Sequence record: OQ721911
Direction: 5' to 3' (one strand)
Source: Escherichia phage vB_VIPECOOM03
Length of the DNA: 64,000 bases
Part shown: positions 1 through 64,000 of the stretch, piece by piece
How positions within the stretch are numbered: the first letter of the stretch is position 1
How the letters are laid out: every line of letters starts with the position of its first letter
Made by a program: the position numbers and the translations under genes
Notes under the pieces: generated by a model
What the model saw: the letters and a program-made list of their open reading frames with translations, nothing else
Databases searched by the model: none
What the model was told of the DNA's origin: nothing

Positions 1-2
1 CG

Positions 3-1499
3 GAAATTGCTAATAGCAAACAAGCGATTATCGCTAAAATCTTTGAAAACCAGGAAAAAGATTTCCAGACAGCTCCAGAGTACAAAGACGAAAAAATCGC
101 TCAGGCGTTCGGTTCTTTCTTAACAGAAGCTGAAATCGGTGGTGACCACGGTTACAATGCTACTAACATCGCTGCAGGTCAGACTTCTGGCGCAGTAACT
201 CAGATTGGCCCAGCTGTTATGGGTATGGTACGTCGTGCTATTCCTAACCTGATTGCTTTCGATATTTGCGGTGTTCAGCCGATGAACAGCCCGACCGGTC
301 AGGTATTCGCACTGCGCGCAGTATATGGTAAAGACCCAATCGCTGCCGGCGCTAAAGAAGCATTCCACCCAATGTATGGTCCAGATGCAATGTTCTCTGG
401 TCAGGGTGCTGCTAAGAAATTCGCTGCTTTGAAAGCAAGTGATACTCTTGAAGTTGGAACTATTTACACCCACTTCTTCCAGGACACCGGTACTGTATAT
501 CTGCAAGCTACAGAAGCTAAACAAATTGATTCCACTGCATCTGACGCAGCTAAATTAGATGCTGAAATTAAGAAACAAATGGAAGCTGGTGTACTGGTAG
601 AAATCGCTGAAGGTATGGCTACTTCTATCGCTGAACTTCAGGAAGGTTTCAACGGTTCTACCGATAACCCATGGAATGAAATGGGCTTCCGTATCGATAA
701 ACAAGTTATCGAAGCTAAATCTCGTCAGCTGAAAGCTGCTTACTCTATCGAATTAGCACAAGACCTCCGCGCTGTTCACGGTATGGATGCTGATGCTGAA
801 CTGTCTGGTATTCTGGCTACCGAAATCATGCTGGAAATCAACCGCGAAGTTGTTGATTGGATTAACTACTCAGCTCAGGTTGGTAAATCTGGTATGACCC
901 TGACTCCGGGTTCTAAAGCTGGTGTATTTGACTTCCAGGATCCGATTGATATTCGTGGTGCTCGCTGGGCGGGTGAATCCTTTAAAGCTCTGTTGTTCCA
1001 GATTGACAAAGAAGCAGTTGAAATTGCTCGTCAGACCGGTCGCGGTGAAGGTAACTTCATTATCGCTTCCCGTAACGTAGTTAACGTTCTGGCTTCAGTT
1101 GATACTGGCATTTCTTATGCTGCACAGGGTCTGGCTACCGGCTTTAACACTGATACTACCAAGTCAGTATTTGCGGGTGTTCTGGGTGGTAAATACCGTG
1201 TATATATCGACCAGTATGCTAAACAGGATTATTTCACTGTAGGTTATAAAGGTCCGAACGAAATGGATGCTGGTATTTACTATGCTCCATATGTAGCTCT
1301 AACTCCGCTGCGTGGTTCCGATCCGAAGAACTTCCAACCAGTAATGGGATTCAAAACTCGTTACGGTATCGGTATCAACCCATTTGCAGAATCCGCTGCT
1401 CAGGCTCCGGCTTCTCGCATCCAGAGCGGTATGCCTTCTATTCTGAATAGCCTTGGTAAAAACGCTTACTTTAGACGTGTATATGTTAAAGGTATCTAA
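3..1499 (+). CDS. 23: Major capsid protein gp23, 5'-truncated at window edge
   Basis: Translation from nt 3 reads EIANSKQAIIAKIFENQEKDFQTAPEYKDEK...GMVRRAIPNLIAFDICGVQPMNSPTGQVFALRAVYGKDPIAAG, matching T4 gp23 as I recall it; reading frame is open from the window start. Confidence 0.95.
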   Translation, partial: EIANSKQAIIAKIFENQEKDFQTAPEYKDEKIAQAFGSFLTEAEIGGDHGYNATNIAAGQTSGAVTQIGPAVMGMVRRAIPNLIAFDICGVQPMNSPTGQVFALRAVYGKDPIAAGAKEAFHPMYGPDAMFSGQGAAKKFAALKASDTLEVGTIYTHFFQDTGTVYLQATEAKQIDSTASDAAKLDAEIKKQMEAGVLVEIAEGMATSIAELQEGFNGSTDNPWNEMGFRIDKQVIEAKSRQLKAAYSIELAQDLRAVHGMDADAELSGILATEIMLEINREVVDWINYSAQVGKSGMTLTPGSKAGVFDFQDPIDIRGARWAGESFKALLFQIDKEAVEIARQTGRGEGNFIIASRNVVNVLASVDTGISYAAQGLATGFNTDTTKSVFAGVLGGKYRVYIDQYAKQDYFTVGYKGPNEMDAGIYYAPYVALTPLRGSDPKNFQPVMGFKTRYGIGINPFAESAAQAPASRIQSGMPSILNSLGKNAYFRRVYVKGI

Positions 1500-1514
1500 T
1501 CTTTGACGATTTAA

Positions 1515-1545
1515 GGGACCTTCGGGTCCCTTTAGTTGTTTTTAT
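1515..1545 (+). terminator. Hairpin GGGACC-TTCG-GGTCCC plus T-run after gene 23
   Basis: Perfect 6-bp stem with tetraloop followed by TTTAGTTGTTTTTAT. Confidence 0.6.
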
Positions 1546-1547
1546 GG

Positions 1548-1555
1548 TATAAATA
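1548..1555 (+). promoter_or_regulatory. Late promoter TATAAATA for gene 24
   Basis: Exact TATAAATA 28 bp upstream of the gene 24 ATG. Confidence 0.7.
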
Positions 1556-1582
1556 AATCATATAAACCAAAAGGAAAGCGCA

Positions 1583-2866
1583 ATGGCTAAAATCAACGAA
1601 CTTCTGCGCGAATCAACCACAACGAATAGCAACTCAATCGGTCGCCCAAATCTCGTTGCTTTGACTCGCGCTACCACTAAATTAATATATTCTGACATTG
1701 TAGCAACGCAAAGAACTAATCAACCTGTTGCTGCTTTTTATGGTATCAAATACCTTAACCCAGATAACGAATTTACGTTTAAAACTGGTGCTACTTACGC
1801 TGGCGAAGCTGGATATGTAGACCGAGAACAAATCACAGAATTAACAGAAGAGTCTAAATTAACTCTCAATAAAGGCGATTTATTCAAATATAATAATATC
1901 GTTTATAAAGTATTAGAAGATACACCATTTGCTACCATTGAAGAAAGTGATTTAGAATTAGCTCTTCAGATTGCAATTGTTCTTTTAAAGGTTCGTCTAT
2001 TTTCTGACGCAGCGTCAACAAGCAAATTTGAAAGCTCTGATAGTGAAATTGCTGATGCTAGATTCCAGATTAATAAATGGCAAACCGCGGTTAAATCTCG
2101 TAAACTTAAAACTGGCATCACAGTTGAATTAGCACAAGATTTAGAAGCAAATGGATTCGATGCTCCTAATTTCTTGGAAGATTTGCTTGCAACTGAAATG
2201 GCGGATGAAATCAATAAAGATATTCTACAGTCTTTGATTACAGTATCAAAACGCTATAAAGTTACAGGAATTACTGATACTGGATTTATTGATTTGAGTT
2301 ATGCATCTGCGCCTGAAGCTGGTCGTTCATTATACCGAATGGTGTGTGAAATGGTTTCGCATATCCAAAAAGAATCAACTTATACTGCAACGTTCTGTGT
2401 TGCTTCAGCTCGTGCCGCTGCGATTCTTGCTGCATCAGGTTGGTTAAAACATAAACCAGAAGATGACAAATATCTTTCACAAAATGCCTACGGGTTCTTA
2501 GCTAATGGTTTACCGCTTTATTGCGATACTAACAGCCCATTAGATTATGTAATCGTTGGTGTAGTAGAAAATATCGGTGAAAAAGAAATTGTTGGATCAA
2601 TTTTCTATGCTCCGTATACAGAAGGTCTTGACTTAGATGACCCTGAACATGTAGGTGCATTTAAAGTTGTAGTTGATCCAGAAAGCTTACAACCATCTAT
2701 CGGTTTATTGGTTAGATATGCTTTATCTGCAAATCCTTACACTGTAGCAAAAGATGAAAAAGAAGCAAGAATAATTGATGGTGGAGACATGGATAAAATG
2801 GCGGGTCGTTCAGATTTGTCTGTTTTATTAGGTGTTAAATTACCAAAAATTATCGTCGATGAATAA
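1583..2866 (+). CDS. 24: Head vertex protein gp24
   Basis: 427 aa, MAKINELLRESTTTNSNSIGRPNLVALTRATTKLIYSDIVATQRTNQP matches T4 gp24 and is a gp23 paralog. Confidence 0.95.
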   Translation: MAKINELLRESTTTNSNSIGRPNLVALTRATTKLIYSDIVATQRTNQPVAAFYGIKYLNPDNEFTFKTGATYAGEAGYVDREQITELTEESKLTLNKGDLFKYNNIVYKVLEDTPFATIEESDLELALQIAIVLLKVRLFSDAASTSKFESSDSEIADARFQINKWQTAVKSRKLKTGITVELAQDLEANGFDAPNFLEDLLATEMADEINKDILQSLITVSKRYKVTGITDTGFIDLSYASAPEAGRSLYRMVCEMVSHIQKESTYTATFCVASARAAAILAASGWLKHKPEDDKYLSQNAYGFLANGLPLYCDTNSPLDYVIVGVVENIGEKEIVGSIFYAPYTEGLDLDDPEHVGAFKVVVDPESLQPSIGLLVRYALSANPYTVAKDEKEARIIDGGDMDKMAGRSDLSVLLGVKLPKIIVDE

Positions 2867-2872
2867 AACAAA

Positions 2873-2895
2873 GGGACCGAAAGGTCCCTTTTTAT
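2873..2895. terminator. Bidirectional hairpin GGGACC-GAAA-GGTCCC between convergent genes 24 and rnlB
   Basis: Perfect stem-loop with T-run, located between two convergent stop codons. Confidence 0.6.
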
Positions 2896-3900
2896 TTAAC
2901 TTACCAATTCAATCCAAGCCGGACGAAGTACATCTTGTACCATTTTAACTAATTCCTTTTTAATCAAAGAAGGATTATCCGCTTGAGTTAAAGTAATACC
3001 TTCACGAGAAGTTTCTTCCAAAATATCTTGAACAGTTAGTCCCATCACCTTTCCAAAATCCTTTGGACCAATTTCGCCAATTTTAGAAATAACGTTATTT
3101 ACTCGGTTCAGTGTAACGTAGCAAGCTAAAATTCCCAGCAATTTATTATCAGCTTCTGACAGCTCAACTTTAGCTTTAATAGGCTTATCAGACTTTTTCT
3201 TTTCGCTAAATTTAGAGTTCTTGCATTTAATCGCTACACGATTGCCATTAGGCATCCAAGAAGGATAACAAGGTTTCAATACATATCCTTCAGCAGTAAA
3301 TACTTCGCCTTTTGCTTCGGCATTCCAAACGCATTTATTTGCATCAACTAATCCAGCGTGGTCTACCGTAAAATTATAATCCTGGACGACAGAATCTAAA
3401 TCATTTGGCAATTTAATAAGGTCTTCAAATTTACCACGACCTAAAAGTGGAGCCATTTTAAATTTAAATGTATTACAGAATGATTCCATCATATAATCAT
3501 CGACATAAGTCACATCACCACTTTCGGTAGTAACAATAATGTCAAATACATAAAAATCTTTATCGCCATAATCGACATTCTTCTGAATGCCAGGTCCAGC
3601 AAATTCACCGAAGACTTGATAAGATACAACTGCTGAAGTTTCCATAATATCTTGTACTGCTTTAATGGAATCAGCATAATTCTTTAAAATAATTTCATAC
3701 CCAAAGAAATCTTCAGCAGGAAGAATCAGTCCAGTACGTTTAGCACAAGTTGCTTTATCACGCTCAATAATCAATGAAAAGTTTGTACCGTGAATCTTTT
3801 CACGAGCTACCCATTCGCCACCAGTCAATCCTAAACTGTAAAGTTTTTCAATGAATTTAGAATTGTAATGATTTTCAAGACTGCTATACTTTTTAAACAT
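2896..3900 (-). CDS. rnlB: RNA ligase 2 (Rnl2)
   Basis: 334 aa, [42 protein letters not shown] contains the ligase motif I lysine (KIHGTN); near-identical to T4 Rnl2 as recalled. Confidence 0.95.
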
Positions 3901-3909
3901 AATTAATCC

Positions 3910-4188
3910 TCAAAATGTAATTTCTAACCAATCACCATCACGCTGGTCACTATTGACTTTAAAGCTAAATCCTTCTTTTCTCAGCCAATCACCAATTTCT
4001 TCAGTAATCAATTTATCGCGAGCAGTACAATAATAACTAAAATATGTTTTACCTTGTTCAGCTGCTTTATTAGCAAGTTCCGAAAAATCTTTAATAAAAC
4101 ACTCTAGTTTAAACTGTTTACTTTTAAGTGCTTTTTCGCGCAATTGATTAGCAAAAGATTCATTTTCATAAAGATCATACTGTTCCAT
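3910..4188 (-). CDS. Hypothetical protein (position of T4 24.2)
   Basis: 92-aa ORF packed between rnlB and the next ORF by overlap; synteny only. Confidence 0.55.
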   Translation of the reverse strand: MEQYDLYENESFANQLREKALKSKQFKLECFIKDFSELANKAAEQGKTYFSYYCTARDKLITEEIGDWLRKEGFSFKVNSDQRDGDWLEITF

Positions 4189-4390
4189 TTTTCACCTTTT
4201 TATTAATATGTCTTTTTCTATAGACAACTTTTTCTCGAGTCTCAAATTTATTCTTAGCAGTCATAGCTCGAGCCCATAATACAGCCACTTCCTTTGCCTG
4301 TAAGTTCAATTCACGAGCAATTTCAATGAATGACTTTCCAGACTCATGGAGTGTAAACACCACAACCTCAGTTCTCATAATCAATCTCAT
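4175..4390 (-). CDS. Hypothetical small protein with possible HTH (position of T4 24.3)
   Basis: 71-aa ORF; the segment SFIEIARELNLQAKEVAVLWARAM resembles a helix-turn-helix. Confidence 0.5.
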   Translation of the reverse strand: MRLIMRTEVVVFTLHESGKSFIEIARELNLQAKEVAVLWARAMTAKNKFETREKVVYRKRHINKKVKNGTV

Positions 4391-4459
4391 GTTATCGAGT
4401 TGGTGCCATTATATACATCGTTTTCTGACTATGTTTTGCGTGCTTTCAAAATGAAGAAA

Positions 4460-4473
4460 GGGGCCGAAGCCCC
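4460..4473 (-). terminator. Hairpin GGGGCUUCGGCCCC after hoc
   Basis: Perfect stem with UUCG tetraloop 6 bp beyond the hoc stop, followed by a U-rich tract on the - strand. Confidence 0.55.
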
Positions 4474-4478
4474 TGAGA

Positions 4479-5609
4479 TTATGGATAGGTATAGATGATA
4501 CCAGTTTCTAAAGCAGTTTTATGAATGATGTATCCATTACGCGATTCTTGAACATCAACTTCCGGATAGTCTTTCATCATCTTCTGAAGAGTGTAACGAT
4601 GCAAGTAGTACTTACTATCTGGGTCGTCAGTTTTCCAATCTTTACCTTCTTCAGTCATTTTTTGGATTTCATCCATAACCCACCAACCGCACCAGATATA
4701 AGCTGAAGTACGATGTGGAAGAGGATGAACATAAGGTAATTCACCTTCTGGTTCCGGAGCAACTTTATCAGTTACCTGAACTTGACCTGTTGTTTTAACT
4801 GTTTTGCTATCATAGTCAGTTGCTGTAACGACAGCAGTAACTTCAATAGTTTGACTTCCAACAGATGAGGTATCGATAGTATATACGTTAGTTGACCCTT
4901 CTACAGGAGAAGAATCTTTCTTCCATGAGTAAGTAATTTGTGCTGCGTCAGGTGCGCCAGTAACATTAGCAGTAAATGTAGCCGAAGCATCTTGCTGAAC
5001 GTTAATAGAAGGAGGAGTCAATGTAACCTGTGGATTCATTGTCTTCTTATTAACCGTCAATGATACTTCATTAGAAGTAACTTCCTTTGCATCATAATCT
5101 GTCGCGGTTACTTGAGCTACGCATTTAATTCTTTTTACTCCACTTGTAGTTGGAGTATAGCTAAATGTAGCGGAAGTTGCTTCACTAACAGGAGAATCAT
5201 CTACATGCCACTGATATGTAGCAGATGCACCTGATGGTTGAGAAGCTAAGACAGCAGTAAATTCAACAGGAGTTCCAATTACTCCAGCAGCAGGACTAGC
5301 AGGAGTTACAGCTAAGGTAGTTGTCTGTGTCTTATTTTGAACTGTGATAGTTGTAGAAGCTTCTGCTGTTTCAGCCTCAGCTTCTGGAACTGTGTTTGTT
5401 GCAACTACTTTAATAGTCTTTTGACCGGCAGGTCCTTTTAGTACATAACTAAAAGTTGCTTCAGTTCCATCTTGTGGAACATCATCTACAGTCCAAGCAT
5501 AGGTAATAGTTCCACCTCCAGTTTCACCACTGGGTGTAGCAGTAAACTGCTGAGTCTGATCTATAACTCCAGTAGGTGTTTTAGGAGTTATATCAACTGT
5601 AAAAGCCAT
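4479..5609 (-). CDS. hoc: Highly immunogenic outer capsid protein Hoc
   Basis: 376 aa, MAFTVDITPKTPTGVIDQTQQFTATPSGETGGGTITYAW...YVHPLPHR...IWCGWWVMDEIQ; Ig-like repeats and capsid-binding C-terminus as in T4 Hoc. Confidence 0.93.
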   Translation of the reverse strand: MAFTVDITPKTPTGVIDQTQQFTATPSGETGGGTITYAWTVDDVPQDGTEATFSYVLKGPAGQKTIKVVATNTVPEAEAETAEASTTITVQNKTQTTTLAVTPASPAAGVIGTPVEFTAVLASQPSGASATYQWHVDDSPVSEATSATFSYTPTTSGVKRIKCVAQVTATDYDAKEVTSNEVSLTVNKKTMNPQVTLTPPSINVQQDASATFTANVTGAPDAAQITYSWKKDSSPVEGSTNVYTIDTSSVGSQTIEVTAVVTATDYDSKTVKTTGQVQVTDKVAPEPEGELPYVHPLPHRTSAYIWCGWWVMDEIQKMTEEGKDWKTDDPDSKYYLHRYTLQKMMKDYPEVDVQESRNGYIIHKTALETGIIYTYP

Positions 5610-5618
5610 AAGTTATCC

Positions 5619-6299
5619 TTATTTTAATGTTACGAAAGAAGAGTTGCGTGTTTCACGAATTAAAACTGATCCGTCACGGTTAATGTAGTAAATTAAGCTA
5701 AATAAAGTTTGATGTGCCGACGCGTGTTCAAAACTAGTTGGGTGAGATTTCCAATCCGGAGTTTCAGCAATCCACTGGTAAATCCACCAAGGAACAGTGC
5801 AGAATCCTGGATTTTTTCCAATCAGCTGAAGATTCGGACTAAAGTTTTCCGGAAGAGTAAATACAGACGGCTTTTCAGATTCAATAATCTCAGCTACGGC
5901 CTGCTCGAATTTTTCTTCAACAAAAGGAGTATCTTCAATCAAAACATCGGTATTTTCAGGAATTTTATCCGTTTCTACTACTTCAATTTTAATGTCAGAT
6001 TTAAGTGGAGAATCAATCAGAAGTGCTGCTTCTGGATTGACTTCTTCATCGTCATATTTTAATCCCTCTGCAGCATCAGCAGCATTAATTAAGTCTTTAA
6101 TAGATAACCCATCAGTCTCTGGCATAGGTTCACTAGCGAGCTTCTGGAGGGCTTCTTCAATATCAATAACGATATTATCAAAAGATTTATTCTTTTTGAC
6201 CTTTATACCAAACTGTTCAGCATATTCAGCTAATTTAGCTTTAGCTTCTTTATTATCATCAAGAGCCTTCAGCTCTGCAATATAATCTTTATCTATCAT
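5619..6299 (-). CDS. inh: Inhibitor of prohead protease (Inh)
   Basis: 226 aa, MIDKDYIAELKALDDNKEAKAKLAEYAEQFGIKVKK matches T4 Inh. Confidence 0.9.
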   Translation of the reverse strand: MIDKDYIAELKALDDNKEAKAKLAEYAEQFGIKVKKNKSFDNIVIDIEEALQKLASEPMPETDGLSIKDLINAADAAEGLKYDDEEVNPEAALLIDSPLKSDIKIEVVETDKIPENTDVLIEDTPFVEEKFEQAVAEIIESEKPSVFTLPENFSPNLQLIGKNPGFCTVPWWIYQWIAETPDWKSHPTSFEHASAHQTLFSLIYYINRDGSVLIRETRNSSFVTLK

Positions 6300-6312
6300 A
6301 ATATTTCCTCAG

Positions 6313-6320
6313 TATAAATA
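6313..6320 (+). promoter_or_regulatory. Late promoter TATAAATA for uvsW
   Basis: Exact TATAAATA 30 bp upstream of the uvsW ATG. Confidence 0.65.
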
Positions 6321-6349
6321 TAGATATATTTATTACATGGTATTTAGAC

Positions 6350-7861
6350 ATGACTGACATTAAAGTACATTTTTATGATTTTAGTCACGTGAGAATTGAT
6401 TGTGAAGAAAGTACATTTCATGAACTCCGTGATTTCTTTAGCTTTGAAGCTGATGGGTATCGTTTTAATCCGAAGTACAAATATGGCCACTGGGATGGAC
6501 GAATCCGTCTTTTAGATTATAATCGCCTTCTTCCATTTGGCTTAGTCGGGCAAATTAAAAAGTTCTGCGATAACTTTGGCTATAAAGCTTGGATTGACCC
6601 ACAAATTAACGAAAAAGAAGAATTATCAAGAAAAGATTTTGATGAATGGCTTTCTAAATTAGAAATCTATTCAGGAAATAAAAGAATTGAACCGCATTGG
6701 TATCAAAAAGATGCAGTGTTCGAAGGATTAGTTAATCGTCGTAGAATTCTTAATCTTCCAACATCCGCAGGTAAATCTTTAATTCAAGCTTTGCTTGCAC
6801 GTTATTATTTGGAAAATTATGAAGGTAAAATTCTTATCATTGTTCCAACAACTGCTTTAACAACTCAGATGGCTGATGACTTTGTTGACTATCGTTTATT
6901 CAGTCATGCAATGATAAAGAAAATCGGCGGTGGAGCATCAAAAGATGATAAATATAAAAATGATGCACCGGTAATTGTTGGTACATGGCAAACTGTAGTA
7001 AAACAACCGAAAGAATGGTTCTCACAGTTTGGAATGATGATGAATGATGAATGCCATCTTGCCACAGGAAAAAGTATTTCATCTATCATATCAGGTTTAA
7101 ATAACTGCATGTTTAAATTTGGTCTATCAGGTTCATTGCGTGATGGCAAAGCTAATATCATGCAGTATGTTGGAATGTTTGGTGAAATATTTAAGCCAGT
7201 AACGACTTCTAAATTAATGGAAGATGGACAAGTAACTGAGTTAAAAATTAATAGTATTTTTCTTCGCTATCCCGATGAGTTCACTACTAAATTAAAGGGA
7301 AAAACTTACCAAGAAGAAATAAAAATTATTACTGGGCTCAGTAAAAGAAATAAATGGATCGCTAAATTAGCTATTAAACTTGCACAAAAAGATGAAAACG
7401 CTTTTGTCATGTTTAAGCATGTATCACATGGTAAAGCTATTTTCGATTTAATTAAAAATGAATACGATAAAGTTTATTACGTATCAGGAGAAGTTGATAC
7501 CGAAACACGCAACGTAATGAAAACCCTAGCTGAAAACGGTAAAGGAATAATTATAGTAGCTAGTTATGGTGTATTTTCTACTGGTATTTCAGTTAAAAAT
7601 CTGCATCACGTTGTTTTAGCGCACGGTGTTAAATCTAAAATTATTGTATTGCAAACAATAGGTCGCGTATTACGTAAGCATGGTTCTAAAACAATCGCAA
7701 CGGTCTGGGACCTCATTGATGATTGTGGCGTCAAGCCAAAATCTGCTAATACGAAAAAGAAATACGTTCATTTGAACTATCTTTTAAAACACGGCATTGA
7801 TCGTATTCAGCGCTACGCAGATGAAAAATTTAATTACGTAATGAAAACAGTTAATTTATAA
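6350..7861 (+). CDS. uvsW: UvsW recombination/repair helicase
   Basis: 503 aa; SF2 helicase motifs (NLPTSAGKS Walker A, DECH box MMNDECHLATG); matches T4 UvsW. Confidence 0.93.
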   Translation: MTDIKVHFYDFSHVRIDCEESTFHELRDFFSFEADGYRFNPKYKYGHWDGRIRLLDYNRLLPFGLVGQIKKFCDNFGYKAWIDPQINEKEELSRKDFDEWLSKLEIYSGNKRIEPHWYQKDAVFEGLVNRRRILNLPTSAGKSLIQALLARYYLENYEGKILIIVPTTALTTQMADDFVDYRLFSHAMIKKIGGGASKDDKYKNDAPVIVGTWQTVVKQPKEWFSQFGMMMNDECHLATGKSISSIISGLNNCMFKFGLSGSLRDGKANIMQYVGMFGEIFKPVTTSKLMEDGQVTELKINSIFLRYPDEFTTKLKGKTYQEEIKIITGLSKRNKWIAKLAIKLAQKDENAFVMFKHVSHGKAIFDLIKNEYDKVYYVSGEVDTETRNVMKTLAENGKGIIIVASYGVFSTGISVKNLHHVVLAHGVKSKIIVLQTIGRVLRKHGSKTIATVWDLIDDCGVKPKSANTKKKYVHLNYLLKHGIDRIQRYADEKFNYVMKTVNL

Positions 7862-7886
7862 GGGCTCCGGCCCTTTGGAGAAAAAG

Positions 7887-8117
7887 ATGTTACTAGAATT
7901 TAAACAATTTCTTTATGAAGCTTCTATTGATGAATTTATGGGTAAAATTGCCTCTTGCCAAACATTAGAAGGTCTAGAAGAACTTGAAGCTTATTATAAG
8001 AAAAGAGTTAAAGAAACTGAATTAAAAGATACTGATGACATCTCTGTGAGAGATGCTTTGGCAGGAAAAAGAGCTGAATTAGAAGATTCAGACGATGAAG
8101 TAGAAGAAAGCTTTTAA
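7887..8117 (+). CDS. uvsW.1: UvsW.1 small acidic protein
   Basis: ATG at 7887 preceded by GGAG; 76 aa MLLEFKQFLYEASIDEFMGK...; the ORF-track start at 7875 is a TTG. Confidence 0.8.
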   Translation: MLLEFKQFLYEASIDEFMGKIASCQTLEGLEELEAYYKKRVKETELKDTDDISVRDALAGKRAELEDSDDEVEESF

Positions 8118-8173
8118 ATTAAAAAAAGGCCCAACCAAAAAGGAAGGGCCAAAACTATAGACTAAAGGTCACA

Positions 8174-8341
8174 CTATAGCAAAAGTTGTGTTTCATTTAA
8201 TTGTTCTTCCGAACTTTCTGAAACTGGTAGTTCTTTAATGTAATTATAGCAAGGCCCAGGATGTACAGGACCTTTGTCTGTTTCAACAACCAATGCAGAA
8301 TCGATTGGAGTTTTACAGACAACACAAATCTTATCTGACAT
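8174..8341 (-). CDS. Small Cys-containing hypothetical protein (uvsY.-2 position)
   Basis: 55-aa ORF MSDKICVVCKTPIDSALVVETDKGPVHPGPC..., below the ORF-track length cut-off; contains CxxC...C. Confidence 0.45.
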   Translation of the reverse strand: MSDKICVVCKTPIDSALVVETDKGPVHPGPCYNYIKELPVSESSEEQLNETQLLL

Positions 8342-8369
8342 GATTGTCTCCTCTAAATTATATATCTAT

Positions 8370-8594
8370 TTATATAACTCTCATATGCATATCAATGCCC
8401 ATATCTTTAGAATAAAAATATTCATCAAGATATCCGGCAAATTTTCCTTTAATATAAAGTACATCTTCACCGCATGGGTGGTCGGCCAGAATACGAATAT
8501 CCTGACGCTTGAGATTATACTTTTTCATTAAGAATTGAATTTCCGTTTCAAATTCTTCTTCATAATTAAAAGCATCATCAATGCTATATTTCAT
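8370..8594 (-). CDS. Hypothetical protein (uvsY.-1 position)
   Basis: 74-aa ORF abutting the uvsY stop. Confidence 0.6.
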   Translation of the reverse strand: MKYSIDDAFNYEEEFETEIQFLMKKYNLKRQDIRILADHPCGEDVLYIKGKFAGYLDEYFYSKDMGIDMHMRVI

Positions 8595-9007
8595 TATTTT
8601 CCAGCCTCAAATGCTCGCATGTCTTGAATATGCTTAATAGCAAATCCACGTGATTTAATAGCATCAAGAGCTCCGCTACAGAAATCCAATAAAATTCCCC
8701 AATATTGTAATGAAGTATCAACTTTTAAAACATCCTTATCAGCTGATAGAACTGTCTTCATTTCTGATTTCTCATAACGGTCCATACTAAATTCATCACC
8801 ATCTCCTCGTCCCGAGTAGTAGTCTAATTTAGCTTTAAGAGCAACTTTTTTCTGTGCGTCAATTCTAAGCATTTCCTTTTTAATACTTGAATGCTTATTG
8901 AGCCATTTACTATATAACATCACATTATTAGCTGCTTCATACTGTAATTTAGTCGAATCTATAAACACATCTTTCTTCAATTCTTCTTGAAGATCTTCTA
9001 ATTTCAT
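8594..9007 (-). CDS. uvsY: UvsY recombination mediator
   Basis: 137 aa, MKLEDLQEELKKDVFIDSTKLQYEAANNVMLYSKWLNKHSS matches T4 UvsY. Confidence 0.93.
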   Translation of the reverse strand: MKLEDLQEELKKDVFIDSTKLQYEAANNVMLYSKWLNKHSSIKKEMLRIDAQKKVALKAKLDYYSGRGDGDEFSMDRYEKSEMKTVLSADKDVLKVDTSLQYWGILLDFCSGALDAIKSRGFAIKHIQDMRAFEAGK

Positions 9008-9073
9008 ATTGTTCTCTATTCAATTGTTATTGGATGGACTTAGATTCATTATACCACGTTTATACGTGAAGCA

Positions 9074-9472
9074 TTATACTCTGTTACTGGAAGCCAGTTG
9101 TAGTTTTATCTGCTCAATATCATCAGGGTTATCGATGACCGAAAAGCGTATTTCTACTATCAGAGTATAATCATCATAAACCGGTATTACATTAACTGCT
9201 AATTTATCAATACGTGGCTCGTAGTTTCTTACTGCGCTTTCAATGTTACGCTCAACAGTATCAGCAGTAAGAGGAGTCATATTCTCAAAAAGCTGATCAG
9301 ATAAATCACATCCAAATTCCGGGTCAAATGGTCTCGACCCTTTTCTGGTTGTAATAATTCCCAAAAGGCTATTTTTAATTGACCTTAATCCAAGAGATCT
9401 AGAAACATCTTTGTCCCAATCCATTTTCATTTCTGGGTCAATGTCAGAATAAAGCTTATTAATATTTGCCAT
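9074..9472 (-). CDS. 25: Baseplate wedge protein gp25
   Basis: 132 aa, [54 protein letters not shown] (gp25/GPW lysozyme-like fold family). Confidence 0.93.
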   Translation of the reverse strand: MANINKLYSDIDPEMKMDWDKDVSRSLGLRSIKNSLLGIITTRKGSRPFDPEFGCDLSDQLFENMTPLTADTVERNIESAVRNYEPRIDKLAVNVIPVYDDYTLIVEIRFSVIDNPDDIEQIKLQLASSNRV

Positions 9473-10098
9473 TACAATAGCTCAAAGAATTCTTTGAGTC
9501 CTCTTATTACATGAGCGTGAGATTTTCCACACTCTGGACATTTAATTGGAACAGCCAAATAAACAGTAGGCTTTAAAAGCATATCTTTTATAGCTACAAT
9601 ATCTGACTCTGTGATGATAGAATATAAATCTTCCAACTCTTTTTCATTTAAGTCTTCAATTGGAATGCTTTCTCCGTTAGCATGAATCGTTTCTATACAT
9701 GATACTATCATGTGGGCTATGTTTTTATCATCAAAAATTTTAGGGTAATGGAACTTAATTTTAATGTCACCCAGTGTATACCAGAGGTCTTCTGGTGCAT
9801 CTATTCGTGTATGTAATAGATTTATATGGGTTGGTATTTCAGTTCCACAGGTGCACTTCCAGGAGTTTTCGTGATTAACTTCTCCAAGAGAATGTGCCCA
9901 TAAATGAATCAATAGTAGTTCTGATTCTTGGCGGTTTAAATCTTTTGCATTTGTACAGTCTTTGATTAGCTTTTTAACGATCTCTTCTACTGAACCGTTC
10001 TTTTTAGCAGTAATAAGTTCTAGATATTCTTTAAGAGTAAATGCGCGACAGTTGATTATTTTAGAACCAACTCTCACATCAAATTTGTATTCATACAT
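9472..10098 (-). CDS. 26: Baseplate hub protein gp26
   Basis: 208 aa ORF in the conserved position and orientation between gp25 and gp51. Confidence 0.88.
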
Positions 10099-10119
10099 AT
10101 TTAGCTCCTTTATTTATCA

Positions 10120-10131
10120 TATTTATAAATA
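10120..10131. promoter_or_regulatory. Divergent overlapping late promoters for gene 26 (-) and gene 51 (+)
   Basis: ATATTTATAAATAG holds TATAAATA on both strands, 22 bp and 18 bp upstream of the two divergent start codons. Confidence 0.65.
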
Positions 10132-10148
10132 GAATAAAAGGAGCATCT

Positions 10149-10898
10149 ATGGCAAACATTATTCGTTGTAAATTACCAGATGGTGTTCATCGTTTTAAAC
10201 CATTTACGGTAGAAGATTATCGAGATTTTTTGTTAGTTCGAAACGATATAGAACATCGGTCACCACAAGAACAAAAAGAAATAATTGCTGATTTAATTGC
10301 TGATTATTTTGGAGACTATCCGAAGACTTGGCAACCATTTATATTTTTGCAGGTATTTGTAGGGTCAATAGGTAAAACTAAAGTACCGGTCACATTTGTA
10401 TGTCCAAAATGTAAAAAAGAAAAGACAGTTCCATTTGAAATATATCAAAAAGAATTAAAGGAACCTGTTTTTGATGTAGCTAATGTTAAAATTAAATTAA
10501 AGTTTCCTTCTGAGTTTTATGAAAATAAAGCAAAGATGATTACTGAAAATATTCATTCTGTTCAAGTAGATGAAACATGGTATGATTGGAAGGAAATTAG
10601 CGAATCAAGTCAAATAGAACTTGTTGACGCCATCGAGATAGAAACATTAGAAAAAATTCTCGATGCAATGAATCCTATTAATTTAACATTGCACATGTCG
10701 TGTTGTAATAAGTATGTAAAAAAATACACTGATATAGTAGATGTGTTTAAGCTATTAGTTAACCCAGATGAGATATTTACTTTTTATCAAATTAATCACA
10801 CACTTGTAAAAAGTAATTATAGCTTAAATTCAATAATGAAAATGATTCCTGCCGAGCGCGGATTCGTATTAAAACTGATTGAGAAGGATAAACAATAA
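10149..10898 (+). CDS. 51: Baseplate hub assembly catalyst gp51
   Basis: 249-aa ORF with CxxC...CC Cys clusters, syntenic with T4 gene 51. Confidence 0.88.
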
Positions 10899-12073
10899 TG
10901 AGTATGTTGCAACGCCCTGGATATCCAAATCTCAGCGTTAAATTATTTGATAGCTACGACGCTTGGAGTAATAATAGATTTGTTGAATTAGCTGCTACTA
11001 TTACCACATTAACTATGCGGGATTCTCTTTATGGCCGAAATGAAGGAATGCTGCAGTTTTATGATTCTAAAAATATCCATACAAAAATGGATGGAAATGA
11101 AATAATTCAGATTTCTGTAGCTAATGCAAACGATATTAATAATGTTAAAACAAGAATTTATGGATGTAAGCATTTTTCCGTGTCAGTAGATTCAAAGGGT
11201 GATAACATCATTGCTATTGAATTGGGAACTATTCATTCTATAGAAAATCTTAAATTTGGCAGACCGTTTTTCCCTGATGCAGGTGAATCTATAAAGGAAA
11301 TGCTTGGCGTCATTTATCAAGATCGCACATTATTAACTCCAGCGATAAATGCTATAAATGCTTATGTTCCTGATATTCCATGGACTAGCACATTTGAAAA
11401 CTATTTGTCGTATGTCAGAGAAGTTGCTCTAGCTGTAGGAAGTGACAAATTTGTATTTGTATGGCAAGACATCATGGGAGTTAACATGATGGACTATGAT
11501 ATGATGATAAATCAAGAACCATATCCAATGATTGTCGGTGAGCCATCTTTAATAGGTCAATTCATCCAAGAATTAAAATATCCATTAGCATATGATTTCG
11601 TTTGGTTGACTAAATCGAATCCTCACAAACGTGACCCAATGAAAAACGCTACTATCTATGCGCATTCGTTTTTGGATTCTTCATTGCCAATGATTACTAC
11701 AGGAAAGGGAGAAAACTCTATTGTAGTGTCAAGGTCAGGTGCTTATTCTGAAATGACTTATAGGAATGGATATGAAGAAGCTATTCGTCTTCAAACTATG
11801 GCGCAATACGATGGCTATGCTAAATGTTCTACTGTCGGTAATTTTAACTTAACCCCTGGCGTTAAAATTATTTTTAATGATAGTAAAAACCAATTTAAAA
11901 CAGAATTTTACGTTGATGAAGTCATCCATGAATTATCCAATAATAATTCAGTAACTCATCTATATATGTTCACTAATGCAACGAAACTGGAAACAATAGA
12001 CCCAGTTAAGGTTAAAAATGAATTTAAATCTGATACTACCACTGAAGAAAATAGTTCTTCCAATAAGCAATAA
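10898..12073 (+). CDS. 27: Baseplate hub subunit gp27
   Basis: 391 aa, length and synteny match T4 gp27. Confidence 0.92.
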
Positions 12074-12551
12074 AGAAGTTTCTATTCCTAAAATGGGTCT
12101 TAAACATTATAACATTTTAAAAGATGTTAAAGGTCCTGATGAAAATTTAAAACTTCTTATTGATTCTATTTGTCCAAATTTATCACCGGCAGAAGTTGAT
12201 TTCGTTTCTATTCATTTATTGGAATTTAATGGAAAGATTAAATCTCGTAAAGAAATAGATGGTTATACTTATGACATTAATGATGTTTATGTATGTCAAA
12301 GATTGGAATTTCAATACCAAGGAAATACATTTTATTTTAGACCGCCTGGAAAATTTGAACAATTTTTAACTGTGAGCGATATGTTATCCAAATGCTTGCT
12401 TAAGGTCAATGATGAAGTTAAAGAAATTAATTTTCTTGAGATGCCAGCATTCGTTTTAAAATGGGCAAATGATATTTTTACAACTTTAGCAATTCCTGGC
12501 CCTAATGGTCCAATAACCGGAATTGGCAATATTATTGGATTATTTGAATGA
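12018..12551 (+). CDS. 28: Baseplate hub distal subunit gp28
   Basis: 177 aa, overlaps the 3' end of gene 27 as in T4. Confidence 0.88.
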
Positions 12552-14320
12552 AAAAGCCACAAGAAATGCAAACGATGCGTAGAAAAGTTATTTCAGATAA
12601 TAAACCAACACAGGAAGCGGCTAAATCCGCTTCCAACACTTTATCTGGACTTAACGATATATCTACGAAATTGGATGATGCTCAAGCTGCTTCTGAATTA
12701 ATTGCTCAAACTGTCGAAGAAAAATCGAATGAAATAATTGGAGCAATTGACAACGTAGAAAACGCAGTGAGTGATACTACTGCCGGTTCTGAGTTAATTG
12801 CTGAAACTGTTGAAATTGGCAACAATATTAATAAAGAAATCGGTGAATCGCTCGGGAGTAAATTAGATAAATTAACGAGTTTATTAGAGCAAAAAATTCA
12901 GACAGCCGGAATTCAACAAACAGGAACTAGTTTAGCTACGGTTGAAAGCGCTATTCCTGTTAAAGTTGTTGAGGACGATACAGCTGAATCTGTGGGTCCT
13001 TTATTACCGGCTCCTGAAGCAGTTAATAATGATCCTGACGCTGATTTTTTCCCTACCCCTCAGCCAGTTGAACCCAAACAAGAATCACCAGAAGAAAAAC
13101 AGAAAAAAGAAGCATTTAACTTAAAATTATCTCAAGCTTTAGATAAATTAACAAAGACGGTTGATTTTGGATTTAAGAAATCCATTTCAATTACTGATAA
13201 AATATCAAGCATGTTATTTAAGTATACCGTCAGTGCTGCTATTGAAGCTGCTAAAATGACTGCAATGATATTGGCTGTTGTTGTCGGAATAGACTTGTTG
13301 ATGGTTCATTTCAAATATTGGTCAGATAAATTTTCACAGGCTTGGGATTTGTTTAGTACAGACTTTACTAAATTCTCTAGCGAAACCGGAACATGGGGTC
13401 CTTTATTACAGAGCATCTTTAGTTCTATTGATGAAATTAAAAAATTCTGGGAAGAGGGAGATTGGGGCGGTTTGACGGTAGCTATTGTAGAAGGGCTTGG
13501 AAAGGTTCTTTATAATTTAGGAGAACTTATTCAGCTTGGAATGGCTAAATTATCTGCGGCAATTCTTCGAGTTATTCCTGGTATGAAGGATACTGCTGAT
13601 GAAGTAGAAGGAAGAGCACTAGAAAATTTCCAAAATTCTACTGGAGCATCTCTCAATAAAGAAGACCAGGAAAAAGTTGCAAATTATCAAGATAAACGAA
13701 TGAACGGAGACCTTGGTCCGATAGCAAAAGGATTAGATAAAATTGCGAACTGGAAAACTCGTGCATCTAACTGGATTCGTGGCGTTGATAATAAAGAAGC
13801 ACTAACTACTGACGAAGAACGTGCAGCAGAAGAAGAAAAATTAAAGCAACTTTCACCAGAAGAAAGAAAAAATGCTTTAATGAAGGCTAATGAAGCCCGT
13901 GCCGCGATGATTCGTTTTGAAAAATATGCTGATTCGGCTGATATGAGTAAAGACTCAACAGTTAAATCAGTTGAAGCTGCCTATGAAGACCTTAAAAAAC
14001 GGATGGATGACCCAGATTTAAATAATTCACCGGCAGTTAAAAAAGAACTTGCTGCTAGATTTTCTAAAATTGATGCTACATATCAAGAGCTCAAGAAAAA
14101 TCAGCCTAATGCCAAACCTGAAACTTCTGCTAAATCGCCAGAAGCAAAACAAGTCCAGGTAATAGAAAAGAACAAAGCACAGCAAGCTCCTGTTCAACAA
14201 GCATCTCCTTCGATCAATAATACTAATAATGTTATTAAGAAAAATACTGTCGTTCATAATATGACACCCGTAACGAGCACGACTGCTCCTGGTGTATTTG
14301 ATGCGACTGGAGTTAATTAA
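12548..14320 (+). CDS. 29: Baseplate hub / tail length determinator gp29
   Basis: 590 aa, ATGA overlap with gene 28; coiled-coil-rich tape-measure-like composition. Confidence 0.92.
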   Translation: MKKPQEMQTMRRKVISDNKPTQEAAKSASNTLSGLNDISTKLDDAQAASELIAQTVEEKSNEIIGAIDNVENAVSDTTAGSELIAETVEIGNNINKEIGESLGSKLDKLTSLLEQKIQTAGIQQTGTSLATVESAIPVKVVEDDTAESVGPLLPAPEAVNNDPDADFFPTPQPVEPKQESPEEKQKKEAFNLKLSQALDKLTKTVDFGFKKSISITDKISSMLFKYTVSAAIEAAKMTAMILAVVVGIDLLMVHFKYWSDKFSQAWDLFSTDFTKFSSETGTWGPLLQSIFSSIDEIKKFWEEGDWGGLTVAIVEGLGKVLYNLGELIQLGMAKLSAAILRVIPGMKDTADEVEGRALENFQNSTGASLNKEDQEKVANYQDKRMNGDLGPIAKGLDKIANWKTRASNWIRGVDNKEALTTDEERAAEEEKLKQLSPEERKNALMKANEARAAMIRFEKYADSADMSKDSTVKSVEAAYEDLKKRMDDPDLNNSPAVKKELAARFSKIDATYQELKKNQPNAKPETSAKSPEAKQVQVIEKNKAQQAPVQQASPSINNTNNVIKKNTVVHNMTPVTSTTAPGVFDATGVN

Positions 14321-14328
14321 GGAATAAT

Positions 14329-15423
14329 ATGGCAATTGTTAAAGAAATAACTGCTGATTTAATTAAAAAGTCCGGTGAGAAAATTTCAGCCGGACAGAGT
14401 ACTAAATCAGAAGTAGCAACTAAAACATACACTGCCCAGTTTCCAACTGGGCGTGCTAGTGGTAATGACACTACAGGGGACTTCCAGGTAACAGATCTAT
14501 ATAAGAATGGATTATTATTTACTGCATACAATATGTCATCTAGGGATTCTGGAAGTCTTAGATCGATGAGATCTAACTACTCTTCTTCATCTTCGAGTAT
14601 TTTACGTACAGCCAGAAACACTATCAGTAATACAGTATCAAAACTGTCAAATGGATTAATATCAGATAATAATTCAGGAACAATAAGTAAAGCACCTGTT
14701 GCAAATATTCTTTTACCAAGATCTAAATCCGATGTTGATACATCATCACATAGATTTAATGATGTTCAAGAAAGTCTTATCAGTAGAGGCGGAGGTACTG
14801 CTACTGGTGTGTTAAGTAATATTGCTTCAACTGCAGTATTTGGGGCACTGGAAAGTATAACGCAAGGTATAATGGCTGATAATAATGAACAGATTTATAC
14901 GACAGCCAGAAGTATGTATGGCGGTGCTGAGAATAGAACTAAAGTGTTTACATGGGATTTGACGCCACGTTCAACAGAAGATTTGATGGCTATTATTAAT
15001 ATCTATCAATATTTTAACTATTTTTCTTATGGTGAAACGGGCAAATCTCAATATGCTGCTGAAATAAAGGGGTATTTAGATGATTGGTATCGTTCTACAT
15101 TAATTGAACCTTTATCTCCGGAAGACGCAGCTAAAAATAAAACACTATTTGAGAAAATGACATCGAGTTTAACTAACGTTCTAGTAGTTTCAAACCCGAC
15201 AATTTGGATGGTGAAAAACTTTGGTGCAACATCTAAGTTTGATGGAAAAACGGAAATATTTGGCCCATGCCAAATACAGAGCATCAGATTTGATAAAACA
15301 CCTAATGGTAACTTTAACGGATTAGCTATTGCTCCAAACCTCCCTAGTACATTTACTCTTGAGATTACTATGAGAGAAATTATCACGTTAAACCGTGCTT
15401 CTTTATATGCGGGGACTTTTTAA
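14329..15423 (+). CDS. 48: Baseplate tail tube cap gp48
   Basis: 364 aa, matches T4 gp48 in length and position. Confidence 0.92.
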   Translation: MAIVKEITADLIKKSGEKISAGQSTKSEVATKTYTAQFPTGRASGNDTTGDFQVTDLYKNGLLFTAYNMSSRDSGSLRSMRSNYSSSSSSILRTARNTISNTVSKLSNGLISDNNSGTISKAPVANILLPRSKSDVDTSSHRFNDVQESLISRGGGTATGVLSNIASTAVFGALESITQGIMADNNEQIYTTARSMYGGAENRTKVFTWDLTPRSTEDLMAIINIYQYFNYFSYGETGKSQYAAEIKGYLDDWYRSTLIEPLSPEDAAKNKTLFEKMTSSLTNVLVVSNPTIWMVKNFGATSKFDGKTEIFGPCQIQSIRFDKTPNGNFNGLAIAPNLPSTFTLEITMREIITLNRASLYAGTF

Positions 15424-16388
15424 TGTATTCTTTAGAGGAATTTAATAATCAAGCAATAAACGCAGATTTCCAACGTAATAATATGTTTAGCTGCGTTTTT
15501 GCGACAACTCCATCAACTAAAAGCTCTTCGTTGATAAGTTCAATTAGCAACTTTTCTTATAATAACTTGGGTCTAAATTCAGATTGGTTAGGATTGACTC
15601 AAGGCGATATTAATCAGGGAATTACCACGCTAATTACCGCTGGCACACAAAAACTGATAAGAAAATCAGGGGTTAGTAAATATCTTATTGGTGCCATGAG
15701 TCAACGTACAGTTCAAAGTTTATTGGGCTCATTTACAGTTGGTACATATTTAATCGACTTCTTTAATATGGCATATAACTCATCTGGATTGATGATATAT
15801 TCCGTAAAAATGCCAGAGAATAGATTATCCTATGAAACTGACTGGAACTATAATTCTCCTAATATTCGTATAACTGGGAGAGAATTAGACCCTTTGGTTA
15901 TTTCATTTAGGATGGATTCAGAAGCTTGTAACTATCGTGCAATGCAAGACTGGGTTAACGCTGTTCAAGACCCAGTAACTGGACTGCGTGCTTTGCCGCA
16001 AGATGTCGAGGCAGATATTCAGGTTAATCTTCATGCTCGTAATGGATTACCTCATACTGCTGTGATGTTCACCGGATGCATTCCAGTGTCAGTGAGTGCT
16101 CCTGAGTTATCATATGATGGAGATAACCAAATAACTACATTTGATGTTACTTTTGCGTATAGAGTCATGCAGGCTGGGTCGGTTGATAGACAAGCTGCGC
16201 TTGAGTGGCTTGAATCTGCTGCTATAAATGGCATCCAAAGCGTTCTCGGAAATAGCGGAGGCGTTACTGGATTATCTAATTCGCTTTCACGACTTAGTAG
16301 ATTAGGAGGAACTGCGGGAAGCATTTCAAACATTAGTACTATGACGGGAATTGTCAATTCGCAAAGTAAAATATTAGGAGCAATATAA
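15423..16388 (+). CDS. 54: Baseplate tail tube initiator gp54
   Basis: 321 aa, MYSLEEFNNQAINADFQRNNMFSCVFATTP matches T4 gp54. Confidence 0.92.
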   Translation: MYSLEEFNNQAINADFQRNNMFSCVFATTPSTKSSSLISSISNFSYNNLGLNSDWLGLTQGDINQGITTLITAGTQKLIRKSGVSKYLIGAMSQRTVQSLLGSFTVGTYLIDFFNMAYNSSGLMIYSVKMPENRLSYETDWNYNSPNIRITGRELDPLVISFRMDSEACNYRAMQDWVNAVQDPVTGLRALPQDVEADIQVNLHARNGLPHTAVMFTGCIPVSVSAPELSYDGDNQITTFDVTFAYRVMQAGSVDRQAALEWLESAAINGIQSVLGNSGGVTGLSNSLSRLSRLGGTAGSISNISTMTGIVNSQSKILGAI

Positions 16389-16392
16389 CAAT

Positions 16393-16410
16393 GGGGACCG
16401 AAAGGTCCCC
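16393..16410. terminator. Bidirectional hairpin GGGGACC-GAAA-GGTCCCC between gene 54 and the convergent - strand ORF
   Basis: Perfect 7-bp stem followed by a T-run. Confidence 0.6.
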
Positions 16411-16416
16411 ATATTT

Positions 16417-16707
16417 TTATTTGCGGAATGAAATAAAAGCAGCAACTGAAGCAACTAAACTGTCTTCAATATAAACTTCAATTTTTACCGGAGCTTCTGA
16501 TTCAAATTTACCTGTTACTACACCTTGGAAAATGCTTTCAGTCTGTTCTGGCTTTGAAAAATTTTCAGAAGGAAAAATTCCGAACTTTTTATCTGTTCCA
16601 AAAATTTTGATAAATTCATCATAAACTGCTTCATTAAAAGCATTATCAGCAGGAATAACGCCTTCAACTACAAGTTCTTGACCTAAAAAGCGCAAAGAAG
16701 ATTTCAT
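16417..16707 (-). CDS. Hypothetical protein (alt.-3 position)
   Basis: 96-aa ORF preceded by GAGGA and an early promoter-like element. Confidence 0.6.
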   Translation of the reverse strand: MKSSLRFLGQELVVEGVIPADNAFNEAVYDEFIKIFGTDKKFGIFPSENFSKPEQTESIFQGVVTGKFESEAPVKIEVYIEDSLVASVAAFISFRK

Positions 16708-16768
16708 TTTGTGTTCCTCATGTTATGTAAGTAAAATTACTATAACACAACACGAGGGACTTGTAAAC
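16708..16768 (-). promoter_or_regulatory. Early promoter-like element with leader (GTTTACA -35, TATAGT -10, GAGGA SD)
   Basis: - strand reads GTTTACAAGTCCCTCGTGTTGTGTTATAGTAATTTTACTTACATAACATGAGGAACACAAAATG; about 55 bp are nearly identical to the element upstream of alc at 32478-32535. Confidence 0.6.
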
Positions 16769-18825
16769 TACATTTTGAACTTTTTAGACATTCCGTTGAT
16801 GTTAACCAAAGAAGCCAAGATTTGAGAAACTTCGTTTTCCTCTTCTTTTGATTCTTCTACAAGGAATTGATTAAATCCAGCCATTGGACGAACTTCACCA
16901 GTTTCCATCAGATGGTCGCCATCATATACCGATTCTTCTAATTGTTCAGAAGGAGGAACGATTGTGCCTTCGACTAGATACTTATTATAAGCAGTTTCTT
17001 TCATCATGTACGTACTCACTTTATTAATCTTCAGTAGAATTCCACGTGGTAGAATAATTTCAGCTTCTGATGGAAATCCTGATAAATGACCTGGAACGAT
17101 AACTTTGATTCGCTCAGCTCCTTTAATTACCATACCAACGCTAGTTTCAGCATCTTCATTCGCATAAGCAGAGCGACTGCCCATATGCATCAAATCTTCT
17201 GCGTCAACTGAACCTTCTCCTTCACCAGAAAATACTGCACCGGAATCATCTAGAGCCATATAGTTTTTACCATACTCACCGAAGATATTTGGTTTAAGCG
17301 ATGTGGATACGAAGTTCTTGAAATAAAACATTTTATTTTCAATATTATGGCGTAAAGTTTTGAAAGTAACTTCTTGTCCACGGTAAAGTGTAGTTCCTGG
17401 AGGAAGAACTGAACCTTTAGCAAAGGCAGAATCCATTGTCTCGATGTGTTTAATAGCTCGTTCCATATATTCTTCACGGGTAGAATCTGGTTTACCTAAA
17501 AGGAACGAGTTCATTTCAACATATGAATCTGCACAATAATCTTCAATTACATCAGATTCAGCTTGAGTCAGTCCTTTTGGAGTTACTTCGGTGCTTGCGT
17601 ATTCATATGCCTGGGCGGCAGATTCATTAATCAATTTATAAATGCCATTCATGACAAATTGAATAATAGCTACCTTTTCATCTGGCGTGGCTTTAGAACC
17701 TTTAACTAAATCATTAACAATTTTCTTAATAACATCAAAGCTGTTAGAAATATTAATATCAGAAAGATCACTTAAAATTTTATCAGTTTTATAATCAAAA
17801 AATTCTTTATTCTTTAAATATTCTTGAGAACCTTGATATGTTATATCGCTCTGTAATTTAATAGATGGATCACGTAAACGTGCATGAGCCAATGCAATAT
17901 GATTTCGGAAGCTTTCTAGTTCATAATCGTTAGATTTAAAACGAGAAGCGCTTCTCATACCACCTATAGCTCCTTTGCTGAAGTTTGAACCAATTTGAAT
18001 AACGCCAGAGTTCATTGATCCTTCTGCTTTATATACCGGAACTTTAGATTCAAACTCTTGATATTTCTTAGCAGCGAAGCTATCGCCCTGAAGTGAAGCA
18101 TCAACAGTAGAATATTGAGCTTGTGCTGCTAATCGACGACTAATTTTAGTTTTCTGAATAACAGCTTGATCCGTGCGCTTATCATTTTCTAAAGCAATAG
18201 AAGCAGCAACAGCAACAGCTTTAGGAACAGCATTACCCGTTTTAACGTCTACATAAACATCACCAACCTTTGATTCAACTTTTGTGAATAACTCAGTTGA
18301 AATAGGAGGTACACCTGGAATGTCTTCTAAATTGGCATTTTTACGGTAAACCATAATATATGCATACTTTTTATCGTAATCCCAGATTTCCTTTAAAAGA
18401 ACATATCGACCTGCTCCTTTAGTACGTACTAAACGGTCGGCAATAACTTGCATTTGACGAGCTGCGCCGTTTGTTTTACTCTTTAGTACGCGGAATAAGC
18501 ATGCATCAATTTTATACTGTTTCATTGTTTGAAGAGCAGTATCAAAAACCGCATTAATGACACCAATTGGGTTTCCACCCAAGTTTTTAAGTTTAACTAA
18601 TGATAGTTTTTCATTGACACCTATCATTACGATATGCATCATTTTATCGCCTGGCTTAACGTTTTTATTTGTATCACCACCAGAGGTGTATGTACAAAAT
18701 CTAAATCCAGGAAGCACACTTTCTTCACCGGCTTGAATAGCAAAAATTTGAGGTATTTTATGCTTAGGATTTAAGTTAACAACCGGCGCCGAAGCGCCGT
18801 CAAATAATTCTGTAATAAGTTCCAT
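16768..18825 (-). CDS. Alt-like ADP-ribosyltransferase paralog (685 aa)
   Basis: N-terminus MELITELFDGASAPVVNLNPKHKIPQIF parallels Alt; retains R (LYRGQ), STS (FVSTSL) and ExE (SEAEIILPRG) motifs and the shared C-terminal YDGDHLMETGE. Confidence 0.85.
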   Translation of the reverse strand: MELITELFDGASAPVVNLNPKHKIPQIFAIQAGEESVLPGFRFCTYTSGGDTNKNVKPGDKMMHIVMIGVNEKLSLVKLKNLGGNPIGVINAVFDTALQTMKQYKIDACLFRVLKSKTNGAARQMQVIADRLVRTKGAGRYVLLKEIWDYDKKYAYIMVYRKNANLEDIPGVPPISTELFTKVESKVGDVYVDVKTGNAVPKAVAVAASIALENDKRTDQAVIQKTKISRRLAAQAQYSTVDASLQGDSFAAKKYQEFESKVPVYKAEGSMNSGVIQIGSNFSKGAIGGMRSASRFKSNDYELESFRNHIALAHARLRDPSIKLQSDITYQGSQEYLKNKEFFDYKTDKILSDLSDINISNSFDVIKKIVNDLVKGSKATPDEKVAIIQFVMNGIYKLINESAAQAYEYASTEVTPKGLTQAESDVIEDYCADSYVEMNSFLLGKPDSTREEYMERAIKHIETMDSAFAKGSVLPPGTTLYRGQEVTFKTLRHNIENKMFYFKNFVSTSLKPNIFGEYGKNYMALDDSGAVFSGEGEGSVDAEDLMHMGSRSAYANEDAETSVGMVIKGAERIKVIVPGHLSGFPSEAEIILPRGILLKINKVSTYMMKETAYNKYLVEGTIVPPSEQLEESVYDGDHLMETGEVRPMAGFNQFLVEESKEEENEVSQILASLVNINGMSKKFKM

Positions 18826-18828
18826 GAT

Positions 18829-20922
18829 TTATCCTTGAACGAACTTGTAAGGCATGTTTGTAATATCTATGCAAGACGCAATAATTCCAAGAGATGATTC
18901 TGCTTTCTGTTTAACATTTGATGAAACAAATGATGCAAAGTCAACTCTGTCTTCTATTTCAATATCACCTGTCATTGCAACCAATTCACCAGTTTCCATT
19001 AAATGGTCTCCATCATAGATTACCGATTCGGTGAGTTCTTCCGTAGTCATAACTTCAGCTTGAATGAGTTTTGTATTATTAGATGTTGTTCCGTCATTAT
19101 TGGAAGCATCAGTTATTTTATTAACTTTGACCATCAATCCGCGTGGTAAAATAACTTCAGCTTCAGTTGCTATTCCGAGACTTCCTGGATATACAACATT
19201 AACTTTATGAGCTCCATCAATTGCCCATCCTATTTGAACTTTAACGTATTCAGGATTTTCTTTATACGCTCTTATTTCGTTTGGATTAATAGTTATTCCT
19301 TCTTCATTTTTATCAACTGTTAATTCATTGCGAGCTTCTGGTTCTAAAAGACCAATACCAGCATGCGTAATTCCAAAACGTCCAAAAATGATAGGAGTTA
19401 AAGAAGTAGATACAAAATTTCTGAAATAGAACACTTTATTTTTAACTAGTGCTTCGTATATAGGAGCAGTCATACTTTGAGCACGATAAACTGTAATGCC
19501 TTCTGGTATACGGTCACCATTTTCAAAGGCTGAATCTAAATTATTTATCGCAGATTCAATTTCTTTTTCACTCATTACATCATATCGTTCTGGATTATAG
19601 CGTCCTAAAAGAAGATTATTGATGTCAGTATATCCTGATCCACAATACTCTCTAATGCCGCGCTTTTGCGATGGAGTATATTTAGAACCATCACGGGCAA
19701 TAGTAATATCAATCATTGGACCTGCACCAATTCCAGAAAAGCTATAAATCATTCGTTTGAGGAATTTAGTTTTTGCTGCGTTCCAGGAATTTTTAGTTAT
19801 TTCTTCCCAGACTTCATCTGGCTGTCCTTTACGGGTTTTATTATGTTTATCAAGCCAAGTATCTTTATATTCTTCAAAGAATTTATTAATAGCTGCTGCA
19901 TACTTCTCTAAACATTTTATTGAAGTAGTTGGTTCATTTTTGATCGCGTTAAAAATTACATCTTTAATTTTTTCAGAAACTTCATTAACCTCACTTTTTG
20001 AAAAGAATTTATAGTCATAGTGAAGTTCATCTGCAGTCCCTTCGGCAATAATTTTTGCTGCCTTAGTTTTAGAAGCTAATGAATTAATTCCAAGTTTCAT
20101 TTCTTCCGCTTCGGGAATTAAAGGAGCTGTAGCAGGTTTATTGAAATTAGCTGCAGTAGATTCATACTTCTGGAATAATTCACTTTCAAATCTAGAAGAT
20201 TCCAATGACTGACTTTGTGCAATTGCTCTACGGGAAATTTTAACTTTAACTATTACAGCTTGGTCAGAACGTTTATCGTTTTCTTGCGCAATAGATGCTG
20301 CAATTGCCTCATTTTTAGTTACTTGAGCTCCAGTATCTTTATTGATATAAACATCGCCGACCTTCGATTCAACTTTAGTAAAGAGCTCGGTACTAATTTC
20401 TGGAACTCCTGGAATGTCTTCTAGTGATACATTTTTGCGATGTATAAGAATATATGCATACTTTTTATCGTAATCCCAGAGTTCCTTAAGAAGGACGTAT
20501 CTGCCACCTGAACGACTACGGATAAGTCTATCAGCAATAACTTGAATTTGTCGAGCTTGACCAGCAGTTTTAGACTTAAGAATACGGAGCATACAGGCAT
20601 CAATTTTATACTGACGCATCGTCTGCATTGCAACAGTAAAAACTGAATTGATATAATTAATTGGGCTTGGACCGAGACCTTTTAATTTAGCAATTGAACC
20701 TTTAGCAGTTAATGTAAAAGGAACAATATGCATCATTTTATCGCCCATTTTTAAATCGCGATTAGTATCACCTCCAGATGTATAGGTACATAAACGAAAG
20801 CCTGGTTGTTCAATTGCGTCATCAACATGAACTGAAAAAATTTGCGGTATTTTCTTCTTTGGATTTAAGTTTGTAATCGGAAGAGTAGTATCTTCGTCAA
20901 ATAATTCTGTAATGAGTTCCAT
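18829..20922 (-). CDS. alt: Alt ADP-ribosyltransferase (packaged internal protein)
   Basis: MELITELFDEDTTLPITNLNPKKKIPQIFSVHVDD matches T4 Alt; R (VYRAQ), STS (FVSTSL) and ExE (TEAEVILPRG) present; start placed at the second ATG with better SD spacing. Confidence 0.9.
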   Translation of the reverse strand: MELITELFDEDTTLPITNLNPKKKIPQIFSVHVDDAIEQPGFRLCTYTSGGDTNRDLKMGDKMMHIVPFTLTAKGSIAKLKGLGPSPINYINSVFTVAMQTMRQYKIDACMLRILKSKTAGQARQIQVIADRLIRSRSGGRYVLLKELWDYDKKYAYILIHRKNVSLEDIPGVPEISTELFTKVESKVGDVYINKDTGAQVTKNEAIAASIAQENDKRSDQAVIVKVKISRRAIAQSQSLESSRFESELFQKYESTAANFNKPATAPLIPEAEEMKLGINSLASKTKAAKIIAEGTADELHYDYKFFSKSEVNEVSEKIKDVIFNAIKNEPTTSIKCLEKYAAAINKFFEEYKDTWLDKHNKTRKGQPDEVWEEITKNSWNAAKTKFLKRMIYSFSGIGAGPMIDITIARDGSKYTPSQKRGIREYCGSGYTDINNLLLGRYNPERYDVMSEKEIESAINNLDSAFENGDRIPEGITVYRAQSMTAPIYEALVKNKVFYFRNFVSTSLTPIIFGRFGITHAGIGLLEPEARNELTVDKNEEGITINPNEIRAYKENPEYVKVQIGWAIDGAHKVNVVYPGSLGIATEAEVILPRGLMVKVNKITDASNNDGTTSNNTKLIQAEVMTTEELTESVIYDGDHLMETGELVAMTGDIEIEDRVDFASFVSSNVKQKAESSLGIIASCIDITNMPYKFVQG

Positions 20923-20945
20923 CATATCCTCTCTAGTGTTTATTC

Positions 20946-20953
20946 TATTTATA
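20946..20953 (-). promoter_or_regulatory. Late promoter TATAAATA for alt
   Basis: TATAAATA on the - strand 24 bp upstream of the alt ATG. Confidence 0.65.
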
Positions 20954-20961
20954 AAATTAAA

Positions 20962-20973
20962 GGCCCGAAGGCC
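20962..20973 (-). terminator. Hairpin GGCC-UUCG-GGCC after the upstream early transcription unit
   Basis: Stem-loop followed by UUUAAUUUU on the - strand, just upstream of the alt late promoter. Confidence 0.5.
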
Positions 20974-20974
20974 T

Positions 20975-21163
20975 TTAATAATCTAGTGGTAAGAGAGTAC
21001 GGTATATTTCAAACTTCGGACCTTTTTCATAGGCATCAAATGTTTCTGTAAATTTATTATAAGCATATGCATCTACAAATTCAAGAACGATTTGTGATAC
21101 AGAAGTAGAAACATCTCCACCTTCTTTTTGAGCCACGACAATTGTTTCTAAGTAAGCTTTCAT
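20975..21163 (-). CDS. Hypothetical small protein
   Basis: 62-aa ORF whose start overlaps the gene 30 stop (ATGA). Confidence 0.5.
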   Translation of the reverse strand: MKAYLETIVVAQKEGGDVSTSVSQIVLEFVDAYAYNKFTETFDAYEKGPKFEIYRTLLPLDY

Positions 21164-22620
21164 AGACCAGTTACCTCATGAAAATCACCAAATACATCCT
21201 CGAATGTATTAGCTTTAGTTTTATCTTCACGTAAACGAATCGCAATTGGAAGAAATAATTTAACGTAATCAGTGCGGCCATCAGATTTTAACCAACCATT
21301 GCATTCGCACTCTAGAATTTTTCCAATATAATAATTTTGGTTTTCCATAATGCGAGTACGGTCAAGTTCATGTGATTTTACACCGGCTTTATCTTTTAAG
21401 CCTGAACCTGCATTTACTTTAATTTTTCCACACTCTGATTCAAGAATAAATCCACCTGCTTTAGTAGGGTCTTTACGGTGAGGATAAATTCCTACAATTT
21501 TTAAATCAACATCAATTACTTCTTTAAATTTATAAAGATTTTTTGAACGAGCATTTTCCCACAATCCATCGGTATTTTTGAGAATAATACCTTCAAGACC
21601 TTGGTCAATATATTTTTTATAAATTACCTTAGCTTCATCTAGGTTATTTACTACCTGGTTTTCAATTAAAATTACTTTATCATATCCTGATGTCATTTGT
21701 TCTAGTTTAGAAAAACGTACATCATATTTTAAACGAAACGTCGGAAGACCGTATATTTCTACCAACGGAACATAATCCCAGACCTGAAACTTCATGCATT
21801 TGGCTTCTTTTTCTGAAATAGTTCCCTTTAAAGATTTATTGGCGATTCCATTAGAAGCAGTACGAGATTCAGCTACTTCGGCAAACTCTTTAGCTTTACT
21901 GATTTCAGGAGCGTCAAAAAGAAAATCTAGGCCTTCTGGTTCCTTTTCAACTTGCTCATGGTATACCAATTCGCCATCAATTAACACACCTTCTGGATGA
22001 ATCTGGCGGGCTTCAGCGGTCATTTTGATTAACTCTTCCTTAAGAAGATCTAATCCTAGATATTCATTACCAGCTCGTGATAAAAGACGAACATCATCTA
22101 ATTCATCACCTCGAACTTCAGCAAAACACCGAGCTCCATCTGCTTTTAACTGTGCAAAGGCTGGAAATTTGATATTCTTACTAATGCCTTTTTCATCATA
22201 AGAACTTGCCAGCATTTGAGGTTGTTCAGGAATTAAACCTGGCCAAACTTTGTTTGCAATAGATACTGAAGCACCGCATTCAAGGTCTCGCATCATAACT
22301 CGACGCAAAACTTCAACATCATCCTTTTTACCATCGGTGATATATCCAGTTAATTCCTCAATTGCTGCATTGCCAGTTAATTTCCGAGTAGCTAACGTGA
22401 ATTCAATGAAGTCAAGCATATCGGTAATAGTCAACATTCCAAAACTCTGGGTAGCAATACCAGGTTTAGGCCATTTCTTGATATAATACTGTAACCCACG
22501 AGAATAAGTCAGACGATATACTCGTTTAAGCAATTCATTATCTTTATTCTTTTCAAGAATTGCTTGCTTCTGCTTAGTTGATCCAATAGATGCTATTTCA
22601 TTCAGAATTTTAAGAATCAT
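21160..22620 (-). CDS. 30: ATP-dependent DNA ligase gp30
   Basis: 486 aa, MILKILNEIASIGSTKQKQAILEKNKDNELLKRVYRL; adenylation motif KADGAR; matches T4 DNA ligase. Confidence 0.95.
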   Translation of the reverse strand: MILKILNEIASIGSTKQKQAILEKNKDNELLKRVYRLTYSRGLQYYIKKWPKPGIATQSFGMLTITDMLDFIEFTLATRKLTGNAAIEELTGYITDGKKDDVEVLRRVMMRDLECGASVSIANKVWPGLIPEQPQMLASSYDEKGISKNIKFPAFAQLKADGARCFAEVRGDELDDVRLLSRAGNEYLGLDLLKEELIKMTAEARQIHPEGVLIDGELVYHEQVEKEPEGLDFLFDAPEISKAKEFAEVAESRTASNGIANKSLKGTISEKEAKCMKFQVWDYVPLVEIYGLPTFRLKYDVRFSKLEQMTSGYDKVILIENQVVNNLDEAKVIYKKYIDQGLEGIILKNTDGLWENARSKNLYKFKEVIDVDLKIVGIYPHRKDPTKAGGFILESECGKIKVNAGSGLKDKAGVKSHELDRTRIMENQNYYIGKILECECNGWLKSDGRTDYVKLFLPIAIRLREDKTKANTFEDVFGDFHEVTGL

Positions 22621-22886
22621 TGTTCATCCTTCAAAGTTTGATTTACATCTCTATTATAAATCAATTCATCATTAAGCTCAGGCAAAGACTTATGATATGT
22701 AGTTCTAACTTTATTTCCTTGCATCCAGTGCTTGACGTAAATGAAACCTTGCTCTACACATTTTTTAAAAATTCGTTCGTCTTTTTGAGCTCGGAATTCT
22801 GGATTGCATCTAAAAAATTGATTTACGTGACCGTAATCACGTGTAGTATTACCTTCATTTTCATAAATAGTATGAACAACAAACAT
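22617..22886 (-). CDS. Hypothetical protein
   Basis: 89-aa ORF overlapping the gene 30 start by 4 nt. Confidence 0.5.
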   Translation of the reverse strand: MFVVHTIYENEGNTTRDYGHVNQFFRCNPEFRAQKDERIFKKCVEQGFIYVKHWMQGNKVRTTYHKSLPELNDELIYNRDVNQTLKDEQ

Positions 22887-23725
22887 TAGAATGCTCCTTG
22901 AAAAATATTATCACCACTAGTAGGTCTATTATACAAATACTCTATGCCACCAGGTTTAATATAGTTCCATGTCTGAAACGGATGTGTCTGATATGGATGA
23001 TATAGATGATTATAAGGATTTAATCCAGGCGTTCTCCAGGTAGTGTTCCAAGGAAAAGAATCATTTTTAACCATCTTCTCAATTAAATCTTTTATAGCTT
23101 TTTCACTATCAAAACTTTCTTTATTTTCCTTCGGCGAAAAAAGCTTATTTTCTACATCATTCCATGTATAAACTCGCTGTGCAGTTTTTGGAATATTGTC
23201 ACGCTCTCCTCGAGCCATCCAATAAACTGGAACATTTAATATTTCACTCGCATGATCGCAGTGATGAGCGAGATCGTCAATATAACAAATTACGTTATAT
23301 TTCTCTTTTGCCTTTTTGAACAGCTCTTCTTTTGAAGAATCATGACCACACATCATTACTTCTGAGAAGGCACCAGGAAAAAGAGCATTCAAATTAAATT
23401 GACGATTCAACAGAGCGTCAATAGAATCACCCAATGCTGTAACAGCTACAAAATTATAATCTTCTTTTAATTTGTTAATTACACACAGGGCATCTTTATA
23501 CGGAGACAAGTAACGAATAAAATCTGAACGATTGTATTTTTCAATTAACTTGACGCCAAGTTCTTCGTCACAATTAAAGAGTTTACCTGGAGAAATAAAT
23601 TTCTCATCTTGGATCATTTTTAAAATATGTTCTAATGGAAGATTATATTTCTGAGCAAAATAAGGAAGGCCTGATTGCCAGCTTAAACATACTCCATCAA
23701 TATCAGTTAAAATAGTAGGCTTCAT
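22886..23725 (-). CDS. HAD-superfamily phosphatase-like protein (possible nucleotidase)
   Basis: 279 aa; N-terminal DIDGV (HAD motif I, DxDG[VT]) and a later IDD (motif IV-like). Confidence 0.6.
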   Translation of the reverse strand: MKPTILTDIDGVCLSWQSGLPYFAQKYNLPLEHILKMIQDEKFISPGKLFNCDEELGVKLIEKYNRSDFIRYLSPYKDALCVINKLKEDYNFVAVTALGDSIDALLNRQFNLNALFPGAFSEVMMCGHDSSKEELFKKAKEKYNVICYIDDLAHHCDHASEILNVPVYWMARGERDNIPKTAQRVYTWNDVENKLFSPKENKESFDSEKAIKDLIEKMVKNDSFPWNTTWRTPGLNPYNHLYHPYQTHPFQTWNYIKPGGIEYLYNRPTSGDNIFQGAF

Positions 23726-24186
23726 AGAGAGTCTCTTAATAGGTTTAACACATCAATAAATTCAGCTTCGGTTAGTATTGTATCATCTTTTGTTAGACCA
23801 CTAGCCATGCTGTGCTTCAAAACTTTTCCTTTCGAAGCTTGTAATGCATCACGAAAGCCCCTGTTTTGGATCGCTGCTTCAAAATATGCATTTGTGTATA
23901 ATTCTTTCCACGCTGGAGAGTATCTTGAAAATGGAACTCCAAGCCAGAACAACGTGCCACGGTCCTGAGCTCTAGCATAAGACCTTCCAGCTTGTTGCGC
24001 ATCCAATCCGGACATCCCAAATATACGTCTTTGCTGTTCAACATTTTTCACCTTACATCCTTGGAGGAATCCTTCGAGACCTCCAAATTGGATACCATCC
24101 ATAACGAAAGGCCATTGGGCGAAATTACTTAATGCACATGATGGCCATCTAAAATTGCTTCTTATCTCTAGCTCAGACATTTTCAA
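23722..24186 (-). CDS. NADAR (YbiA/DUF1768)-like domain protein
   Basis: 154 aa; SNFAQWPFVMDGIQFGGLEGFLQGCKV aligns by eye with the E. coli YbiA core (DFSNFAAWPIKVDGKTWPTSEHYFQAQKF). Confidence 0.55.
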   Translation of the reverse strand: MKMSELEIRSNFRWPSCALSNFAQWPFVMDGIQFGGLEGFLQGCKVKNVEQQRRIFGMSGLDAQQAGRSYARAQDRGTLFWLGVPFSRYSPAWKELYTNAYFEAAIQNRGFRDALQASKGKVLKHSMASGLTKDDTILTEAEFIDVLNLLRDSL

Positions 24187-24379
24187 TACTTATAATTTCA
24201 ACATCAGCCCAATGACCATAGCAAGGAAGACGAAATTCAACTGGCCAGTTAGGGTCCTTTTCTAATATAATAGACTTAACTTGTGGTTCTTCATGTTCAT
24301 CGGTATACGGACCTTTATACGTTACTTTATATGTGACCTTAATGTACTGAATTCCAAAAATCTTATTAATTATATTCAT
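24173..24379 (-). CDS. Hypothetical protein
   Basis: 68-aa ORF in an overlapping operon array. Confidence 0.45.
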   Translation of the reverse strand: MNIINKIFGIQYIKVTYKVTYKGPYTDEHEEPQVKSIILEKDPNWPVEFRLPCYGHWADVEIISIENV

Positions 24380-24573
24380 ACTAATTCCTTTAATCCATAG
24401 ATAGGAGATAATTCATCACCCATACGAAGGTCTTCATTTCCATCTACCCAGGAAACAATATAAGCCTCTTTTATTTGAATACCACTCCATTTAAATGGAG
24501 GTAGAACCTTAGAAATTAATCCAGGTATACCGACTCCCTTTAATTCAACAGTTTGACCCAAAAAGAATTTCAT
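24376..24573 (-). CDS. Hypothetical protein
   Basis: 65-aa ORF with ATGA overlap. Confidence 0.45.
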   Translation of the reverse strand: MKFFLGQTVELKGVGIPGLISKVLPPFKWSGIQIKEAYIVSWVDGNEDLRMGDELSPIYGLKELV

Positions 24574-24860
24574 TAGAACCTCATCTGAAAACCATGCGAT
24601 TTAACATTACCGCCGTCAATATCAGAAATGTTAATTTCACGCGCAATTGAAGGGTCAATGTCAATTTCACGATTGAGTTTAGCGATAGTTAGAGTATCGC
24701 GCCCATTTACAGTACGGAACTCTAAAGGGCAGACTACATTAACGTAGTTTTTAATCGATTCACTGGTAGGCTGCAAATGAGCAGGAAGGTCTTTAGGCGC
24801 CTTAGAGAAAACCACTTCACAGAAATTTTTGCGGGTATCAAAATAAGTAGTCATAAACAT
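24573..24860 (-). CDS. Hypothetical protein
   Basis: 95-aa ORF preceded by GAGGAAAATACTATG. Confidence 0.5.
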   Translation of the reverse strand: MFMTTYFDTRKNFCEVVFSKAPKDLPAHLQPTSESIKNYVNVVCPLEFRTVNGRDTLTIAKLNREIDIDPSIAREINISDIDGGNVKSHGFQMRF

Positions 24861-24877
24861 AGTATTTTCCTCAGTAA

Positions 24878-24891
24878 GGGGCCGAAGCCCC
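24878..24891 (-). terminator. Hairpin GGGGCUUCGGCCCC
   Basis: Perfect stem with UUCG loop between two - strand ORFs. Confidence 0.5.
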
Positions 24892-24900
24892 TATTTTATT

Positions 24901-25266
24901 TTAAATATCAAATTCGTTAAGAACTACATCAAAAATCGCTTCAAGATGCTCAGGTTTAGCTCTGTTACTCAGAATATGACGAATCCAAGTTTTAACCAGA
25001 AGCTTACGATTGACGCCATTCCAGCAAGGATGAGTCCCTAAATCACGTTGACGGAAATCATCATCTAATGCGATTTTAAAAGAAGAACCTTCTTTCGTGA
25101 TTGAAACTGTGATGCCATTTTCAAATCGCATATAAACGTAGTTAGGAGTCATATACTGTTCAATTTCGCATACTGATCCATTTTGATGTTTCCAAAGGCA
25201 AATAGTATCATTAGAACCTGCAATACCGTTAGAAACATATTTACGTTCAAAGTTGATGTAGTTCAT
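24901..25266 (-). CDS. Hypothetical protein
   Basis: ATG at 25266 preceded by GGAGAATAAA; the ORF-track start at 25278 is a TTG. Confidence 0.5.
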   Translation of the reverse strand: MNYINFERKYVSNGIAGSNDTICLWKHQNGSVCEIEQYMTPNYVYMRFENGITVSITKEGSSFKIALDDDFRQRDLGTHPCWNGVNRKLLVKTWIRHILSNRAKPEHLEAIFDVVLNEFDI

Positions 25267-25278
25267 TTTATTCTCCAA

Positions 25279-25331
25279 GATGTTTAATTGTGGTACAGGT
25301 ATATAATATCATATCCTGTACCAAAGTAAAC
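25279..25331 (-). promoter_or_regulatory. Early promoter-like element (GTTTAC -35, TATTAT -10) with inverted repeat around -10
   Basis: GTTTACTTTGGTACAGGATATGATATTATATACCTGTACCA; TGGTACAGG and CCTGTACCA flank the -10. Confidence 0.5.
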
Positions 25332-25333
25332 AA

Positions 25334-25666
25334 TTATTTTACTACTTTCCAGTGCTGCATGTCAAGTTTACCAACTTTTTTCATCTTCTCAATTAAGCGT
25401 TCTGCACGTTGGCGAGCTGTAACATAATACCATTCGCCTAATTCATTTTGTTCAATTTTTCCAACGATTACTGTATTCAATTCATAAATCCAACCAGTAA
25501 AGAAATTATGAACTTGAATTGTAAAGGTGAAATCTGTTCCCATACCTTCTGTTGTTTCTACTTCAATAATATCACCTTCAACTGCCATTAAGAACCACAT
25601 AGTTTCATCATATTTACCATTGAAGCATTTAGTTTTAACTGTAGCGTTCAGATTAATCGTTTTCAT
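25334..25666 (-). CDS. Hypothetical protein
   Basis: 110-aa ORF preceded by AAGGAGAATAAAATG. Confidence 0.5.
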   Translation of the reverse strand: MKTINLNATVKTKCFNGKYDETMWFLMAVEGDIIEVETTEGMGTDFTFTIQVHNFFTGWIYELNTVIVGKIEQNELGEWYYVTARQRAERLIEKMKKVGKLDMQHWKVVK

Positions 25667-25680
25667 TTTATTCTCCTTTG

Positions 25681-25745
25681 CTTGTGTAAGATAATACTAT
25701 CACAAAGGAACTATACTGTAAACAACTTTGTGCAATCTTTGGAAA
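25681..25745 (-). promoter_or_regulatory. Early promoter-like element (GTTTACA, 17-bp spacer, TAGTAT)
   Basis: TTGCACAAAGTTGTTTACAGTATAGTTCCTTTGTGATAGTATTATC upstream of ORF 25334-25666. Confidence 0.5.
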
Positions 25746-25753
25746 ATAAAAAA

Positions 25754-25771
25754 GGACTCCCGAAGGAGTCC
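25754..25771 (-). terminator. Hairpin GGACUCC-UUCG-GGAGUCC plus U-run
   Basis: Perfect 7-bp stem followed by UUUUUUAUUUU on the - strand. Confidence 0.6.
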
Positions 25772-25776
25772 TCAAC

Positions 25777-25953
25777 TTATGCTTTCTGCTTACCAAAACG
25801 AGAAGCATCATCTCGAAGAACCGCACGTGCTCGGCGCATGATCTTCTCAACAGTTTGATTGATACGAGAGTTCGACCCACGCTTGTAACCAGCGCGTTTA
25901 GAATCACCAACTTTCTTTTCAACTGCTTTCTTTGCTTTAGCTTGTTTTGCCAT
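25777..25953 (-). CDS. Small lysine/arginine-rich hypothetical protein
   Basis: 58 aa MAKQAKAKKAVEKKVGDSKRAGYKRG... from the internal ATG; an upstream in-frame ATG at 25995 would give 72 aa; neither start has a strong SD. Confidence 0.4.
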   Translation of the reverse strand: MAKQAKAKKAVEKKVGDSKRAGYKRGSNSRINQTVEKIMRRARAVLRDDASRFGKQKA

Positions 25954-26147
25954 TATAAATTCTCTTTTAAATGAAAATGCAGGACTTATTGGCATTGCCT
26001 GCGCAAGCCCTCAAGGGGAACATAGGTTTTGAGTATTTACCGACAGGATAACCATAAACCTCGTCAACATTCAAGAGGTACACCGTAAAACAAAGTTCGA
26101 CGGCTCCTCGATTTTAGCTCACACTAAGGCAGTGAATCTCCAATAAA

Positions 26148-26396
26148 TTACTTCAGTGTTACCACAAAGTGACGAACTGCTTTTCGTGCAGCAGAAGCCA
26201 GAGGCTTAGCATACTTAAGTTCATCTTTTTCCTGGAGCTCAGCAGCTAATGCAGTTTGAGCAGGATTCAGATGTTTGAAATAACGCAGGATTTCAAGGGC
26301 TTCGGCTTCAACATCAATAGATGCGCCATAGTTTTCGTGACCATTATTCCATGCGTTTCGTTGCAGTTCAAGAGCGTGTTGTAATTGTTTAATCAT
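26148..26396 (-). CDS. rIII: rIII lysis-inhibition accessory protein
   Basis: 82 aa, MIKQLQHALELQRNAWNNGHENYGASIDVEAEALEILRYF matches T4 RIII as recalled. Confidence 0.85.
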   Translation of the reverse strand: MIKQLQHALELQRNAWNNGHENYGASIDVEAEALEILRYFKHLNPAQTALAAELQEKDELKYAKPLASAARKAVRHFVVTLK

Positions 26397-26535
26397 TTAA
26401 AAATTCTCGTTAGAGATTAAAACTCGGTAGTCACGTTCTTCTGAATTTCATCTTCTTTCGACAGATCTCTCAGTTGTAGACTACCACGTAGAATTGTTCG
26501 GTTAACTTATTATTCCGACACCCAATTCATATTAT

Positions 26536-26543
26536 TATTTATA
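26536..26543 (-). promoter_or_regulatory. Late promoter TATAAATA at the head of a long rIII leader
   Basis: TATAAATA on the - strand immediately after the gene 31 stop, about 140 nt upstream of rIII. Confidence 0.5.
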
Positions 26544-26879
26544 TCACTTATAAAGACACGGAATAGCTTTATAGTGACAGGTAACGAATTTTTGTTTAAT
26601 TTCTTTTGGCTGCTTAAGACCTAGAGCTACAAAAGGATGCGGAACGTTTCGAATTTGACCAACTGGAAGAGAAGTCAAATCACCAACTTCGCAGAAACCT
26701 TCAGGAACATCAGGACCAACAGAGTGAACTACACACAGTTCAGGAACTTCACCTTGAACACGTTTACCGATAATGAGTCCTGATTCTGTAACTTCTTCAT
26801 CACCAGCTTGCGCAGGTTCAGAAACTAAAATAACATATTCACCGACAGCACGAATTGGTAGCTGTTGTACTTCAGACAT
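26544..26879 (-). CDS. 31: Co-chaperonin gp31 (GroES analogue)
   Basis: 111 aa, [62 protein letters not shown] matches T4 gp31. Confidence 0.93.
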
Positions 26880-26935
26880 CGTTTTTCCTTTTTGTTAACA
26901 GATGAATTAATAATAACAAATAATTCTTAAAGCAT

Positions 26936-27244
26936 TTATTTACCAATAAATTGAAGCAAATGCTCAACTTTCATACCATTAACGGAAATCAATTTGTCAA
27001 TAGAAAAACCTCGCCATGCACCAATCTCAACATCAAATACTGGAATCATATCAGTAGATTCTTTCCGAGTAGATTCAGTCAATTTACCGGTTTGCATGGT
27101 TGGCATAAAGTCTGCATCACGAGTACCTTTCATAGTACGAATAGTACCATCAGACTTTTCAAAAACCACGTTTGAAATACCCATGGACAATTTAGTTTTC
27201 AAAATTTCACGAATTGCTACTTTCTGCTCAGTTGTCAGTTTCAT
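26936..27244 (-). CDS. Hypothetical protein (31.1 position)
   Basis: 102-aa ORF. Confidence 0.5.
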   Translation of the reverse strand: MKLTTEQKVAIREILKTKLSMGISNVVFEKSDGTIRTMKGTRDADFMPTMQTGKLTESTRKESTDMIPVFDVEIGAWRGFSIDKLISVNGMKVEHLLQFIGK

Positions 27245-27481
27245 TTATTTACCTATCACAGTTTTAATATGAGTTGTTCCACGTTCTTTAAGAGTGGAAA
27301 GTAATTTTTGGCATTTTTCTAAATCAGATTTCCAACTATACGGTCTATCAATACAAACCCATTCTGACTTATAATACTGCTTCCATTTAGAGAAAAAATA
27401 TTTCTTATACTCTACAGCAAATGAAATGTTCTCGTTAGAATAAGAACTAATTGCTGTGAGCTGTACCAAACGAAATTTCAT
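27245..27481 (-). CDS. Hypothetical protein (31.2 position)
   Basis: 78-aa ORF. Confidence 0.5.
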   Translation of the reverse strand: MKFRLVQLTAISSYSNENISFAVEYKKYFFSKWKQYYKSEWVCIDRPYSWKSDLEKCQKLLSTLKERGTTHIKTVIGK

Positions 27482-28062
27482 TATTCACCACAGAATTCGT
27501 TGATATTTTCCCAGTTTAACTTATTCAAGTTTTTCTTAGGAACATTAAACACTTCAATACCTGCATTTCGCAGAATATCATCCCAGCCAGGTTTATTTTT
27601 ATCGTATGTTTCACAATAAACCAACTTTTTAATTCCAGATTGAGCTATCGCTTTTGCACAATCTGGGCAAGGAGAAAGTGTTACATACATAGTAGCACCT
27701 TCAATTGAAGAACCATTTCGTGCAGCAAACAAAATTGCATTTAGTTCAGCATGAATTTCATTTTTAGACGACCATTCAGAATGAGCGCTGCGGTGTTCTT
27801 TCGCCAAGACAAAACGATCAGTTGAACCAAATGATACACATTCAGGCTTATGACCTTGAATGATAGTATGTTTAGGTTTATTCAACAACCAACCTTGCTC
27901 GGCAGCATAATCACAGCAATTCACACCGCCTGCAGGCGAACCGTTATATCCAGTAGAAATAATACGTCCATTCTTTTCAATTACTGCTCCTACCTTCCAG
28001 GAGCAACATTTTGATTCTTGTGATACTAAATATGCAATTTGAAGTACTGTACTCGCTTTCAT
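27481..28062 (-). CDS. cd: dCMP deaminase
   Basis: 193 aa; cytidine/dCMP deaminase zinc motifs (H-A-E...PCPDC: HAELNAILFAARNG, SPCPDCAKAI). Confidence 0.93.
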   Translation of the reverse strand: MKASTVLQIAYLVSQESKCCSWKVGAVIEKNGRIISTGYNGSPAGGVNCCDYAAEQGWLLNKPKHTIIQGHKPECVSFGSTDRFVLAKEHRSAHSEWSSKNEIHAELNAILFAARNGSSIEGATMYVTLSPCPDCAKAIAQSGIKKLVYCETYDKNKPGWDDILRNAGIEVFNVPKKNLNKLNWENINEFCGE

Positions 28063-28397
28063 TTCATAATCACCAGATAAGCAGATTTAGCAGTTTCAAC
28101 ACGATAAATTTCGTGACGAAGTTTAGTTATACTTTTAATAACAGAACTAATTATATTCTGCCCATCTTTAAAGCGGTTTTTCTTATCAATAAAAATTGCA
28201 CCAGCCATCTTTTTGTGAAGCTCAACTGGATACTTCGTCACAATAATAGCATCATACACAGAAGGATGAATACTATTCACTAAAGTATCGTTCATCAAAG
28301 TTATTCTAATGAACTGAGCTGTTTCAGAGTCAAGCGCTCTATGATCGCCAGTATCATTTTCAAGACAATTATCAATTATATCAGTTAAATTCATCAT
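28059..28397 (-). CDS. Hypothetical protein
   Basis: 112-aa ORF with ATGA overlap. Confidence 0.5.
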   Translation of the reverse strand: MMNLTDIIDNCLENDTGDHRALDSETAQFIRITLMNDTLVNSIHPSVYDAIIVTKYPVELHKKMAGAIFIDKKNRFKDGQNIISSVIKSITKLRHEIYRVETAKSAYLVIMK

Positions 28398-28630
28398 AGT
28401 ACGCCATACACCCTTTGTGCTTCAACTAATCCATCAAAATCCAATTTGAGATGCGTTATTTGGTCACCATCACCTGGATTCACAATTACTAATACTGAAC
28501 GAGGAGTTTCGGTAATAACACGAACCGATGTTTCTGGAAATCGTTCAGAAACCTTATTTACTAATTCCTGAGCAAATAGTTTAACTTTTTCTTGGAATTC
28601 TTTAACAGTAATTGGTTTTTCGCTTAGCAT
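28394..28630 (-). CDS. Hypothetical protein
   Basis: 78-aa ORF. Confidence 0.5.
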   Translation of the reverse strand: MLSEKPITVKEFQEKVKLFAQELVNKVSERFPETSVRVITETPRSVLVIVNPGDGDQITHLKLDFDGLVEAQRVYGVL

Positions 28631-29151
28631 GTTGATCCCAGCTCCTTACTTTCAACGTTTTTAACTAATTTGACAGAAACTAATTCAGCATCTTGAGTAA
28701 TCATTACCGGACCTTCTTCATACTCTTCGAGATATTCTAGAGCTTTCTTTTTAGCTTCTTCCTTCGTATCAGTTTGAGCATAGATATAAAACATACAACC
28801 AGTAATACCTACTACTTTCCACTTAATTTCTTTATCAGCTTTAATTTCAAATTTACTGACAGAGTCATCTTTTTGAACTTCTTCGAAAAAAGAATATTCT
28901 AACATATAAGCAATTGAAAATAACGGGCTAACTTTATAGGATTCGCCCATTACATCAACAGCTTTATACCAGCAATCATCAATTTCACGTTTAATGCTAA
29001 TAACATTTTTCGCAGGATCTATTTTTACTTTAAATGAATTTTCCCCAATAAACTGGGCAATTCGTTTATTAGCCCCACAGGTTTCATTAAAAATATCTTT
29101 ATATCCAGCTTTAAAGCGATAAACCTTATCTTCTTCAAACCATTCGCTCAT
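28624..29151 (-). CDS. Hypothetical protein
   Basis: 175-aa ORF. Confidence 0.55.
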   Translation of the reverse strand: MSEWFEEDKVYRFKAGYKDIFNETCGANKRIAQFIGENSFKVKIDPAKNVISIKREIDDCWYKAVDVMGESYKVSPLFSIAYMLEYSFFEEVQKDDSVSKFEIKADKEIKWKVVGITGCMFYIYAQTDTKEEAKKKALEYLEEYEEGPVMITQDAELVSVKLVKNVESKELGSTC

Positions 29152-29213
29152 TTCAATTTCCTCATTTGTTTTGGTAGAGCTATAATATCACAACTCTACC
29201 GTAAAGTAAACTG
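29152..29213 (-). promoter_or_regulatory. Early promoter-like element with inverted repeat around -10
   Basis: GTTTACTTTACGGTAGAGTTGTGATATTATAGCTCTACCAAAACAAATGAGGAAATTGAATG; GGTAGAG and CTCTACC flank the -10. Confidence 0.5.
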
Positions 29214-29489
29214 TTAAATTGCTTTGAATTCTGATGTCTGCGATTCAAAACGAATATCGCCTTTGATAACTAGCTCAGCATCAAGACCGAACACAACAAT
29301 GATATGCGCGGAGCCTGGATACAGTGTAATGGCGATAGAATCAACCTGGTCTGGAAGTAAAGTGTTCAATACATGAGTCACTTGAGCATGAATTCGAAGC
29401 TCAGCTGCGTTATCAAGCTTTTCAAACATATTATTAGCTATAATTTGGCTAAACACTACTTCTACGATTTTAGAATAAGTCGGAAACAT
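29214..29489 (-). CDS. Hypothetical protein
   Basis: 91-aa ORF. Confidence 0.5.
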   Translation of the reverse strand: MFPTYSKIVEVVFSQIIANNMFEKLDNAAELRIHAQVTHVLNTLLPDQVDSIAITLYPGSAHIIVVFGLDAELVIKGDIRFESQTSEFKAI

Positions 29490-29491
29490 AT

Positions 29492-29692
29492 TTACCTCAC
29501 ATAATTTTCTTCAAGCCAATCAATAACATCTAAAGCATTATCAAAAATTGAGCCATCTACTTTGTCTTCTGTTTCATAATCAAGAACATCTAAGCCTACT
29601 CTTCCATCAACAATAGGCCATAAACAAAATAGATATTTCTTTTCTTTTTCAATCTTATCGCAAAGACGATAAATCTTTTCTAAGTTATTCAT
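29492..29692 (-). CDS. Hypothetical protein
   Basis: 66-aa ORF. Confidence 0.45.
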   Translation of the reverse strand: MNNLEKIYRLCDKIEKEKKYLFCLWPIVDGRVGLDVLDYETEDKVDGSIFDNALDVIDWLEENYVR

Positions 29693-29881
29693 AAGTTTTC
29701 CATGGTAAAGGCAGTTTAGTTTTCTTTACTGTTAGTTCAACATCAGGATTCTTTTCTCTTAATTTAAGACATTCCTCCCAAGCCCTGATTTCACTAGTGA
29801 ATACGCAAAATTGCCCATCACTAGTACCAACTAAACCACTATTTACAATAACAATAGCCCAAGTTTCATGATGTAAAGCCA

Positions 29882-29882
<1 letters not shown>
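29685..29882 (-). CDS. Hypothetical protein
   Basis: 65 aa from the ATG at 29882, which overlaps the pseT stop; the longer ORF-track start lies inside pseT. Confidence 0.4.
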
Positions 29883-31103
<1,221 letters not shown>

Positions 31104-31107
<4 letters not shown>

Positions 31108-31334
31108 CTATTTTTCTCAACCAATGATTGAATATAATCATGCAGGTCTTTAGATGCTTTACCCCACTTATTTTGATATTCATTTTTAAGATTAGCACGT
31201 GATTGAGCTAATAAAACATCATTAGTTGGAGGTAAAGATTCTAATCGTTGAATCTGGCGACCATAAATCATTGCAGCCATTTCGGATTCATAAATCAATC
31301 CTTTAAGATGTTCAAATTGATGCCATGAAATCAT
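31104..31334 (-). CDS. Hypothetical protein
   Basis: 76-aa ORF. Confidence 0.5.
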
Positions 31335-31630
31335 TTACATTTATCCTCTTTTAACTCTTGACGATAATAACATATCATAGTTTTCTGGTCATGCACATAT
31401 CGTTTTACATCATTAAGCCAAATACGAAATTCCTGGGAATCTTCAAATGGCATACCGACCCAAGCTTTACCATCGATAACTTTAACTTGCCAAGATAGTT
31501 TAGCTTCATCATATGACTTTATCTGCACAGGCCAATTAGGATGAACTGTTTCTTTCTTTACTTCTAGAGGCTTTGTCGAACAACCAACTAGAAGACCAAT
31601 AGATAATATTACTGCTGATAGTTTAATCAT
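31331..31630 (-). CDS. Outer-membrane spanin lipoprotein (o-spanin, PseT.2-like)
   Basis: 99 aa; signal peptide with lipobox LLVGC; sits directly downstream of the i-spanin-like ORF. Confidence 0.7.
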   Translation of the reverse strand: MIKLSAVILSIGLLVGCSTKPLEVKKETVHPNWPVQIKSYDEAKLSWQVKVIDGKAWVGMPFEDSQEFRIWLNDVKRYVHDQKTMICYYRQELKEDKCK

Positions 31631-31980
31631 TTAGAAAGGTCCTGGATGTCTTCTGCAAACTTGTTGAAGGAGTTGTTGATTTGTTTTTCAACCAATCCTG
31701 GTTTATGAGCCACCACATCCGCCTTCTTTGCGTCTTTGCGCAGTTTTTCATTTTCACGCTCAATAGCAGCAATTGCCTCACGATTTTTATTATTCATCGC
31801 ATCAATATAATTATATTGAATTTTTAAATCATTTAATGCTAAAGCGTTTTCATTGGCCGTTTTTGTAATTTCTACAACAGACGTTTCTAATCTTTCAATT
31901 TTACTTTTTAAAATTAAAGAAGTTCCGCCCAATGCAATTACAATTAATAACAAACCCGCTGTCGTATTACTTAATTGCAT
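31627..31980 (-). CDS. Inner-membrane spanin (i-spanin, PseT.3-like)
   Basis: 117 aa; N-terminal TM helix (TAGLLLIVIALGGTSLIL) followed by a charged coiled-coil-like region. Confidence 0.7.
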   Translation of the reverse strand: MQLSNTTAGLLLIVIALGGTSLILKSKIERLETSVVEITKTANENALALNDLKIQYNYIDAMNNKNREAIAAIERENEKLRKDAKKADVVAHKPGLVEKQINNSFNKFAEDIQDLSK

Positions 31981-32474
31981 AAAGTTTTAATAACCTCTAC
32001 AATATCGTCTTGAGAAAGACCGTTAATTAAAATATGATGTTCAGCCGGAGATTTAGAAATTTTAAAGCATGCCTCAACATCTTCTGCCATATCTGATGCA
32101 CTACGATTTGGATTACTAATTCCAAGACGATGTTTTCCCGTTAAAGGATTAACGATGATATAGCATTTACAGTTATTAATATGAACATTAGGTTGAGTCT
32201 GATTAATGAACACATCACAATCATATTTTGCAAGCTGATTTTCTAAAAAGACTTTCATCTCCTCAACCGCATCAGGAAGCATATCACGGGCTTGCTCAAG
32301 ACGACGATTTCGATATTCTTTAATGGTCGTTTTCCGCTTGACTTGCTTAGCTAAATCTTTCTTAAGATCGGTGATATATCCAACTCGACGATTTCCTTTA
32401 AATACAGAAATCCCATCTGTAGTATCACCGTATGCTTCAACGACCATTTCAGTAGTAATAAGCTGTAAATCCAT
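31971..32474 (-). CDS. alc: Alc (blocks host transcription on cytosine-containing DNA)
   Basis: 167 aa from the second ATG, MDLQLITTEMVVEAYGDTTDGISVFKGNRRVGYITDLKK; matches T4 Alc. Confidence 0.85.
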   Translation of the reverse strand: MDLQLITTEMVVEAYGDTTDGISVFKGNRRVGYITDLKKDLAKQVKRKTTIKEYRNRRLEQARDMLPDAVEEMKVFLENQLAKYDCDVFINQTQPNVHINNCKCYIIVNPLTGKHRLGISNPNRSASDMAEDVEACFKISKSPAEHHILINGLSQDDIVEVIKTLCN

Positions 32475-32477
32475 CAT

Positions 32478-32538
32478 AAAGTCCTCATGTTATGTCAGTA
32501 AGACTACTGTAACACAACACGAGGGACTTGTAAACAGC
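32478..32538 (-). promoter_or_regulatory. Early promoter-like element with leader, near-duplicate of 16708-16768
   Basis: GTTTACAAGTCCCTCGTGTTGTGTTACAGTAGTCTTACTGACATAACATGAGGA. Confidence 0.6.
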
Positions 32539-34126
<1,588 letters not shown>

Positions 34127-34134
34127 AATAAAAT

Positions 34135-34148
34135 GGGCCTTACGGCCC
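34135..34148 (-). terminator. Hairpin GGGCC-GUAA-GGCCC between nrdB and denA
   Basis: Perfect 5-bp stem followed by AUUUUAUU on the - strand. Confidence 0.5.
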
Positions 34149-34153
34149 ACTCC

Positions 34154-35332
34154 TTAAAAATATTTTTTAAAACTCATCATAACTTTATCATCAACATCAT
34201 TATCAATCTGTGCTACAAGGTAAGATGACAGTTCTACTTCTTGCGGCGCTGATTGAACATTATCAGAATTAAGGTATTCACGAATCCAAGGATACGGATG
34301 TTTAACCGGAGCATCGGTAATTGGGCATGGAAGACCGCACTGTTTCATACGAGATACAGTTAAGTAATCAATAAAGCTCCACATGCTATTTGTATTTAAT
34401 CCAGGAACATCACCATCTTTAAATAAATGAACTGCCCAGTCTTTTTCTTGACGGTTAACTTCCATGAAAATATCAACTGCTTCTTGTTCACACTCTTGAG
34501 CAATTTTAACCCATTCATCACCGTCAGTGCCAAGTTGAAGTTGACGAATAATGTACTGGGTACCTTTAAGGTGAAGCTGTTCATCACGTGCAATGAACTT
34601 CATAATCTTAGCATTACCTTCCATGATTTCCATATTTTTGTGGAAGTTAAAGGTACATGCGAAAGATACGTAAAAACGAATAGCTTCCAGGGCATTGATT
34701 ACATGGAGACAGAGATAAAGGGACTTCATTAAAGCACGTTTAGCTTCGGCTTCTTGTTTAATAGCTCGGTTTAAACGAAAGACAGCATCAGGAGATTCTT
34801 TAGCTAGTTCTACAAATTCTTTAGCATTTTCCCATTCACGGGTTTTAATCAGAACATCATCATAATAACGCCCAATGGATTCAGCACGTTTCATAATAGC
34901 TTCATCTAATACAATTTCATCAAATACCTTCGATGGATCAGTATAAAGATTTCGCATGATATGAGTATATGAACGACTGTGAATAGTTTCACTAAAAGTC
35001 CATGTAGCAACCCATGTATCAAGGCTTGGATCTGAAATTAATGACATAAGTACAGCAGACGGTGCACGACCCTGAATGCTATCCAAAAGTGATTGATACT
35101 TCAGGTTATTAGTAAAAATATCTTGCTGATACTGAGGAAGCTTGTTAAATTGTGCAGCATCCATCATTAAGTTTACTTCTTCAGGACGCCAGAAAAATGA
35201 TAATTGCTTTTCGGTTAAATCTTCAAAAACTTTATGACGTTGAATATCATAACGCGCAATACCAAGACCTGAACCAAAAAACATAGGTTCTTTTAAAACA
35301 TCGACTGGATTTGTATTAAAAACTGTGCTCAT
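34154..35332 (-). CDS. nrdB: Ribonucleotide reductase small subunit, uninterrupted
   Basis: 392-aa continuous ORF with the di-iron/tyrosyl-radical family signature; no intron-sized interruption. Confidence 0.95.
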   Translation of the reverse strand: MSTVFNTNPVDVLKEPMFFGSGLGIARYDIQRHKVFEDLTEKQLSFFWRPEEVNLMMDAAQFNKLPQYQQDIFTNNLKYQSLLDSIQGRAPSAVLMSLISDPSLDTWVATWTFSETIHSRSYTHIMRNLYTDPSKVFDEIVLDEAIMKRAESIGRYYDDVLIKTREWENAKEFVELAKESPDAVFRLNRAIKQEAEAKRALMKSLYLCLHVINALEAIRFYVSFACTFNFHKNMEIMEGNAKIMKFIARDEQLHLKGTQYIIRQLQLGTDGDEWVKIAQECEQEAVDIFMEVNRQEKDWAVHLFKDGDVPGLNTNSMWSFIDYLTVSRMKQCGLPCPITDAPVKHPYPWIREYLNSDNVQSAPQEVELSSYLVAQIDNDVDDKVMMSFKKYF

Positions 35333-35383
35333 AAATTTTCCGCTTAGTTAATAGTTGGTGACTCGTCCATGAGTCAAATTATA

Positions 35384-37648
35384 TCATAATTTACAGGATG
35401 AACAATCTTCAGCTTTTGGAGTTTCTATTTCGTAATCATCAGTACCGGAACCATCACGAGTATTATGATAATAGAAGTTTTTAATTCCATAATACCATCC
35501 ATATAGCATGTCATCAATCATTATTGACATTGGAACCTTTCCTTTTGGAAAAATCTGTGGGTCATAATATGTATTCGCTGAAGCTGATTGACATACCCAT
35601 TTCAGCATAATAGCTACCTGCGTAAGATAAGGTTTATTACCTTTCTTAGCTAATTTCCATGTATAATCATAGAGGTCTATGTTATGCTCAATATTGGGCA
35701 CGACTTGATTAAAGGAACCCTCTTTTGATTCTTTAACAGAGACTGGTCCACGTGGAGGCTCGATACCGTTTGTACTGTTAGAAACTTGGGAAGATGACTC
35801 ACATGGCATAAGTGCTGATAATGTGCTATTACGGATGCCAAAGAGCTTAAGGTCTTCCCGCAGCGACGACCAGTCACAAACGTATTTTGGAGCTGCGATT
35901 TGGTCAATCTTTTTATTGTACCAGTCGATAGGTAATTCGCCTCGAGACCAACGAGTGTCTGAATAATATTCGCAAGGTCCTTTTTCTTTGGCGAGCTTAA
36001 TGGATGCTTTAATGAGTCCATACTGTAATCTCTCAAACAATTCATGAGTCAAATCGTTAGCGTCTTCATATGAAGCAAAGTTAGAAGCTAACCATGCAGC
36101 ATAGTTAGTAACACCTACACCAAGATTTCGACGCTTTTTAGCTTTTTCTGCTTCAGGAACTGGATATCCTTGGTAATCCAAAAGATTATCAAGAGCACGA
36201 ACTTGAACTTCTGCTAATTCATTAATTTTATCTTGGTCTTGCCAATCGAAGTTATCTAACACAAATGCAGATAACGTACACAATCCAATTTCAGCATCAG
36301 GACCATTCACATCATTAGTTGGAATAGCAATTTCACAACACAAGTTACTCTGACGAATAGGTGCCTTTTCACGAATAAATGGAGTATAGTTATTCGTATT
36401 ATCAATGAACTGTACATAAATCCTTGCTGTTCCTGATCGTTCAGTCATTAGCAATTCAAACAGTTCACGGGCTTTAATACGCTTTTTACGAATATTAGGG
36501 TCTTTTTCTGCGGCTTCATATAATTCACGGAAACGATCTTGGTCTTTAAAATAAGAATAATAAAGCTCGCCACCCATTTCATGCGGACTGAACAAAGTAA
36601 TGTAGTCGTTCTTTCCAAAACGTTCCATCATTAGGTCATTCAGCTGAACGCCATAATCCATATGACGGATACGGTTTTCTTCTACACCTTTGTTATTTTT
36701 CAAAACGAGAAGATTTTCAACTTCCAAATGCCAAATAGGATAATAAGCAGTAGCAGCGCCGCCACGAATTCCGCCCTGTGAACATGATTTAACAGCAGTC
36801 TGAAAATGTTTCCAAAAAGGAATAACACCAGTATGACGCACTTCACCTGTGCCAATCTTAGAACCTTCGGCACGAATCATACCAACGTTAATACCGATTC
36901 CGGCTCGTTTAGAAATATACTCAACAATTGAAGCAGAAGCCTTATTGATAGACTTCAGCGAATCGCCTGCCTCAATAACGACGCATGAACTAAACTGCCG
37001 AGTTGGAGTACGACATCCAGCCATAATAGGAGTAGGCAGTGAAATCTGTCGAGTAGATACTGCTTCATAAAAACGAATAACATGTTTTAATCTGTCAACA
37101 GGTTCATCTTGATGCAATGCCATTCCAATAGTCATAAATGCAAACTGTGGAGTTTCATAAATTTGACCAGTGGTTTTATCTTTAACGAGATATTTTTCTT
37201 TTAATTGCATCGCCCCGGAATAAGTAAATTCCATATCCCGCTCATGCTTAATTTTTGATTCTAAAAATGTAATTTCTTCTGCAGAATATTTTGACAACAA
37301 TTCAGGGTCATATTTACCTTCATTTACACAGTAAGAAATATGGTCAATAAATGAACGGGGCTCATACTGTCCGTACACATGTTTACGAAGAGCAAACATT
37401 AAACAACGTGCAGCTACGTATTGATAATCAGGCTCTTCAACCGAAATAGAATTCGCAGCAGCCTTAATTACAATAGTTTGAATGTCATCAGTGGTCATTC
37501 CATCACGGAGATATGATTTAATATTTTCATATAATTCATAAGGATCTACAGATGTTCCTTCAGCTGCCCAAGATAAAACTTTAATAATTTTTTGCGGGTC
37601 AAAGCTCTGAGAAACACCACTACTTTTGATAACATTAATTAATTGCAT
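35384..37648 (-). CDS. nrdA: Ribonucleotide reductase large subunit
   Basis: 754 aa; N-terminal ATP-cone and active-site Cys segments (e.g. NLCCEIA). Confidence 0.95.
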   Translation of the reverse strand: MQLINVIKSSGVSQSFDPQKIIKVLSWAAEGTSVDPYELYENIKSYLRDGMTTDDIQTIVIKAAANSISVEEPDYQYVAARCLMFALRKHVYGQYEPRSFIDHISYCVNEGKYDPELLSKYSAEEITFLESKIKHERDMEFTYSGAMQLKEKYLVKDKTTGQIYETPQFAFMTIGMALHQDEPVDRLKHVIRFYEAVSTRQISLPTPIMAGCRTPTRQFSSCVVIEAGDSLKSINKASASIVEYISKRAGIGINVGMIRAEGSKIGTGEVRHTGVIPFWKHFQTAVKSCSQGGIRGGAATAYYPIWHLEVENLLVLKNNKGVEENRIRHMDYGVQLNDLMMERFGKNDYITLFSPHEMGGELYYSYFKDQDRFRELYEAAEKDPNIRKKRIKARELFELLMTERSGTARIYVQFIDNTNNYTPFIREKAPIRQSNLCCEIAIPTNDVNGPDAEIGLCTLSAFVLDNFDWQDQDKINELAEVQVRALDNLLDYQGYPVPEAEKAKKRRNLGVGVTNYAAWLASNFASYEDANDLTHELFERLQYGLIKASIKLAKEKGPCEYYSDTRWSRGELPIDWYNKKIDQIAAPKYVCDWSSLREDLKLFGIRNSTLSALMPCESSSQVSNSTNGIEPPRGPVSVKESKEGSFNQVVPNIEHNIDLYDYTWKLAKKGNKPYLTQVAIMLKWVCQSASANTYYDPQIFPKGKVPMSIMIDDMLYGWYYGIKNFYYHNTRDGSGTDDYEIETPKAEDCSSCKL

Positions 37649-37965
37649 AAGTCCTCAACTTGAAAATCGTCTTTAAACAATCGGTTAACTATATGAGCTA
37701 TTATATCACCATGACACGGCTTTGGTTTACATGTGCATCCTAGCCTCATTCCACGTAAAGGCTCTAAATGTGCTTTAGTTATTTCTCCGGATTTAATTCG
37801 ACGTATAAAATCTTTTTTGAATAATTCAATGGCAGCCTCCCGGCTGCCAGCATCTTTACCGACGTAATTTCCCCAAAATGTACCACGGTGAATATTAACA
37901 TCAAAGTCGGATTTATATTTATTCACTACCTGGCATAGACGGCCCGCGCGGCGATAATTCGTCAT
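37639..37965 (-). CDS. Hypothetical protein (nrdA.1 position)
   Basis: 108-aa ORF; Cys/His-rich C-terminus ([13 protein letters not shown]). Confidence 0.55.
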
Positions 37966-38182
37966 ATTGTTTTTCCGTTAAAACAGTAATATCATAGTAA
38001 CAATCTGAAGAAGTTTTAACTGTAGAAATTTTATTATCAAAATACTCACGAGTCATTTTATGAGTATAATATTTTTTGCCGTAAATGATAATAGGCTGAT
38101 TTGGTCCTGGAACTTCTAACTCACTTGGGTTAGGAAGTGTAAAAAGAACTACACCAGAAGTATCTTTAAATCGTAAAATCAT
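37919..38182 (-). CDS. Hypothetical protein (nrdA.2 position)
   Basis: 87-aa ORF. Confidence 0.5.
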
Positions 38183-38200
38183 ATATCCTCACAATTAAAA

Positions 38201-39060
38201 TTACACCGCCATTTTTCCTTTCAAGACACCATGGGACTGATAATCTTTGAGAACGAAATCTCGCGCTGTCATATATTCAGTTAACCAATACATTTGAGTT
38301 TCAGTATCGCATTGACTGAATCCATTAGGCCAATTAATACTGAGTTTGCACAGGTCCATAGGGGTTCTATTTAATATCTCTTTGCATTGCTCAATATGGT
38401 TAGAATAAATGTGTGTATTGCCGCCCGAGAATATCAAATCGCCCGGAACTAGTTCACACATGTCAGCAACAATATGTAAGAGAGCAGCATAGCTCGCGAT
38501 GTTAAATGGAAGACCGAGGAAAACATCTACCGAGCGTTGATACCATTGGAGGTCAAGGTATCCGTTACGAACATTAAACTGATAGAACATGTGACAAGGT
38601 GGTAATGCCATTTGCTTAAGTTCAGCTGGATTCCACGCTGACACAATTTGACGCCTATCGTTTGGAAATGTTTTAATACGATTAACAACTTCTACAATTT
38701 GGTCTACACCGCCAAAATCACGCCATTGTTTTCCGTAAATTGGACCAAGTTCACCACTATGATATCCTAAATCTTTTGCTTGATTTTCGTAATTTTCATC
38801 CCAAATCGTTTTTCCAGCAATTAAAGATCCATGAGTACGTTTACGTAGATCATTTACGTTAGTACTTCCTGACAGAAACCATAGTAACTCAGAAATACAT
38901 GCATTCCAAGCGAGCTTCTTAGTCGTTACTGCAGGAAAACCTTTAGTTAAATCCCAGCGTAATTTAGTACCGAACAAAGCAATTGTTCCTGTGCCTGTTC
39001 GGTCATCGGTTTCGTAGCCATTTTCTAGAATATCTTTAATTAAAAATTGGTATTGTTGCA

Positions 39061-39061
<1 letters not shown>
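38201..39061 (-). CDS. td: Thymidylate synthase, uninterrupted
   Basis: 286 aa from the ATG at 39061 (MQQYQFLIKDILENGYETDDRTGTGT); catalytic PPCH motif (ALPPCHMFYQF); the ORF-track start at 39073 is a TTG. Confidence 0.93.
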
Positions 39062-40086
<1,025 letters not shown>

Positions 40087-40102
<16 letters not shown>

Positions 40103-40446
40103 TGAAAAGGGCCAGGAACATATCCGCTAGAGTTAACCATTTTAACTAAAGTTGCCATTCCTCTATTAACTGCTTGTGCGATTTCATCAAAAATTTTGTC
40201 ACTACCACCGTAAAAGTCATTAAAAAATTCTAACGCGTTCTCCCGAACTTTTAATTTACGGCCGACAATTTCGCCTACAGTAAATTCTCTTCCGCAAAAT
40301 CCAGTGTAAATTGTAATTACACCCGTTAACTGACTTTCACGGGAATTTATGTCGTGTGATAAATTAATAAAAGCCGTCCCACGCGCGGTTTTAAGTTGGC
40401 AACGAATTTTTACTTGAGTAATTCCAGTTACATGAATGTCAGACAT
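40087..40446 (-). CDS. Hypothetical protein (frd.2 position)
   Basis: 119-aa ORF. Confidence 0.5.
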
Positions 40447-40456
40447 AATATTTTCC

Positions 40457-40699
40457 TCAAACAGACTTTTTCACAATTTTCCAATCAGCTTTAAACTGAT
40501 CAACGTCAGAATAGTAAATCCAGAATCCTGCGCTTTCTCCATCCTCATAAAGAGGGCATCCATCGCATTCATCTTCCCATCCCATATCACGTAAAAGATG
40601 TTCAGCTTTTTCAACAAGTTCAGAATCTTTACCAATGATATTAAAATACCATTTACCTCTAACTTCTGAATCTTTAATGCTCTGGCGTTGTAATCTCAT
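40457..40699 (-). CDS. Hypothetical protein (frd.3 position)
   Basis: 80-aa ORF preceded by AAGGAGAATAAAATG. Confidence 0.5.
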   Translation of the reverse strand: MRLQRQSIKDSEVRGKWYFNIIGKDSELVEKAEHLLRDMGWEDECDGCPLYEDGESAGFWIYYSDVDQFKADWKIVKKSV

Positions 40700-40753
40700 T
40701 TTATTCTCCTTAGTTGATAGGGTAATAGTATCACACTACTACCCTGTTGTAAA
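40700..40753 (-). promoter_or_regulatory. Early promoter-like element
   Basis: CTTTCAAAAAGTAGTTTACAACAGGGTAGTAGTGTGATACTATTACC. Confidence 0.45.
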
Positions 40754-41140
40754 CTACTTTTTGAAAGTTTTTCGCAAAAGTTCAATGATTTCATCTACAT
40801 TGTTTTCGTCTACAATGCAGTGAATTTTTGTTACGCCAGAAATCTTGTCTTCGACTTCATCTTCTTCAGAAGTCGGTTCTTTATACTCGCGGAAACAATA
40901 AAACTCTTCTTCACTAAGTTCAAAATAATCATCACCCATACCATCATCATTATAGATTTCGCCATTAGCACAAATGATTTCAGTTACATAATCAAATCCA
41001 TCTAAACTTGATATTGATTTAACTTCAAACCAACCACCATTTTCTTGAATGATGCCGACCATATTAGCATTTGATGAACTAATATCAATGAAAGATTTAA
41101 TACGATGTGGATTTAACTCATATTTTTTGCCAATTTCCAT
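40754..41140 (-). CDS. Hypothetical acidic protein
   Basis: 128 aa from the ATG at 41140 (GAGGA SD); the upstream in-frame ATG gives 133 aa. Confidence 0.5.
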   Translation of the reverse strand: MEIGKKYELNPHRIKSFIDISSSNANMVGIIQENGGWFEVKSISSLDGFDYVTEIICANGEIYNDDGMGDDYFELSEEEFYCFREYKEPTSEEDEVEDKISGVTKIHCIVDENNVDEIIELLRKTFKK

Positions 41141-41162
41141 TTTGATTTTCCTCATTTTGATA

Positions 41163-41178
41163 GGGGCTTGACAGCCCC
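41163..41178 (-). terminator. Hairpin GGGGCU-GUCA-AGCCCC
   Basis: Stem-loop between two - strand ORFs. Confidence 0.45.
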
Positions 41179-41185
41179 TTGATAA

Positions 41186-41413
41186 TTATTGTTCGATCAG
41201 TCCCATGTAAAATTCTGCGTCTTCAGCATCCATACCATCGCAATATTCATTAGCCATAAAGCGGGTGAGGTCTTCAAGAGGACCTTCAATAACAATTTGA
41301 ATGCTCCAAAACTTAGAATCTTGCACACTTGTGATACTAAGTTCAGGATAACGATTACGAATAATTTCTTCAATATATTCAAAATCAACGATGTCAATAT
41401 CAACTTTAGCCAT
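41186..41413 (-). CDS. Hypothetical acidic protein
   Basis: 75 aa [31 protein letters not shown]... from the ATG with AGAGGAAAA SD; the ORF-track extension reads through the promoter and terminator. Confidence 0.5.
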
Positions 41414-41490
41414 ATTGTTTTCCTCTTTAATCGTCAGCAGTATTGCCGATAGTTGTATAGTACCATAGAAGAACAGGGATGTAAACCGTT
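41414..41490 (-). promoter_or_regulatory. Early promoter copy 1 of 3 (TTTTCACAAAACGGTTTACA ... TGGTACTATACAACTATC)
   Basis: 20-mer UP/-35 block and 18-mer -10 block, each identical to the copies at 58227-58310 and 62103-62170. Confidence 0.6.
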
Positions 41491-41517
41491 TTGTGAAAAA
41501 AATTTTTGAAATAAAAA

Positions 41518-41536
41518 AGGGGACCTCTAGGGTCCC
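41518..41536 (-). terminator. Hairpin GGGGACC-CUAG-AGGUCCCC plus U-run after gene 32
   Basis: Stem followed by UUUUUUAUUUC on the - strand. Confidence 0.6.
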
Positions 41537-41559
41537 CAATTAATTAGTAATATAATCTA

Positions 41560-42468
41560 TTAAAGGTCATTCAAAAGGTCATCCAGGTCCGTGTCATCAG
41601 CACTAGATGAACTGCCAGAGCTTGAGCTCATAAAATCATCTTCAGTTTTTGTTTTGAAGTCATCAACATTAAATGCATCCAAATCATCAGCAACTTTATC
41701 AGCTTTCTTAGCGGCAGTCGCTGCGGCACCACCCATAGCAGCAGTTCCCATAACTTGACTGAACTTAGTGCTCAATTCTTCAAACGATTTGAATTTATCT
41801 TTAGAAGTCATTTCAGAAAGGTCAACCATTTGTTCGAACAGTTCTTTCTGGAAAGATTCATCATCGATGTTTGGAATCGCAGATTGATTCAGGAATTTAG
41901 ATTCGTCGTAGTTACTAAAACCAGAAACTTGTTTAACTTTCAGTACAAAGTTAGCACCTTCCCACGGACAAGTTACATCAACCGGAGTTTCACCCATTTC
42001 AACATCAACTGCAATCATTGCATTGATTTTATCCCAGATTTTCTTACCGAAACGGTATTTAAATACTTTACCTTCATTTTCTGGAGCAGCTGGGTCTTTT
42101 ACTACAAGAATGTTAGCCCAGTAAGAAGTTTTACGTTTAACAAGACCATACTCTTTATTGTCAGTGTTATACAAATCATTTTTACTGATGTACTGACATA
42201 CTGGACAAGAATCGTAATCACCGTGGGTAGATGAACAGTTTTCAATATACCATTTACCATTTTTCTTGAAACCGTGATTTACAAGAATTGCAAATGGTGC
42301 TTGTTCATCATTTTTAGACGGAAGAAAACGAATTACTGCTTGACCGTTACCCGCATTATCGAGTTTCAGTTTCCACTCGCCTTTATCTTCAGAAGAAAAA
42401 CCACCTTTATTTCCAGCCAGTTTAGCCATTTGTGCAGCGAGTTCAGCAGTAGATTTACGTTTAAACAT
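41560..42468 (-). CDS. 32: Single-stranded DNA-binding protein gp32
   Basis: 302 aa, [17 protein letters not shown]...; zinc ligands region [14 protein letters not shown]; acidic C-terminal tail [12 protein letters not shown]. Confidence 0.95.
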
Positions 42469-42551
42469 TTTTATTTCCTTTTTAATTTAATTAACAGTTG
42501 GTGCTATGACGATGTATGACCTCATAGCTGGTCAGTGAGATAATTATAATC

Positions 42552-42559
42552 TATTTATA
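42552..42559 (-). promoter_or_regulatory. Late promoter TATAAATA upstream of gene 32
   Basis: TATAAATA on the - strand about 85 bp upstream of the gene 32 ATG. Confidence 0.45.
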
Positions 42560-42567
42560 ATAAGCAA

Positions 42568-43221
42568 TTAGTACTTACAAGATTTCACAGTTTCAATGAA
42601 AACATTTTTAGCTTTCTGTGAATCAATATTTAAAATTTTTCTATAAGCCTTTAACTTTATAGAATAATTATTCCAGACTAAATTATCAGTCTGTTCATCA
42701 TGTTTATCGATTATATTTAAAAACGAATCAAGCAAGATAAACGTCTCAAACGAAATTATATTCGATTGAAGTAGTTTAAAAATATAACTTGATTGAACTT
42801 TTGGATTATATTCAAAAATTTCTTTAAAAGCAGAAACTTCAACTTTTTTACTAAAATAATAAATGTTGCGAATATCTTCTTCAAACTTAAATTTAATTTG
42901 CTTTAAGCGTCCGATATATTCACGATAAAACACAAGTGCATCAGCGTCAGAGATGTCACCAATCCAAGCATCCTGGTTAGCAACAAGATTGCTTATAAAG
43001 ATTAAAGCAAGTTCCTTTAATTTATATTTTTCTGATAACTTCTGGAAAAAATACTTATCCCTTCGCTTTTGATAAGCGGCATCAGACACCCGCATGCACC
43101 AATTATACTTAATTACATCATACTTTCCATTCATATGTTGTTTTATCATTAAGTATAATTTATAAACTGATTTACCATCAATGTATCTTTCACCACCAGC
43201 AGGCATGCGGAGTTTAATCAT
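42568..43221 (-). CDS. 59: Helicase loader gp59
   Basis: 217 aa, MIKLRMPAGGERYIDGKSVYKLYLMIKQHMNGKYDVIKYNW matches T4 gp59. Confidence 0.93.
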   Translation of the reverse strand: MIKLRMPAGGERYIDGKSVYKLYLMIKQHMNGKYDVIKYNWCMRVSDAAYQKRRDKYFFQKLSEKYKLKELALIFISNLVANQDAWIGDISDADALVFYREYIGRLKQIKFKFEEDIRNIYYFSKKVEVSAFKEIFEYNPKVQSSYIFKLLQSNIISFETFILLDSFLNIIDKHDEQTDNLVWNNYSIKLKAYRKILNIDSQKAKNVFIETVKSCKY

Positions 43222-43556
43222 AGTAGAAAATCTAATGTATTAGTTTTTTCACAGCGAACAACAGAAGGACGTAAAAGATTTTCGTCAATAGCTTCTGACT
43301 GAATTTTTTCAATTATACCCGAAGGAATAAATTTAGCAAATTGAGTTTCAGGAATAGAATTTTCTTCCAAGAATGCTGTTGTAGCTTCAAGATAACTCAT
43401 TCCAAACTCTTCTACCATTTTTTCAATAATAAATCCATTTTCTTGACGATCAAGAAGCTTTGCAATTTCATCCTTTTCTTTCTTAATTGAAAGTTCTTTT
43501 TCTGAAAGACCGGTCTCATCGACCGGACGAATATCATTTAGAGAAAACTGTGTCAT
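43218..43556 (-). CDS. 33: Late transcription co-activator gp33
   Basis: 112 aa from MTQFSLNDIRPVDETGLSEKELSIKKEKDEIAKLL. Confidence 0.9.
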   Translation of the reverse strand: MTQFSLNDIRPVDETGLSEKELSIKKEKDEIAKLLDRQENGFIIEKMVEEFGMSYLEATTAFLEENSIPETQFAKFIPSGIIEKIQSEAIDENLLRPSVVRCEKTNTLDFLL

Positions 43557-43803
43557 AAAGTTCAACTACCTCTTCGGTTTCAGCTTCAAACACATCACGG
43601 TTATCTTTATGATACAAAGCTAAAAGACGATTAAACATCTTACCATCAACGCCAAGTTCATCTTTGGCACGAATTCGAATATCTTTAATTAATTCATTAT
43701 AACCGGAAATTTTCAGTTTATGATCAGATGCTTCTTTGATAAATTTAGCTAAGTCTTCGCCATGGATAGCTTCATCAAATTCAACCATTTCTTTTTTAGC
43801 CAT
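43534..43803 (-). CDS. dsbA: dsDNA-binding protein DsbA
   Basis: 89 aa, MAKKEMVEFDEAIHGEDLAKFIKEASDHKLKISGYNELIKD. Confidence 0.9.
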   Translation of the reverse strand: MAKKEMVEFDEAIHGEDLAKFIKEASDHKLKISGYNELIKDIRIRAKDELGVDGKMFNRLLALYHKDNRDVFEAETEEVVELYDTVFSK

Positions 43804-43811
43804 TATTCACC

Positions 43812-44729
43812 TCAAAATTCATTAATGCTATTAGTTAATTTAGAAAGACCCGCTTTTACAAAATATGAATAAATTTTGCCACGCGGTGGTAATTTATATG
43901 AATTATAGTAATTCACAATGTTTGAAGCAATATTATCAGGAATATAATCAAAGTCAATTAGAACTAAATTTTCTTTATATCGATTATATTCAGATTCAGT
44001 GAGAAGCACCTTAGCTTGCTCACGGTCATTAGCAATAGCTTCAACAATAGATGTTTTCATTGAAGGAGTTCGTTCACCTTCAACTCTGGTAAACCAAAAG
44101 TCAGATCGTACTTTAACTGAAGCAACGTTATCCTTTTTGTCGCCTTTAAGGATTTTAGTCATACAGTCAATTTCAGCAGAACCACTTTTAATTTTAACCC
44201 ATTTCTTATGCATCGGTGACCATTGCTTAACATTTGGGTATTTGTGAAGTTGAGTAAAGTCACCATCCGATGAAATGATTAAAATCTTGTGTCCTTCTAA
44301 AGAGAACTTTTTAACAAGAACAGCAACGTGGTCATCTGCTTCATACTTATCAATATCCATAACAATGTATGGCATATAAGCTTTCAATTCATCTATAACT
44401 TTATGACTGGATTCAAAATAACCTTCCCAGTCCCAAGTAGATTCTTCTCGCGCTTTTCCACGGTTTTTCTTATAGTAATAAGCGAAATCACGACGCCAAT
44501 ATCCGGATTTTGCGTTATCGATACACAACACAATTTTAGTGTATCCAAGAGTTTTTGCTTTTTTGACATTAAACTTAATTGAGTTCAATATCAAATGACG
44601 AACCATTGATAAATTAATTTTTTCTTTATCTGGGAAGTTTACTAGAGCAGTCGAAAGTGCAATTTGACTAAAGTCAATTAAGCAAATTCCTTCTTTGTAA
44701 TCTTCATCCAGCATCATTTCTAAATCCAT
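43812..44729 (-). CDS. rnh: RNase H / 5'-3' flap exonuclease
   Basis: 305 aa from MDLEMMLDEDYKEGICLIDFSQIALSTALVNF (FEN family). Confidence 0.93.
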   Translation of the reverse strand: MDLEMMLDEDYKEGICLIDFSQIALSTALVNFPDKEKINLSMVRHLILNSIKFNVKKAKTLGYTKIVLCIDNAKSGYWRRDFAYYYKKNRGKAREESTWDWEGYFESSHKVIDELKAYMPYIVMDIDKYEADDHVAVLVKKFSLEGHKILIISSDGDFTQLHKYPNVKQWSPMHKKWVKIKSGSAEIDCMTKILKGDKKDNVASVKVRSDFWFTRVEGERTPSMKTSIVEAIANDREQAKVLLTESEYNRYKENLVLIDFDYIPDNIASNIVNYYNSYKLPPRGKIYSYFVKAGLSKLTNSINEF

Positions 44730-44791
44730 ATGAACCTCGTTCAATTAGTGAGATTTCTATTATATACTATCCAAATCTTAAAGTAAACAAG

Positions 44792-44799
44792 TATAAATA
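44792..44799 (+). promoter_or_regulatory. Late promoter TATAAATA for gene 34
   Basis: Exact TATAAATA 35 bp upstream of the gene 34 ATG. Confidence 0.65.
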
Positions 44800-44833
44800 C
44801 TTATTATTGAAAACACAATAGGAGCCCGGGAGA

Positions 44834-47800
44834 ATGGCCGAGATTAAAAGAAAGTTCAGAGCAGAAGACGGTCTGGACGCAGGTGGCGATAAAATAATCA
44901 ACGTAGCTTTAGCTGATCGTACCGTAGGAACTGACGGTGTTAACGTTGATTACTTAATTCAAGAAAACACAGTTCAACAATATGATCCAACTCGTGGATA
45001 TTTAAAAGATTTTGTAATCATTTATAATAATCGTTTTTGGGCAGCAACGGATAATATTCCAAAACCTGCTGGAAGTTTTAATAGAATTCGTTGGAAAGCA
45101 TTACGTACTGATGCCGTATATACAACCGTATCATCTGGACCATATCAATTAAAATCCGGAGAAGCAATTTCAGTAGATACATCAGTTGGTAATGACATTG
45201 AGTTTAATTTACCACCTTCTCCGCTTGATGGAGAAACCGTAATAATTCAAGATATTGGTGGAAAACCTGGTATAAATCAGGTTAAAATAAATTCTTCAAA
45301 TCAGAGTATTGTTAATTTTAGAGGTGAACAAGTACGTTCAGTTCTAATGACTCATCCAAAGTCACAGATGATATTCATTTTTAATAATCGTTTGTGGCAA
45401 ATGTATGTTGCTGATTATAGCAGAGAAGCTGCGATTGTTACTCCATCGACTGCATATCAAGCACAATCTAATGATTTTATCGTGCGTAGATTTACTTCCG
45501 CTGCGCCGATTAATATTAAACTTCCGAGATTTGCTAATCATGGCGATATTATTAATTTCGTTGATTTAGATAAATTAAATCCACTTTATCATACAATTGT
45601 CACAACATATGATGAAACAACTTCAGTACAAGAAGTTGGAACTCATTCTATTGAAGGCCGTACATCGATTGACGGTTTCTTGATGTTTGATGATAATGAA
45701 AAATTATGGAGATTGTTTGACGGGGATAGTAAAGCACGTTTACGCATTATAACGACTAATTCAAACATTCGTCCAAATGAAGAAGTTATGGTATTTGGTG
45801 CGAATAATGGAACAACTCAAACAATTGAGCTTCAGCTTCCAACTAATATTTCTGTTGGTGATACTGTTAAAATTTCCATGAATTACATGAGAAAAGGACA
45901 AACAGTTAAAATCAAAGCTGCTGGTGAAGATAAAATTGCTTCTTCAGTTCAATTGCTGCAATTCCCAAAACGCTCAGAATATCCACCTGAAGCTGAATGG
46001 GTGACTGTTCAAGAATTAGTTTTTAACGGTGAAACTAATTATGTTCCAGTTTTACAACTTGCTTATATAGAAGATTCTGACGGAAAATACTGGGTTGTAC
46101 AGCAAAACGTTCCAACTGTTGAAAGAGTCGATTCTTTAAATAATTCTACTAGAGCAAGATTAGGCGTAATTGCTTTAGCTACACAAGCCCAAGCTAACGT
46201 CGATTTAGAAAATTCTCCACAAAAAGAATTAGCAATTACTCCAGAAACATTAGCTAACCGTACTGCTACAGAAACTCGCAGAGGTATCGCAAGAATAGCA
46301 ACTACTGCTCAAGTAAATCAGAACACTACATTCTCTTTTGCTGATGACCTTATCATCACTCCTAAAAAGCTGAATGAAAGAACTGCTACAGAAACTCGCA
46401 GAGGTGTTGCTGAAATTGCTACGCAGCAGGAAACTAATACAGGTACTGATGATACTACAATCATCACTCCTAAAAAGCTTCAAGCTCGTCAAGGTTCTGA
46501 AACATTATCGGGTATTGTAACTTTTGTATCTACCGCAGGAGCTACTCCAGCTTCTAGTCGTGAATTAAATGGTACAAATGTTTATAATAAAAATACTAAT
46601 AATTTAGTTGTTTCGCCTAAAGCTTTGGATCAGTATAAAGCTACTCCAACACAGCAAGGTGCAGTAATTTTAGCAGTTGAAAGTGAAGTAATTGCTGGAC
46701 AAAGCCAAGAAGGATGGGCAAATGCGGTTGTAACGCCAGAAACGTTACATAAAAAGACATCAACTGATGGAAGAATTGGTTTAATTGAGATTGCTACGCA
46801 AAGCGAAGTTAATACAGGAACTGATTATACTCGTGCAGTCACTCCTAAAACTTTAAATGACCGTAAAGCAACTGAAAGTTTAAGTGGTATAGCTGAAATT
46901 GCTACACAAGTTGAATTCGACGCAGGTGTCGACGATACTCGTATCTCTACACCATTAAAAATTAAAACCAGATTTAATAGTACTGATCGTACTTCTGTTG
47001 TTGCTCTATCTGGATTAGTTGAATCAGGAACTCTCTGGGACCATTATACCCTTAATATTCTTGAAGCAAATGAGACACAACGTGGTACACTTCGTGTAGC
47101 TACACAAGTTGAAGCTGCTGCAGGAACATTGGATAATGTTCTAATAACTCCTAAAAAGCTTTTAGGTACTAAATCTACTGAAGCGCAGGAAGGTGTTATT
47201 AAAGTTGCAACTCGGTCTGAAACTGTAGCTGGAACGTCAGCAAATACTGCTGTATCTCCAAAAAATTTAAAATGGATTGTGCAGAGTGAACCTACTTGGG
47301 CAGCTACTACTGCGATAAGAGGTTTTGTTAAAACCTCATCCGGTTCAATTACATTCGTTGGTAATGATACAGCTGGTTCTACGCAGGACTTAGAACTATA
47401 TGAGAAAAATAACTATGCAGTATCACCATATGAATTAAACCGCGTATTAGCAAATTATTTGCCGTTAAAAGCAAAAGCTGTAGATAGTAATTTATTAGAT
47501 GGTTTAGATTCACTCCAGTTCATTCGTAGGGATATTGCGCAGACGGTTAATGGTTCACTAACCTTAACGCAACAAACGAATCTGAGTGCCCCTCTTGTAT
47601 CATCTAGTACTGCTACGTTTGGTGGATCAGTTTCGGCAAATAGTACATTAACTATTTCTAATACTGGAACGGCAACTCGTCTGATTTTTGAAAAAGGGCC
47701 TCAAACTGGGACGAACCCAGCTCAAACGATGACAGTCAGAGTGTGGGGAAATCAATTCAGCAGTGAATCGGACACAACACGTTCTACTGTATTTGAAGTT

Positions 47801-48703
47801 AGTGATGAAACGTCTAGTCACTTTTATTCTCAGCGCAATAAAGCTGGTAATATAACATTTAATATAAACGGTACAGTAACGCCGATAAATGTGAATGCTT
47901 CAGGAACATTGAATGCGAATGGCGTTGCAACATTCGGTAGTTCAGTTACTGCTAATGGCGAATTTATCAGTAAATCATCGAATGCTTTTAGAGCAATAAA
48001 CGGTGATTATGGATTCTTTATTCGTAATGATGGTGCTAACACCTATTTTATGCTTACTGCATCTGGTGATCAGACCGGTGAATTTAATGGATTACGTCCT
48101 TTATCTATTAATAATGCATCTGGTCAAGTAACGATTGGTGAAAGCTTAATCATTGCCAAAGGTGCTACTATAAATTCAGGCGGTTTGACTGTTAACTCGA
48201 GAATTCGTTCTCAGGGTACTAAAACATCTGATTTATACACCCGTGCCCCAACATCTGATACTGTAGGATTCTGGTCAATAGATATTAACGATTCAGCCAC
48301 TTATAACCAGTTCCCGGGTTATTTTAAAATGGTTGAAAAAACTAATGAAGTGACTGGACTTCCATACTTAGAACGTGGCGAAGAAGTTAAATCTCCCGGT
48401 ACATTGACTCAGTTTGGTAACACACTTGATTCGCTTTACCAAGATTGGATTACTTATCCAACTACCCCAGAAGCGCGCACCACTCGCTGGACACGCACAT
48501 GGCAGAAAACCAAAAACTCTTGGTCAAGTTTTGTTCAGGTATTTGATGGGGGTAACCCTCCTCAACCTTCGGATATAGGAGCGATCCCATCTGATAACGG
48601 AATAATAGGTAATCTTACTATTCGTGATTTCTTGCGAATTGGTAATGTTCGCATTATTCCTGACCCAGTGAATAAAACTGTTAAATTTGAGTGGATTGAG
48701 TAA
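44834..48703 (+). CDS. 34: Long tail fibre proximal subunit gp34
   Basis: 1289 aa, MAEIKRKFRAEDGLDAGGDKIINVALADRTVGTDGVNVDYLIQENT; internal fibre repeats (TATETRRG...ITPKKL). Confidence 0.95.
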   Translation: MAEIKRKFRAEDGLDAGGDKIINVALADRTVGTDGVNVDYLIQENTVQQYDPTRGYLKDFVIIYNNRFWAATDNIPKPAGSFNRIRWKALRTDAVYTTVSSGPYQLKSGEAISVDTSVGNDIEFNLPPSPLDGETVIIQDIGGKPGINQVKINSSNQSIVNFRGEQVRSVLMTHPKSQMIFIFNNRLWQMYVADYSREAAIVTPSTAYQAQSNDFIVRRFTSAAPINIKLPRFANHGDIINFVDLDKLNPLYHTIVTTYDETTSVQEVGTHSIEGRTSIDGFLMFDDNEKLWRLFDGDSKARLRIITTNSNIRPNEEVMVFGANNGTTQTIELQLPTNISVGDTVKISMNYMRKGQTVKIKAAGEDKIASSVQLLQFPKRSEYPPEAEWVTVQELVFNGETNYVPVLQLAYIEDSDGKYWVVQQNVPTVERVDSLNNSTRARLGVIALATQAQANVDLENSPQKELAITPETLANRTATETRRGIARIATTAQVNQNTTFSFADDLIITPKKLNERTATETRRGVAEIATQQETNTGTDDTTIITPKKLQARQGSETLSGIVTFVSTAGATPASSRELNGTNVYNKNTNNLVVSPKALDQYKATPTQQGAVILAVESEVIAGQSQEGWANAVVTPETLHKKTSTDGRIGLIEIATQSEVNTGTDYTRAVTPKTLNDRKATESLSGIAEIATQVEFDAGVDDTRISTPLKIKTRFNSTDRTSVVALSGLVESGTLWDHYTLNILEANETQRGTLRVATQVEAAAGTLDNVLITPKKLLGTKSTEAQEGVIKVATRSETVAGTSANTAVSPKNLKWIVQSEPTWAATTAIRGFVKTSSGSITFVGNDTAGSTQDLELYEKNNYAVSPYELNRVLANYLPLKAKAVDSNLLDGLDSLQFIRRDIAQTVNGSLTLTQQTNLSAPLVSSSTATFGGSVSANSTLTISNTGTATRLIFEKGPQTGTNPAQTMTVRVWGNQFSSESDTTRSTVFEVSDETSSHFYSQRNKAGNITFNINGTVTPINVNASGTLNANGVATFGSSVTANGEFISKSSNAFRAINGDYGFFIRNDGANTYFMLTASGDQTGEFNGLRPLSINNASGQVTIGESLIIAKGATINSGGLTVNSRIRSQGTKTSDLYTRAPTSDTVGFWSIDINDSATYNQFPGYFKMVEKTNEVTGLPYLERGEEVKSPGTLTQFGNTLDSLYQDWITYPTTPEARTTRWTRTWQKTKNSWSSFVQVFDGGNPPQPSDIGAIPSDNGIIGNLTIRDFLRIGNVRIIPDPVNKTVKFEWIE

Positions 48704-48711
48704 GAGGTATT

Positions 48712-49827
48712 ATGGAAAAATTTATGGCAGAGTTTGGACAAGGATACGTCCAAACGCCATTTTTATCGGAAAGTAATTCAGTAAGATATAAAATAAGTAT
48801 AGCGGGTTCTTGCCCGCTTTCTACAGCAGGACCGTATGTTAAATTTCAGGATAATCCTGTCGGAAATCAAACATTTAGCGCAGGTCTTCATTTAAGAGTT
48901 TTTGACCCTTCAACAGGAGCATTAGTTGATAGTAAGTCATATGCTTTTTCTACTTCAAATAATACTACATCAGCTGCTTTTGTTAGTTTCATGAATTCTT
49001 TGTCAAACAATAGACTTGTTGCTATATTAACTAGCGGAAAGGTTAATTTTCCTCCTGAAGTGATATCTTGGTTAAGGGGAGCAGGAACTTCAGTTTTTCC
49101 ATCAGATTCAGTATTGTCAAGATTTGACGTATCATATGCTGCTTTTTATACTTCTTCTAAAAGAGCTATTGCATTAGAGCATGTTAAACTAAGTAATAGA
49201 AAAAGCACAGATGATTATCAAACTATTTTAGATGTTGTATTTGATAGTTTAGAAGACGTCGGAGCTACGGGATTTCCTAAAAGAACATATGAAAGTGTCG
49301 AGCAATTTATGTCAGCGGTTGGTGGAACTAATAACGAAATTGCGCGATTGCCAACTTCAGCTGCTATAAGTAAACTATCTGATTATAATTTAATTCCTGG
49401 CGATGTTCTTTATCTTAAAGCACAGTTATATGCTGATGCTGATTTACTTGATCTTGGAACTACAAACATATCCATTCGTTTTTATGATGCATCAAATGGA
49501 TATATTTCCTCTACCCAAGCTGAGTTTACTGGGCAAGCTGGGTCTTGGGAATTAAAGGAAGATTATGTAGTTGTTCCTGAAAATGCAGTCGGATTTACTA
49601 TATATGCGCAGAGAACTGCTCAAGCTGGTCAAGGCGGAATGAGGAATTTAAGCTTTTCTGAAGTATCAAGAAATGGCGGCATTTCAAAACCTGCCGAATT
49701 TGGCGTCAACGGTATTCGTGTTAATTATATCTGTGAATCGGCTTCACCTCCAGATATAATGGTACTTCCTACACAAGCCTCTTCTAAAACTGGCAAAGTG
49801 TTTGGGCAAGAATTTAGAGAAGTTTAA
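48712..49827 (+). CDS. 35: Long tail fibre hinge protein gp35
   Basis: 371 aa, syntenic between genes 34 and 36. Confidence 0.92.
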   Translation: MEKFMAEFGQGYVQTPFLSESNSVRYKISIAGSCPLSTAGPYVKFQDNPVGNQTFSAGLHLRVFDPSTGALVDSKSYAFSTSNNTTSAAFVSFMNSLSNNRLVAILTSGKVNFPPEVISWLRGAGTSVFPSDSVLSRFDVSYAAFYTSSKRAIALEHVKLSNRKSTDDYQTILDVVFDSLEDVGATGFPKRTYESVEQFMSAVGGTNNEIARLPTSAAISKLSDYNLIPGDVLYLKAQLYADADLLDLGTTNISIRFYDASNGYISSTQAEFTGQAGSWELKEDYVVVPENAVGFTIYAQRTAQAGQGGMRNLSFSEVSRNGGISKPAEFGVNGIRVNYICESASPPDIMVLPTQASSKTGKVFGQEFREV

Positions 49828-49832
49828 ACTGA

Positions 49833-49860
49833 GGGAGCCTTCGGGTTCCCTTTTTCTTTA
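49833..49860 (+). terminator. Gene 35 terminator hairpin GGGAGCC-UUCG-GGUUCCC plus U-run (copy 1)
   Basis: 7-bp stem (one G-U pair), UUCG tetraloop, UUUUUCUUUA. Confidence 0.6.
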
Positions 49861-49959
49861 TGAATCGGCTTCACCTCCAGATATAATGGTACTTCCTACA
49901 CAAGCCTCTTCTAAAACTGGCAAAGTGTTTGGGCAAGAATTTAGAGAAGTTTAAACTGA

Positions 49960-49987
49960 GGGAGCCTTCGGGTTCCCTTTTTCTTTA
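49960..49987 (+). terminator. Duplicated terminator hairpin (copy 2)
   Basis: Identical sequence 127 bp downstream of copy 1. Confidence 0.6.
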
Positions 49988-49993
49988 TAAATA
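49986..49993 (+). promoter_or_regulatory. Late promoter TATAAATA for gene 36
   Basis: TATAAATA spanning the 3' edge of repeat copy 2, 24 bp upstream of the gene 36 ATG. Confidence 0.65.
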
Positions 49994-50016
49994 ATATTAA
50001 AATAAAGGGGCATATA

Positions 50017-50673
50017 ATGGCTGATTTAAAAGTAGGTTCAACTGTGGGTGGATCTGTCATTTGGCATCAAGGAAATTTTCCATTGAATTCAGCCGGTGAC
50101 GATGTACTCTACAAATCATTTAAAATATATTCAGAATATAATAAACCGCAGGCAGCTGATAACGATTTCGTTTCTAAAGCTAATGGCGGTACGTATTTAA
50201 ATAAAGTAATTTTTAATAAAGGAATGACTGTTCCTGGTGCAGGGTCAGGTGACAATGGTATTTTTGCTGGTCCTGGTGATAATGCCACGTATGATACTAC
50301 AAATATGGATATTGTTTCGTGGTATGGTATTGGTTTTAAATCATCACAGGGTTCAGCGGGTAGAACTGTAGTAATTAACACGCGAAATGGAGATATTAGC
50401 TCAAAGGGTGTAATTGAAGCATCACAAATACGCGCAACTTCATTATCACCAGTAAATAATTATGACCTTACACGGAAAGATTATGTTGATGGAGCAATAA
50501 ATATTGTTACAGCAAACGCAAACTCTAGAGTATTACGCTCTGGAGACACTATGACAGGAAATTTGACTGCGCCAAACCTTTTTTCACAGAATCCTGCATC
50601 TCAACCTTCACATGTTCCACGATTTGATCAAATTGTTATTAAGGATTCTGTTCAAGATTTCGGCTATTATTAA
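50017..50673 (+). CDS. 36: Long tail fibre distal hinge subunit gp36
   Basis: 218 aa, [46 protein letters not shown]. Confidence 0.92.
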
Positions 50674-50681
50674 GAGGACTT

Positions 50682-53630
50682 ATGGCTACTTTAAAACAAA
50701 TACAATTTAAAAGAAGCAAAACCGCAGGTCAACTTCCTGCTGCTTCAGTATTAGCCGAAGGTGAATTGGCTATTAATTTAAAAGATAAAGCAATTTTCAC
50801 AAAAGATGATTCAGGCAATGTTATAGAATTAGGTTTAAAATATGGAGGAACAATTGATGGTTCTTTAACTGTTAATGGAAATATAACTGGAACTTTAATT
50901 GGAAATTCTAGCACAGCTACTAAATTGCAAACACCTAGGAAAATTAATGGTATATCCTTTGATGGGTCAAAAGATATCACGCTAACTCCATCTGACATAA
51001 ATGTCAATAGCACAACGTTTATAAAAAATAACGGCGAATTACCGGTTGATGCTAATTTAGATGAGTATGGGCCTGTTGAAGAATATCTTGGGGTTTGGTC
51101 GAAATCTACTTCAACAAATGCGCAACCGGCAAATAAATTCCCAGAAGAAAATGCCGTAGGTGTACTAGAAGTATTTGTGGCCGGTCAATTTGCTGGTACT
51201 CAGAGATATACTGTAAGATCTGGTAACGTATATGTTCGATCTTTGTCTGCTAAATGGAACGGTGTTAACGGTCCGTGGGGAGTTTGGCGTAATGTTCAAG
51301 CGTCAACTCGTCCACTTTCACAAACGATTGACCTTGATAGCTTGGGAGAATTAGAACATTGCGGCTTATGGCGAAATAGTTCAAGTGCTATTGCATCATT
51401 TGATCGCCATTATCCAGAAGAAGGATCAGCCGCACAAGGATTTTTAGAAATATTTGAAGGTGGTTTATACACGAGAACGCAGCGATATACTACCCGCATG
51501 GGTATGGTTTATACTCGTTGTCTCGCTGCCGCATGGGATGCTAGCGCACCCAAGTGGGAGGAATGGAAGCAGGTTGGTCATGGCACACCAGCGACTTTTT
51601 ATGATGGAGATCTGAATGATTTTAAAACTCCTGGGTTATATAATATTTTAGGCACTGATGCCGTTATTAATTGCCCTACAGGTGAAGGTTTACCAGCCGT
51701 TATTGTTGGTTTGCTAGAAGTTAAACAGCGTGCTTCTGGTGGTGCTATTTTCCAAAAATTTACTACTGCCGGAACGGGTGAAACTACTCGCGATCGTATT
51801 TTTGAGCGTGCATATACTGGTGGTGCGTGGGGTGCATGGAACGAAGTATATACATCTTATTCTCTGCCAATTACTTTGGGTATGGGTGGTATTAAAGCTC
51901 AATTATCGGAGTTAGATTGGCAAACCTTTGATTTTGTTCCTGGTAGTATGTTTAGCGTTCCTTTGAACAAAATAAAGAATATGCCAGCAAATATGGATTG
52001 GGGCACGATTGATGGAAACCTGGTTATGTTTTCCGTTGGTCCTAGCGAACATACTGGCACAGGACGTACTGTTCAGGTTTGGCGTGGTACTGTATCCCAG
52101 ACAAACTACCGTTATTTTGTTGTGCGTATAGCTGGAAATCCAGGAAACAGGACTAACACTTGTCGCCGTGTTGTTCTTGAAGACGGATCACATACTTGGA
52201 CTGCTCAACAAAACTTTAGGGGATTGCTAAATATCACCGCTGATATTAATCTTGGTGCTAATAAGAAAATTTCAATTGCTCCGGGAGCATATATTCAAGG
52301 CCCTGCTAGCGGTTCTGGTTCAAATACTTACGCAAATCAGAATACTACTATTGCGCCATTATATCAGGCCATTGACGATTCAAATAAAAACCAGTTTGCT
52401 CCTATTGTAAAACAGAAAAACACTGTAACAAATATTACTATGGCTTCTGGTATGGATATTGCTAGTTCAGAATATCGTATCATTGCTCAAGGTGATTTAT
52501 CCGCTACTGGAACTACAGCTAATGAATTAGCTACATGGCGTTTCTTGCCGTCTGGCCGATTCATGTCACAAAGTCGAGTTTATGCTGGCGCAGCATTCTT
52601 GAACACTGATGGTAACATTGCTGGTTCAATCTGGAAGAAATACAACGATGCAACCAACTTAGACGCTGCTTTGAATACTCGCGTAGGTAAAAGCGGTGAT
52701 ATTATGACCGGACGCTTGACAATTCAAAGCCCAGGTGATTCTATTGTATTATCAGCACCTGCTAGTAATTCTTTGCATATTCGTGGTGACGTAGACGGGA
52801 CTGGTAACTGGTATATTGGTAAGGGTGGTGATGATAATGGATTAGCGTTCTATAGTTATGCTACTAATGCTGGTGTATACATTACAAACGCAGGAGATAT
52901 CACGCTAAGTCCAAAAGGCGTCGAAATGGCTCATGTCAATAACATTCGATTATATGTTCATGGTGAACGTTGGACCGCTAGTCAACCAGGTGATTGGGGC
53001 AACCAATGGCGAGTAGAAGCGCCAATATTCGTCGATCATGGTTATGTTGGATCAGATAGCTATTATCCAATTATTAAAGGAAGAAGTGTAGTCACCAATC
53101 AAGGGTTTGTAACTGCCGTCGATCTTGGTATTCGTCGTGTCCCTAATAATTGGGGACAAGCAATTATTCGTGTTGGATCTGCGGAGGCATCGCCAGCGGC
53201 TGGACACCCTAACGCGGTATTTGAATTTCATTACGACGGTACTTTCTATTCTCCTGGTAATGGTAACTTTAACGATGTGTATATTCGTTCCGATGGTCGA
53301 CTTAAGATCAATAAAGAAGAGTTAGAAAACGGAGCACTTGAAAAAGTATGCCGACTGAAGGTTTATACATACGATAAGGTTAAGTCTATTAAAGATCGTA
53401 GTGTTATTAAACGTGAAGTTGGTATTATTGCTCAGGATCTTGAAAAAGAATTACCGGAAGCTGTGTCTAAAGTTGAAGTTGATGGATCTGATGTTCTGAC
53501 AATTTCTAACTCCGCTGTGAATGCTCTTTTAATTAAGGCTATCCAAGAAATGAGCGAAGAAATTAAAGAATTAAAAACGCCTTTCTTCACTAAAATTGCT
53601 CGCAAAATTAGTAATTATTTTAAATTCTAA
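50682..53630 (+). CDS. 37: Long tail fibre distal subunit gp37 with C-terminal intramolecular-chaperone-like domain
   Basis: 982 aa, [51 protein letters not shown]; C-terminus has SDGRLK and GIIAQDLE motifs. Confidence 0.92.
53289..53630 (+). other. Putative self-cleaving intramolecular chaperone domain (peptidase S74-like) at the gp37 C-terminus
   Basis: Last 113 codons: S870-D-G-R-L-K875 (Ser/Lys spacing as in endosialidase and T5 L-shaped fibre chaperone domains), then [16 protein letters not shown]. Confidence 0.6.
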
Positions 53631-53636
53631 CAACAA

Positions 53637-53649
53637 GGGGCTTTGCCCC
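53637..53649 (+). terminator. Hairpin GGGGC-UUU-GCCCC between genes 37 and 38
   Basis: Short stem-loop; downstream sequence is not U-rich, so it may be an RNA stability or attenuator element rather than a full terminator. Confidence 0.35.
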
Positions 53650-53662
53650 TTTGGAGAAAATT

Positions 53663-54463
53663 ATGGCAGTAGTTGGTGTTCCCGGTTGGATTGGAAGTTC
53701 ATCTGTAAATGAAACAGGACAACGATGGATGAGTCAAGCGGCTGGTCAATTAAGATTGGGTGTTCCTTGCTGGATGAGCCAATTCGCCGGACGCTCAAGA
53801 GAGATTATTCATACCGTAACAGCAAACCATAACTTTAATGGTCAATGGTTCCGCGACCGTTGCTTTGAAGCTGGCGGTGCACCCATTGTATTCAATATTG
53901 TTGGTGATATCGTTTCTTATTCTAAAGATGTGCCACTTTTCTTTATGTATGGGGATACGCCTAATGAATATGTTGTTCTTAATATTCATGGCGGTGTTCA
54001 TATGTGGGGTCGTGGTGGTAATGGTGGATACACTCACTCAGGAGGCGACGGTAACGGTACACAAGGCGGTCATGTTATTCAAAATGATATCGGTGGACGG
54101 CTTCGTATTTGGAACTACGGTGTTATAGCTGCTGGCGGTGGTGGTGGTGGCGGTATTGCATATCGTCCACACTCAGGGGCAAACTGGCAAGATATCGGTG
54201 GCGGTGGCGGTCGACCTTTCGGTGGTGCTGGCGGTGGCGGTTATTCCGGTGGTGCTGCTTCGTATGAAGGTCCGGGTGGTGGTTATGACTATGGTAACGC
54301 ACACTCCGGCGCAGGCGGTAATGCTGGTGCTGCTGGTCAGAATGCATGGTATGACGGCGGTAAAGTTCTTAAAGTTGGTGTTGGTGGTGCGTCTGGTCAT
54401 GCAGTGTTTGGATCTTCTCCAACTTGGGGTGCTGTTGGAACAATTTACGGACCAAGAGTATAA
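53663..54463 (+). CDS. 38: T2-type receptor-recognising tail fibre adhesin gp38 with glycine-rich motifs
   Basis: 266 aa from ATG 53663 (GGAG SD); [43 protein letters not shown] then poly-Gly blocks (GGGGGGG, GGGGG, GGAGGGG) separated by short variable segments. Confidence 0.9.
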
Positions 54464-54493
54464 TTTGAATAAATATCCTTAAAAGGAGGGTCT

Positions 54494-55150
54494 ATGGCAG
54501 CACCTAGAATATCATTTTCGCCCTCTGATATTCTGTTGGGTGTTCTAGATCGCTTGTTCAAAGATAATGCTACCGGGAAAGTTCTTGCTTCCCGGGTAGC
54601 TGTCGTAATTCTTTTGTTTATAATGGCGATTGTTTGGTATAGGGGAGATAGTTTCTTTGAGTACTATAAGCAATCAAAGTATGAAACATACAGTGAAATT
54701 ATTGAAAAGGAAAGAAATGCACGCTTTGAATCTGTCGCCCTGGAACAACTCCAGATAGTTCATATATCATCTGAGGCAGACTTTAGTGCGGTGTATTCTT
54801 TCCGCCCTAAAAACTTAAACTATTTTGTTGATATTATAGCATATGAAGGAAAATTACCTTCAACAATAAGTGAAAAATCACTTGGAGGATATCCTGTTGA
54901 TAAAACTATGGATGAATATGCAGTTCATTTAAATGGACGTCATTATTATTCAAACTCAAAATTTGCTTTTTTACCAACTAAAAAGCCTACTCCCGAAATA
55001 AATTACATGTACAGTTGTCCATATTTTAATTTGGATAATATCTATGCTGGAACAATAACCATGTACTGGTATAGAAATGATCATATAAGTAATGACCGCC
55101 TTGAATCAATATGTGCTCAGGCGGCCAGAATATTAGGAAGGGCTAAATAA
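54494..55150 (+). CDS. t: Holin T
   Basis: 218 aa, MAAPRISFSPSDILLGVLDRLFKDNATGKVLASRVAVVILLFIMAIVWYRG; single TM plus large periplasmic domain as in T4 T. Confidence 0.95.
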   Translation: MAAPRISFSPSDILLGVLDRLFKDNATGKVLASRVAVVILLFIMAIVWYRGDSFFEYYKQSKYETYSEIIEKERNARFESVALEQLQIVHISSEADFSAVYSFRPKNLNYFVDIIAYEGKLPSTISEKSLGGYPVDKTMDEYAVHLNGRHYYSNSKFAFLPTKKPTPEINYMYSCPYFNLDNIYAGTITMYWYRNDHISNDRLESICAQAARILGRAK

Positions 55151-55423
55151 TTATTTGTTTGTATACATCTCTAGATATCGATATACACCCTCAAAACCCT
55201 CGTTGAATTCGTCGATGAGGGTTTTCTTATCTTCTTGAGTTAATTCAGAAACAATTTTACGGAATGAATTCTGATTTAACTTTCTACCTTCATGCGTTAC
55301 TCCAATCTCATTCAGAAATGCAATAAAATTAGCACGATTCTCAACAATATCTTCTCTGGAAAATTTAATCAAAATAGACGCAACAGTAATAATTTCACGA
55401 ACTGTATCAATATTTTTATTCAT
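55151..55423 (-). CDS. asiA: Anti-sigma-70 factor AsiA
   Basis: 90 aa, MNKNIDTVREIITVASILIKFSREDIVENRANFIAFLNEIGVTHEGRKL matches T4 AsiA. Confidence 0.93.
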   Translation of the reverse strand: MNKNIDTVREIITVASILIKFSREDIVENRANFIAFLNEIGVTHEGRKLNQNSFRKIVSELTQEDKKTLIDEFNEGFEGVYRYLEMYTNK

Positions 55424-55435
55424 TAACTATACCAC

Positions 55436-55588
55436 TCAATTAGTTGACTTTGTTATAATATCATCAGACGCTTGATTTGTAAACTGGTCTGTGGTATTTT
55501 CTTCAAAAATTTTTTCTACGAATTCCTTGAACGACTCACGTTCCTGAGCTACATTATGCTCGATTACTTTTTCAAGATTATGACTCAT
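55436..55588 (-). CDS. Small acidic hypothetical protein
   Basis: 50-aa ORF (MSHNLEKVIEHNVAQERESFKEF...), below the ORF-track cut-off; start overlaps the arn stop (ATGA). Confidence 0.35.
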   Translation of the reverse strand: MSHNLEKVIEHNVAQERESFKEFVEKIFEENTTDQFTNQASDDIITKSTN

Positions 55589-55863
55589 TCGAAATAATCT
55601 TCAATTTCATAATCAAGGACATAAATCATTATAGTTTTTAATACATCATCAATACTTTTTCCTGGAGCTGGAATTACGTAAAAATATCCCGCCTTTGAGT
55701 TATCTTTATAAGTTCCAATCAAGAAATCATTATTCCCAAGATGTAGTTCTTCAACTAATTCATTAACAATTGAGTGGTATAAATTTGGTAGAAACTTGTA
55801 TAGCTTTTCTAGAATATCAATTTTGATTGTGTATTGAACCACAGATTGAGAATCAATAATCAT
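55585..55863 (-). CDS. arn: Arn anti-restriction protein (McrBC inhibitor)
   Basis: 92 aa, MIIDSQSVVQYTIKIDILEKLYKFLPNLYHSIVNELVEELHLGNNDFL; matches T4 Arn as recalled. Confidence 0.8.
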   Translation of the reverse strand: MIIDSQSVVQYTIKIDILEKLYKFLPNLYHSIVNELVEELHLGNNDFLIGTYKDNSKAGYFYVIPAPGKSIDDVLKTIMIYVLDYEIEDYFE

Positions 55864-55946
55864 AGACCTTCCCCTTATGTTTCTGTTTGCGATTAGATTC
55901 TTTAAATGCTTTCTTCTTATCTTTGTGGACAGAAGCTTTATTAAAA

Positions 55947-56165
55947 TTATGTTTTGCGACTAAATTGTTCATAATGCTGAATTACCTCTCTTAAACATTT
56001 GCATGTGAATGAAAACTTTTTAGCTACACCACATTCAAATATATGTTCTCTTAAATCACGCGTGTCAGTATATCCCATCTCAACAATAAAATGCCGTATT
56101 AGATTTTTATCTTTATCATTGAGAGAATTAAAATAATCGGATTTTGAATTAATTTCCCTGGCCAA
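55947..56165 (-). CDS. Hypothetical protein (arn.1 position)
   Basis: 72-aa ORF with C...C-x2-C. Confidence 0.5.
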   Translation of the reverse strand: MAREINSKSDYFNSLNDKDKNLIRHFIVEMGYTDTRDLREHIFECGVAKKFSFTCKCLREVIQHYEQFSRKT

Positions 56166-56445
56166 ATTGAATAACCTTTAGTTGACGTTTTAGTTCTTTT
56201 ATCATTTCTTCGTTCATCGCAATATAAAGATCGCGTAAAGCAGGTTTTAGCATTCCATTTACTGGAGAACTAAATGGACATACATAATCTTTTCCTACGA
56301 GCTTTTTGGTGAATTCCATATCACAGAACTGAAATGCCGGTTCATTGGCATAAATTCCCCAATTAGTTGACATCATTTTATTGGCATATTCCAACGCCTG
56401 GATTTGATTCTTAATTCCATCAATTTGAAACTTTTTAATATTCAT
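56149..56445 (-). CDS. Hypothetical protein (arn.2 position)
   Basis: 98-aa ORF. Confidence 0.5.
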   Translation of the reverse strand: MNIKKFQIDGIKNQIQALEYANKMMSTNWGIYANEPAFQFCDMEFTKKLVGKDYVCPFSSPVNGMLKPALRDLYIAMNEEMIKELKRQLKVIQFGQGN

Positions 56446-56906
56446 TAGTAAAGGTCCTCAGAGTAAAGTTCTTTTTCACTACCACCGCGTTCAATACGTA
56501 CTTGTCCGGCGTAAGTTGCAATAATCATTGCTTCTTCACGTGTCCAGTAATTGCTATACTGATCAATAAACCCTTGGTCATCATCACAAACTTGCTGAGT
56601 AACTAATTGGGGTTTAACTACATCTAAAACTTCTGCCATATCTTTAGAATAATGACGAGCACCTGGAATAACAAGAGTTCGTCCATCTTTTAATTTAAAA
56701 CGGTTGGCGGCACAAACAATTCGTCGTTGATACTTTTGGTTTTCATCCCAGTATGCGGTCTGCCAACAGATTTCAGGAACTTCTTTCAGAATATCTTCTT
56801 CTGTGCATTTATAACCATGTGCTTTAAATTTTTCAACAAGACTTTCTGGAGTTTCACGAGATAAAGGAACATTCAGCATTTTTAAACGATTAATAAATGG
56901 GTTCAT
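56445..56906 (-). CDS. Hypothetical protein (arn.3 position)
   Basis: 153-aa ORF. Confidence 0.5.
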
Positions 56907-57247
56907 TTAAACCATCCTTTAATACGCTGCCACAGAGTTTTCTGTTGAGCTTTGTTAACACCAATTGAGCGAATAACTGGCTGAGATTCCTGGAATTCTT
57001 TATAATCAGCAAGGTAAATTTCGTAAGCCGATTGAACAAAGGTACTAATCGCTGCCATGAAGTTTTTACGTACACCGCCAGGAGCTACTCCGTTAGGTAA
57101 TTCAGAATTTTCACGAATAATTAAATATAGCCCAGTTCTAACTTTAACAATAGTTCCAAGATAAGCTCCATGATACCAGATATCCCACCCCTCTTGAGTG
57201 GGTTCTGCACAACGACGAAGTTCATTAACAATTTCTAACTTGTTCAT
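56903..57247 (-). CDS. Hypothetical protein (arn.4 position)
   Basis: 114-aa ORF. Confidence 0.5.
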
Positions 57248-57257
57248 TATTTATTCC

Positions 57258-57893
57258 TCACAGTTCAGATGCTACGGTGATTACTGCTTCAATGTTTTCT
57301 GCCGAGCGTTTAATGTCAAGATACACATTGCCGTTTTTAGCGATTTTACATGACATTCCAATATCAGTAAATTTCTGAATATGGTGTTCCATCATTTTGT
57401 ATCCAAAAATTCGCATATTTCCATTGTTATTAATTTCAAAATTACGAATTCCGTGAGTGCGTTTTTCTAAAATAGCAAGATAGTTACTGCGGTAAGTTTC
57501 AACCTTTTTAAGAACAAATCCATTTTCATCTAAAAGTTTTAGCATAAGGTCTTTATCTTCTTCCATATCGGAAGTAATCTCACGAGCTTTACGAGTTGCT
57601 CGTTTTTTCAGTAGTTCAGGAGCATTTTCCTGTGCATATAAAGTTGCCGCATTTGAAATAATATCCTGAGCTTCACCAGTAATGATTAATCCATCACCAG
57701 ATTTCTCCACCAGGCCTTTTTTAATCAATACCCCAATATTACTATTAACTACTGCATTACCTAAATCTGGATGCACCTCACGAACTTCTGCGGCTGTAAT
57801 GAAATCTTTCTTAGCAATGGTAATTAAAATCGCAGCAGTTTTTTCATTCAGAACATCGTTAGAAGCTTTGATGATGTAAGTTACTTTAGACAT
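57258..57893 (-). CDS. motA: MotA activator of middle-mode transcription
   Basis: 211 aa, MSKVTYIIKASNDVLNEKTAAILITIAKKDFITAAEVREVHPDLG matches T4 MotA. Confidence 0.93.
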   Translation of the reverse strand: MSKVTYIIKASNDVLNEKTAAILITIAKKDFITAAEVREVHPDLGNAVVNSNIGVLIKKGLVEKSGDGLIITGEAQDIISNAATLYAQENAPELLKKRATRKAREITSDMEEDKDLMLKLLDENGFVLKKVETYRSNYLAILEKRTHGIRNFEINNNGNMRIFGYKMMEHHIQKFTDIGMSCKIAKNGNVYLDIKRSAENIEAVITVASEL

Positions 57894-57960
57894 TTTAATC
57901 TCCGTTTCAGTTCATTTATTTGATAGGTCTATAGTATCATGTTTAAAGCAGAAGTAAACA
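57894..57960 (-). promoter_or_regulatory. Early promoter-like element and leader for motA
   Basis: GTTTACTTCTGCTTTAAACATGATACTATAGACCTATCAAATAAATGAACTGAAACGGAGATTAAAATG; the leader is shared with the element at 58227-58310. Confidence 0.55.
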
Positions 57961-57998
57961 CTTTTTTGCACTCTTTTTCAAGAGCTCTAATAAAGTAC

Positions 57999-58226
57999 TT
58001 ACTTAATGTTCAGATTACGAACTTCGATTTCGTCTTCATGGGCAAAATCAAACTGTTTGAATTCTGTGTCACCTTTAAATTTAAAAATCATTGTGAAGAA
58101 AGTCAGAACACCAGGTTTTTCTTCACGAACTCCACAGATGTCATATTCAATACCATCTACAACCAGTTTGTTAGCAGTCAGAGCATTTTTAGCTTTAACT
58201 ATTTCGTTTTCGATTTTAAATTTCAT
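57999..58226 (-). CDS. Hypothetical protein (motA.1 position)
   Basis: 75 aa from MKFKIENEIVKAK with GGAG SD; the ORF-track extension covers the promoter. Confidence 0.5.
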   Translation of the reverse strand: MKFKIENEIVKAKNALTANKLVVDGIEYDICGVREEKPGVLTFFTMIFKFKGDTEFKQFDFAHEDEIEVRNLNIK

Positions 58227-58310
58227 TTTTTTGTATCTCCGGGTTGTTTGTTTCAGTTCATTTATTTGATAGTTGTATAGTACCATAAAGCTTTATGCTT
58301 GTAAACCGTT
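58227..58310 (-). promoter_or_regulatory. Early promoter copy 2 of 3
   Basis: TTTTCACAAAACGGTTTACA ...(14)... TGGTACTATACAACTATCAAATAAATGAACTGAAAC. Confidence 0.6.
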
Positions 58311-58335
58311 TTGTGAAAAAATTTGAAATAAAAAA

Positions 58336-58355
58336 GGGAGAGCCTCGGCTCTCCC
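58336..58355 (-). terminator. Hairpin GGGAGAGCC-GA-GGCUCUCCC plus U-run
   Basis: Perfect 9-bp stem followed by UUUUUUAUUU on the - strand. Confidence 0.6.
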
Positions 58356-58360
58356 TAAAA

Positions 58361-58510
58361 TTACTGCATGACTGTGATAACTGTCATGATAACACGTTGA
58401 ATTCCGAACGCAAGAAGACCTCCTGCTACGGCAGGAACAACACCTAAACCCGCCAGTAAAATGCCACCAGATACTAATGCAGCGCTTGTAATACCTATGA
58501 ATGGACTCAT
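58361..58510 (-). CDS. Small hydrophobic protein (52.1 position)
   Basis: 49-aa ORF MSPFIGITSAALVSGGILLAGLGVVPAVAGGLLAFGIQRV...; ATG overlaps the gene 52 stop (ATGA). Confidence 0.4.
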   Translation of the reverse strand: MSPFIGITSAALVSGGILLAGLGVVPAVAGGLLAFGIQRVIMTVITVMQ

Positions 58511-59835
58511 TTGATTTCCTCTAAATCTTTGGTGTATTCTGTAACTACATCAGTAGTTTTCCAATATTCGTTTTCTTCTTTTTTAGCTTTAGCTTCTTCA
58601 GCAAGTTTCTTTGCTTCGTCGGAAGTCATATGAAAAATATTCATTCCAACTAGTTTATCAACATAAGAAGAATACATATCAATTTTAGAAAGTTCTTCGG
58701 TCAGTTCTTTGCGAGTTTTACCTTGTACAACAATTTCACCTGAAATTACTTTCTTAATGAAATGTGCCTTGGCAAAGGCTAAACGAAATGCTGATTCAGT
58801 TTCTTTGATTTTGTTATCAATTCGTTTTTGGACATAAGTTTTACGAACTTCAACGAAGTCTTTGATTAAATCAACTACGTTATCGTAAACTTGTAGTTTT
58901 CCTTTCTCATTAATAACGGTAATATTCTGGGAACGACGCTCAATCAACCCGAAGTCTTTCATAATTTTTGCATGGCGTTCTTCTTCGTTATCGCTTAAGG
59001 AATATTCTTTACGGAATTTAACTTTGAAGCCAAAACCATGCTCACCGCAAGCATCATCCCACGTAATGAAACCTTTATCTTCAAGCGGGTCTAAGATTTT
59101 ACTCACATAAGTTTCACGATCATACTTATACGGAATCTCAGTGATATGCATTTGAGTTCGTGAAGTAAACTTGTACGTTCCACGAATTTCATATTGACCG
59201 TCAATTTCAACGACTTCACCGCGAAATTCTGGAAATTCTACCTTCGGTTTAGTTACTTTCTTTCCTTGAAGAGCTTGTAGTACAGCTTTCTTGACAGAAG
59301 AAACGCTATGAGGAAGAATGTAAGTTGCATAACCAGTTGCAATACCGGAAACACCATTAAGAAGAACGGTAGGAATAATAGGCAAATAGAAAGCAGGCGG
59401 AATGTGTTCTTTATCTTGATGTACCGGAGCATATTCAGTATCTTTATATACGCTATAGAAATTTTTACTTACACGAGCAAAAATATAACGACTTGCTGCT
59501 GCTTTTTGAACGGTACGAGAACCAAAGTTTCCTTGACCATCTAACAAAGGAAAGTTATTATTCCAAGTGTTAGCCATCAAAGCCCCCGCATCTTGTGCAG
59601 AGTTTTCACCATGATGATATCCAAGGTCAGCTACACCACCTGCAATAGAAGCAAGTTTGTGAAACTTATCTTTATTTCCTCGCGCCAAATCAAGAGCTCG
59701 AGCAATAACAAATCGTTGAACTGGCTTAAATCCATCAATCATATTTGGAATAGCACGATTTTCAACCGTGTACATAGCATAAGCCAGTGCTTCATTATCA
59801 ATGATACTTTTTAAATCGCGATTATTCAGTTGCAT
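58507..59835 (-). CDS. 52: DNA topoisomerase II medium subunit gp52
   Basis: 442 aa, MQLNNRDLKSIIDNEALAYAMYTVENRAIPNMIDGFKPVQRFV (GyrA/ParC-like N-terminal domain, active-site Tyr region). Confidence 0.95.
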   Translation of the reverse strand: MQLNNRDLKSIIDNEALAYAMYTVENRAIPNMIDGFKPVQRFVIARALDLARGNKDKFHKLASIAGGVADLGYHHGENSAQDAGALMANTWNNNFPLLDGQGNFGSRTVQKAAASRYIFARVSKNFYSVYKDTEYAPVHQDKEHIPPAFYLPIIPTVLLNGVSGIATGYATYILPHSVSSVKKAVLQALQGKKVTKPKVEFPEFRGEVVEIDGQYEIRGTYKFTSRTQMHITEIPYKYDRETYVSKILDPLEDKGFITWDDACGEHGFGFKVKFRKEYSLSDNEEERHAKIMKDFGLIERRSQNITVINEKGKLQVYDNVVDLIKDFVEVRKTYVQKRIDNKIKETESAFRLAFAKAHFIKKVISGEIVVQGKTRKELTEELSKIDMYSSYVDKLVGMNIFHMTSDEAKKLAEEAKAKKEENEYWKTTDVVTEYTKDLEEIK

Positions 59836-59839
59836 AAAT

Positions 59840-59980
59840 TTACCATACTAGTGAATGTAGTGCCATAATAACATCAGAAATGAAAAGCACGACTTGAATT
59901 AATCCGAACATTACTCCATAATATAGCGCTACCAATAAAGTAGCAAGGGCTACCGAGTAGCCCAAGATTTTCTTAATCAT
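59840..59980 (-). CDS. Small hydrophobic hypothetical protein
   Basis: 46-aa ORF MIKKILGYSVALATLLVALYYGVMFGLIQVVLF...; overlaps the ac stop. Confidence 0.35.
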   Translation of the reverse strand: MIKKILGYSVALATLLVALYYGVMFGLIQVVLFISDVIMALHSLVW

Positions 59981-60131
59981 TAGTAGATAACAACACAAAT
60001 GTTAAATATGCACACATACCCTGGGCTAAAGCTTGTGAAAACACACTGCTAGCATCAATACAGATAGTTAAAACACATGCTACTATCCAACAAATGAATG
60101 AAATAACTCCTAATAATTTTGCAATATTCAT
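59973..60131 (-). CDS. ac: Small membrane protein, probable Ac (acridine sensitivity)
   Basis: 52-aa ORF MNIAKLLGVISFICWIVACVLTICIDASSVF... in the position of T4 ac between stp and 52. Confidence 0.55.
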   Translation of the reverse strand: MNIAKLLGVISFICWIVACVLTICIDASSVFSQALAQGMCAYLTFVLLSTND

Positions 60132-60138
60132 ATTTTCC

Positions 60139-60219
60139 TCACTGGCGTCCGAAAACGCCTTTAGTTTTAAGATTGTTACGATAGAACTGCATTACATGTT
60201 CGTTATGGAAATTACTCAT
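60139..60219 (-). CDS. stp: Stp peptide (26 aa)
   Basis: [26 protein letters not shown], identical to T4 Stp as I recall it; ATG overlaps the ndd stop. Confidence 0.75.
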
Positions 60220-60674
60220 TAGTATGCCTGCAAAACAAATTTAAAGTTATCAGCCAACATACGGTTCATTTCTTCAAGCGTTTGATACTCAGAATGATGA
60301 TTACGAGTAAACGCTAAAGCTAACTGACCTTTTCCAAATCCCGTCGTCAGAGGTTTCATCTTAGAAGCAGGCAAATAAAATACTGTGTATGGAACATTGT
60401 TATTTGCAATAGTACGCGCAAGCTGAGACCGACGCTGACGAATATGACTTAGAACTGCGCTGAATCCTTGCTTAGAACGTTGATTACCTACATAAAATCG
60501 TGCAGATACACACGGACTATCAAATGGACCGCCAAATTTGCTCACTAAAAAGTAAAATCCAGGGTTAGACAAAATGTCTTTATGCGGAGTTCCAAAAACC
60601 CATTCACCGCCCTTGATTGTACCAATAACAGTTGCGCCTGCATTATTCAAATCAGTAACAGTCATATATTTCAT
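60219..60674 (-). CDS. ndd: Nucleoid disruption protein Ndd
   Basis: 151 aa, [42 protein letters not shown] matches T4 Ndd. Confidence 0.93.
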
Positions 60675-60733
60675 GTTATTTTCCTCTAATTATTTTCTAC
60701 TCCAAGGCCGCATGAATACACACGGCCGATAAA

Positions 60734-60949
60734 TTAATCGTCGCAGTCGACGCTCAATTCCCAGAACTCTTCTACAGTATAAGTTTCAGTATCATTTTCA
60801 ATACAGAAACGTTCATTACTGTTATTTGCTAAAGTAGCGTTAACTGTCATTTTCTCGCTAGTGCTTTTAAGAGGTGAAATACGAATTAACTGATCACCAT
60901 TATCTAAACAGAAAATTTCACCGACCTTTACATCTTTAAAAATTTTCAT
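60734..60949 (-). CDS. Hypothetical protein (ndd.1 position)
   Basis: 71-aa ORF. Confidence 0.45.
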   Translation of the reverse strand: MKIFKDVKVGEIFCLDNGDQLIRISPLKSTSEKMTVNATLANNSNERFCIENDTETYTVEEFWELSVDCDD

Positions 60950-61064
60950 AATTCACCTCAAGGAGTATAAAATCCAAACGCAGTTGTTGACCATCCCATC
61001 CAGTATGGGAAATTTGCACCAATGTAAAACATAAGAATATAAAACCAACCACTCAGCAAATTCA

Positions 61065-61283
61065 TCATTTTACGCCATTCCAAATTGTTTCAACCACAGA
61101 TTTCAAACCATTTTGGTGAATATCCATTCCGACAACTGCCATCAAATAAATTCCAACTACAACTGAACCCAAGGCGAAAATCAGCATGAAAATGAATAAA
61201 GCTGGAAAAATATTATCAAAAAACCATTCCATAAATGTAAAAGCACTGCGTTTACGCTTCATATTTTCCTCACATAAATCCAA
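61065..61283 (-). CDS. Hypothetical membrane protein
   Basis: 72-aa ORF with one TM-like segment. Confidence 0.45.
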   Translation of the reverse strand: MDLCEENMKRKRSAFTFMEWFFDNIFPALFIFMLIFALGSVVVGIYLMAVVGMDIHQNGLKSVVETIWNGVK

Positions 61284-61626
61284 AGTAAGCGTTTAATACA
61301 TCAATCATTAAAACGATTGGGAATATACTCAAAACTACTAGTATTATAACTACATTCCATATAGCTTTAACAATCTTTTTCATTTTCTGTTCCTCCGTAG
61401 TTGATAGGATAATAATACCACAGAGGAACAGTCTTGTAAACAACTTTTTTAAAAATATTCGTAATAAATGTGAATACCAATCACCACTGCCGAAACTTGC
61501 GCAACCCACCACGCACAAGCAATAAGTACAGAATTCAAAATTTTCATAATAACCTCATCACAAAAGTAAATGTTAAACAAATTAATGGAATACTAATTAA
61601 CCAAACAAAACACCACCATAATGAAC

Positions 61627-61899
61627 TCATAGTTCAATCTCAGCGATTTTCATTTCATTATTATTAATAGCCGCTTTAAGACTATCTGAAAGAATTACAT
61701 CCCAGTGGTCATTCATATGACCATTAACTAAGCGTGTAATTTCTTCGGGAGTTGAAAAATAAGGCGTATCAGACTCCCAATGCGATAGTCCCAAGCGAGT
61801 ATAAATCATACCTTCATCATCGCTAGAATATTCAACTGACACAAACTCATCAGTTATTTTATGTTTAGCGTAATAAAATTTAAATTTCATTTTACTCAA
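61627..61899 (-). CDS. Hypothetical protein
   Basis: 90-aa ORF. Confidence 0.5.
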   Translation of the reverse strand: MSKMKFKFYYAKHKITDEFVSVEYSSDDEGMIYTRLGLSHWESDTPYFSTPEEITRLVNGHMNDHWDVILSDSLKAAINNNEMKIAEIEL

Positions 61900-62102
61900 T
61901 AATCTGCTAAAAGATCGACGATTGCATCACGAAGACACTTATTCGCAATACGTTTAAGAGCAATTTCAGTTTCTGGAGCATTTTGAATAATCATTGAATT
62001 CAATTCAGCCTCAGCAAACTGAAGTTCTTTAACTAATTCAGCTTTATATTTTCCTTGACCTTTCTTAGCTTTTGCTCGTTTTAATTCAGCTGTAGTAAAC
62101 AT
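61896..62102 (-). CDS. Hypothetical protein
   Basis: 68 aa from the ATG preceded by GGAGAATAAA; the ORF-track start is a TTG. Confidence 0.5.
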   Translation of the reverse strand: MFTTAELKRAKAKKGQGKYKAELVKELQFAEAELNSMIIQNAPETEIALKRIANKCLRDAIVDLLADY

Positions 62103-62170
62103 TTTATTCTCCAAATCCGTATCAGTTGATAGTTGTATAGTACCACAGTCCTTGTGGTATGTAAACCGTT
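62103..62170 (-). promoter_or_regulatory. Early promoter copy 3 of 3
   Basis: TTTTCACAAAACGGTTTACATACCACAAGGACTGTGGTACTATACAACTATC. Confidence 0.6.
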
Positions 62171-62183
62171 TTGTGAAAATTTT

Positions 62184-62741
62184 TTAAATGGAAAGATACC
62201 ATCCGTTGTAGTTGCTTTTTCTTACAACTTTACGAAGGTCTTCTCTATCACCGATGAACTTCGGAGTGTACTGGATGACACCTGGATGAATTTCTTTAGT
62301 GTTGAATATAATTATACAGTCAGCGACTTGATGATTCAGAATGGGCCCTAGATTTATTCCAGAACCGTATGGATACTCTCCGCTGCATCCTGTTGTTACA
62401 GAAATCCAACGTGAGTCAGTTTGGTGTGTCTTAACTTCTACACGAAGCCCGCAATATCTTGGATGCGCCAATACATCCCATGCGTATGTATACGGGTCAT
62501 TAACATCCTCTTGGCCTTTGTTAACATACCCGCTCAGCCAATCTGCTACAAAAAACTCTGCATACACAGCGATACGGCATCTTTCAATAACTTCTGCTTT
62601 ATCTTGGTTCGGGTTTTGTTTTAGAGAGTATCTTGCTGTATCAGCAATTTTGACCTTCATTTCACTAGTCAAATCATTGTTCGATAGGGTAAATGTCGGA
62701 ATCTGAAATAGTCTCTGTAAACCCGGATTCGTTTTCTGCAT
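62184..62741 (-). CDS. denB: Endonuclease IV
   Basis: 185 aa, MQKTNPGLQRLFQIPTFTLSNNDLTSEMKVKIADTARYSLKQNP matches T4 DenB. Confidence 0.93.
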   Translation of the reverse strand: MQKTNPGLQRLFQIPTFTLSNNDLTSEMKVKIADTARYSLKQNPNQDKAEVIERCRIAVYAEFFVADWLSGYVNKGQEDVNDPYTYAWDVLAHPRYCGLRVEVKTHQTDSRWISVTTGCSGEYPYGSGINLGPILNHQVADCIIIFNTKEIHPGVIQYTPKFIGDREDLRKVVRKSNYNGWYLSI

Positions 62742-62809
62742 TAAACTTTCCTTTTACGTCGGAATCACTGATGTTAATATAATAAATCATAGTTTCCCTT
62801 AAAACAAAA

Positions 62810-62821
62810 GGGCCGAAGCCC
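62810..62821 (-). terminator. Hairpin GGGC-UUCG-GCCC
   Basis: Stem-loop downstream of the 64-aa ORF. Confidence 0.45.
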
Positions 62822-62827
62822 TTTACT

Positions 62828-63022
62828 TTATTTGAATTGTGCAATTCTTTTCTCTAAACAATCTGCGTAAGATTTCATTGAAATAAACTGCGAAAGCAGT
62901 AATTCTTGCTCAACTTCATTAATCGTTAGAAACTTTGTGCTTTCTAAAAATTTGCTCAATGCATTAATTTTGAGCATTAATTGATCGTATTCTTCTTTTA
63001 CTCGTGCTTGATAACCTAACAT
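62828..63022 (-). CDS. Hypothetical protein
   Basis: 64-aa ORF flanked on both sides by the same GGGCUUCGGCCC hairpin. Confidence 0.5.
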   Translation of the reverse strand: MLGYQARVKEEYDQLMLKINALSKFLESTKFLTINEVEQELLLSQFISMKSYADCLEKRIAQFK

Positions 63023-63038
63023 AATTTTCCTTAGTTAA

Positions 63039-63050
63039 GGGCCGAAGCCC
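63039..63050 (-). terminator. Hairpin GGGC-UUCG-GCCC after rIIB
   Basis: Identical to the hairpin at 62810-62821. Confidence 0.45.
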
Positions 63051-63989
63051 TTATTTAAATTGTTCAGTAACGTCTTCAACTACTTCGTATTGGCAGGTAC
63101 GCATTTTAGCATCGTTGTAATCAATCGGAATTGATACTACATCGCGAGGATGTACTTTAACTTTTACAACTCGGCTGGTTGAACTGCCAAAGTGACGAAT
63201 ATAAGATTTAGAACACACATGCAGACCACGAGAACAAGTTTGTGTATCATCGTCATTCACACGAGTACGTGGCATTTTAACTACTTTACCAGGACTGTTA
63301 TCAAAAGTATTTGAATGACAGTCAAAGTAATTGCTGCGAACTACTTTCCAAGCATAGAAGTAACCATCTTCTGTAATTTCAATATCGTTTGCTACCAAGA
63401 AATCAAAGAGTCGAGATACCGCTTTTTGGCTTGGGTTTTCCAACAGATTTTCCAAGAACGGAAAATAAAATTCAAAGTTTTCGCCTTTTTCCATCGAATC
63501 GAGAATACGATCAACTAAACCAGACCGCAATTCAATATTTTGATAGAACAAGCTTCCACCTTCAATTCGAACATCACCGGAAATATATTTTTCAACAGCG
63601 CGACGAACGTTAATTTTTTGCGCCGCTTCTTCCAATTTATCTGTAACAAGCAGATTAAGAATTTCCTGGAAGTTTGAATGAGTATTAGGAGTTGCGTTAT
63701 AAGTTACACCATCAACAGTAATTGAAATGAATTTTTTAGATGCATTCCAAATAATGTCAGATTTAGCAACTGGAGCAATAACTGCATCGCTATTAACTTT
63801 AACTGTAATATCACCGCTAATAGTAACTTTAGAGCGCTCAGCTTCTTCAGCATTTTTCAAAACACGACGGATTGTGTCAACCGATACACCTTGCCAATCA
63901 GCCAATTCCTGTTGGGTATAATTACCACTTGAATACAGTTTGACGATTTCAGCTTGTTCGTTTTTGGTCAGGCATTTAATATTGTACAT
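63051..63989 (-). CDS. rIIB: rIIB protein
   Basis: 312 aa, MYNIKCLTKNEQAEIVKLYSSGNYTQQELADWQGVSVDTIRRVL; start codon 11 nt from the window end. Confidence 0.93.
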   Translation of the reverse strand: MYNIKCLTKNEQAEIVKLYSSGNYTQQELADWQGVSVDTIRRVLKNAEEAERSKVTISGDITVKVNSDAVIAPVAKSDIIWNASKKFISITVDGVTYNATPNTHSNFQEILNLLVTDKLEEAAQKINVRRAVEKYISGDVRIEGGSLFYQNIELRSGLVDRILDSMEKGENFEFYFPFLENLLENPSQKAVSRLFDFLVANDIEITEDGYFYAWKVVRSNYFDCHSNTFDNSPGKVVKMPRTRVNDDDTQTCSRGLHVCSKSYIRHFGSSTSRVVKVKVHPRDVVSIPIDYNDAKMRTCQYEVVEDVTEQFK

Positions 63990-64000
63990 AATTTTCCTTA

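Follow-up and report, generated by a model that had tools for sequence, protein, structure and literature searches.

Alt of phage T4, to which the genes studied here are related, is an NAD+:arginine ADP-ribosyltransferase of the head core that is present in about 40 copies and ejected into the host (PMC9958956). Its substrates include the alpha subunit of RNA polymerase as well as further proteins of the host (PMC9958956, PMC9503650). Its N-terminal propeptide is removed by gp21, and C-terminal processing by gp21 has been detected by mass spectrometry (PMC9026906). T4 ModA and ModB are likewise phage ADP-ribosyltransferases of the R-S-E type used for host takeover (PMC9503650); by description they are set apart as proteins of ~200 aa that are early, made after infection, unpackaged and encoded elsewhere in the genome. 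T4 also carries alt.-1 and alt.-2, which its annotation note calls an old duplication of alt.

The window analysed here, a stretch of 64,000 nucleotides of Escherichia phage vB_VIPECOOM03 (OQ721911), contains two full-length Alt-type genes in tandem, alt and Alt2. The window matches Escherichia phage vB_VIPECOOM01 at 100% identity, and the annotation of that phage lists the two genes as Alt-like ADP-ribosyltransferases.

Layout and predicted transcription of the gene pair

The first-pass annotation had described two adjacent minus-strand open reading frames of 697 and 685 aa, 3 nt apart, and both the list of open reading frames and the GenBank annotation agree with this (Table 1). The list gives the upstream frame as 18829..20925(-) with 698 aa, starting ATGATG; the second ATG (20922) leads to the 697 aa of the GenBank entry. 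A Shine-Dalgarno sequence for Alt2, AAGGA, overlaps the 3' end of alt, which together with the short spacing suggests co-transcription and possibly translational coupling. The gene order around alt matches that of T4, T2 and T6, with the slot located between gene 30/alt.1 and alt.-3/gene 54. Phage fPS-65 has a predicted early promoter at the position matching the promoter-like site of alt.-3.

The placement of both genes behind one late promoter also fits the sequence, as the box ahead of alt is the sole TATAAATA within 16.7-21 kb, the gap between the genes is short, and no terminator was seen in the intergenic junction between alt and Alt2. The octamer alone is not significant, with 10 found vs 8.8 expected in the window; hence, the promoter call is based on the position of the box. 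T4 alt is preceded by the same promoter and start-region sequence, the T4 spacer having one extra copy of the 5-nt GAATA. The hairpin upstream of the box is identical in T4, and a terminator is annotated at the matching place in fPS-65. As a consensus match, TATAAATA may serve alt and, by read-through, Alt2.

Table 1. Positions of genes, domains, motifs and regulatory elements at the alt-Alt2 locus within the window.
Feature	Position	Strand	Remark
alt.-3 terminator	16391-16412		
alt.-3	16417-16707	-	96 aa, DUF5498; downstream neighbour of Alt2
Early-type promoter-like site of alt.-3	16739-16767		
Alt2 (copy B; = alt.-2/altb)	16768-18825	-	685 aa
Alt2 C-terminal tail	16771-16950	-	residues 626-685; L-x-E motifs
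Alt2 YDGDHLMETGE	16894-16926	-	invariant
Alt2 ADP-ribosyltransferase domain	16951-17580	-	residues 416-625
Alt2 EAEIILPRG	17041-17067	-	E587-A-E589 at 17059-17067
Alt2 S507-T-S509	17299-17307	-	
Alt2 YRGQ	17374-17385	-	Arg482 codon 17380-17382
Alt2 central all-helical region	17581-18111	-	residues 239-415
Alt2 N-terminal domain	18112-18825	-	residues 1-238; begins MELITE (I-T-E gp21-type cleavage motif)
Alt2 MELITE	18808-18825	-	
Spacer alt stop/Alt2 start	18826-18828	-	3 nt, TAA-atc-ATG
alt (copy A)	18829-20922	-	697 aa, T2/T6-type allele
alt YDGDHLMETGE	18985-19017	-	
alt catalytic domain	about 19042-19686	-	
alt EAEVILPRG	19138-19164	-	E587-A-E589
alt STS	19402-19410	-	S505-T-S507
alt YRAQ	19477-19488	-	catalytic Arg480
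alt N-terminal domain	20209-20922	-	
alt MELITE	20905-20922	-	
T4-type late promoter box TATAAATA	20946-20953	-	consensus and position match; 24 nt upstream of alt ATG
Terminator-like hairpin AAAGGCC-TTCG-GGCCTTT	20959-20976	-	overlaps alt.1 stop codon, just upstream of alt promoter

Alt2 in related phages and its remnant in T4

The upstream gene, first taken for canonical Alt, is a true Alt ortholog, but its allele is of the T2/T6 type, being 98-99% identical to T2/T6 Alt and just 72% to T4 Alt. The downstream gene is almost certainly the known Alt2/alt.-2, real but not new: it corresponds to the gene of T2, T6, RB phages, JS98 and the BASEL phages that is annotated as alt.-2 (T6, RB68), altb (JS98) or Alt2 (BASEL, 98% identity), the 685-aa gene in T2 being unnamed. 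Full-length orthologs with 94-100% nucleotide identity are present in 401 phage records, T2 and T6 included. An Alt2-type centre is present in 401 records at an identity of at least 90%, whereas 44 records, Dhakavirus among them, have it at ~47%.

Alt.-2 of T6 and RB68, Alt2 of the BASEL phages Bas35, Bas37, Bas38 and Bas43, and the 685-aa gene of T2 all lie at the position X in the order alt.1 - alt - X - alt.-3 - gene 54, as Alt2 does here. They are the same gene as the one described here, with 2058 nt, a 3-nt spacer and 94-96% nucleotide identity; the amino acid identity is 97-98% to the genes of T2, T6, RB68, AR1, Bas35, Bas38 and Bas43. The 11-21 substitutions include none at catalytic or terminal motifs, and nothing substantive differs. 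The alt-Alt2 tandem is hence the normal state of T2, T6 and ~400 relatives, with T4 as the exception. In the Dhakavirus phages JS98 and JS10, alta and altb share the tandem arrangement and the slot, and keep the paralog-specific motifs VYRAQ and LYRGQ. JS98 alta is closer to Alt (49% vs 35%) and altb closer to Alt2 (51% vs 37%), but the identity is only ~50%, and with 695 and 708 aa both proteins exceed their counterparts slightly in length.

The alt.-1/alt.-2 region of T4 aligns with 95.7-95.8% nucleotide identity to nt 1-348 of Alt2 (the first 116 codons); alt.-1 (PHROG 23015) corresponds to codons 1-56 and alt.-2 (PHROG 15247) to codons 62-116. T4 has a frameshift near codon 56, followed by a deletion of 1.69 kb between two copies of the 9-nt repeat CTAAAAAGT, while the gene is intact here. 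The PHROG families of alt.-1 and alt.-2 match Alt2 (e-40, e-38) better than Alt (e-21, e-19). Read from these alignments, T4 alt.-1 and alt.-2 together are what the frameshift and the 1.69-kb deletion have left of Alt2. ECML-134 has a single gene with the Alt2-type catalytic part only and has lost the Alt catalytic part. As T4, in turn, lost Alt2 without obvious harm, each copy is dispensable in some lineages, which allows for partial redundancy.

Divergence and catalytic signature of the two copies

Alt and Alt2 are 41% identical in BLASTP (E = 3e-160). Both exceed the gathering cutoff of Pfam PF03496 (23.4 bits), with 129.2 bits (E = 1.7e-37) for Alt and 72.4 bits (E = 4.1e-20) for Alt2, so that their similarity is far beyond chance. 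Both are also covered over the whole protein by PHROG 802 (E = 4.8e-273 and 5.7e-255, respectively). The identity is unevenly distributed, with ~56-75% in residues 1-238 (~70% for the N-terminal domain as a whole), ~33-46% in the catalytic part and 17-26% in the centre, which is unalignable; the strong central divergence noted for the downstream copy was thus confirmed by pairwise alignment. Either paralog is 97-100% identical across phages. Between Alt and Alt2, dS exceeds 1 in every region, so that synonymous divergence has reached saturation. Together with the pairing of JS98 alta with Alt and of altb with Alt2, this indicates that the pair arose long ago by duplication of a gene for a head-packaged ADP-ribosyltransferase.

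The shared MELITE start, the Arg, STS and ExE elements and the C-terminal YDGDHLMETGE, all quoted in the first-pass annotation, were each found at their coordinates in both copies, and the alignment revealed no loss of the Arg, STS or Glu positions in Alt2, the triad of which is intact. R482, S507, S509, E587 and E589 of Alt2 are invariant in 22-24 family sequences, and the E-x-E of both proteins aligns with that of CDTa. In the R-S-E clade, the second Glu of E-x-E is catalytic, and E-x-E rather than Q-x-E points to arginine specificity. Assuming a numbering offset of +1 (MMELITE start), the second Glu in Alt2 aligns with E577 of T4 Alt, the alanine exchange of which abolishes activity (PMC11404850).

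A structure model, built from 22 sequences only, predicts a C3/Vis/iota-toxin ADP-ribosyltransferase fold for the catalytic domain of Alt2, a helical central region (pLDDT 80-92) and a disordered C-terminal tail. The sequence identity to the R-S-E toxins C3, Vis, iota (Ia), CDTa and VIP2 is 13-24%. Alt2 differs from these in its N-terminal domain, which is specific to phages, and in its helical linker, and its delivery would be from the capsid instead of by secretion or a pore component. With T4 Alt it has in common PHROG 802, PF03496, the N-terminal domain with its MELITE start, the R/S-T-S/E-x-E signature and the C-terminal tail; the two are ~42% identical but unrelated in the central region. 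Three positions before the first Glu, Alt2 has a Phe, Alt an Ile and T4 Alt a Pro.

Among eight phages, the dN/dS of Alt2 is 0.043, with 0.019 for the N-terminal domain, 0.073 for the centre, 0.041 for the catalytic domain and 0.014 for the C-terminal tail. Judged from their sequences, alt and Alt2 are both intact, and purifying selection on them is strong. The values for the whole gene and the catalytic domain strengthen the earlier view that the downstream copy is probably active, and we consider catalytic activity of Alt2 very likely. A catalytically dead structural paralog, acting as head-core filler or pseudo-enzyme, would be in line with the lower Pfam score of Alt2 (72 against 129 bits) and with T4 Alt, too, being regarded as a core protein (PMC11404850); given the intact triad and its conservation, this reading is very improbable.

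Proposed packaging and targets of Alt2

In our favoured reading, Alt2 is most likely a second packaged and injected, arginine-specific ADP-ribosyltransferase with targets of its own. Packaging and injection are suggested, with reasonable likelihood, by the conserved N-terminal domain and by terminal gp21-type (L/I)-x-E motifs, which Alt and Alt2 both conserve as MELITE at the start and as QLEE/ELTE and HLME near the end; the C-terminal tail is probably a propeptide processed by gp21. Alt and Alt2 would be transcribed late from the single TATAAATA promoter, enter the prohead core via their common N-terminal domain of 238 residues, be cut by the gp21 prohead protease at MELITE and within the conserved tail, and enter the host together with the DNA. 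Alt2 would then use NAD+ to modify arginines by ADP-ribosylation, its host targets being different from those of Alt. That the two target sets differ is again somewhat more probable than not; the specificity of Alt2 would be determined by the unrelated helical central region, a candidate target-recognition module, and by the different loop before E-x-E.

The late promoter is equally compatible with an active but unpackaged Alt2, having a late role inside the producing cell or being released at lysis. Our search of the literature found no enzymatic or target study of Alt2, no proteomic evidence of it in virions and no virion proteome for a phage carrying both copies. However, the most constrained and most Alt-like regions are those linked in T4 Alt to uptake into the head and to processing (PMC9026906): the N-terminal domain and the tail with its invariant YDGDHLMETGE have the lowest dN/dS values, and the MELITE start is identical to that of the cleaved propeptide of Alt. 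An unpackaged Alt2 is therefore unlikely.

We attach a similarly low probability to an active and packaged Alt2 that is redundant with Alt, modifying the same targets (e.g. RNA polymerase alpha) for dosage or as backup. The equal catalytic signature and termini would agree with such a role, and so would the survival of T4 on Alt alone, alt itself being non-essential there (PMC9026906), and of ECML-134 on its one gene. Against this, the catalytic domains are just ~40% identical and the central ~180 residues are unalignable, yet each paralog is conserved across phages, and the paralog-specific signatures are maintained into Dhakavirus. Further evidence comes from transposon data for Bas37, the locus of which was equated with the present one by gene lengths, gene order and annotation. 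Under Mokosh type I defence, Alt insertions had a log2FC of -7.74, while Alt2 insertions were enriched with a log2FC of +1.32 (adjusted p reported as 0.00000 for both; preprint 10.1101/2025.11.20.689424, Extended Data Table 7). With opposite signs, and with an intact Alt2 failing to rescue the Alt insertion mutants, Bas37 Alt2 cannot replace Alt against Mokosh type I. In the clinical strain CFE331 the values were -1.56 for Alt and +0.12, not significant, for Alt2. Across the four clinical strains considered, the log2FC of Alt2 insertions was 0.11-0.36 and never significant, which weighs against our favoured reading. On K-12, Alt2 was classified as 'Intermediate' (116/164 TA sites hit) and Alt as 'Non-essential' (10.1101/2025.11.20.689424).

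Returning to a packaged Alt2 with separate targets, with one packaging route in common, Alt and Alt2 may compete for limited head slots, which would explain why disruption of Alt2 is enriched where Alt is needed against Mokosh type I. We tentatively propose, as a possibility short of an even chance, that Alt2 is a fourth T-even ADP-ribosyltransferase beyond Alt, ModA and ModB, which is packaged and injected via the N-terminal module of Alt, competes with Alt for head slots that are fixed in number, and acts on different host targets. If true, carrying Alt2 would be a trade-off, useful on some hosts but diluting the anti-Mokosh activity of Alt, and this trade-off would explain the loss of Alt2 in T4, the recurring chimeras of the two genes and the enrichment of Alt2 insertions in Bas37 under Mokosh type I.

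Organisation of the alt/Alt2 locus

Translation at the verified coordinates confirmed the two adjoining minus-strand reading frames described in the first-pass annotation, 16768..18825 encoding 685 aa and 18829..20925 encoding 698 aa from the first ATG. The latter starts with ATGATG, and initiation at the second ATG, at 20922, yields a 697-aa protein with the same coordinates as in GenBank. The 3-nt gap reported between the genes is likewise present (TAA-atc-ATG), and the AAGGA ribosome-binding site of the downstream gene overlaps the 3' end of the upstream one. All motifs quoted earlier (MELITE, VYRAQ/LYRGQ, STS, EAEVILPRG/EAEIILPRG and YDGDHLMETGE) were recovered. The upstream gene, copy A, is alt, while copy B belongs both to the Alt family and to the orthologous group annotated as Alt2, alt.-2 or altb; every defining sequence-level feature of family and group that was tested here is present.

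The proposed pairwise alignment of the two proteins runs end-to-end with 41% identity (E = 3e-160). In blocks of 40 residues the identity is ~56-75% over residues 1-238 and 33-46% in the catalytic part, and falls to 17-26% in the centre, which had already been noted as diverged. Both proteins score above the gathering threshold of Pfam ADPrib_exo_Tox, and no NCBIfam model matches either. A sequence search of the PDB gave no match for Alt2 and only weak matches to CDTa and iota-toxin for Alt, with no solved structure of the Alt family. Homologs of Alt2 also carry the precomputed Pfam domain PF26846.

The gene order gp48, gp54, alt.-3, the 685-aa gene, alt, alt.1 and DNA ligase is that of the T4 alt region. 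A putative T4-type late promoter octamer, TATAAATA, is located 24 nt 5' of the alt start codon, immediately after a hairpin overlapping the alt.1 stop codon. With 10 octamers in the window against 8.8 expected there is no excess, and the case for this one as the alt promoter rests on where it lies and on the same sequence upstream of T4 alt, where promoter and start region are preserved and the spacer has one extra copy of the 5-nt GAATA. The proposal that a single late promoter serves the pair is consistent with the sequence, since neither a second octamer nor a terminator-like site is seen between the genes. A late promoter belonging to Alt2 itself was rejected, as no second TATAAATA occurs in 16.7-20.9 kb, and sigma-70-like sites were dismissed because they appear at background rate only (17 found, 18.9 expected). 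The alt.-3 gene would be transcribed separately, from an early-type promoter-like site that begins with the last nucleotide of the Alt2 stop codon. The small alt.1 product is a full-length match to Pfam PF24647, 'Phage blade protein' (E = 1e-29).

Coordinates of the features of the alt/Alt2 locus and of related loci (window positions unless another locus is named)
Feature	Position	Strand	Description
Strong bidirectional hairpin terminator	16391-16412		between alt.-3 and convergent gene 54
alt.-3	16417-16707		DUF5498; small gene downstream of Alt2
Early-type promoter-like site	16739-16767	-	TTTACA, 17 nt, TATAGT, TG extension
Alt2 (copy B)	16768-18825	-	685 aa
Loop before E-x-E, Alt2	17068-17076		residues 584-586
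alt (copy A)	18829-20922	-	697 aa
Loop before E-x-E, Alt	19165-19173
Late promoter octamer TATAAATA	20946-20953	-
alt.1	20975-21163		62 aa
T4 relic of Alt2	T4 GT7 locus L002, 1678-2024		frameshift, and deletion bounded by CTAAAAAGT
alt/Alt2 chimera	ECML-134 locus L007, 2601-4661		single gene, 686 aa

Distribution of Alt2, its relic in T4 and the history of the pair

Across its 5 kb the region matches Escherichia phage vB_VIPECOOM01 (Tequatrovirus) with 100% identity, and in that phage both genes are annotated as 'Alt-like RNA polymerase ADP-ribosyltransferase'. Full-length Alt2 was found in 401 phage records, nearly all with 94-96% nucleotide identity, and T2 and T6 share exactly the same arrangement of a 2094-nt alt, a 3-nt gap and a 2058-nt paralog. 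The gene is named alt.-2 in RB68, altb in JS98 and 'ADP-ribosyltransferase Alt2' in the records of the BASEL collection (98% identical to the window protein), and the T6 record labels it 'alt.-2; apparent insertion in alt.-2; also similar to alt'. Nolan et al. [quoted passage not shown] The large paralog is hence real but not new: the pair is already annotated and named, and is not a discovery. A literature search for functional or proteomic studies of the second copy returned genome annotations and passing remarks only; two-copy virion data were not found in the papers on fPS-65 and an E. coli O177 phage or in the Klebsiella T4-like proteome paper, nor did the literature yield a published substrate, packaging data or a role for Alt2.

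Whether T4 and T2 carry the paralog, a question left open before, could be settled: T2 has the intact gene and T4 does not. In T4 the 348 nt directly 3' of the alt stop codon are 95.7-95.8% identical to nt 1-348 of Alt2, and because of a frameshift near codon 56 they are annotated as two ORFs, alt.-1 and alt.-2. What follows in T4 corresponds to the final few codons of Alt2 and the intergenic region (96.6% identical). Both aligned segments include the 9-nt repeat CTAAAAAGT, an overlap characteristic of a deletion, here of 1.69 kb, between short direct repeats. The T4 record itself describes alt.-1/alt.-2 as 'an old duplication of the first part of gene alt', and the PHROG families of the two ORFs match Alt2 (e-40 and e-38) better than Alt (e-21 and e-19). 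The same relic is present in ELT1 and Pu-Krd-SF5. From this evidence the intact gene of the window is ancestral and the condition of T4 derived.

The similar N-termini of the two proteins could in principle reflect recent gene conversion. This was rejected, as synonymous sites are saturated everywhere (dS 1.0-1.4), including the N-terminal domain with a dS of 1.39 at 68% nucleotide identity; the similarity there was thus kept by selection. In JS98, alta is nearer to A and altb nearer to B, including the VYRAQ/LYRGQ signatures, which makes the split older than the separation of Tequatrovirus from Dhakavirus. In 44 further records, of which those sampled are JS98-like phages, the B-type central region occurs at ~47% identity.

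The alt/Alt2 locus is recombinationally active. In ECML-134 a single gene, confirmed as the only one in the slot, encodes Alt up to ~residue 157 and Alt2 thereafter, and four metagenomic proteins (P0003, P0004, P0005 and P0007) are similar chimeras with an Alt N-terminus, the rest Alt2 and other crossovers. At least five crossover points fall within the shared N-terminal domain, at ~residues 40, 110, 157, 170 and 220, which together with the single gene of ECML-134 indicates repeated unequal recombination that removes the catalytic half of Alt. Comparison of the window alt with loci L002 (T4 GT7), L009-L011 and L014 separated two alleles with only 72% identity: that of T2/T6 type, which the window carries (697 aa), and that of T4 type (682-685 aa). 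Their divergence is concentrated after residue 240. Both adjoin nearly identical Alt2 (97-100%), so that the 'canonical' copy is the more variable of the two.

Constraint on Alt2 and its possible function

Among eight phages (the window phage, T2, T6, RB68, AR1, fPS-65, pSs-1 and slur04) Alt2 is 97-100% identical at the protein level, with a synonymous divergence of 0.07-0.28. Its dN/dS of 0.043 is below that of both alt allele classes (0.070 and 0.066), and every region is constrained, with values of 0.019 for the N-terminal domain (residues 1-238), 0.073 for the central region (239-415), 0.041 for the catalytic domain (416-625) and 0.014 for the C-terminal tail (626-685).

The earlier view that the catalytic positions of the downstream copy are intact is borne out by alignments of 22-24 members of the Alt family, among them both Dhakavirus paralogs: R482, S507, S509, E587 and E589 are invariant, and at least 90% of the proteins share T508. 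Also invariant are Y430, N439 and L442 of the NAD site, as well as Y634-D637, E641, G643 and E644 of the YDGDHLMETGE motif, whose T642 is kept in at least 90%. The second Glu of E-x-E aligns with the T4 Alt residue mutated in E577A, a variant that abolishes ADP-ribosylation in vivo (PMC11404850); the one-residue offset in numbering would come from counting from the upstream ATG of MMELITE. Judged from these sequences, Alt2 is apparently a conserved and active effector.

In C3-like toxins, position -3 relative to the first Glu of E-x-E is tied to substrate recognition. Alt2 carries a Phe there, aromatic like the Tyr of CDTa, while Alt has an Ile and T4 Alt a Pro; this residue may be a determinant of substrate choice. 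T4 Alt is a non-essential head-core protein of ~40 copies that is ejected with the DNA (PMC9958956, PMC9026906), is trimmed by the gp21 prohead protease at its N-terminus and, by mass spectrometry, also at its C-terminus (PMC9026906), and ADP-ribosylates RNA polymerase and other host proteins (PMC9958956, PMC9503650). Alt2 resembles it in the parts tied to packaging and injection, namely the MELITE start, the N-terminal domain and a tail with L-x-E motifs, but differs from Alt in those expected to choose substrates, the predicted helical central region and the loop before E-x-E. This combination suggests that alt and Alt2 would be co-transcribed late and their products co-packaged in the head, with Alt2 processed by gp21 and injected into the host, where it would ADP-ribosylate arginine on a set of targets distinct from that of Alt.

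Alt2 in transposon data and implications for T-even phages

A 2025 preprint on transposon libraries of T4 and Bas37 (10.1101/2025.11.20.689424) lists bas37_0032 'Alt2' (2058 nt) and bas37_0033 'Alt' (2097 nt), which we equate with the window pair by the lengths, order and annotation of the genes. It reports that Alt aids evasion of the defence system Mokosh type I, T4 Alt better than Bas37 Alt, and its text nowhere mentions Alt2. Its Extended Data Table 7 holds values for both. In the K-12 reference library, Alt was hit at 164 of 179 TA sites ('Non-essential') and Alt2 at 116 of 164 ('Intermediate'), the latter with ~4-5 times fewer reads per site. With cloned Mokosh type I the mean count of Alt insertions fell from 213 to 0 (log2FC -7.74), while that of Alt2 insertions rose from 41.6 to 105.3 (log2FC +1.32, adjusted p 0.00000). 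In the clinical strain CFE331 the log2FC was -1.56 for Alt and +0.12, not significant, for Alt2, and Alt2 showed no significant change in CFT073, CFE299 and CFE336 (log2FC 0.11-0.36).

The opposite outcomes indicate that Alt2 is no substitute for Alt, and the enrichment under Mokosh type I that loss of Alt2 gives a slight advantage where Alt is required. An economical explanation would be that both proteins compete for the same places in the head; there may be other causes of the enrichment, for example an activity of Alt2 that provokes Mokosh. Insertions in the neighbouring alt.-3 (bas37_0031) were depleted in uropathogenic CFT073 (log2FC -2.70, adjusted p 0.02) but not in CFE299, CFE331, CFE336 or with cloned Mokosh type I, and alt.-3 may be a host-specific counter-defence factor.

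To our knowledge, work on T4 has supplied almost all of the information on ADP-ribosylation of host proteins by phages, and T-even phages are usually credited with three ADP-ribosyltransferases. The value of the finding lies in pointing to an understudied known gene, apparently active, that T4-centred work has left uncharacterised, and for which a public transposon dataset already holds an undiscussed phenotype hinting at a behaviour opposite to that of Alt towards one defence system. As T4 retains only a wreck of Alt2, while ~400 relatives with known sequence, among them T2, T6 and many candidates for phage therapy, carry it intact and under strong selection, a count of three ADP-ribosyltransferases understates the natural repertoire.

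What the first reader, a model, noticed from the sequence alone, without database searches (positions are those of the whole stretch)
23722..24186. NADAR (YbiA/DUF1768)-like ORF in the gene 30 - rIII early block
The 154-aa product contains SNFAQWPFVMDGIQFGGLEGFLQGCKV, which lines up by eye with the NADAR core of E. coli YbiA (DFSNFAAWPIKVDGKTWPTSEHYFQAQKF), and a more loosely similar C-terminal half. NADAR enzymes are N-glycosidases; members have been reported to remove ADP-ribose from guanine in DNA, the lesion made by DarT toxins. A phage copy could therefore be a counter-defence against DarTG-type systems, or a nucleotide-salvage enzyme. It sits next to a HAD-like phosphatase ORF (22886-23725) and a few kb from the two Alt ARTs, so ADP-ribose chemistry recurs in this region. 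The domain call rests on motif recognition only.
Basis: partly seen in the sequence, partly recalled or inferred. Interest (0 to 1): 0.6.

Follow-up and report, generated by a model that had tools for sequence, protein, structure and literature searches.

The report
Known phage anti-DarTG1 enzyme AdfN
This ORF is the T4 gene 30.3 (adfN), an already characterised phage enzyme that strips ADP-ribose off guanine in DNA to defeat the bacterial DarTG1 defence.

Summary
The window comes from a T4-type phage (Tequatrovirus), and the flagged ORF is real. It lies on the minus strand at 23722..24180, starts with ATG and encodes 152 aa. The product matches T4 gp30.3 at 148 of 152 residues.

On its own the protein hits only Pfam Phage_30_3 (E 7.5e-70), not the NADAR model. 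Other evidence still places it in the NADAR superfamily:
- 19 of 40 aligned family members also hit Pfam NADAR.
- Catalytic E36 and K43, the phage-clade His123 and the C-terminal helix are all intact.

Published work has already renamed gp30.3 as AdfN. It is a guanine-specific DNA ADP-ribosylglycohydrolase that T4 and T2 need, and that suffices, to overcome DarTG1 (Johannesman 2025; Cihlova 2024; Schuller 2023).

The neighbouring gene 30.2 is a HAD-fold enzyme resembling a deoxyribonucleotidase, and its link to 30.3 is not conserved in more distant phages.

The parts
23722..24180 (-). adfN (T4 gene 30.3) coding sequence, 152 aa plus stop. It is a stand-alone NADAR-domain DNA ADP-ribosylglycohydrolase.
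24181..24186 (-). They are probably not translated as part of the protein.
   Evidence: The T4 annotation starts at the ATG. The published numbering of E36 and K43 fits only the ATG start.
24052..24129 (-). N-terminal NADAR core motif, SNFAQWPFVMDGIQFGGLEGFLQGCK (residues 18-43). It contains catalytic Glu36 (24073..24075) and Lys43 (24052..24054).
   Evidence: S18, N19, F20, E36, G37 and Q40 are invariant and K43 is nearly invariant in 40 homologues at 33-88% identity. The motif aligns to YbiA S30-K55. E36A and K43A impair the T4 protein.
23812..23814 (-). His123 codon. This is the phage-clade replacement of the Glu that is conserved in YbiA-type NADARs (E125 in PnNADAR).
   Evidence: H123 is invariant in alignments A1 and A2. 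The substitution is described in Schuller 2023 and Johannesman 2025. That H123 is the substituted position is my inference; it was not checked by structural superposition.
23728..23769 (-). C-terminal alpha-helix (residues 138-151), needed for full activity. It is the part lost in the frameshifted, DarTG1-sensitive RB69 allele.
   Evidence: Helix H138-151 in the model. The sequence is identical to T4 here and has no frameshift.

Best explanation
The ORF is the adfN gene (T4 gene 30.3) of a T4-type phage. It encodes a 152-aa single-domain NADAR enzyme. When the host DarT1 toxin ADP-ribosylates guanine bases in the replicating phage DNA, AdfN cleaves the N-glycosidic bond between ADP-ribose and guanine. 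This restores unmodified DNA, so replication continues and the phage can form plaques on hosts that carry DarTG1. It acts catalytically, using Glu36 and Lys43, and does not bind the toxin. It does not reverse thymine ADP-ribosylation by DarT2.

Shown here: orthology to T4 gp30.3, the NADAR fold, intact catalytic residues and an intact C-terminus.

Taken from published experiments on the 97%-identical T4 protein: the enzymatic activity, its guanine specificity, and its necessity and sufficiency against DarTG1.

Inferred: that this phage's allele, which carries four non-catalytic substitutions, behaves in the same way.
For: - Identity and synteny: 148/152 residues identical to T4 gp30.3 with no gaps. 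The gene order 30 / 30.1 / 30.2 / 30.3 / 30.4 ... rIII / 31 is the same as in T4. The region is 100% identical to Escherichia phage vB_VIPECOOM01.
- Sequence link: the family profile's best PDB match is YbiA at E 0.0023. 19 of 40 family members hit Pfam NADAR PF08719, best 2.8e-7, and several database homologues carry both PF08010 and PF08719.
- Residues: E36 and H123 are invariant and K43 nearly so.
- Published experiments: T4 and T2 lacking adfN cannot plaque on DarTG1 hosts. Ectopic adfN rescues RB69. E36A and K43A impair rescue. The purified protein removes ADP-ribose from DNA. No binding to DarT1 was detected (PMC11825919). gp30.3 hydrolyses guanosine-ADPr but not thymidine-ADPr in vitro (PMC11125620). 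Transposon insertions in 30.3 are lost on DarTG1 hosts (bioRxiv 10.1101/2025.11.20.689424).
Against: The protein alone gives no hit to Pfam NADAR at E<=1, none in NCBIfam or PADLOC, and no significant sequence match to any solved structure. This particular allele differs from T4 at four positions (L56M, A60D, K107R, I125M) and has not been assayed. The published T4 protein does not protect uninfected cells from DarT1 and only weakly rescues phages outside the T-even group, so part of the mechanism, an unknown T-even factor, is unresolved.
Confidence: 0.93

Rival explanations
1. It is a YbiA-type housekeeping N-glycosidase or nucleotide-salvage enzyme, for example one that hydrolyses riboflavin-pathway intermediates or recycles ADP-ribose or NAD-derived metabolites for the phage.
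For: YbiA is the best sequence and Foldseek match among solved structures. In Aeromonas phage Asswx_1 the homologue lies a few kb from annotated PRPP synthetase and nicotinamide phosphoribosyltransferase genes. The neighbour 30.2 resembles a deoxyribonucleotidase.
Against: Phage NADARs carry His in place of the Glu that defines the YbiA subfamily. The published phylogeny places them nearest the DarT1-associated NADARs. The deletion phenotype is specific to DarTG1 hosts, and the gene is dispensable on E. coli K-12.
Confidence: 0.03
2. It reverses or tunes ADP-ribosylation made by the phage's own transferases (the two Alt paralogues, ModA and ModB), as the reader's remark about recurring ADP-ribose chemistry would suggest.
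For: Two Alt-type ART genes lie 3-7 kb away on the same strand.
Against: The tested NADARs, T4 gp30.3 among them, act on guanine-linked ADP-ribose in DNA and not on thymine-linked. From general knowledge rather than anything tested here, Alt modifies arginine in proteins. The gene order is simply the conserved T4 order. Several distant phages carry the homologue in quite different gene neighbourhoods, although alt was not searched for there.
Confidence: 0.03
3. In this particular phage the allele is inactive or weakened, a decayed copy like the one in RB69.
For: Four substitutions relative to T4. Truncated and fused fragments of the family exist in databases.
Against: The reading frame is full length with the C-terminal helix intact, all invariant residues are present, and the model is confident throughout. 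The substitutions fall at positions that vary across the family.
Confidence: 0.03

Closest known systems
AdfN of phage T4 (gp30.3; Johannesman et al. 2025, PMC11825919)
   Same: It is the orthologue. The two share 97% identity over the full 152 aa, the same position between 30.4 and 30.2, the same E36/K43/H123 residues and an intact C-terminal helix.
   Different: There are four conservative or surface-type substitutions (L56M, A60D, K107R, I125M). This allele itself has not been assayed.
DarG1, the NADAR antitoxin of DarTG1 (e.g. G. lovleyi NADAR, PDB 8bat)
   Different: There is no adjacent DarT toxin gene. It lacks the N-terminal extension (152 aa against 219 aa). It has His where DarT1-linked NADARs have Asp and YbiA types have Glu. 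The T4 protein cannot act as an antitoxin in uninfected cells.
E. coli YbiA (PDB 2b3w), Pfam NADAR PF08719
   Different: Identity is about 18-21%. The window protein does not reach the PF08719 model on its own. The subfamily-defining Glu is replaced by His. YbiA is a housekeeping protein and gives no protection against DarT1.
AdfN-Bas32 and AdfN-Bas60 (NADARs of T5-like and Vequintavirinae phages)
   Same: They are phage-encoded stand-alone NADARs that counter DarTG1 and are specific for guanine.
   Different: They belong to other NADAR clades that were acquired independently. Unlike the T4-type protein, they work without a T-even infection background.

Membership tests
NADAR superfamily | Direct match of the protein to the curated NADAR profile (Pfam PF08719) | tested here: not met
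   hmmscan at E<=1 returns only PF08010 Phage_30_3 (7.5e-70) and a noise hit. NCBIfam and PADLOC return nothing.
NADAR superfamily | Family-level (transitive) sequence homology to NADAR proteins | tested here: met
   19 of 40 aligned homologues hit PF08719, best 2.8e-7. Database homologues carry both PF08010 and PF08719. The family profile's top PDB match is YbiA at E 0.0023, with the core motif aligned.
NADAR superfamily | NADAR three-dimensional fold | tested here: met
NADAR superfamily | Conserved catalytic Glu and Lys of the N-terminal motif (PnNADAR E43 region; T4 E36 and K43) | tested here: met
   E36 is invariant and K43 nearly invariant. They align to the Glu and Lys of YbiA's SEHYFQAQK. 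The mutational evidence is published.
NADAR superfamily | Hydrolysis of guanine-linked ADP-ribose on DNA | not testable with these tools
   Shown in vitro for the 97%-identical T4 protein. Inferred for this allele.
AdfN (T4 gp30.3 orthologous group, Pfam PF08010) | Full-length orthology and conserved position between 30.4 and 30.2 in the 30 to rIII early block | tested here: met
   148/152 identity. PF08010 covers 138 of 138 profile positions. The flanking genes are 94-98% identical to T4's 30, 30.1, 30.2 and 30.4.
AdfN (T4 gp30.3 orthologous group, Pfam PF08010) | Phage-clade His in place of the YbiA-type Glu, and an intact C-terminal helix (no RB69-type frameshift) | tested here: met
   H123 is invariant. 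Helix 138-151 is present and identical to T4.
AdfN (T4 gp30.3 orthologous group, Pfam PF08010) | Confers resistance to DarTG1 during infection | not testable with these tools
   Published for T4 and T2. Not assayed for this phage.
DarTG1 toxin-antitoxin module (DarG1 antitoxin) | NADAR gene paired with an adjacent DarT1 ADP-ribosyltransferase toxin gene | tested here: not met
   The neighbours are 30.4 (68 aa, no Pfam hit) and the HAD protein 30.2. No DarT is present.
YbiA-type housekeeping NADAR | Conserved Glu at the PnNADAR E125-equivalent position | tested here: not met
   The family has an invariant His123. The literature states that phage NADARs replace this Glu with His. The positional equivalence is taken from the literature and was not superposed here.

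The most novel reading that the evidence does not exclude
Published work shows that T4 AdfN is fully active only during T-even infection, so an unidentified phage factor is suspected. The most novel reading my evidence does not exclude is that this factor is the translationally coupled downstream neighbour gp30.2. gp30.2 is a HAD-fold enzyme resembling a 5'(3')-deoxyribonucleotidase, with a disordered Pro/Tyr/Asn-rich tail. It could localise or potentiate AdfN, or process the released ADP-ribose or damaged nucleotide.

In favour: the stop codon of 30.3 overlaps the start of 30.2 (ATGA). The pair stays adjacent in an Acinetobacter phage and close together in RB16.

Against: no 30.2 homologue lies within 5 kb of the 30.3 homologue in the Klebsiella, Vibrio, Aeromonas or Rhizobium phages examined. 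In addition, the text of the T4 transposon screen on DarTG1 names only adfN.
Probability: 0.05. Interest if true: 0.5.

Novelty: already known. Interest (0 to 1): 0.1.

Why it matters
The result confirms that reading raw sequence by eye recovered a genuine, remote homology that the single-sequence Pfam scan against the NADAR model missed. It also means this phage can be predicted to resist DarTG1-type defence, which is useful for predicting its host range. It adds no new biology. The gene, its fold, its enzymatic activity and its counter-defence role were published between 2023 and 2025. The one open question it touches is which T-even factor potentiates AdfN.

Tried and rejected
- Single-sequence searches gave no NADAR link. 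Pfam at E<=1 found only Phage_30_3. NCBIfam found nothing and PADLOC found nothing. phmmer against PDB sequences returned only noise. PHROGs gave a family of unknown function.
- The promoter and terminator scan of 22500..26600 was uninformative: 19 promoter-like sites against 15.6 expected.
- I tested whether the HAD neighbour 30.2 is a conserved partner of 30.3. It is adjacent or near in T4, Acinetobacter phage fHyAci03 and RB16. It is absent within 5 kb in four more distant phages. I therefore rejected it as an obligatory module and kept it only as a low-probability candidate cofactor.
- I considered the internal out-of-frame ORF 30.3' as a possible overlapping gene. Its product is only about 76% identical to T4's, while the 30.3 frame is 97% identical, and no comparable ORF exists in five of the six distant homologues. 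It is probably not a conserved protein.
- I rejected a functional link to the Alt genes, because the gene order is simply that of T4.

Full report
**1. What is in the sequence.** The interval 23722..24186 holds an open reading frame on the minus strand. From the TTG at 24186 it reads 154 aa. Two codons downstream there is an ATG at 24180, and this is the start used in the phage T4 annotation of the orthologous gene, which is 459 nt or 152 aa. The published residue numbering (E36, K43) fits only the ATG start. I therefore place the gene at 23722..24180 (-). The start overlaps the end of the upstream gene 30.4 (24173..24379) by 8 nt. Its TGA stop overlaps the ATG of the downstream gene 30.2 (22886..23725) in an ATGA arrangement.

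**2. Where the window comes from.** The 2.7 kb around the ORF is 100% identical to Escherichia phage vB_VIPECOOM01/02 and 90-98% identical to hundreds of Tequatrovirus genomes. The gene order matches T4 exactly: alt, alt.1, 30 (DNA ligase), 30.1, 30.2, 30.3, 30.4 ... 30.9, rIII, 31. The product matches T4 gp30.3 at 148 of 152 residues with no gaps. The differences are L56M, A60D, K107R and I125M. The flanking products 30, 30.1, 30.2 and 30.4 are 94-98% identical to T4's.

**3. Testing the NADAR call.** Taken alone, the protein does not hit the NADAR profile.
- Pfam gives Phage_30_3 (PF08010, E 7.5e-70, covering the full model) and nothing for PF08719 even at E<=1.
- NCBIfam and PADLOC give nothing.
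- PHROGs gives a family of unknown function.
- phmmer against PDB sequences gives only noise.

Family-level evidence reverses that.
- A profile search from nine homologues found 6061 proteins. Several of them carry precomputed hits to both PF08010 and PF08719, and some are named 'YbiA (DUF1768 family)' by their source.
- In a 40-sequence alignment at 33-88% identity to the query, 19 members individually hit Pfam NADAR, best E 2.8e-7.
- The profile of that alignment has E. coli YbiA (2b3w) as its best match among all solved-structure sequences, at E 0.0023.

**5. Functional residues.** E36 and H123 are invariant and K43 is nearly invariant across the family, and all are present in the window protein. 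The C-terminal helix (residues 138-151 in the model) is intact and identical to T4's. This matters because the RB69 allele, which a 1-nt insertion truncates 15 residues early, is the non-functional one. The literature describes His123 as the phage-clade replacement of the Glu (PnNADAR E125) that defines YbiA-type NADARs, a position occupied by Asp in DarT1-linked NADARs. I did not superpose the structures to confirm the positional equivalence.

**6. What is already known.**
- Schuller et al. 2023 (PMC11543638) showed that NADARs hydrolyse guanine-linked ADP-ribose and act as the DarG1 antitoxins. They also noted the His variant in phage NADARs.
- Cihlova et al. 2024 (PMC11125620) named T4 gp30.3 a NADAR. 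They showed that it hydrolyses guanosine-ADPr but not thymidine-ADPr in vitro, and that it does not rescue cells from DarT1.
- Johannesman et al. 2025 (PMC11825919) mapped DarTG1 resistance in T2 x RB69 and T4 x RB69 chimeric phages to the 3' part of 30.3 and renamed the gene adfN. Deleting adfN sensitises T4 and T2 to DarTG1, and ectopic adfN rescues RB69. E36A, K43A and the C-terminal truncation reduce activity. The purified protein removes ADP-ribose from DNA. No binding to DarT1 was seen, and there is no effect on DarTG2.
- A 2025 transposon-sequencing preprint found insertions in 30.3/adfN lost specifically on DarTG1 hosts.

**7. Mechanism.** AdfN is expressed from the 30 to rIII block of genes. 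It acts as an orphan enzyme resembling a type IV antitoxin. DarT1 ADP-ribosylates guanine in phage DNA and blocks replication, and AdfN hydrolyses the ADP-ribose-guanine bond to restore the DNA.
- Shown here: orthology, fold, and intact catalytic and structural elements.
- Taken from publications on the 97%-identical T4 protein: activity, specificity and phenotype.
- Inferred: that this allele behaves the same way.
- Unresolved in the field: why T4-type AdfN works fully only during T-even infection.

**8. Surroundings.** The neighbour 30.2 (22886..23725, -) has no Pfam hit. Its family nevertheless shows the residues I take to be the four HAD motifs: invariant D8, D10 and K132, and nearly invariant T96, D150 and D151. 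A few members hit the NT5C and HAD Pfam models. The AF2 model is confident for residues 1-200 and disordered for residues 224-279. Foldseek gives 124 PDB hits at E<=0.001; the 50 listed are all HAD-type hydrolases, and among them the 5'(3')-deoxyribonucleotidases align with the lowest rmsd.

A 30.2 homologue lies next to the 30.3 homologue in Acinetobacter phage fHyAci03 and close by in RB16. None is found within 5 kb in Klebsiella phage Roth20, Vibrio phage PC-Liy1, Aeromonas phage Asswx_1 or Rhizobium phage RL2RES. The pairing is therefore lineage synteny rather than a conserved module. Both match PF03496 and they are 41% identical to each other. Nothing links them functionally to AdfN.

**9. 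Verdict.** The novelty class is 'already known'. Interest is low (0.1). The residual novel angle is that gp30.2 might be the missing potentiating factor, which I rate at about 5%.

Noticed in passing
window 22886..23725 (-): Gene 30.2, annotated 'hypothetical' in T4, is a HAD-superfamily hydrolase. D8, D10 and K132 are invariant and T96, D150 and D151 nearly so. The best low-rmsd structural matches are 5'(3')-deoxyribonucleotidases. It has a ~55-residue disordered Pro/Tyr/Asn/Trp-rich C-terminal tail (pLDDT below 50 from residue 239). Its start overlaps the adfN stop (ATGA).
   Followed up: yes
window 16768..18825 (-) and 18829..20925 (-): There are two tandem Alt-type ADP-ribosyltransferase paralogues of 685 and 698 aa, 41% identical to each other, and both hit PF03496. 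The part of T4 that I fetched shows one alt gene, cut at the locus edge. I did not check whether T4 or its close relatives carry the second copy.
   Followed up: partly
window 23817..24044 (-): This is the internal out-of-frame ORF that T4 annotates as 30.3' (75 aa). Its translation is only about 76% identical between this phage and T4, while the overlapping 30.3 frame is 97% identical. Five of the six distant homologues have no comparable ORF. It looks like a by-product of the adfN frame rather than a conserved protein.
   Followed up: partly
L003 5001..5450 (Klebsiella phage Roth20, PQ657793): The gp30.3/AdfN homologue (41% identity) is annotated 'anti-CBASS protein acb1', which appears to be a mis-annotation. 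In this phage the gene sits inside a tRNA gene cluster, with no 30.2 or ligase gene nearby.
   Followed up: no
L006 5001..9536 (Aeromonas phage Asswx_1, MH791398): The AdfN homologue lies 0.4-3 kb upstream of genes annotated as PRPP synthetase and nicotinamide phosphoribosyltransferase, which are NAD salvage genes. This could hint at a broader NAD/ADP-ribose context in some lineages.
   Followed up: no
proteins P0131, P0132, P0103, P0142; P0149, P0211 and others: Some family representatives of about 290 aa match the query in two stretches, which suggests a tandem double NADAR. Others are fusions of 350-540 aa with the NADAR domain at either end. Their partner domains were not examined.
   Followed up: no
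literature (PMC11125620, Methods 4.2): The T4 gp30.3 construct is listed as 'residues 1-208', which does not match the 152-aa annotated protein. This may be a typo, or the figure may include tag or vector residues.
   Followed up: no

Follow-up and report, generated by a model that had tools for sequence, protein, structure and literature searches.

Five repeated elements in the stretch of phage DNA analysed here (64,000 nucleotides, hereafter the window) are very probably T4-type early promoters, each set in a small cassette with its 5' leader and ribosome-binding site. Host RNA polymerase would use such very strong sigma-70 promoters in the first minutes of infection. As repeats they are ordinary and already known, being the well-known strong early promoters of a T4-like phage. 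The less familiar point is that a conserved hairpin at two of them, those of alc and alt.-3, likely hides the ribosome-binding site in read-through RNA.

Promoter anatomy and T4 orthology

Judged by its sequence, the window is from a Tequatrovirus near-identical to Escherichia phage vB_VIPECOOM01, which it matches at ~100%. T4 carries the same triplet of a 20-mer and an 18-mer 5' of frd.3, motA and ndd.6 (the orthologue of copy 1 lies at T4 146837-146888), as well as the same pair of promoter-leader blocks 5' of alt.-3 and alc. That our sites occupy the orthologous positions upstream of these five genes bears out the original prediction of early promoters, and on these grounds we take them to be the catalogued T4 ones. 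The triplet and its surroundings are as follows.

41448-41499, minus strand: early promoter copy 1 (frd.3 promoter), with the 20-mer at 41480-41499 and the 18-mer at 41448-41465
41519-41537, minus strand: gene 32 intrinsic terminator hairpin GGGGACCctagaGGTCCCC and T-tract, directly 5' of copy 1; T4 is arranged alike
57904-57959, minus strand: second, distinct early promoter directly 5' of motA (GTTTACT, 16-bp hexamer spacer, TGATACTAT)
58268-58319, minus strand: early promoter copy 2, with the 20-mer at 58300-58319 and the 18-mer at 58268-58285
58335-58356, minus strand: motA.1 terminator hairpin and T-tract, directly 5' of copy 2
62128-62179, minus strand: early promoter copy 3, downstream of denB, with the 20-mer at 62160-62179 and the 18-mer at 62128-62145

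The predicted repeats are real, and all are far above chance expectation in the window: the 20-mer TTTTCACAAAACGGTTTACA has three exact matches, all on the minus strand (0.02 expected), the 18-mer TGGTACTATACAACTATC is found exactly at three sites (0.03 expected; a relative with three mismatches lies at 57922-57939), and two copies of the promoter-leader block lie at 16715-16768 and 32482-32535 (0.00 expected). Several details required correction. The 20-mer and 18-mer are separated by 14 nt in each copy and not by a variable 14-17 bp, copies 2 and 3 end at 58319 and 62179 and not at 58310 and 62170, and the shared block is 54 nt long with four differences and not 55 bp. The count of three copies holds for the window, but they are not isolated: in a T4-wide scan the module turns up at least six times, at imm.1, nrdC.10, e.8, frd.3, motA and ndd.6.

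With its 14-nt inner gap, each triplet copy has a 17-bp spacer between the hexamers and the classical T4 early pattern of an A/T-rich UP-like tract, -35 GTTTACA, 17-bp spacer, TGn and -10 TACTAT; TTTACA, a 17-bp spacer, TAnnnT and a TG 5' of the -10 are present at every site. As predicted, conservation extends beyond the hexamers, and this has been documented for T4 early promoters, whose architecture joins UP, -35, TGn and -10 elements to further consensus regions (PMC2988021, PMC2613000, PMC1524935). Within the 20-mer lie the proximal UP subsite (-45 to -37; PMC2613000) and the -35 element, so that it would supply the proximal UP-like A/T tract and GTTTACA. The 18-mer, which spans TGn, the -10 and the discriminator and then positions +1 to +3, would supply TGn, TACTAT, the discriminator and a +1 A. 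The inner 14 nt are not known to make base-specific contacts with polymerase and are free to vary.

Start sites were predicted from the -10 position alone. In copy 1 the -35 TTTACA (41480-41485), a 14-nt inner spacer (tccctgttcttcta), TGG and the -10 TACTAT (41457-41462) precede a predicted +1 A near 41450 and the frd.3 ATG at 41413. The T4 frd.3 RNA ranks with the most abundant NAD-capped RNAs of that phage; such capping needs a +1 A, and in the same study capped 5' ends match dRNA-seq starts (bioRxiv 10.1101/2024.04.04.588121). Copy 2 has its -10 at 58277-58282, a predicted +1 near 58270 and an inner spacer (agcataaagcttta) identical to the T4 spacer of frd.3 and nrdC.10. In copy 3 (-10 at 62137-62142, predicted +1 near 62130, ATG at 62102) the inner spacer taccacaaggactg pairs with the TGGTA of the extended -10 as a TACCACA/TGTGGTA stem, and the leader ends in a RegB-type site, GGAGAATAAAA, at 62102-62112. 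The triplet promoters show no significant folding by the fold z-score test. Only about three transcribed nucleotides are common to all three copies, so the predicted conservation of the leader does not hold for the triplet. The predicted RNase site survives in part, as a RegB-type consensus in the copy 3 leader only, outside the triply shared sequence.

Mosaic spacers and gene replacement beside the triplet

Between flanks of 100% identity, the triplet has inner spacers that lack similarity, and these 14-nt spacers are shuffled among loci and among phages. The frd.3 locus has four different inner spacers in four phages, and the motA spacer is found at frd.3 of RB14. Matches to the 45-mers specific to individual spacers outnumber the records that contain them, with 514 places against 452 records, 497 against 462 and 83 against 76. 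Open reading frames change beside the same cassettes. A 75-aa extra ORF (57999-58226), absent from T4 and RB14, lies under the copy 2 promoter, and the motA promoter from its -10 into the leader (57904-57940; motA ATG at 57893) is a 37-nt direct repeat, at 92%, of 58250-58286, so that this ORF is flanked on both sides by promoter-leader repeats. Downstream of denB, one and the same promoter is followed, depending on the phage, by any of three unrelated ORFs, and identity stops at the ATG. The predicted capacity of the repeats for rearrangement agrees with this comparative evidence and fits the published promoter-early stem-loop (PeSL) model, for which mini-circle evidence is also published (PMC2839356, PMC4122927).

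The mosaicism and ORF insertions and deletions appear to match PeSL cassettes, whose likeness would be maintained jointly by function and by ectopic recombination. Two causes would then underlie the near-identity of the triplet, namely strong selection on polymerase contacts, among them the putative UP-element contacts, and repeated ectopic recombination or gene conversion between cassettes by the PeSL mechanism, which would also shift ORFs in and out beside them. Spacer sharing among loci could partly reflect ancestral polymorphism instead of conversion. Pure functional convergence, in which the copies are identical because every conserved position serves polymerase contact and recombination plays no part, would explain why the conserved parts are the known contact regions (proximal UP, -35, TGn, -10, discriminator and +1) while the non-contact spacer varies (PMC2988021). 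We nevertheless consider it very unlikely, since early promoters elsewhere in this genome that match the consensus equally well have different flanks (aaaaagtt before GTTTACA, TGATACTATTACCCTATC), which makes the exact 20-mer and 18-mer a sub-family trait and not a requirement. Moreover, whole uncontacted 14-nt spacers are common to non-orthologous loci and differ between orthologous ones, and the identity of copies 1 and 2 runs on into the upstream terminator T-tract, with similarity reaching ~43 nt upstream of the spacer.

A spacer-leader hairpin at alc and alt.-3

At the other two sites, the promoter spacer pairs with the Shine-Dalgarno (SD) leader, leaving the -10 and start site in the loop.

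32480-32535, minus strand: alc promoter-leader cassette; GTTTACA 32529-32535, 3' arm ACATAACATGAGGACT 32480-32495, including the SD GAGGA
16715-16768, minus strand: alt.-3 promoter-leader cassette, copied from that of alc; GTTTACA 16762-16768, 3' arm ACATAACATGAGGA 16715-16728

The 5' arm at alc is the promoter spacer itself (AGTCCCTCGTGTTGTGT, 32512-32528), and the loop holds the -10 TACAGT (32506-32511) and a predicted +1 near 32499; the ATG follows at 32477, and the hairpin has a dG of -28.6 kcal/mol (z -4.64). At alt.-3, where GTTTACA overlaps the stop codon of the upstream alt-like gene, the 5' arm (16745-16761), -10 TATAGT (16739-16744), predicted +1 (near 16732) and ATG (16707) are arranged alike, with a dG of -21.8 kcal/mol (z -4.44). 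All four differences between the window copies fall in the central, apical 16 nt, outside both arms. Opening the SD would cost 8.3 to 12.7 kcal/mol in the long RNA versus 2.2 to 2.9 in the short one.

These two elements would be promoters of the same kind as the triplet, but with a spacer complementary to their own leader and SD. Read-through RNA from the upstream gene (rnlA or alt) would contain both arms, fold and bury the SD, whereas promoter-started RNA would begin in the loop, lack the 5' arm and be translatable. The effect on translation is what we infer from this arrangement, and we see the case for a translational gate that silences read-through RNA as evenly balanced. The shared translational operator of the original prediction would thus be retained as an SD-burying RNA hairpin and not as a protein operator.

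Pairing of the alc spacer with the SD persists, with differing sequences, in at least seven lineages (complementarity is seen in Karamvirus, Moonvirus, Roskildevirus, Jiaodavirus, Dhakavirus, an unclassified Klebsiella phage and, as an eighth lineage, the L023/L029 contigs). Native spacer-leader combinations average -14.87 kcal/mol versus -10.0 +/- 1.09 on permutation, a value reached in 1 of 100000 permutations, and natural variants preserve the pairing (G.U to A-U in L027, a change at the bulged C in L049). The advantage of sense over antisense folding is clear in T4 and inconsistent in the other alc lineages. The hairpin is absent from Mosigvirus, Acinetobacter phage Ac42 and Nanhuvirus, and is thus dispensable in some lineages. 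At alt.-3, the alc-type cassette is confined to Tequatrovirus; six other lineages have a different spacer with an internal stem there, which sets the direction of copying as alc to alt.-3. The alc version would be ancient, and the copied tract appears to end at motifs already common to both loci, the -35 GTTTACA and the SD CATGAGGA.

Such a lineage-specific copy is what neutral recent duplication predicts, with the repeats as remnants constrained only at the hexamers. Simple duplication had been named as the finding that would undo the case for function, and alt.-3 did receive a copy, but the copied unit is functionally constrained: its differences avoid both arms, and covariation has kept the alc hairpin across genera. 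Among the triplet, identical flanks around dissimilar spacers are the opposite of neutral decay, and T4, RB14 and several IMG/VR genomes have retained the same modules, so we find neutrality scarcely credible. A somewhat better case, though still an unlikely one, is that the stem-loop attenuates or terminates upstream transcription. Arbiol et al. (PMC2839356) read such stem-loops, commonly placed between -35 and -10 or overlapping the -10, as transcription attenuators, one RB49 PeSL stem-loop lowers expression of downstream lacZ, and UUUAU follows the alc stem. Yet a terminator scan calls nothing at alc or alt.-3, A-rich sequence and not a U-tract follows the alt.-3 copy and most orthologous alc hairpins, and the 3' arm is the SD itself in every hairpin-bearing lineage. 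In T4, furthermore, 9-10 of the 35 early promoters specifically sequester the SD they precede, and do so better than all or nearly all of 34 chimeric upstream regions. Finally, one leader (ACAUAACAUGAGGA) on two unrelated genes might suggest an operator for a trans-acting protein such as RegA, or a RegB RNase site, co-regulating alc and alt.-3, given that T4 early mRNAs are subject to both (PMC3014915). We regard this as highly improbable: the block has no GGAG and hence no RegB core, all five window matches to the RegB consensus GGAGRAYARAA lie elsewhere, other genera lack the alc-type cassette at alt.-3, and across genera only the leader-spacer complementarity is conserved and not the leader sequence, which favours structure over a sequence-specific protein site.

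Relation to known systems

The sites share with T4 early promoters (Pe, the 'uber' UP/-35/TGn/-10 sigma-70 type) the -35 GTTTAC(A/T), 17-bp spacer, TGn, TAnnnT, an A/T-rich region from -40 to -60, conserved positions around +1 and a location on the early strand 5' of early genes. Nothing essential differs; this phage varies in the assignment of spacers to loci and in the ORF after copies 2 and 3. The published PST/T4 consensus TTTACW-N17-TAYWAT also fits. PeSLs (Arbiol et al. 2010; Comeau et al. 2014) are the same composite of stem-loop, A/T tract, early promoter and SD, likewise repeated intergenically and tied to ORF insertion, deletion or replacement between close relatives. Stem-loops here lie 5' of the promoter in copies 1 and 2, between -35 and -10 in copy 3, and over the -10 at alc and alt.-3. 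Mini-circles have been reported for PeSLs. As copies 1 and 2 here adjoin essential genes (32 and motA), only non-reciprocal exchange is expected to be viable. That the 3' arm of the alc stem is the SD is a point not made in the PeSL papers. Compared with RegB/S1 sites (GG*AGRAYARAA in early-gene translation initiation regions), the end of the copy 3 leader (GGAGAATAAAATG) is an exact match, with four more in the window, but it lies outside the sequence common to the three promoters.

The closest parallel to the hairpin is found in T4 genes whose ribosome-binding site is sequestered by a hairpin with an internal promoter (e, soc, 49, I-TevI/II/III and segB; also mobE of Aeh1). There too the SD is buried in upstream-started RNA, and the internal promoter yields a shorter, translatable RNA without the 5' arm. 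In those cases the promoter and genes are late (PMC2988022), whereas here the promoter is an early sigma-70 one and its spacer is the 5' arm. An early-promoter hairpin gate would be a modest extension of what is known and, if true, would restrict translation to early, promoter-proximal transcripts.

Five early promoters of the T-even family

The original prediction claimed a 20-mer and an 18-mer that recur three times in the window, and both do occur there in three exact copies, all on the - strand and far above expectation (0.02 and 0.03 occurrences expected, respectively). The promoter-leader block GTTTACAAGTCCCTCGTGTTGTGTTAYAGTA...ACATAACATGAGGA that it reported upstream of two other genes was likewise found at both places (0.00 expected). 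The spacing between the 20-mer and the 18-mer, previously put at 14-17, measures 14 nt in all three copies, and the upper coordinates assigned to copies 2 and 3 had been 9 nt short. Our search of the window also returned a relative of the 18-mer with three mismatches at 57922-57939. The window matches Escherichia phage vB_VIPECOOM01, a Tequatrovirus, at 99.998-100%, and downstream genes were assigned from the record of that phage together with T4 (AF158101).

Promoters carrying the repeated elements (20-mer, TTTTCACAAAACGGTTTACA; 18-mer, TGGTACTATACAACTATC)
41448-41499, - strand: copy 1 (20-mer 41480-41499, 18-mer 41448-41465), upstream of frd.3, directly after the gene 32 terminator
58268-58319, - strand: copy 2 (20-mer 58300-58319, 18-mer 58268-58285), upstream of an extra 75-aa ORF located between motA.1 and motA
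62128-62179, - strand: copy 3 (20-mer 62160-62179, 18-mer 62128-62145), upstream of the first ORF downstream of denB
16715-16768, early-gene strand: block upstream of alt.-3, its -35 overlapping the stop codon of the alt-like gene
32482-32535, early-gene strand: block upstream of alc, 3 nt past the rnlA stop codon

Each of the five sites precedes an early gene, lies on the early-gene strand and is orthologous to a promoter position of T4. The T4 genome has the paired 20-mer and 18-mer at frd.3 (146837-146888), motA (163635-163686) and ndd.6 (167048-167099, with 2 mismatches), and the block at alt.-3 (123040-123093) and alc (136283-136336). Since the same modules are present in T4, they are conserved T-even features and not peculiar to vB_VIPECOOM03. 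Promoter features are absent from the annotation of the T4 GenBank record. Elsewhere in gene content, vB_VIPECOOM03 has two full-length tandem genes for Alt-like ADP-ribosyltransferases (window region 16768-20913; record 121287-125441), as does RB14, where T4 has alt alone and the remnants alt.-1 and alt.-2. Window positions 49734-49992 hold a 127-bp tandem duplication (2.0 copies, 99% match, perfect register) that covers the 3' end of gene 35 and the gene 35 terminator; the otherwise near-identical OQ721909 does not have it, and the window maps there with a 127-bp change of offset.

Promoter positions are counted with the -35 hexamer set at -35 to -30. All copies of the triplet read TTTACA-17-TACTAT, the alc and alt.-3 promoters read TTTACA-17-TACAGT and TTTACA-17-TATAGT, and TG precedes the -10 at each of the five sites (extended -10, TGn). 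The 20-mer spans approximately -49 to -30 and thus the -35 element and the proximal UP subsite, which lies at -45 to -37 (PMC2613000). In the 18-mer lie TGn (-15 to -13), the -10 and the discriminator, followed by +1 to +3; the +1 is predicted to be an A. An A/T-rich, UP-like region is present at -40 to -60, the tracts at alc and alt.-3 being weaker, and copies 1 and 2 each follow an intrinsic terminator whose T-tract runs into the A5-T7 tract. Against what we take to be the UP consensus of Estrem 1998, copy 1 (-57 to -41, AAAAATTTTTTCACAAA) matches 14 of the 15 specified positions and copies 2 and 3 match 10. Scanning the window gave about 13 promoters of this kind, every one on the - strand, with a broader consensus that includes ...CTATCAA... 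around +1. For T4 early promoters the literature uses the term 'uber' UP/-35/TGn/-10 promoters and describes additional consensus regions (PMC2988021); GTTTAC at -36 to -31 and an A-rich region at -40 to -44 are also on record (PMC1524935). Because the window promoters match this published family consensus, the conservation beyond the hexamers, from which selection on more than sigma-70 recognition had been proposed, is present but amounts to that known consensus. Of the NAD-capped phage RNAs, that of T4 frd.3 ranks with the most abundant (bioRxiv 10.1101/2024.04.04.588121), and, because NAD capping needs a +1 A start, its abundance is consistent with a strong promoter initiating at the +1 A; the supplement of the T4 dRNA-seq preprint lists no start-site coordinates for these sites.

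The suggestion that the leader similarity marks an RNase site was not borne out for RegB. The RegB/S1 consensus GGAGRAYARAA (PMC3014915) has five exact matches in the window, compared with 0.42 expected:

RegB/S1 consensus matches in the window
25266-25276, - strand: exact match
25666-25676, - strand: exact match
40699-40709, - strand: exact match
53244-53254, - strand: exact match
62102-62112, - strand: exact match, at the end of the copy-3 leader

The consensus falls outside the sequence common to the three copies and is absent from the alc/alt.-3 block. Four of the five matches are an identical early-gene ribosome-binding site, GGAGAATAAAATG. No Rfam family matched anywhere in the window at gathering thresholds.

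Probable exchange of promoter cassettes between loci

A T4-wide scan gave about 35 credible early promoters, at least six of which (imm.1, nrdC.10, e.8, frd.3, motA and ndd.6) contain the module ttttttcacaaaac(g/t/a)GTTTACA-N14-TGGTACTATACAACTATC. Other T4 early promoters have different flanks, and the exact 20-mer and 18-mer are therefore the mark of a paralogous sub-family, not of a functional necessity; scanning IMG/VR with the 20-mer returned only 10 loci. Within this sub-family the spacers are mosaic. The 14-nt frd.3 spacer is tccctgttcttcta in the window, agcataaagcttta in T4, accaaagcatactg in RB14, where it equals the motA spacer, and ttcttgtccttcca in one IMG/VR genome, while copy 2 of the window has the spacer of T4 frd.3 and nrdC.10 and the T4 e.8 spacer resembles that of frd.3 in the window. 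Chimeric combinations of flank, spacer and leader were seen across the compared loci. In the phage collection, three spacer-specific 45-mers occur at 514 places in 452 records, 83 in 76 and 497 in 462, and this excess of places over records argues that whole promoters have been copied between loci, including nucleotides that polymerase does not contact.

This pattern matches that of promoter-early stem-loops (PeSLs), published as composite cassettes of stem-loop, early promoter and Shine-Dalgarno (SD) sequence that recombine and shuffle ORFs, with the PST/T4 promoter consensus TTTACW-N17-TAYWAT and with the ndd region as an example (PMC2839356, PMC4122927). Like PeSLs, the sites described here are single intergenic units that combine an early promoter with a stable stem-loop and run up to the SD/ATG, the stem being a terminator hairpin upstream (copies 1 and 2), lying within the spacer (copy 3) or overlapping the -10 (alc and alt.-3). 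They also share with PeSLs their occurrence at many sites, a conserved length of about 50-100 bp and, for copies 2 and 3, their location at boundaries of insertion, deletion or replacement between close relatives. The promoter and leader downstream of denB precede three unrelated ORFs in different phages, with identity stopping at the ATG: ndd.6 in T4 (166996; MKIAEIEL), an ORF beginning MFTTAELKR in the window (62102) and RB14, and one beginning MKFKFYYAK in three IMG/VR genomes (L013-L015). The extra ORF behind copy 2 (57999-58226, - strand; 75 aa; phrog_10955 in OQ721909) does not occur in T4 or RB14. A 37-nt direct repeat (57904-57940 and 58250-58286, 92%) extending from the -10 into the leader flanks this ORF, which looks like an insertable cassette of the PeSL type. 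In about one quarter of the phage records with a match, coverage of this region is complete.

The original observation is thus real: what recurs are T4 early promoters of the classical kind, set within PeSL-type cassettes. Judging from the sequence comparisons, the identity of the copies would reflect selection for polymerase contacts together with ectopic exchange. As a whole, the finding re-discovers two documented T-even features, namely an early promoter consensus that extends past the hexamers and promoter cassettes that recombine, and its novelty is low.

A spacer-leader hairpin at alc and alt.-3

The block shared by alc and alt.-3 has a further property. Its promoter spacer, AGTCCCTCGTGTTGTGT, complements the leader ACATAACATGAGGA(CT) in a duplex that includes two G.U pairs and leaves one C bulged, and the four positions at which the two window copies differ all lie in the central, apical 16 nt. 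Natural variants occur in loci of other phage genomes, a G.U becoming A-U in L027 and the bulged C being changed in L049. The alc RNA folds with a dG of -28.6 kcal/mol (z -4.64) and that of alt.-3 with -21.8 kcal/mol (z -4.44), none of 200 shuffles being as good in either case. By the geometry, the loop contains the -10 and the predicted start site, such that the short RNA would lack the 5' arm. Opening the SD is predicted to cost 8.3 kcal/mol at alc in RNA from upstream versus 2.2 in RNA from +1, and 12.7 versus 2.9 at alt.-3. A terminator scan made no call at either hairpin and none between rnlA and alc or between alt and alt.-3, so read-through RNA with both arms is expected. Most likely, the conserved hairpin would limit translation to transcripts started at the promoter.

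In other genera, too, the GTTTACA upstream of alc leads into a spacer that complements the SD leader of the same region, although the sequences differ:

Spacer and leader arms upstream of alc in other lineages
Karamvirus and Moonvirus: spacer arm TCTCCATTTGGTT, leader arm AACCAAATGGAGA
Roskildevirus: spacer arm TCTCCTCAG, leader arm CTGAGGAGA
Jiaodavirus: spacer arm TCCTCATCAG, leader arm CTGATGAGGA
Dhakavirus: spacer arm TCTCCTCAT, leader arm ATGAGGAGA
IMG/VR genomes L023 and L029: spacer arm TC(T/C)CCGTTT, leader arm AAACGGAGA
Unclassified Klebsiella phage: weaker pairing in both arms

We compared duplex energies for native and swapped spacer-leader pairs in a permutation test over ten lineages. 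Native duplexes averaged -14.87 kcal/mol versus -10.0 +/- 1.09 for permuted ones, and 1 permutation in 100000 attained the native mean. When ten alc/alt.-3 upstream regions were aligned with MAFFT, RNAalifold predicted no pairs, because variable loop lengths shift the 3' arms out of register. The pairing is lost at Mosigvirus alc, where the leader is still T4-like and the spacer has been replaced, and the hairpin is absent from alc of Acinetobacter phage Ac42 and Nanhuvirus; a metagenome scan for Alc relatives returned close Tequatrovirus copies only. In three IMG/VR genomes of about 170 kb (L024, L025 and L028) the Alc match spans 739 nt versus about 500 and does not form a single open reading frame, suggesting that alc of that lineage has acquired an insertion or frameshift; upstream of their alc is a hairpin resembling a terminator, and it is the leader that pairs with the SD.

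At alt.-3, an alc-type spacer was found in Tequatrovirus only among the lineages compared. Gaprivervirus, Mosigvirus, Kanagawavirus, Kagamiyamavirus and other IMG/VR lineages have there a spacer with an internal stem, e.g. caccacaaggatgtgg, and a leader that ends in CATGAGGAA. The simplest history for these sequences would be that alt.-3 received a copy of the alc cassette, the transferred tract breaking off at motifs both loci already had, GTTTACA and CATGAGGA. Such endpoints would explain why the block extends from the -35 to the SD. The promoter-leaders of Mosigvirus alc (L039, mar005P1) and alt.-3 (L046/L063) also resemble one another (GTTTACAAACAC...GATACTAT...ATCAACAACAYGAGGA), with a spacer type that differs from that of Tequatrovirus; these loci come from different phages, and the likeness hints at concerted evolution of the alc/alt.-3 pair in more than one genus.

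Early promoters as candidate translational gates

Across the 35 T4 early promoters, spacers complement their own downstream region more than those of other promoters. The longest exact inverted repeat averages 6.03 nt versus 4.27 +/- 0.15, a value reached in 0 of 2000 permutations, and 19 of the promoters have a repeat of at least 6 nt where 4.2 are expected. Nine or ten, including regB, denV, alt.-3 and alc, have a native upstream region that hides the SD (8-17 kcal/mol) better than all or nearly all of the 34 chimeric ones. Sense RNA folds better than antisense (-13.27 versus -10.09 kcal/mol, p = 2e-4), a weak support for a role at the RNA level since base composition may contribute. In the window, the class with a buried SD comprises the promoters with -35 positions 16768 (alt.-3), 25723, 32535 (alc) and 61441, the two that serve other genes being:

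Further window promoters with predicted SD burial (coordinate of the -35 G)
25723, - strand: spacer/SD TCCTTTG/CAAAGGA; SD opening 10.6 kcal/mol in read-through RNA, 2.4 in promoter-proximal RNA
61441, - strand: spacer/SD CTGTTCCTC/GAGGAACAG; SD opening 17.2 kcal/mol in read-through RNA, 0.5 in promoter-proximal RNA

We entertain, tentatively and at slightly less than even likelihood, the idea that early promoters doubling as translational gates form a sizeable class in T4-like phages, about one quarter to one third of the early promoters of T4. In such a gate, the 17-bp spacer of the promoter itself would supply the 5' arm of a hairpin and the SD of the gene it serves the 3' arm. Only promoter-initiated RNA would be translated, and exposed to RegB, and read-through middle or late RNA would carry the gene silently; at alc, at least seven lineages maintain the arrangement by covariation. 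A promoter would then have to move together with its leader and SD, which would explain the exchange of whole cassettes instead of bare promoters. A protein-binding palindrome around the -10, acting at the DNA level, was rejected because the sequence of the inverted repeat differs from promoter to promoter. The idea that gated promoters are those without an upstream terminator was dropped, a rough T4 tally (1/10 versus about 6/25) being unconvincing. At the triplet promoters, a conserved RNA structure was sought and rejected (fold z -0.5, -0.4 and -1.7).

The analysis is mainly of value as an aid to annotating vB_VIPECOOM03, in which five early promoters, two terminators and an accessory ORF flanked by cassettes can be placed precisely. 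The comparative data also provide a clear natural case of promoter cassettes copied between distant loci, with spacers moving among frd.3, motA and nrdC.10 and the alc cassette apparently moving into alt.-3. Should the gate prove true, it would extend a regulatory device of T4 late genes to early genes and explain the unit of exchange in functional terms. It would also bear on the design of synthetic T4 expression cassettes and on comparing RNA-seq with proteomics for those early genes that long transcripts carry as well.

Arbiol et al. described PeSL stem-loops as commonly positioned between the -35 and -10 or overlapping the -10, and interpreted them as attenuators (PMC2839356). Hairpins that sequester the ribosome-binding site (RBS) and contain an internal promoter are established in T4, where they are described as a late-gene device (PMC2988022). 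With both already published, the early-promoter hairpin is at most a modest extension of known mechanisms. The alc and alt.-3 hairpins resemble those of the T4 e/soc/I-TevI type in their stability, in the location of the SD in the 3' arm and in having a predicted internal start inside the hairpin. They differ in that the e/soc/I-TevI-type promoter (TATAAATA) and gene are late, whereas the alc and alt.-3 promoters are of the early sigma-70 type. The early-promoter hairpin would therefore work like the RBS-sequestering family without being a member of it as defined in PMC2988022.

Follow-up and report, generated by a model that had tools for sequence, protein, structure and literature searches.

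Genomes of T4-like phages are circularly permuted. Tandem duplications arise in T4, and headful packaging tolerates 127 additional bases. Real tandem duplications usually show some microhomology at the junction. Short-read assembly of a circularly permuted genome yields a cycle, which SPAdes writes as a linear contig with the first k bases repeated at its end, k being the largest k-mer of the run (here 127). For SPAdes, '127 bp artificial overlaps' at contig ends have been described (PMC5923482). In another study "terminal repeats of 127 bp" were removed by the authors before the genomes were reopened (PMC8104045).

Escherichia phage vB_VIPECOOM03 (OQ721911) was published with a length of 168,519 bp, and its raw reads, 2 x 250 bp at about 6,300x coverage, are available as SRR23866065 (PMC10508110). 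It belongs to a group of three coliphages (01, 02 and 03) which originate from one site and were called identical species; only vB_VIPECOOM03 was reported (PMC10508110). In the published pipeline SPAdes was run with -k 21,33,55,77,99,127 and the genomes were then reoriented to rIIA/terL (PMC10508110). Pilon and manual editing were also part of the processing (PMC10508110). According to CheckV the genomes are complete 'with direct terminal repeats' (PMC10508110), which is the appearance expected of a k-mer overlap at the ends of a contig.

Here we analyse a stretch of 64,000 nt of OQ721911 (the window), which carries a perfect 127-bp tandem duplication between the long tail fibre genes 35 and 36. 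From the sequence and the published methods taken together we conclude with high confidence that this duplication is the end overlap of a SPAdes assembly with k = 127, internalised when the genome was reoriented. It is almost certainly a property of the deposited sequence and absent from the phage DNA.

The repeat at the junction of genes 35 and 36

The features of the locus are as follows.

48712..49827, + strand: gene 35 (long tail fibre proximal connector, gp35), 371 aa; from the list of open reading frames (ORFs), with an identical gene annotated in OQ721909.1
49734..49860, + strand: repeat copy 1, 127 nt; probable 3' end of the original SPAdes contig
49831..49852, + strand: intrinsic terminator hairpin of gene 35, copy 1; from folding and pattern match, with a terminator in annotated relatives
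49850..49871, + strand: junction of copy 1 and copy 2, CTTTTTCTTTA|TGAATCGGCTT; probable join made at reorientation
49861..49987, + strand: repeat copy 2, 127 nt, identical to copy 1; probable 5' start of the original SPAdes contig
49958..49979, + strand: intrinsic terminator hairpin of gene 35, copy 2; second occurrence of the copy-1 hairpin
49986..49993, + strand: T4-type late promoter TATAAATA of gene 36; from the sequence, annotated at the homologous site in vB_EcoM_ASO78A
50017..50673, + strand: gene 36 (long tail fibre distal hinge connector), 218 aa; from the ORF list and the annotation of OQ721909.1

Reading of the sequence and direct string comparison both reveal two 127-nt units arranged head-to-tail (49734-49860 and 49861-49987), which are identical base for base (127/127 nt), start 127 nt apart and have no spacer between them. 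Tandem Repeats Finder reports the same repeat at 49734-49992 with a period of 127 and 2.0 copies. All three agree with the first-pass annotation of this DNA, which had placed a perfect 127-bp tandem duplication at these positions. An exhaustive scan for perfect tandem duplications with periods of 20-600 returned this repeat as the only one in the window. Identity extends past the unit by 0 bases leftward and by 1 base rightward (T at 49988), so that the boundary of the unit is ambiguous by one base. Microhomology at the junction (49860/49861) therefore amounts to 1 base, no more than expected by chance; a duplication does not strictly depend on microhomology. The 28-mer across the junction of the two copies is CCCTTTTTCTTTATGAATCGGCTTCACC. 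The repeat is bordered by the unique flanks GTTAATTATATCTG on the left and TAAATAATATTAAAATAAAGG on the right, and the two flanks with one unit between them measure about 160 nt. Dropping either copy restores the single-copy sequence of the sibling phages.

The unit begins one base ahead of codon 342 of gene 35 and runs through the last 30 codons of this gene, its stop and the terminator hairpin into the late promoter of gene 36, of which it contains the first bases. The ORF list and the hairpin positions thus bear out the anatomy that had been assigned to it earlier (30 gene 35 codons, stop, terminator hairpin, and the gene 36 late promoter adjacent). The end of the intact gene 35, i.e. its last 30 codons and its stop, sits within copy 1. 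In phage AR1, gene 35 is annotated as '35: hinge connector of long tail fiber, proximal connector'. The hairpin GAGGGAGCC-TTCG-GGTTCCCTT, followed by a T-run, is present twice (49831-49852 and 49958-49979) and folds with -15.1 kcal/mol (z = -3.45). In curated relatives the hairpin carries the annotation of a rho-independent terminator, and a T4-type late promoter is annotated at TATAAATA. The right boundary of the repeat lies inside this promoter; consequently TATAAATA is recreated by the second copy only, and copy 1 ends with TATGAATC.

A further pair of similar sequences is found elsewhere in the window. On the - strand, 16768-20922 holds two adjoining genes for Alt-like RNA polymerase ADP-ribosyltransferases, which are so annotated in the identical sibling record. 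They have exact 30-mers in common (window 18355 and 20449, a distance of about 2,094 nt), and judged by their sequences they appear to be tandem paralogues.

Siblings, relatives and companion genomes

The best matches to the locus are vB_VIPECOOM01 and vB_VIPECOOM02, which are 100.0% identical to it over 24 kb except for 127 absent bases. After removal of copy 2, the window and positions 104520-168392 of OQ721909.1 (vB_VIPECOOM01) differ by 0 mismatches in 63,873 nt. The exhaustive scan of vB_VIPECOOM01 over the homologous 64 kb found no perfect tandem duplication. The alignment shows a clean 127-nt gap in both vB_VIPECOOM01 and phage e11/2. Record lengths agree with these observations, as the 168,519 bp of vB_VIPECOOM03 equal the end of OQ721909.1 (168,392) plus 127 exactly. 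Moreover, the last base of the window (64000) corresponds to the last base of OQ721909.1, just past rIIB. Hence the window is the last 64 kb of a genome whose start had been set to rIIA by rotation.

Single-copy junctions are the rule beyond these siblings. A 901-nt query over the locus matched 564 phage records (566 places), mostly Tequatrovirus, and all of the matches listed (40 of 564) span 772-774 nt, i.e. the query minus 127. The 127-nt unit by itself is single-copy in every phage record that holds it (486/486). None of these 486 records has it twice, for instance at both ends of an unrotated record. A second copy of the unit is therefore an unlikely reason for the excess of places over records (566 against 564) with the longer query. 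Against 50,697 phage records the junction of the two copies gave no contiguous match, and contigs from viral, genome and metagenome collections contained no exact copy of it. The first-pass annotation had proposed a comparison with related phages at this junction and had considered that the duplication might be a fixed feature of the lineage. The single-copy state of all unit-bearing records speaks against such a feature.

We extended the scan for tandem duplications to two companion genomes from the same paper, OQ721914 and OQ721915, whose reads are filed under SRR23865899 and SRR23865898, respectively. Klebsiella phage vB_VIPKPNUMC01 (OQ721914, Jiaodavirus, 167,797 bp) has exactly one perfect tandem duplication with a period between 20 and 600. 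Its period is 127 and it is located at 117483-117738. Tandem Repeats Finder detected none in three 50-kb chunks of this genome; the repeat lies in the fourth chunk and was caught by the exhaustive scan. Pseudomonas phage vB_VIPPAEUMC01 (OQ721915, Pakpunavirus, 92,158 bp) likewise has exactly one in this range of periods, again with period 127, at 72776-73032. Neither OQ721914 nor OQ721915 has overlapping record ends. Identity past the unit extends over 1 base in the window, 2 bases in OQ721914 and 3 bases in OQ721915, which is about chance level.

In each of the two companion genomes the repeat falls inside a gene, and 127 is not divisible by three. The gp29-like "baseplate hub subunit and tail length" gene of OQ721914 is annotated as two CDS (_00216 and _00217). 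With the repeat its ORF encodes 91 aa, and deletion of one copy extends it to 577 aa. In T4, gp29 is essential. For this reason a plaque-purified phage cannot credibly have a frameshifted gp29-like gene as its consensus. The phrog_3360 gene of OQ721915 is cut into CDS _00138 and _00139, and the ORF at the repeat grows from 92 aa to 167 aa once one copy is deleted. This site is single-copy in 12/12 of the relatives listed. A later sibling of OQ721915 on the same host strain (PQ429081) measures 92,031 bp, which is 92,158 minus 127.

The same SPAdes settings (k = 127) and reorientation were applied to the Enterobacter phages OQ721912 and OQ721913, for which an integrase is reported (PMC10508110). 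These two records may hold the 127-bp artefact as well.

Origin of the duplication

We propose the following course of events. The cyclic assembly of vB_VIPECOOM03 would have been opened arbitrarily at the gene 35/36 junction. Rotation to the rIIA start would then have joined the old contig end to the old contig start with the overlap left untrimmed. By this step an untrimmed 127-bp terminal repeat would become a perfect internal 127-bp tandem duplication. We infer that the raw contig had its ends at 49860|49861.

Several lines of evidence argue for an internalised SPAdes overlap. The unit of 127 nt has the length of the largest k-mer in the published SPAdes settings, and its two copies are adjacent and perfectly identical. 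The published methods state both k = 127 and the reorientation, and the genome is of the cyclic, rotated kind in which an overlap can be internalised. The repeat is absent from siblings that are identical over the compared region and from all other relatives. The 127-bp signature recurs in two unrelated genomes of the same pipeline, and in OQ721914 it breaks a baseplate gene. One observation points the other way: vB_VIPECOOM01 and vB_VIPECOOM02, which presumably went through the same processing, show no 127-bp repeat over the 64 kb to which the sibling comparison extends.

The first-pass annotation had left the choice between a very recent duplication and an assembly artefact. The value of k, the single-copy siblings and the same signature in OQ721914 and OQ721915 uphold the second part of this statement and not the first. 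A genuine, very recent tandem duplication in vB_VIPECOOM03, generated by illegitimate recombination or replication slippage, is in our judgement very improbable. Such an event would have to be recent, since the copies are perfect. It would also be viable, as the right edge of the repeat is intergenic and genes 35 and 36 as well as the late promoter are intact. Gene 35 would then be followed by two tandem terminators, and the C-terminal codons of gp35 would be present a second time without being translated. However, a genuine event would have to match the assembler's largest k in length, to do so with only 1 nt of junction microhomology, and to be absent from siblings of the same site, of which vB_VIPECOOM01 shows 0 differences in 63,873 nt. 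The two-copy state occurs in 0/486 relatives, and the 127-nt period is common to three unrelated genera of one paper and disrupts genes in OQ721914 and OQ721915. That vB_VIPECOOM03 truly carries a fresh 127-bp duplication as its sole difference from its two siblings, with the match to k a mere coincidence, we thus regard as a very slight chance.

A different kind of assembly artefact might be considered, such as a mis-join at a repeat, an effect of Pilon polishing or a window that runs across the ends of an unrotated record, because the exact processing of OQ721911 is not visible and Pilon and manual editing were used. It is highly unlikely, since the unit is unique in relatives and offers no repeat to mis-join, the window ends where the sibling ends past rIIB and the duplication is accordingly internal to a rotated genome, the repeats of OQ721914 and OQ721915 lie well inside records with non-overlapping ends, and a length of 127 specifically indicates a k-mer overlap.

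If the repeat is an internalised assembly overlap, the functions proposed for it at first lose their basis. Tandem terminators that change read-through into genes 36-38, an orphan micro-ORF of the gp35 C-terminus and a substrate for unequal recombination had all been suggested, and each of them presupposes a duplication that is most likely not in the phage DNA. We also considered a functional double terminator. The hairpin itself is a good terminator, but its doubling is conserved in no relative. A two-hairpin design upstream of gene 36 was not seen among the relatives listed, which have one copy and a single annotated terminator. Translation of the 22-codon micro-ORF or of a 50-codon TTG ORF (49802-49954) was dropped from consideration, the duplication itself being almost certainly artefactual.

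Consequences for the records and comparison with known systems

We find no evidence of altered tail-fibre transcription, and the duplication is biologically immaterial. Its value lies in curation, as three records (OQ721911, OQ721914 and OQ721915) are to be flagged for correction. The 168,519 bp of OQ721911 probably include 127 bp in excess. It is likely that all three records need 127 bp removed and that the two split genes need re-annotation. The same error does harm in at least two companion records: in OQ721914, where it splits the baseplate hub/tail-length gene, and in OQ721915, where it splits the phrog_3360 gene. A clean reference is worthwhile, because both vB_VIPECOOM03 and vB_VIPKPNUMC01 have been put forward as candidates for therapy, and the proposed species 'Tequatrovirus vipecoom' is anchored by the former. 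At little cost, this artefact can also be flagged specifically in other rotated phage genomes by a perfect internal tandem repeat whose length is 21, 33, 55, 77, 99 or 127 bp.

Among known systems, the terminal k-mer overlap of SPAdes resembles the repeat in its length (the largest k), in its perfect identity, in the cyclic assembly and in the direct terminal repeat called by CheckV. It differs in position: in OQ721911 the overlap is not at the ends of the record and would have become an internal tandem repeat after untrimmed rotation to rIIA. Spontaneous tandem duplications of T4 share with it the head-to-tail direct repeat in a T4-like genome, which headful packaging could tolerate. In contrast to the present repeat, nothing would lead them to have the length of an assembler parameter or to appear in unrelated phages with exactly 127 bp each time. 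The single junction of Tequatrovirus phages such as e11/2 and ASO78A consists of the gene 35 stop, the hairpin terminator, TATAAATA and gene 36. After removal of one copy the locus of vB_VIPECOOM03 has the same arrangement and does not differ from that junction.

Follow-up and report, generated by a model that had tools for sequence, protein, structure and literature searches.

What kind of host-recognition apparatus terminates the long tail fibre of Escherichia phage vB_VIPECOOM03, how would it mature, and which receptor would it engage? These questions are raised by positions 50682-54463 of the 64,000 nucleotides analysed here (record OQ721911; hereafter the window), for which an earlier note, made from the sequence alone, had proposed a fibre tip of the T2 type. 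The fibre-tip module is real, was in the main correctly read, and is already known. Its genetics have been clear since the 1980s (T2, Ox2) and its structure since 2018 (S16), its exact cleavage junction has been described before, and genes 37 and 38 are annotated in the deposited genome. The locus very probably constitutes the distal tip module of a T4-like (Tequatrovirus) long tail fibre of the adhesin-capped kind, for which a mechanism of cleavage followed by docking is proposed. The value of this analysis lies at the level of annotation, and it carries little weight as a discovery.

The segment matches GenBank OQ721909.1, the genome of Escherichia phage vB_VIPECOOM01 (Tequatrovirus), at 100.0% identity in a single unbroken match, and genes 37 and 38 carry a tail-fibre annotation in that record, WFG77869.1 being annotated as 'long tail fiber protein distal subunit'. 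The gene order 37, 38 and holin t (Table 1) fits the layout of the GP38 adhesin family. Ahead of gene 36, a T4-type late promoter motif, TATAAATA, is probably the start of the transcript of genes 36, 37 and 38. It occupies a position corresponding to an annotated late promoter in Yersinia phage fPS-2; because the count of this motif across the whole window is not above chance, the promoter reading is argued from position alone.

Table 1. Features of the fibre-tip locus and its surroundings (positions refer to the window)
Feature	Position	Strand	Evidence or remark
Late promoter motif TATAAATA, T4 type (probable)	49986..49993	+	Upstream of gene 36; exact match
Gene 36, distal hinge connector of long tail fibre	50017..50673	+	Pfam Phage_T4_gp36 E=7e-30; OQ721909.1 annotation agrees
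Gene 37, distal long-tail-fibre subunit, 982-aa precursor, 106.7 kDa	50682..53630	+	ORF; 100% identical to WFG77869.1
Predicted mature gp37, residues 1-869, 93.9 kDa	50682..53288	+	Alignment with S16 gp37; predicted cleavage
Terminal strand D865-V-Y-I-R869	53274-53288	+	Should form the gp38 docking face
IMC / Peptidase_S74 domain, residues 870-982, 12.8 kDa	53289..53627	+	Pfam PF13884 E=1.1e-11
Nucleophile S870	53289-53291	+	Inside gp37 IMC domain
K875	53304-53306	+	Inside gp37 IMC domain
G914-x-x-A917-Q918 motif in VGIIAQDLE	53418-53444	+	Inside gp37 IMC domain
Intergenic hairpin AAGGGGC-TTT-GCCCCTT	53635-53651	+	Gap between genes 37 and 38; read directly
Shine-Dalgarno GGAG	53653-56	+	6 nt ahead of gene 38 ATG; read directly
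Gene 38, monomeric receptor-binding adhesin, 266 aa, 27.0 kDa, Ox2 type	53663..54463	+	Pfam GP38, Gp38_N; PDB homology
gp38 N-terminal attachment domain, residues 1-42, W9/W22/W37	53663..53788	+	Pfam Gp38_N
Exchange zone in gene 38	53932..53950	+	Upstream side near-identical to fPS-90 and T6; downstream near-identical to Ox2
gp38 specificity domain, about residues 118-246	54014..54400	+	Glycine-rich motifs alternating with hypervariable segments
Glycine runs in gene 38	54134-54154, 54197-54211, 54230-54241, 54275-54283	+	Pure GGT/GGC
Holin t	54494-55150		Phage_holin_T E=3e-117

In the proposed pathway gp37, a trimeric protein, would be made as a precursor whose intramolecular chaperone (IMC) domain seeds trimer formation and the folding of the beta-helical fibre ahead of it. 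The fold of such domains comprises a central trimeric coiled coil and a flanking alpha/beta domain with beta-hairpin tentacles. After correct folding of the trimer, S870, with K875 as its activator, would cut between R869 and S870 and release the chaperone, exposing a flat trimeric face that ends in DVYIR. A single gp38 would then dock on this face through its N-terminal helical domain and W9, W22 and W37, giving a predicted stoichiometry of 3:1. The C-terminal half of gp38 would form a polyglycine-II sandwich from its glycine-rich motifs, and the hypervariable loops at the end of that sandwich would bind the host outer-membrane receptor.

The identity of the capping protein is established by profile and structural homology. 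Read from the ATG, gene 38 encodes the 266 residues that the earlier note had given; an in-frame TTG at 53651 would yield 270 aa, and the ATG is preferred because all homologues begin MAV(V)G. The Pfam GP38 model (PF05268 + PF21721 family) covers residues 47-266 over all 218 profile positions (E=3.2e-66), and Gp38_N matches the N-terminal domain with E=1.4e-19. Solved structures matched in the PDB are 9v85_A (E=4e-61), whose gp38 part agrees with PP01 gp38 at every residue of the aligned stretch, and 6f45_D, the gp38 of S16 (E=3e-43). The protein is accordingly an adhesin of the T2/T6/S16 class and not a T4-type chaperone, as had been claimed. The columns of W9, W22 and W37 are invariant in 14 gp38 sequences, S16 included, and in the S16 structure the Trp prongs insert into pockets of gp37 (PMC6851490). 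Glycine accounts for 69 of the 266 residues (26%; 45 GGT, 13 GGC, 9 GGA and 2 GGG codons). Runs of five to seven glycines had been described, which holds for the two longest (G7, residues 158-164; G5, 179-183), the remaining ones being G4 (190-193) and G3 (205-207); all are coded purely by GGT and GGC, at 54134-54283. Alignment reveals conserved GRGG, GGGGGG, GGGGGRP(F/L)G and GGxxG blocks separated by variable segments, and a W..(V/T)G.I.G C-terminal tail that homologues keep. By homology to the S16 and PP01 proteins, a polyglycine-II sandwich fold is expected for gp38 (PMC6851490).

The T2 label is sound for the functional class and fails for the relationship, since the tip is of the Ox2 type: identity is about 96% with Ox2 and 44-48% with T2 in conserved parts, and T2 was rejected as the nearest relative. 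Ox2 gp38 has the same length and shares 256 of the 266 residues (96.2%); over its final 251 aa, gp37 reaches about 96% identity, a comparison limited to the 3' end of Ox2 gene 37 because the remainder is absent from X05675.1. This Ox2 entry, sequenced in 1987 and labelled 'receptor-recognizing protein', has the gene order 37-38-t of the window, and its gp37 tail includes DVYIR^SDGRLK and the whole IMC. The C-terminal 155 aa of gp38 (nt 53996-54460) are 97.4% identical to Ox2 and 83.9% to RB32; 41 phage records reach at least 95% identity, and the Ox2 set of hypervariable segments is present.

The segments between the glycine motifs, which had been singled out as likely to define host range, are indeed the accepted determinants (PMC3157838, PMC6851490, PMC12032242). 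Ox2 binds OmpA loops, closely related gp38 proteins share a receptor, and gp38 phylogeny has been reported to predict the receptor (PMC12032242). OmpA is predicted as the primary receptor because the loop set of gp38 is that of Ox2. LPS may possibly contribute as well. RB32 requires OmpA plus LPS, Trojet et al. place Ox2 among the phages needing more than one receptor, and a role for surface polysaccharide is conceivable because the host used for isolation, ATCC 25922, is a wild-type strain. Assignment to the Ox2/OmpA adhesin subgroup helps to predict host range and resistance routes in the design of therapeutic cocktails.

The alternative that survives best accepts the architecture and moves the receptor, so that the four specificity-domain differences from Ox2, or a T6/fPS-90-like 5' half, would redirect recognition towards LPS or a different outer-membrane protein. 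Ten residues differ between the two gp38 proteins, six of them within residues 52-83 and four in the specificity domain (N174/K, G193/R, Y230/S and A257/V). Single loop changes have been reported to alter receptor use, and changes of a few residues switch receptors between PST and T6 and between SV76 and T2 (PMC3157838); phage fPS-65, with T6-like loops, nevertheless has the LPS inner core as its reported receptor. However, N174, G193 and A257 also occur in G9062, with Ox2 being the odd one at 174 and 193, and Y230 is common to the window, fFiEco06 and KIT03. G193 and A257 recur in most aligned relatives, and N174 in relatives with the Ox2-type loop set. A literature search for the receptor of KIT03, which has a related loop set, yielded nothing usable. 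Together with the near-identity of the C-terminal 155 aa and the reported predictive value of gp38 phylogeny, these shared residues make a receptor other than OmpA unlikely.

The window differs from fPS-90 at 2 positions within 53361-53931 and densely from 53932 on, while its mismatches to Ox2 number about 40 in 53779-53950 and 12 in 53951-54463; in residues 52-83 it follows T6 and fPS-90 rather than Ox2. The visible exchange at 53932-53950 thus lies upstream of the first glycine motif, and not in the block at 54120-54350 that the earlier note had taken for a recombination hotspot. With short homology inside it, the block was rejected as the site of visible exchange in this gene. Where the loop set differs, exact homology is 12-17 nt long inside the specificity domain; in the 5' part it extends over 17-227 nt for most relatives, and no exact match of at least 12 nt to T2 or S16 was found there.

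It is nonetheless conceivable that the GGT/GGC blocks act more generally as hotspots, shuffling single hypervariable segments between adhesins. The modular GRM/HVS layout and the notion that its specificity determinants are readily swapped are discussed by Trojet et al. (PMC3157838), the G7 and G5 runs provide the 12-17 nt matches to genes with other loop sets, and phage Mi has been described with a T6-like HVS1 and otherwise novel segments. An internal period of 27 nt (2.1 copies, 54199-54257) suggests past slippage or duplication. Against this, the comparison of 15 genes shows loop sets passed on as units, ECML-134 drops to 76% identity only towards the end of the gene, past the block, and homology within the block is short beside the up to 227 nt of its flank. 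The joint in the window itself precedes the block, and of the selected chimeras in Trojet et al. 2011 (PMC3157838), 14 of 14 had exchanged outside GRM1-GRM5. Shuffling through the glycine blocks is therefore judged improbable, somewhat more so than a change of receptor.

A further and very improbable idea is that the chimeric gene 38, which joins a T6/fPS-90-like attachment and beta-helix half to an Ox2-like specificity domain and carries a Y230 unusual in the Ox2 subgroup, might extend the receptor range beyond OmpA, for example to direct recognition of LPS or to the variant OmpA proteins of wild strains, ATCC 25922 among them. If so, the gene would be a natural test of whether the beta-helix half modulates gp38 specificity, on which Trojet et al. 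speculated for phage PST.

The other half of the module is the tail of gp37, for which the sequence details of the earlier note were exact. SDGRLK occupies residues 870-875, with the S870 codon starting at nt 53289, where the noted region begins; VGIIAQDLE lies at residues 913-921, and 113 residues run from S870 to the end of the protein, forming the extreme C-terminus of its 982. The proposed kinship with S74 chaperones was upheld by Pfam Peptidase_S74 (PF13884), which matches residues 870-928 over profile positions 1-57 of 58 at 45.2 bits against a cut-off of 22. The serine is the first residue of the domain and the lysine stands at the canonical +5 spacing. T5 pb1 has equal spacing (S1264/K1269), and cleavage is lost in its S1264A mutant (PMC4690869). 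In an alignment of 11 diverse fibre C-termini, drawn from Straboviridae, a T5-like phage, a Shigella phage (Oslovirus, Sepvirinae), a Streptococcus prophage and a Thermus phage, S870, D871, R873, K875, G914, A917, Q918, P925 and V928 are invariant. A phmmer search of the PDB with the 120-aa tail returned S16 gp37 as the sole significant match; the 11-sequence profile matched S16 gp37 (6f45_A, 5.5e-43), the MyRF autocleavage domain (7dc3_A, 2e-14), 8jov_1 and 3gud_A. Because even this profile did not recover the T5 pb1 and K1F endosialidase chains from the PDB, the tie to those two proteins rests on Pfam and the literature.

Cleavage is predicted between R869 and S870. The released GA-1 chaperone chain (3gud_A) begins SDERHK at the serine aligned with S870, and S870 also aligns to the S16 cleavage site, reported at DLNVS^SDRRIKK (PMC7917993). 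The junction had been placed near residue 870, which stands; the predicted mature C-terminus is R869 rather than the serine, because the latter departs with the chaperone, as in T5 pb1 (PMC4690869). R869 would also serve as the construct boundary for recombinant expression of the fibre tip. The suggestion that the cleavage site helps to define host range was rejected, since the junction is conserved in phages with different receptors: its S, D, R and K are invariant in the 11 fibres from very different phages, and the DVYIR strand is common to the window, T2, T6, Ox2 and the fPS phages. Among relatives the IMC is 94-100% conserved at the nucleotide level beside a mosaic upstream fibre, gene 37 being mosaic relative to other Tequatrovirus gp37, and purifying selection on the domain is therefore indicated. 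That the S74 domain is a non-cleaving relic, with gp37 full length in the virion and gp38 attached elsewhere or serving only in assembly like T4 gp38, is extremely improbable: cleavage in this phage is predicted from homology, but all family-invariant residues are intact, the Pfam score is twice the cut-off, selection appears to maintain the domain, and gp38 has the adhesin-family attachment domain with all three tryptophans.

The cleavage-docking reading also agrees with better-characterised systems. In the S16 gp37(3)-gp38 complex (PDB 6F45, Dunne et al. 2018), a gp37 beta-helix ends in a C-terminal IMC of 112-113 residues, cleavage occurs before an SD-R-x-K motif, and a monomeric gp38 combines three Trp prongs, a beta-helix and a polyglycine-II sandwich; for the window, the cleavage is predicted and the fold expected by homology. 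S16 differs in belonging to the genus Gelderlandvirus with another host and in being distant in sequence (HMMER 3e-43 for gp38 and 2.5e-4 for the IMC, or 7.2e-4 with full-length gp37; blastp 29% identity for gp37 residues 860-982), and its fibre ahead of the IMC is unrelated save for the last strand. The fPS phages stand closer at the junction, which is identical in fPS-2 and fPS-90 (DVYIR^SDGRLKI) and reads SDSRLKI in fPS-65, each with a 113-residue IMC. Cleavage and docking were already predicted for these phages in 2021 (PMC7917993); they differ from the window in their gp38 loop sets, with reported receptors of OmpF plus LPS or the LPS core. In T2 and T6, the C-terminus of gp37 is proteolytically processed and then capped by a gp38 of ~260 aa (PMC3157838, citing Drexler et al. 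1986), and both share the gene order and the SD-R-L-K motif. T2 differs in its 1341-aa gp37, its 99-residue IMC (44% identical) and its gp38, which is 48% identical over residues 1-151 and has another loop set (FadL/OmpF), whereas T6 matches the 5' part of gene 38 nearly exactly and has Tsx-type loops.

K1F endosialidase (PDB 3GW6), T5 pb1 (S1264A structure) and the GA-1 neck appendage (3GUD) likewise carry a C-terminal S74 domain in a trimeric fibre or spike, with the Ser nucleophile, Lys at +5, the G-x-I-A-Q motif and release after folding, which is predicted for the window. In those proteins, however, the matured end itself binds ligand or bears an enzyme, whereas here it would be a docking face for a separate adhesin. 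T4 shares the locus, the N-terminal part of gp37 and the late-gene context; its gp37 C-terminus is the receptor-binding tip, which is absent from the window, and its gp38 is an unrelated assembly chaperone with no reported role in host recognition (PMC6851490, PMC3157838), unlike the gp38 described here.

Several minor features of the region were also recorded. The folding energy of the hairpin between genes 37 and 38, -14.5 kcal/mol, does not differ significantly from that of shuffled sequence (z=-1.55), and no T run follows its stem; no function is therefore claimed for it. Within gene 38, the Gly-codon repeats give rise to off-frame and minus-strand ORFs as by-products, among them one at 54123-54347 (minus strand). 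Between genes 35 and 36, the window contains a perfect tandem duplication of 127 nt that is absent from the deposited record and unrelated to the fibre tip.

The distal fibre tip at 53289-54463 is a real feature, and the main interpretation of the earlier note is right. Translation of the open reading frames returns, to the residue, the SDGRLK and VGIIAQDLE motifs, the 113-residue tail and the 266-aa gp38 that it had read, and Pfam identifies the gene neighbours as gp36 (E=7e-30) and holin t (E=3e-117). The stretch 50682-54463 matches Escherichia phage vB_VIPECOOM01 (OQ721909.1), a Tequatrovirus with E. coli ATCC 25922 as isolation host, at 100.0% identity in a single piece; its record annotates gene 37 as "long tail fiber protein distal subunit" and gene 38 as "tail fiber protein; host specificity". 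The tip is textbook T-even biology: annotated already, sequenced in near-identical form in 1987, and with a mechanism for the same junction described in 2021.

Coordinates of the genes and sequence elements in the fibre region
Feature	Position	Strand	Remarks	Source
127-nt tandem duplication, perfect	~49735-49861 / 49862-49988 (alternative register 49725-49851 / 49852-49978)		Between genes 35 and 36	
Late-promoter motif TATAAATA	49986-49993		Immediately upstream of gene 36	
Gene 37, 982 codons	50682-53630	+		ORF reading
GC-rich hairpin AAGGGGC-TTT-GCCCCTT and gene 38 Shine-Dalgarno GGAG	53635-53656		Hairpin right after gene 37 stop, abutting GGAG	
Gene 38, 266 codons	ATG 53663 to stop 54463	+	Starts 32 nt downstream of gene 37	ORF reading

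The S74-like chaperone proposed for the end of gp37, the precursor of the distal long-tail-fibre subunit, is confirmed by a match of residues 870-928 to Pfam Peptidase_S74 ("chaperone of endosialidase"; E=1.1e-11, 57/58 profile positions, 45.2 bits against a cut-off of 22). SDGRLK lies at residues 870-875 and VGIIAQDLE at 913-921, and the S870 codon at nt 53289 opens the feature. When the gp37 C-termini of 14 T-even-type phages were aligned, S-D-x-R-x-K was common to all, each time after a conserved short strand (DVYIR in the window, the fPS phages, T6 and others; NVYIR in T2; DVYVR in PP01 and KIT03; DLNVS in S16), with 99-117 residues from the serine to the end. In a wider alignment, which took in a T5-like Salmonella phage, Vibrio phage ValKK3, a Shigella phage (Oslovirus, Sepvirinae), Streptococcus prophage PblB and Thermus phage phiYS40, the invariant columns were S870, D871, R873, K875, G914, A917, Q918, P925 and V928. 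The resulting profile matched four solved structures, namely 6f45_A (S16 gp37; 5.5e-43), 7dc3_A, 8jov_1 (tail fibre; 1.4e-11) and 3gud_A (the released GA-1 neck appendage chaperone; 1e-5), whose chain start, SDERHK, aligns at the S870 column. The 7dc3_A match of this chaperone profile (window 53289-53627; E=2e-14) is to the autocleavage domain of human/mouse myelin regulatory factor (MyRF), whose phage-eukaryote homology is already known (PMC8326128).

The T5 fibre protein pb1 carries a serine-lysine pair, S1264/K1269, spaced like S870/K875; the Thr1263-Ser1264 bond is cut, the serine departs with the chaperone, and S1264A abolishes auto-proteolysis (PMC4690869). By homology, gp37 would be expected to be cut between R869 and S870, with a mature subunit of 93.9 kDa and a released domain of 12.8 kDa as predicted products. 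The mechanism is already published for the window's very junction: in the prediction of Salem et al. (PMC7917993), gp37 is cut after DVYIR, the chaperone leaves and the face on which gp38 docks is uncovered. For T2 and T6, Trojet et al., citing Drexler et al. 1986, describe gp37 as processed by proteolysis at its C-terminus before gp38 caps it (PMC3157838). For the window's phage, we infer cleavage, stoichiometry and receptor by homology. The suggestion that the cleavage site helps to define host range is not upheld, because the junction is conserved across phages with different receptors.

The assignment of gp38 to the adhesin type likewise stands, with matches to Pfam GP38 (phage tail fibre adhesin; 218/218 profile positions, E=3.2e-66) and Gp38_N (E=1.4e-19), to 9v85_A (E=3.9e-61), a GFP fusion whose gp38 part is residue-identical to PP01 gp38 over the aligned stretch, and to 6f45_D (S16 gp38; E=3.2e-43). 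The N-terminal tryptophans W9, W22 and W37 are present, in columns invariant in 14/14 homologues; in S16, the gp37 trimer receives the three tryptophans in three pockets related by symmetry (PMC6851490). In the aligned C-terminal half, conserved glycine-rich motifs alternate with hypervariable segments in the canonical manner, and the equivalent region of S16 forms a three-layer polyglycine-II sandwich whose distal loops are proposed to bind the receptor (PMC6851490). Glycine contributes 69 residues (26%), and its runs (G7 158-164, G5 179-183, G4 190-193 and G3 205-207) use GGT and GGC codons exclusively (nt 54134-54283). Tandem Repeats Finder reports a 27-nt period at 54199-54257 (2.1 copies, 84% matches; GGGGRPFGG / AGGGGYSGG), a hint that adjacent glycine motifs arose when one was duplicated within the gene long ago.

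With the C-terminal 155 aa of gp38 as query, tblastn returned 41 phage records at 95% identity or above, among them Ox2 gene 38 (X05675.1, GenBank 1987; 97.4%). Over full-length gp38, Ox2 is identical at 256/266 residues, and the 251 gp37 residues of its entry, including the entire chaperone domain, are ~96% identical, far above the values for T2 (48% for residues 1-151 of gp38, 44% for the chaperone domain). The label "T2-type" is therefore correct as a functional class, whereas the specific relative is, judged by these identities, Ox2. Since Ox2 attaches to OmpA at its extracellular loops (PMC12032242), RB32 (83.9% over the C-terminal 155 aa) requires OmpA and is sensitive to LPS composition (PMC3157838), and gp38 proteins that are closely related share a receptor (PMC12032242), OmpA is the predicted primary receptor. 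This prediction should be read with the four residues that differ from Ox2 in the specificity domain (174, 193, 230 and 257), given that small loop changes can alter gp38 specificity, and with the inclusion of Ox2 among phages requiring more than one receptor (PMC3157838).

Sliding nucleotide identity to fPS-90 reveals only 2 mismatches in 53361-53931 and sharp divergence from 53932, while Ox2 differs at ~40 positions in 53779-53950 and at only 12 in 53951-54463; this places the exchange point at ~53932-53950, at residues 90-96 of gp38 and thus upstream of its first glycine motif. T6 is close to the window from ~53381 to 53991, and identity to ECML-134 drops to 76% only in the final part of gene 38. 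Loop sets are inherited as wholes among the 15 gene 38 sequences compared. With genes that carry other loop sets, the longest exact matches in the specificity domain measure 12-17 nt; in the 5' part of the gene, most relatives share matches of up to 17-227 nt, and T2 and S16 have none of at least 12 nt. Moreover, in 14/14 selected chimeras of RB5 x RB32/33, the exchange had taken place outside GRM1-GRM5, the glycine-rich motifs (PMC3157838). Because of the upstream exchange point, the whole loop sets, the short in-block matches and these chimeras, the glycine block is not supported as a recombination hotspot for the window's gene 38, although, with 15 genes compared, such a hotspot may still exist in general.

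The gp37 protein is itself mosaic: its counterparts in T6, PYps11T, fPS-90, G9062 and fFiEco06 are 86-94% identical to it over residues 1-524 and 677-982, and the ~150 residues between (~525-676; window 52254-52709) gave no blastp alignment to these five counterparts. Whole-gene relatives exist, such as ZCEC14 at 97.4%.

A late-promoter motif precedes gene 36, at a position matching an annotated late promoter in fPS-2, and none precedes gene 38; genes 36-37-38 are thus probably co-transcribed. The stability of the hairpin after gene 37 is not significantly above shuffled controls; fPS-65 has a terminator annotated at the equivalent place, on the opposite strand.

The 127-nt duplication is the sole substantive difference from OQ721909.1, whose positions 104520-168392 otherwise cover the whole window. 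Its unit comprises the last ~93 nt of gene 35, the stop codon, a terminator-like hairpin GAGGGAGCCTTCGGGTTCCCT and the T-rich stretch that follows. It is also absent from 12/12 related phage records among the matches listed, each matching in two pieces, and it creates a spurious 50-aa ORF (49802-49954) repeating the gp35 C-terminus. Its possible origins are a very recent duplication event, a variant of the assembly or an edit. Within gp35, the proximal hinge connector (gene 35, 48712-49827), residues 58-120 match Pfam ILEI (interleukin-like EMT inducer / FAM3 fold; E=3.3e-8, 34.4 bits against a curated cut-off of 27), a family name that one would not expect in the hinge protein of a phage fibre. 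In the fPS-90 record (LR215723.1, 8134-8874), the holin CDS has an extended start (741 nt versus 657 nt in relatives) and runs 40 nt into the end of gene 38, probably a start-codon mis-call.
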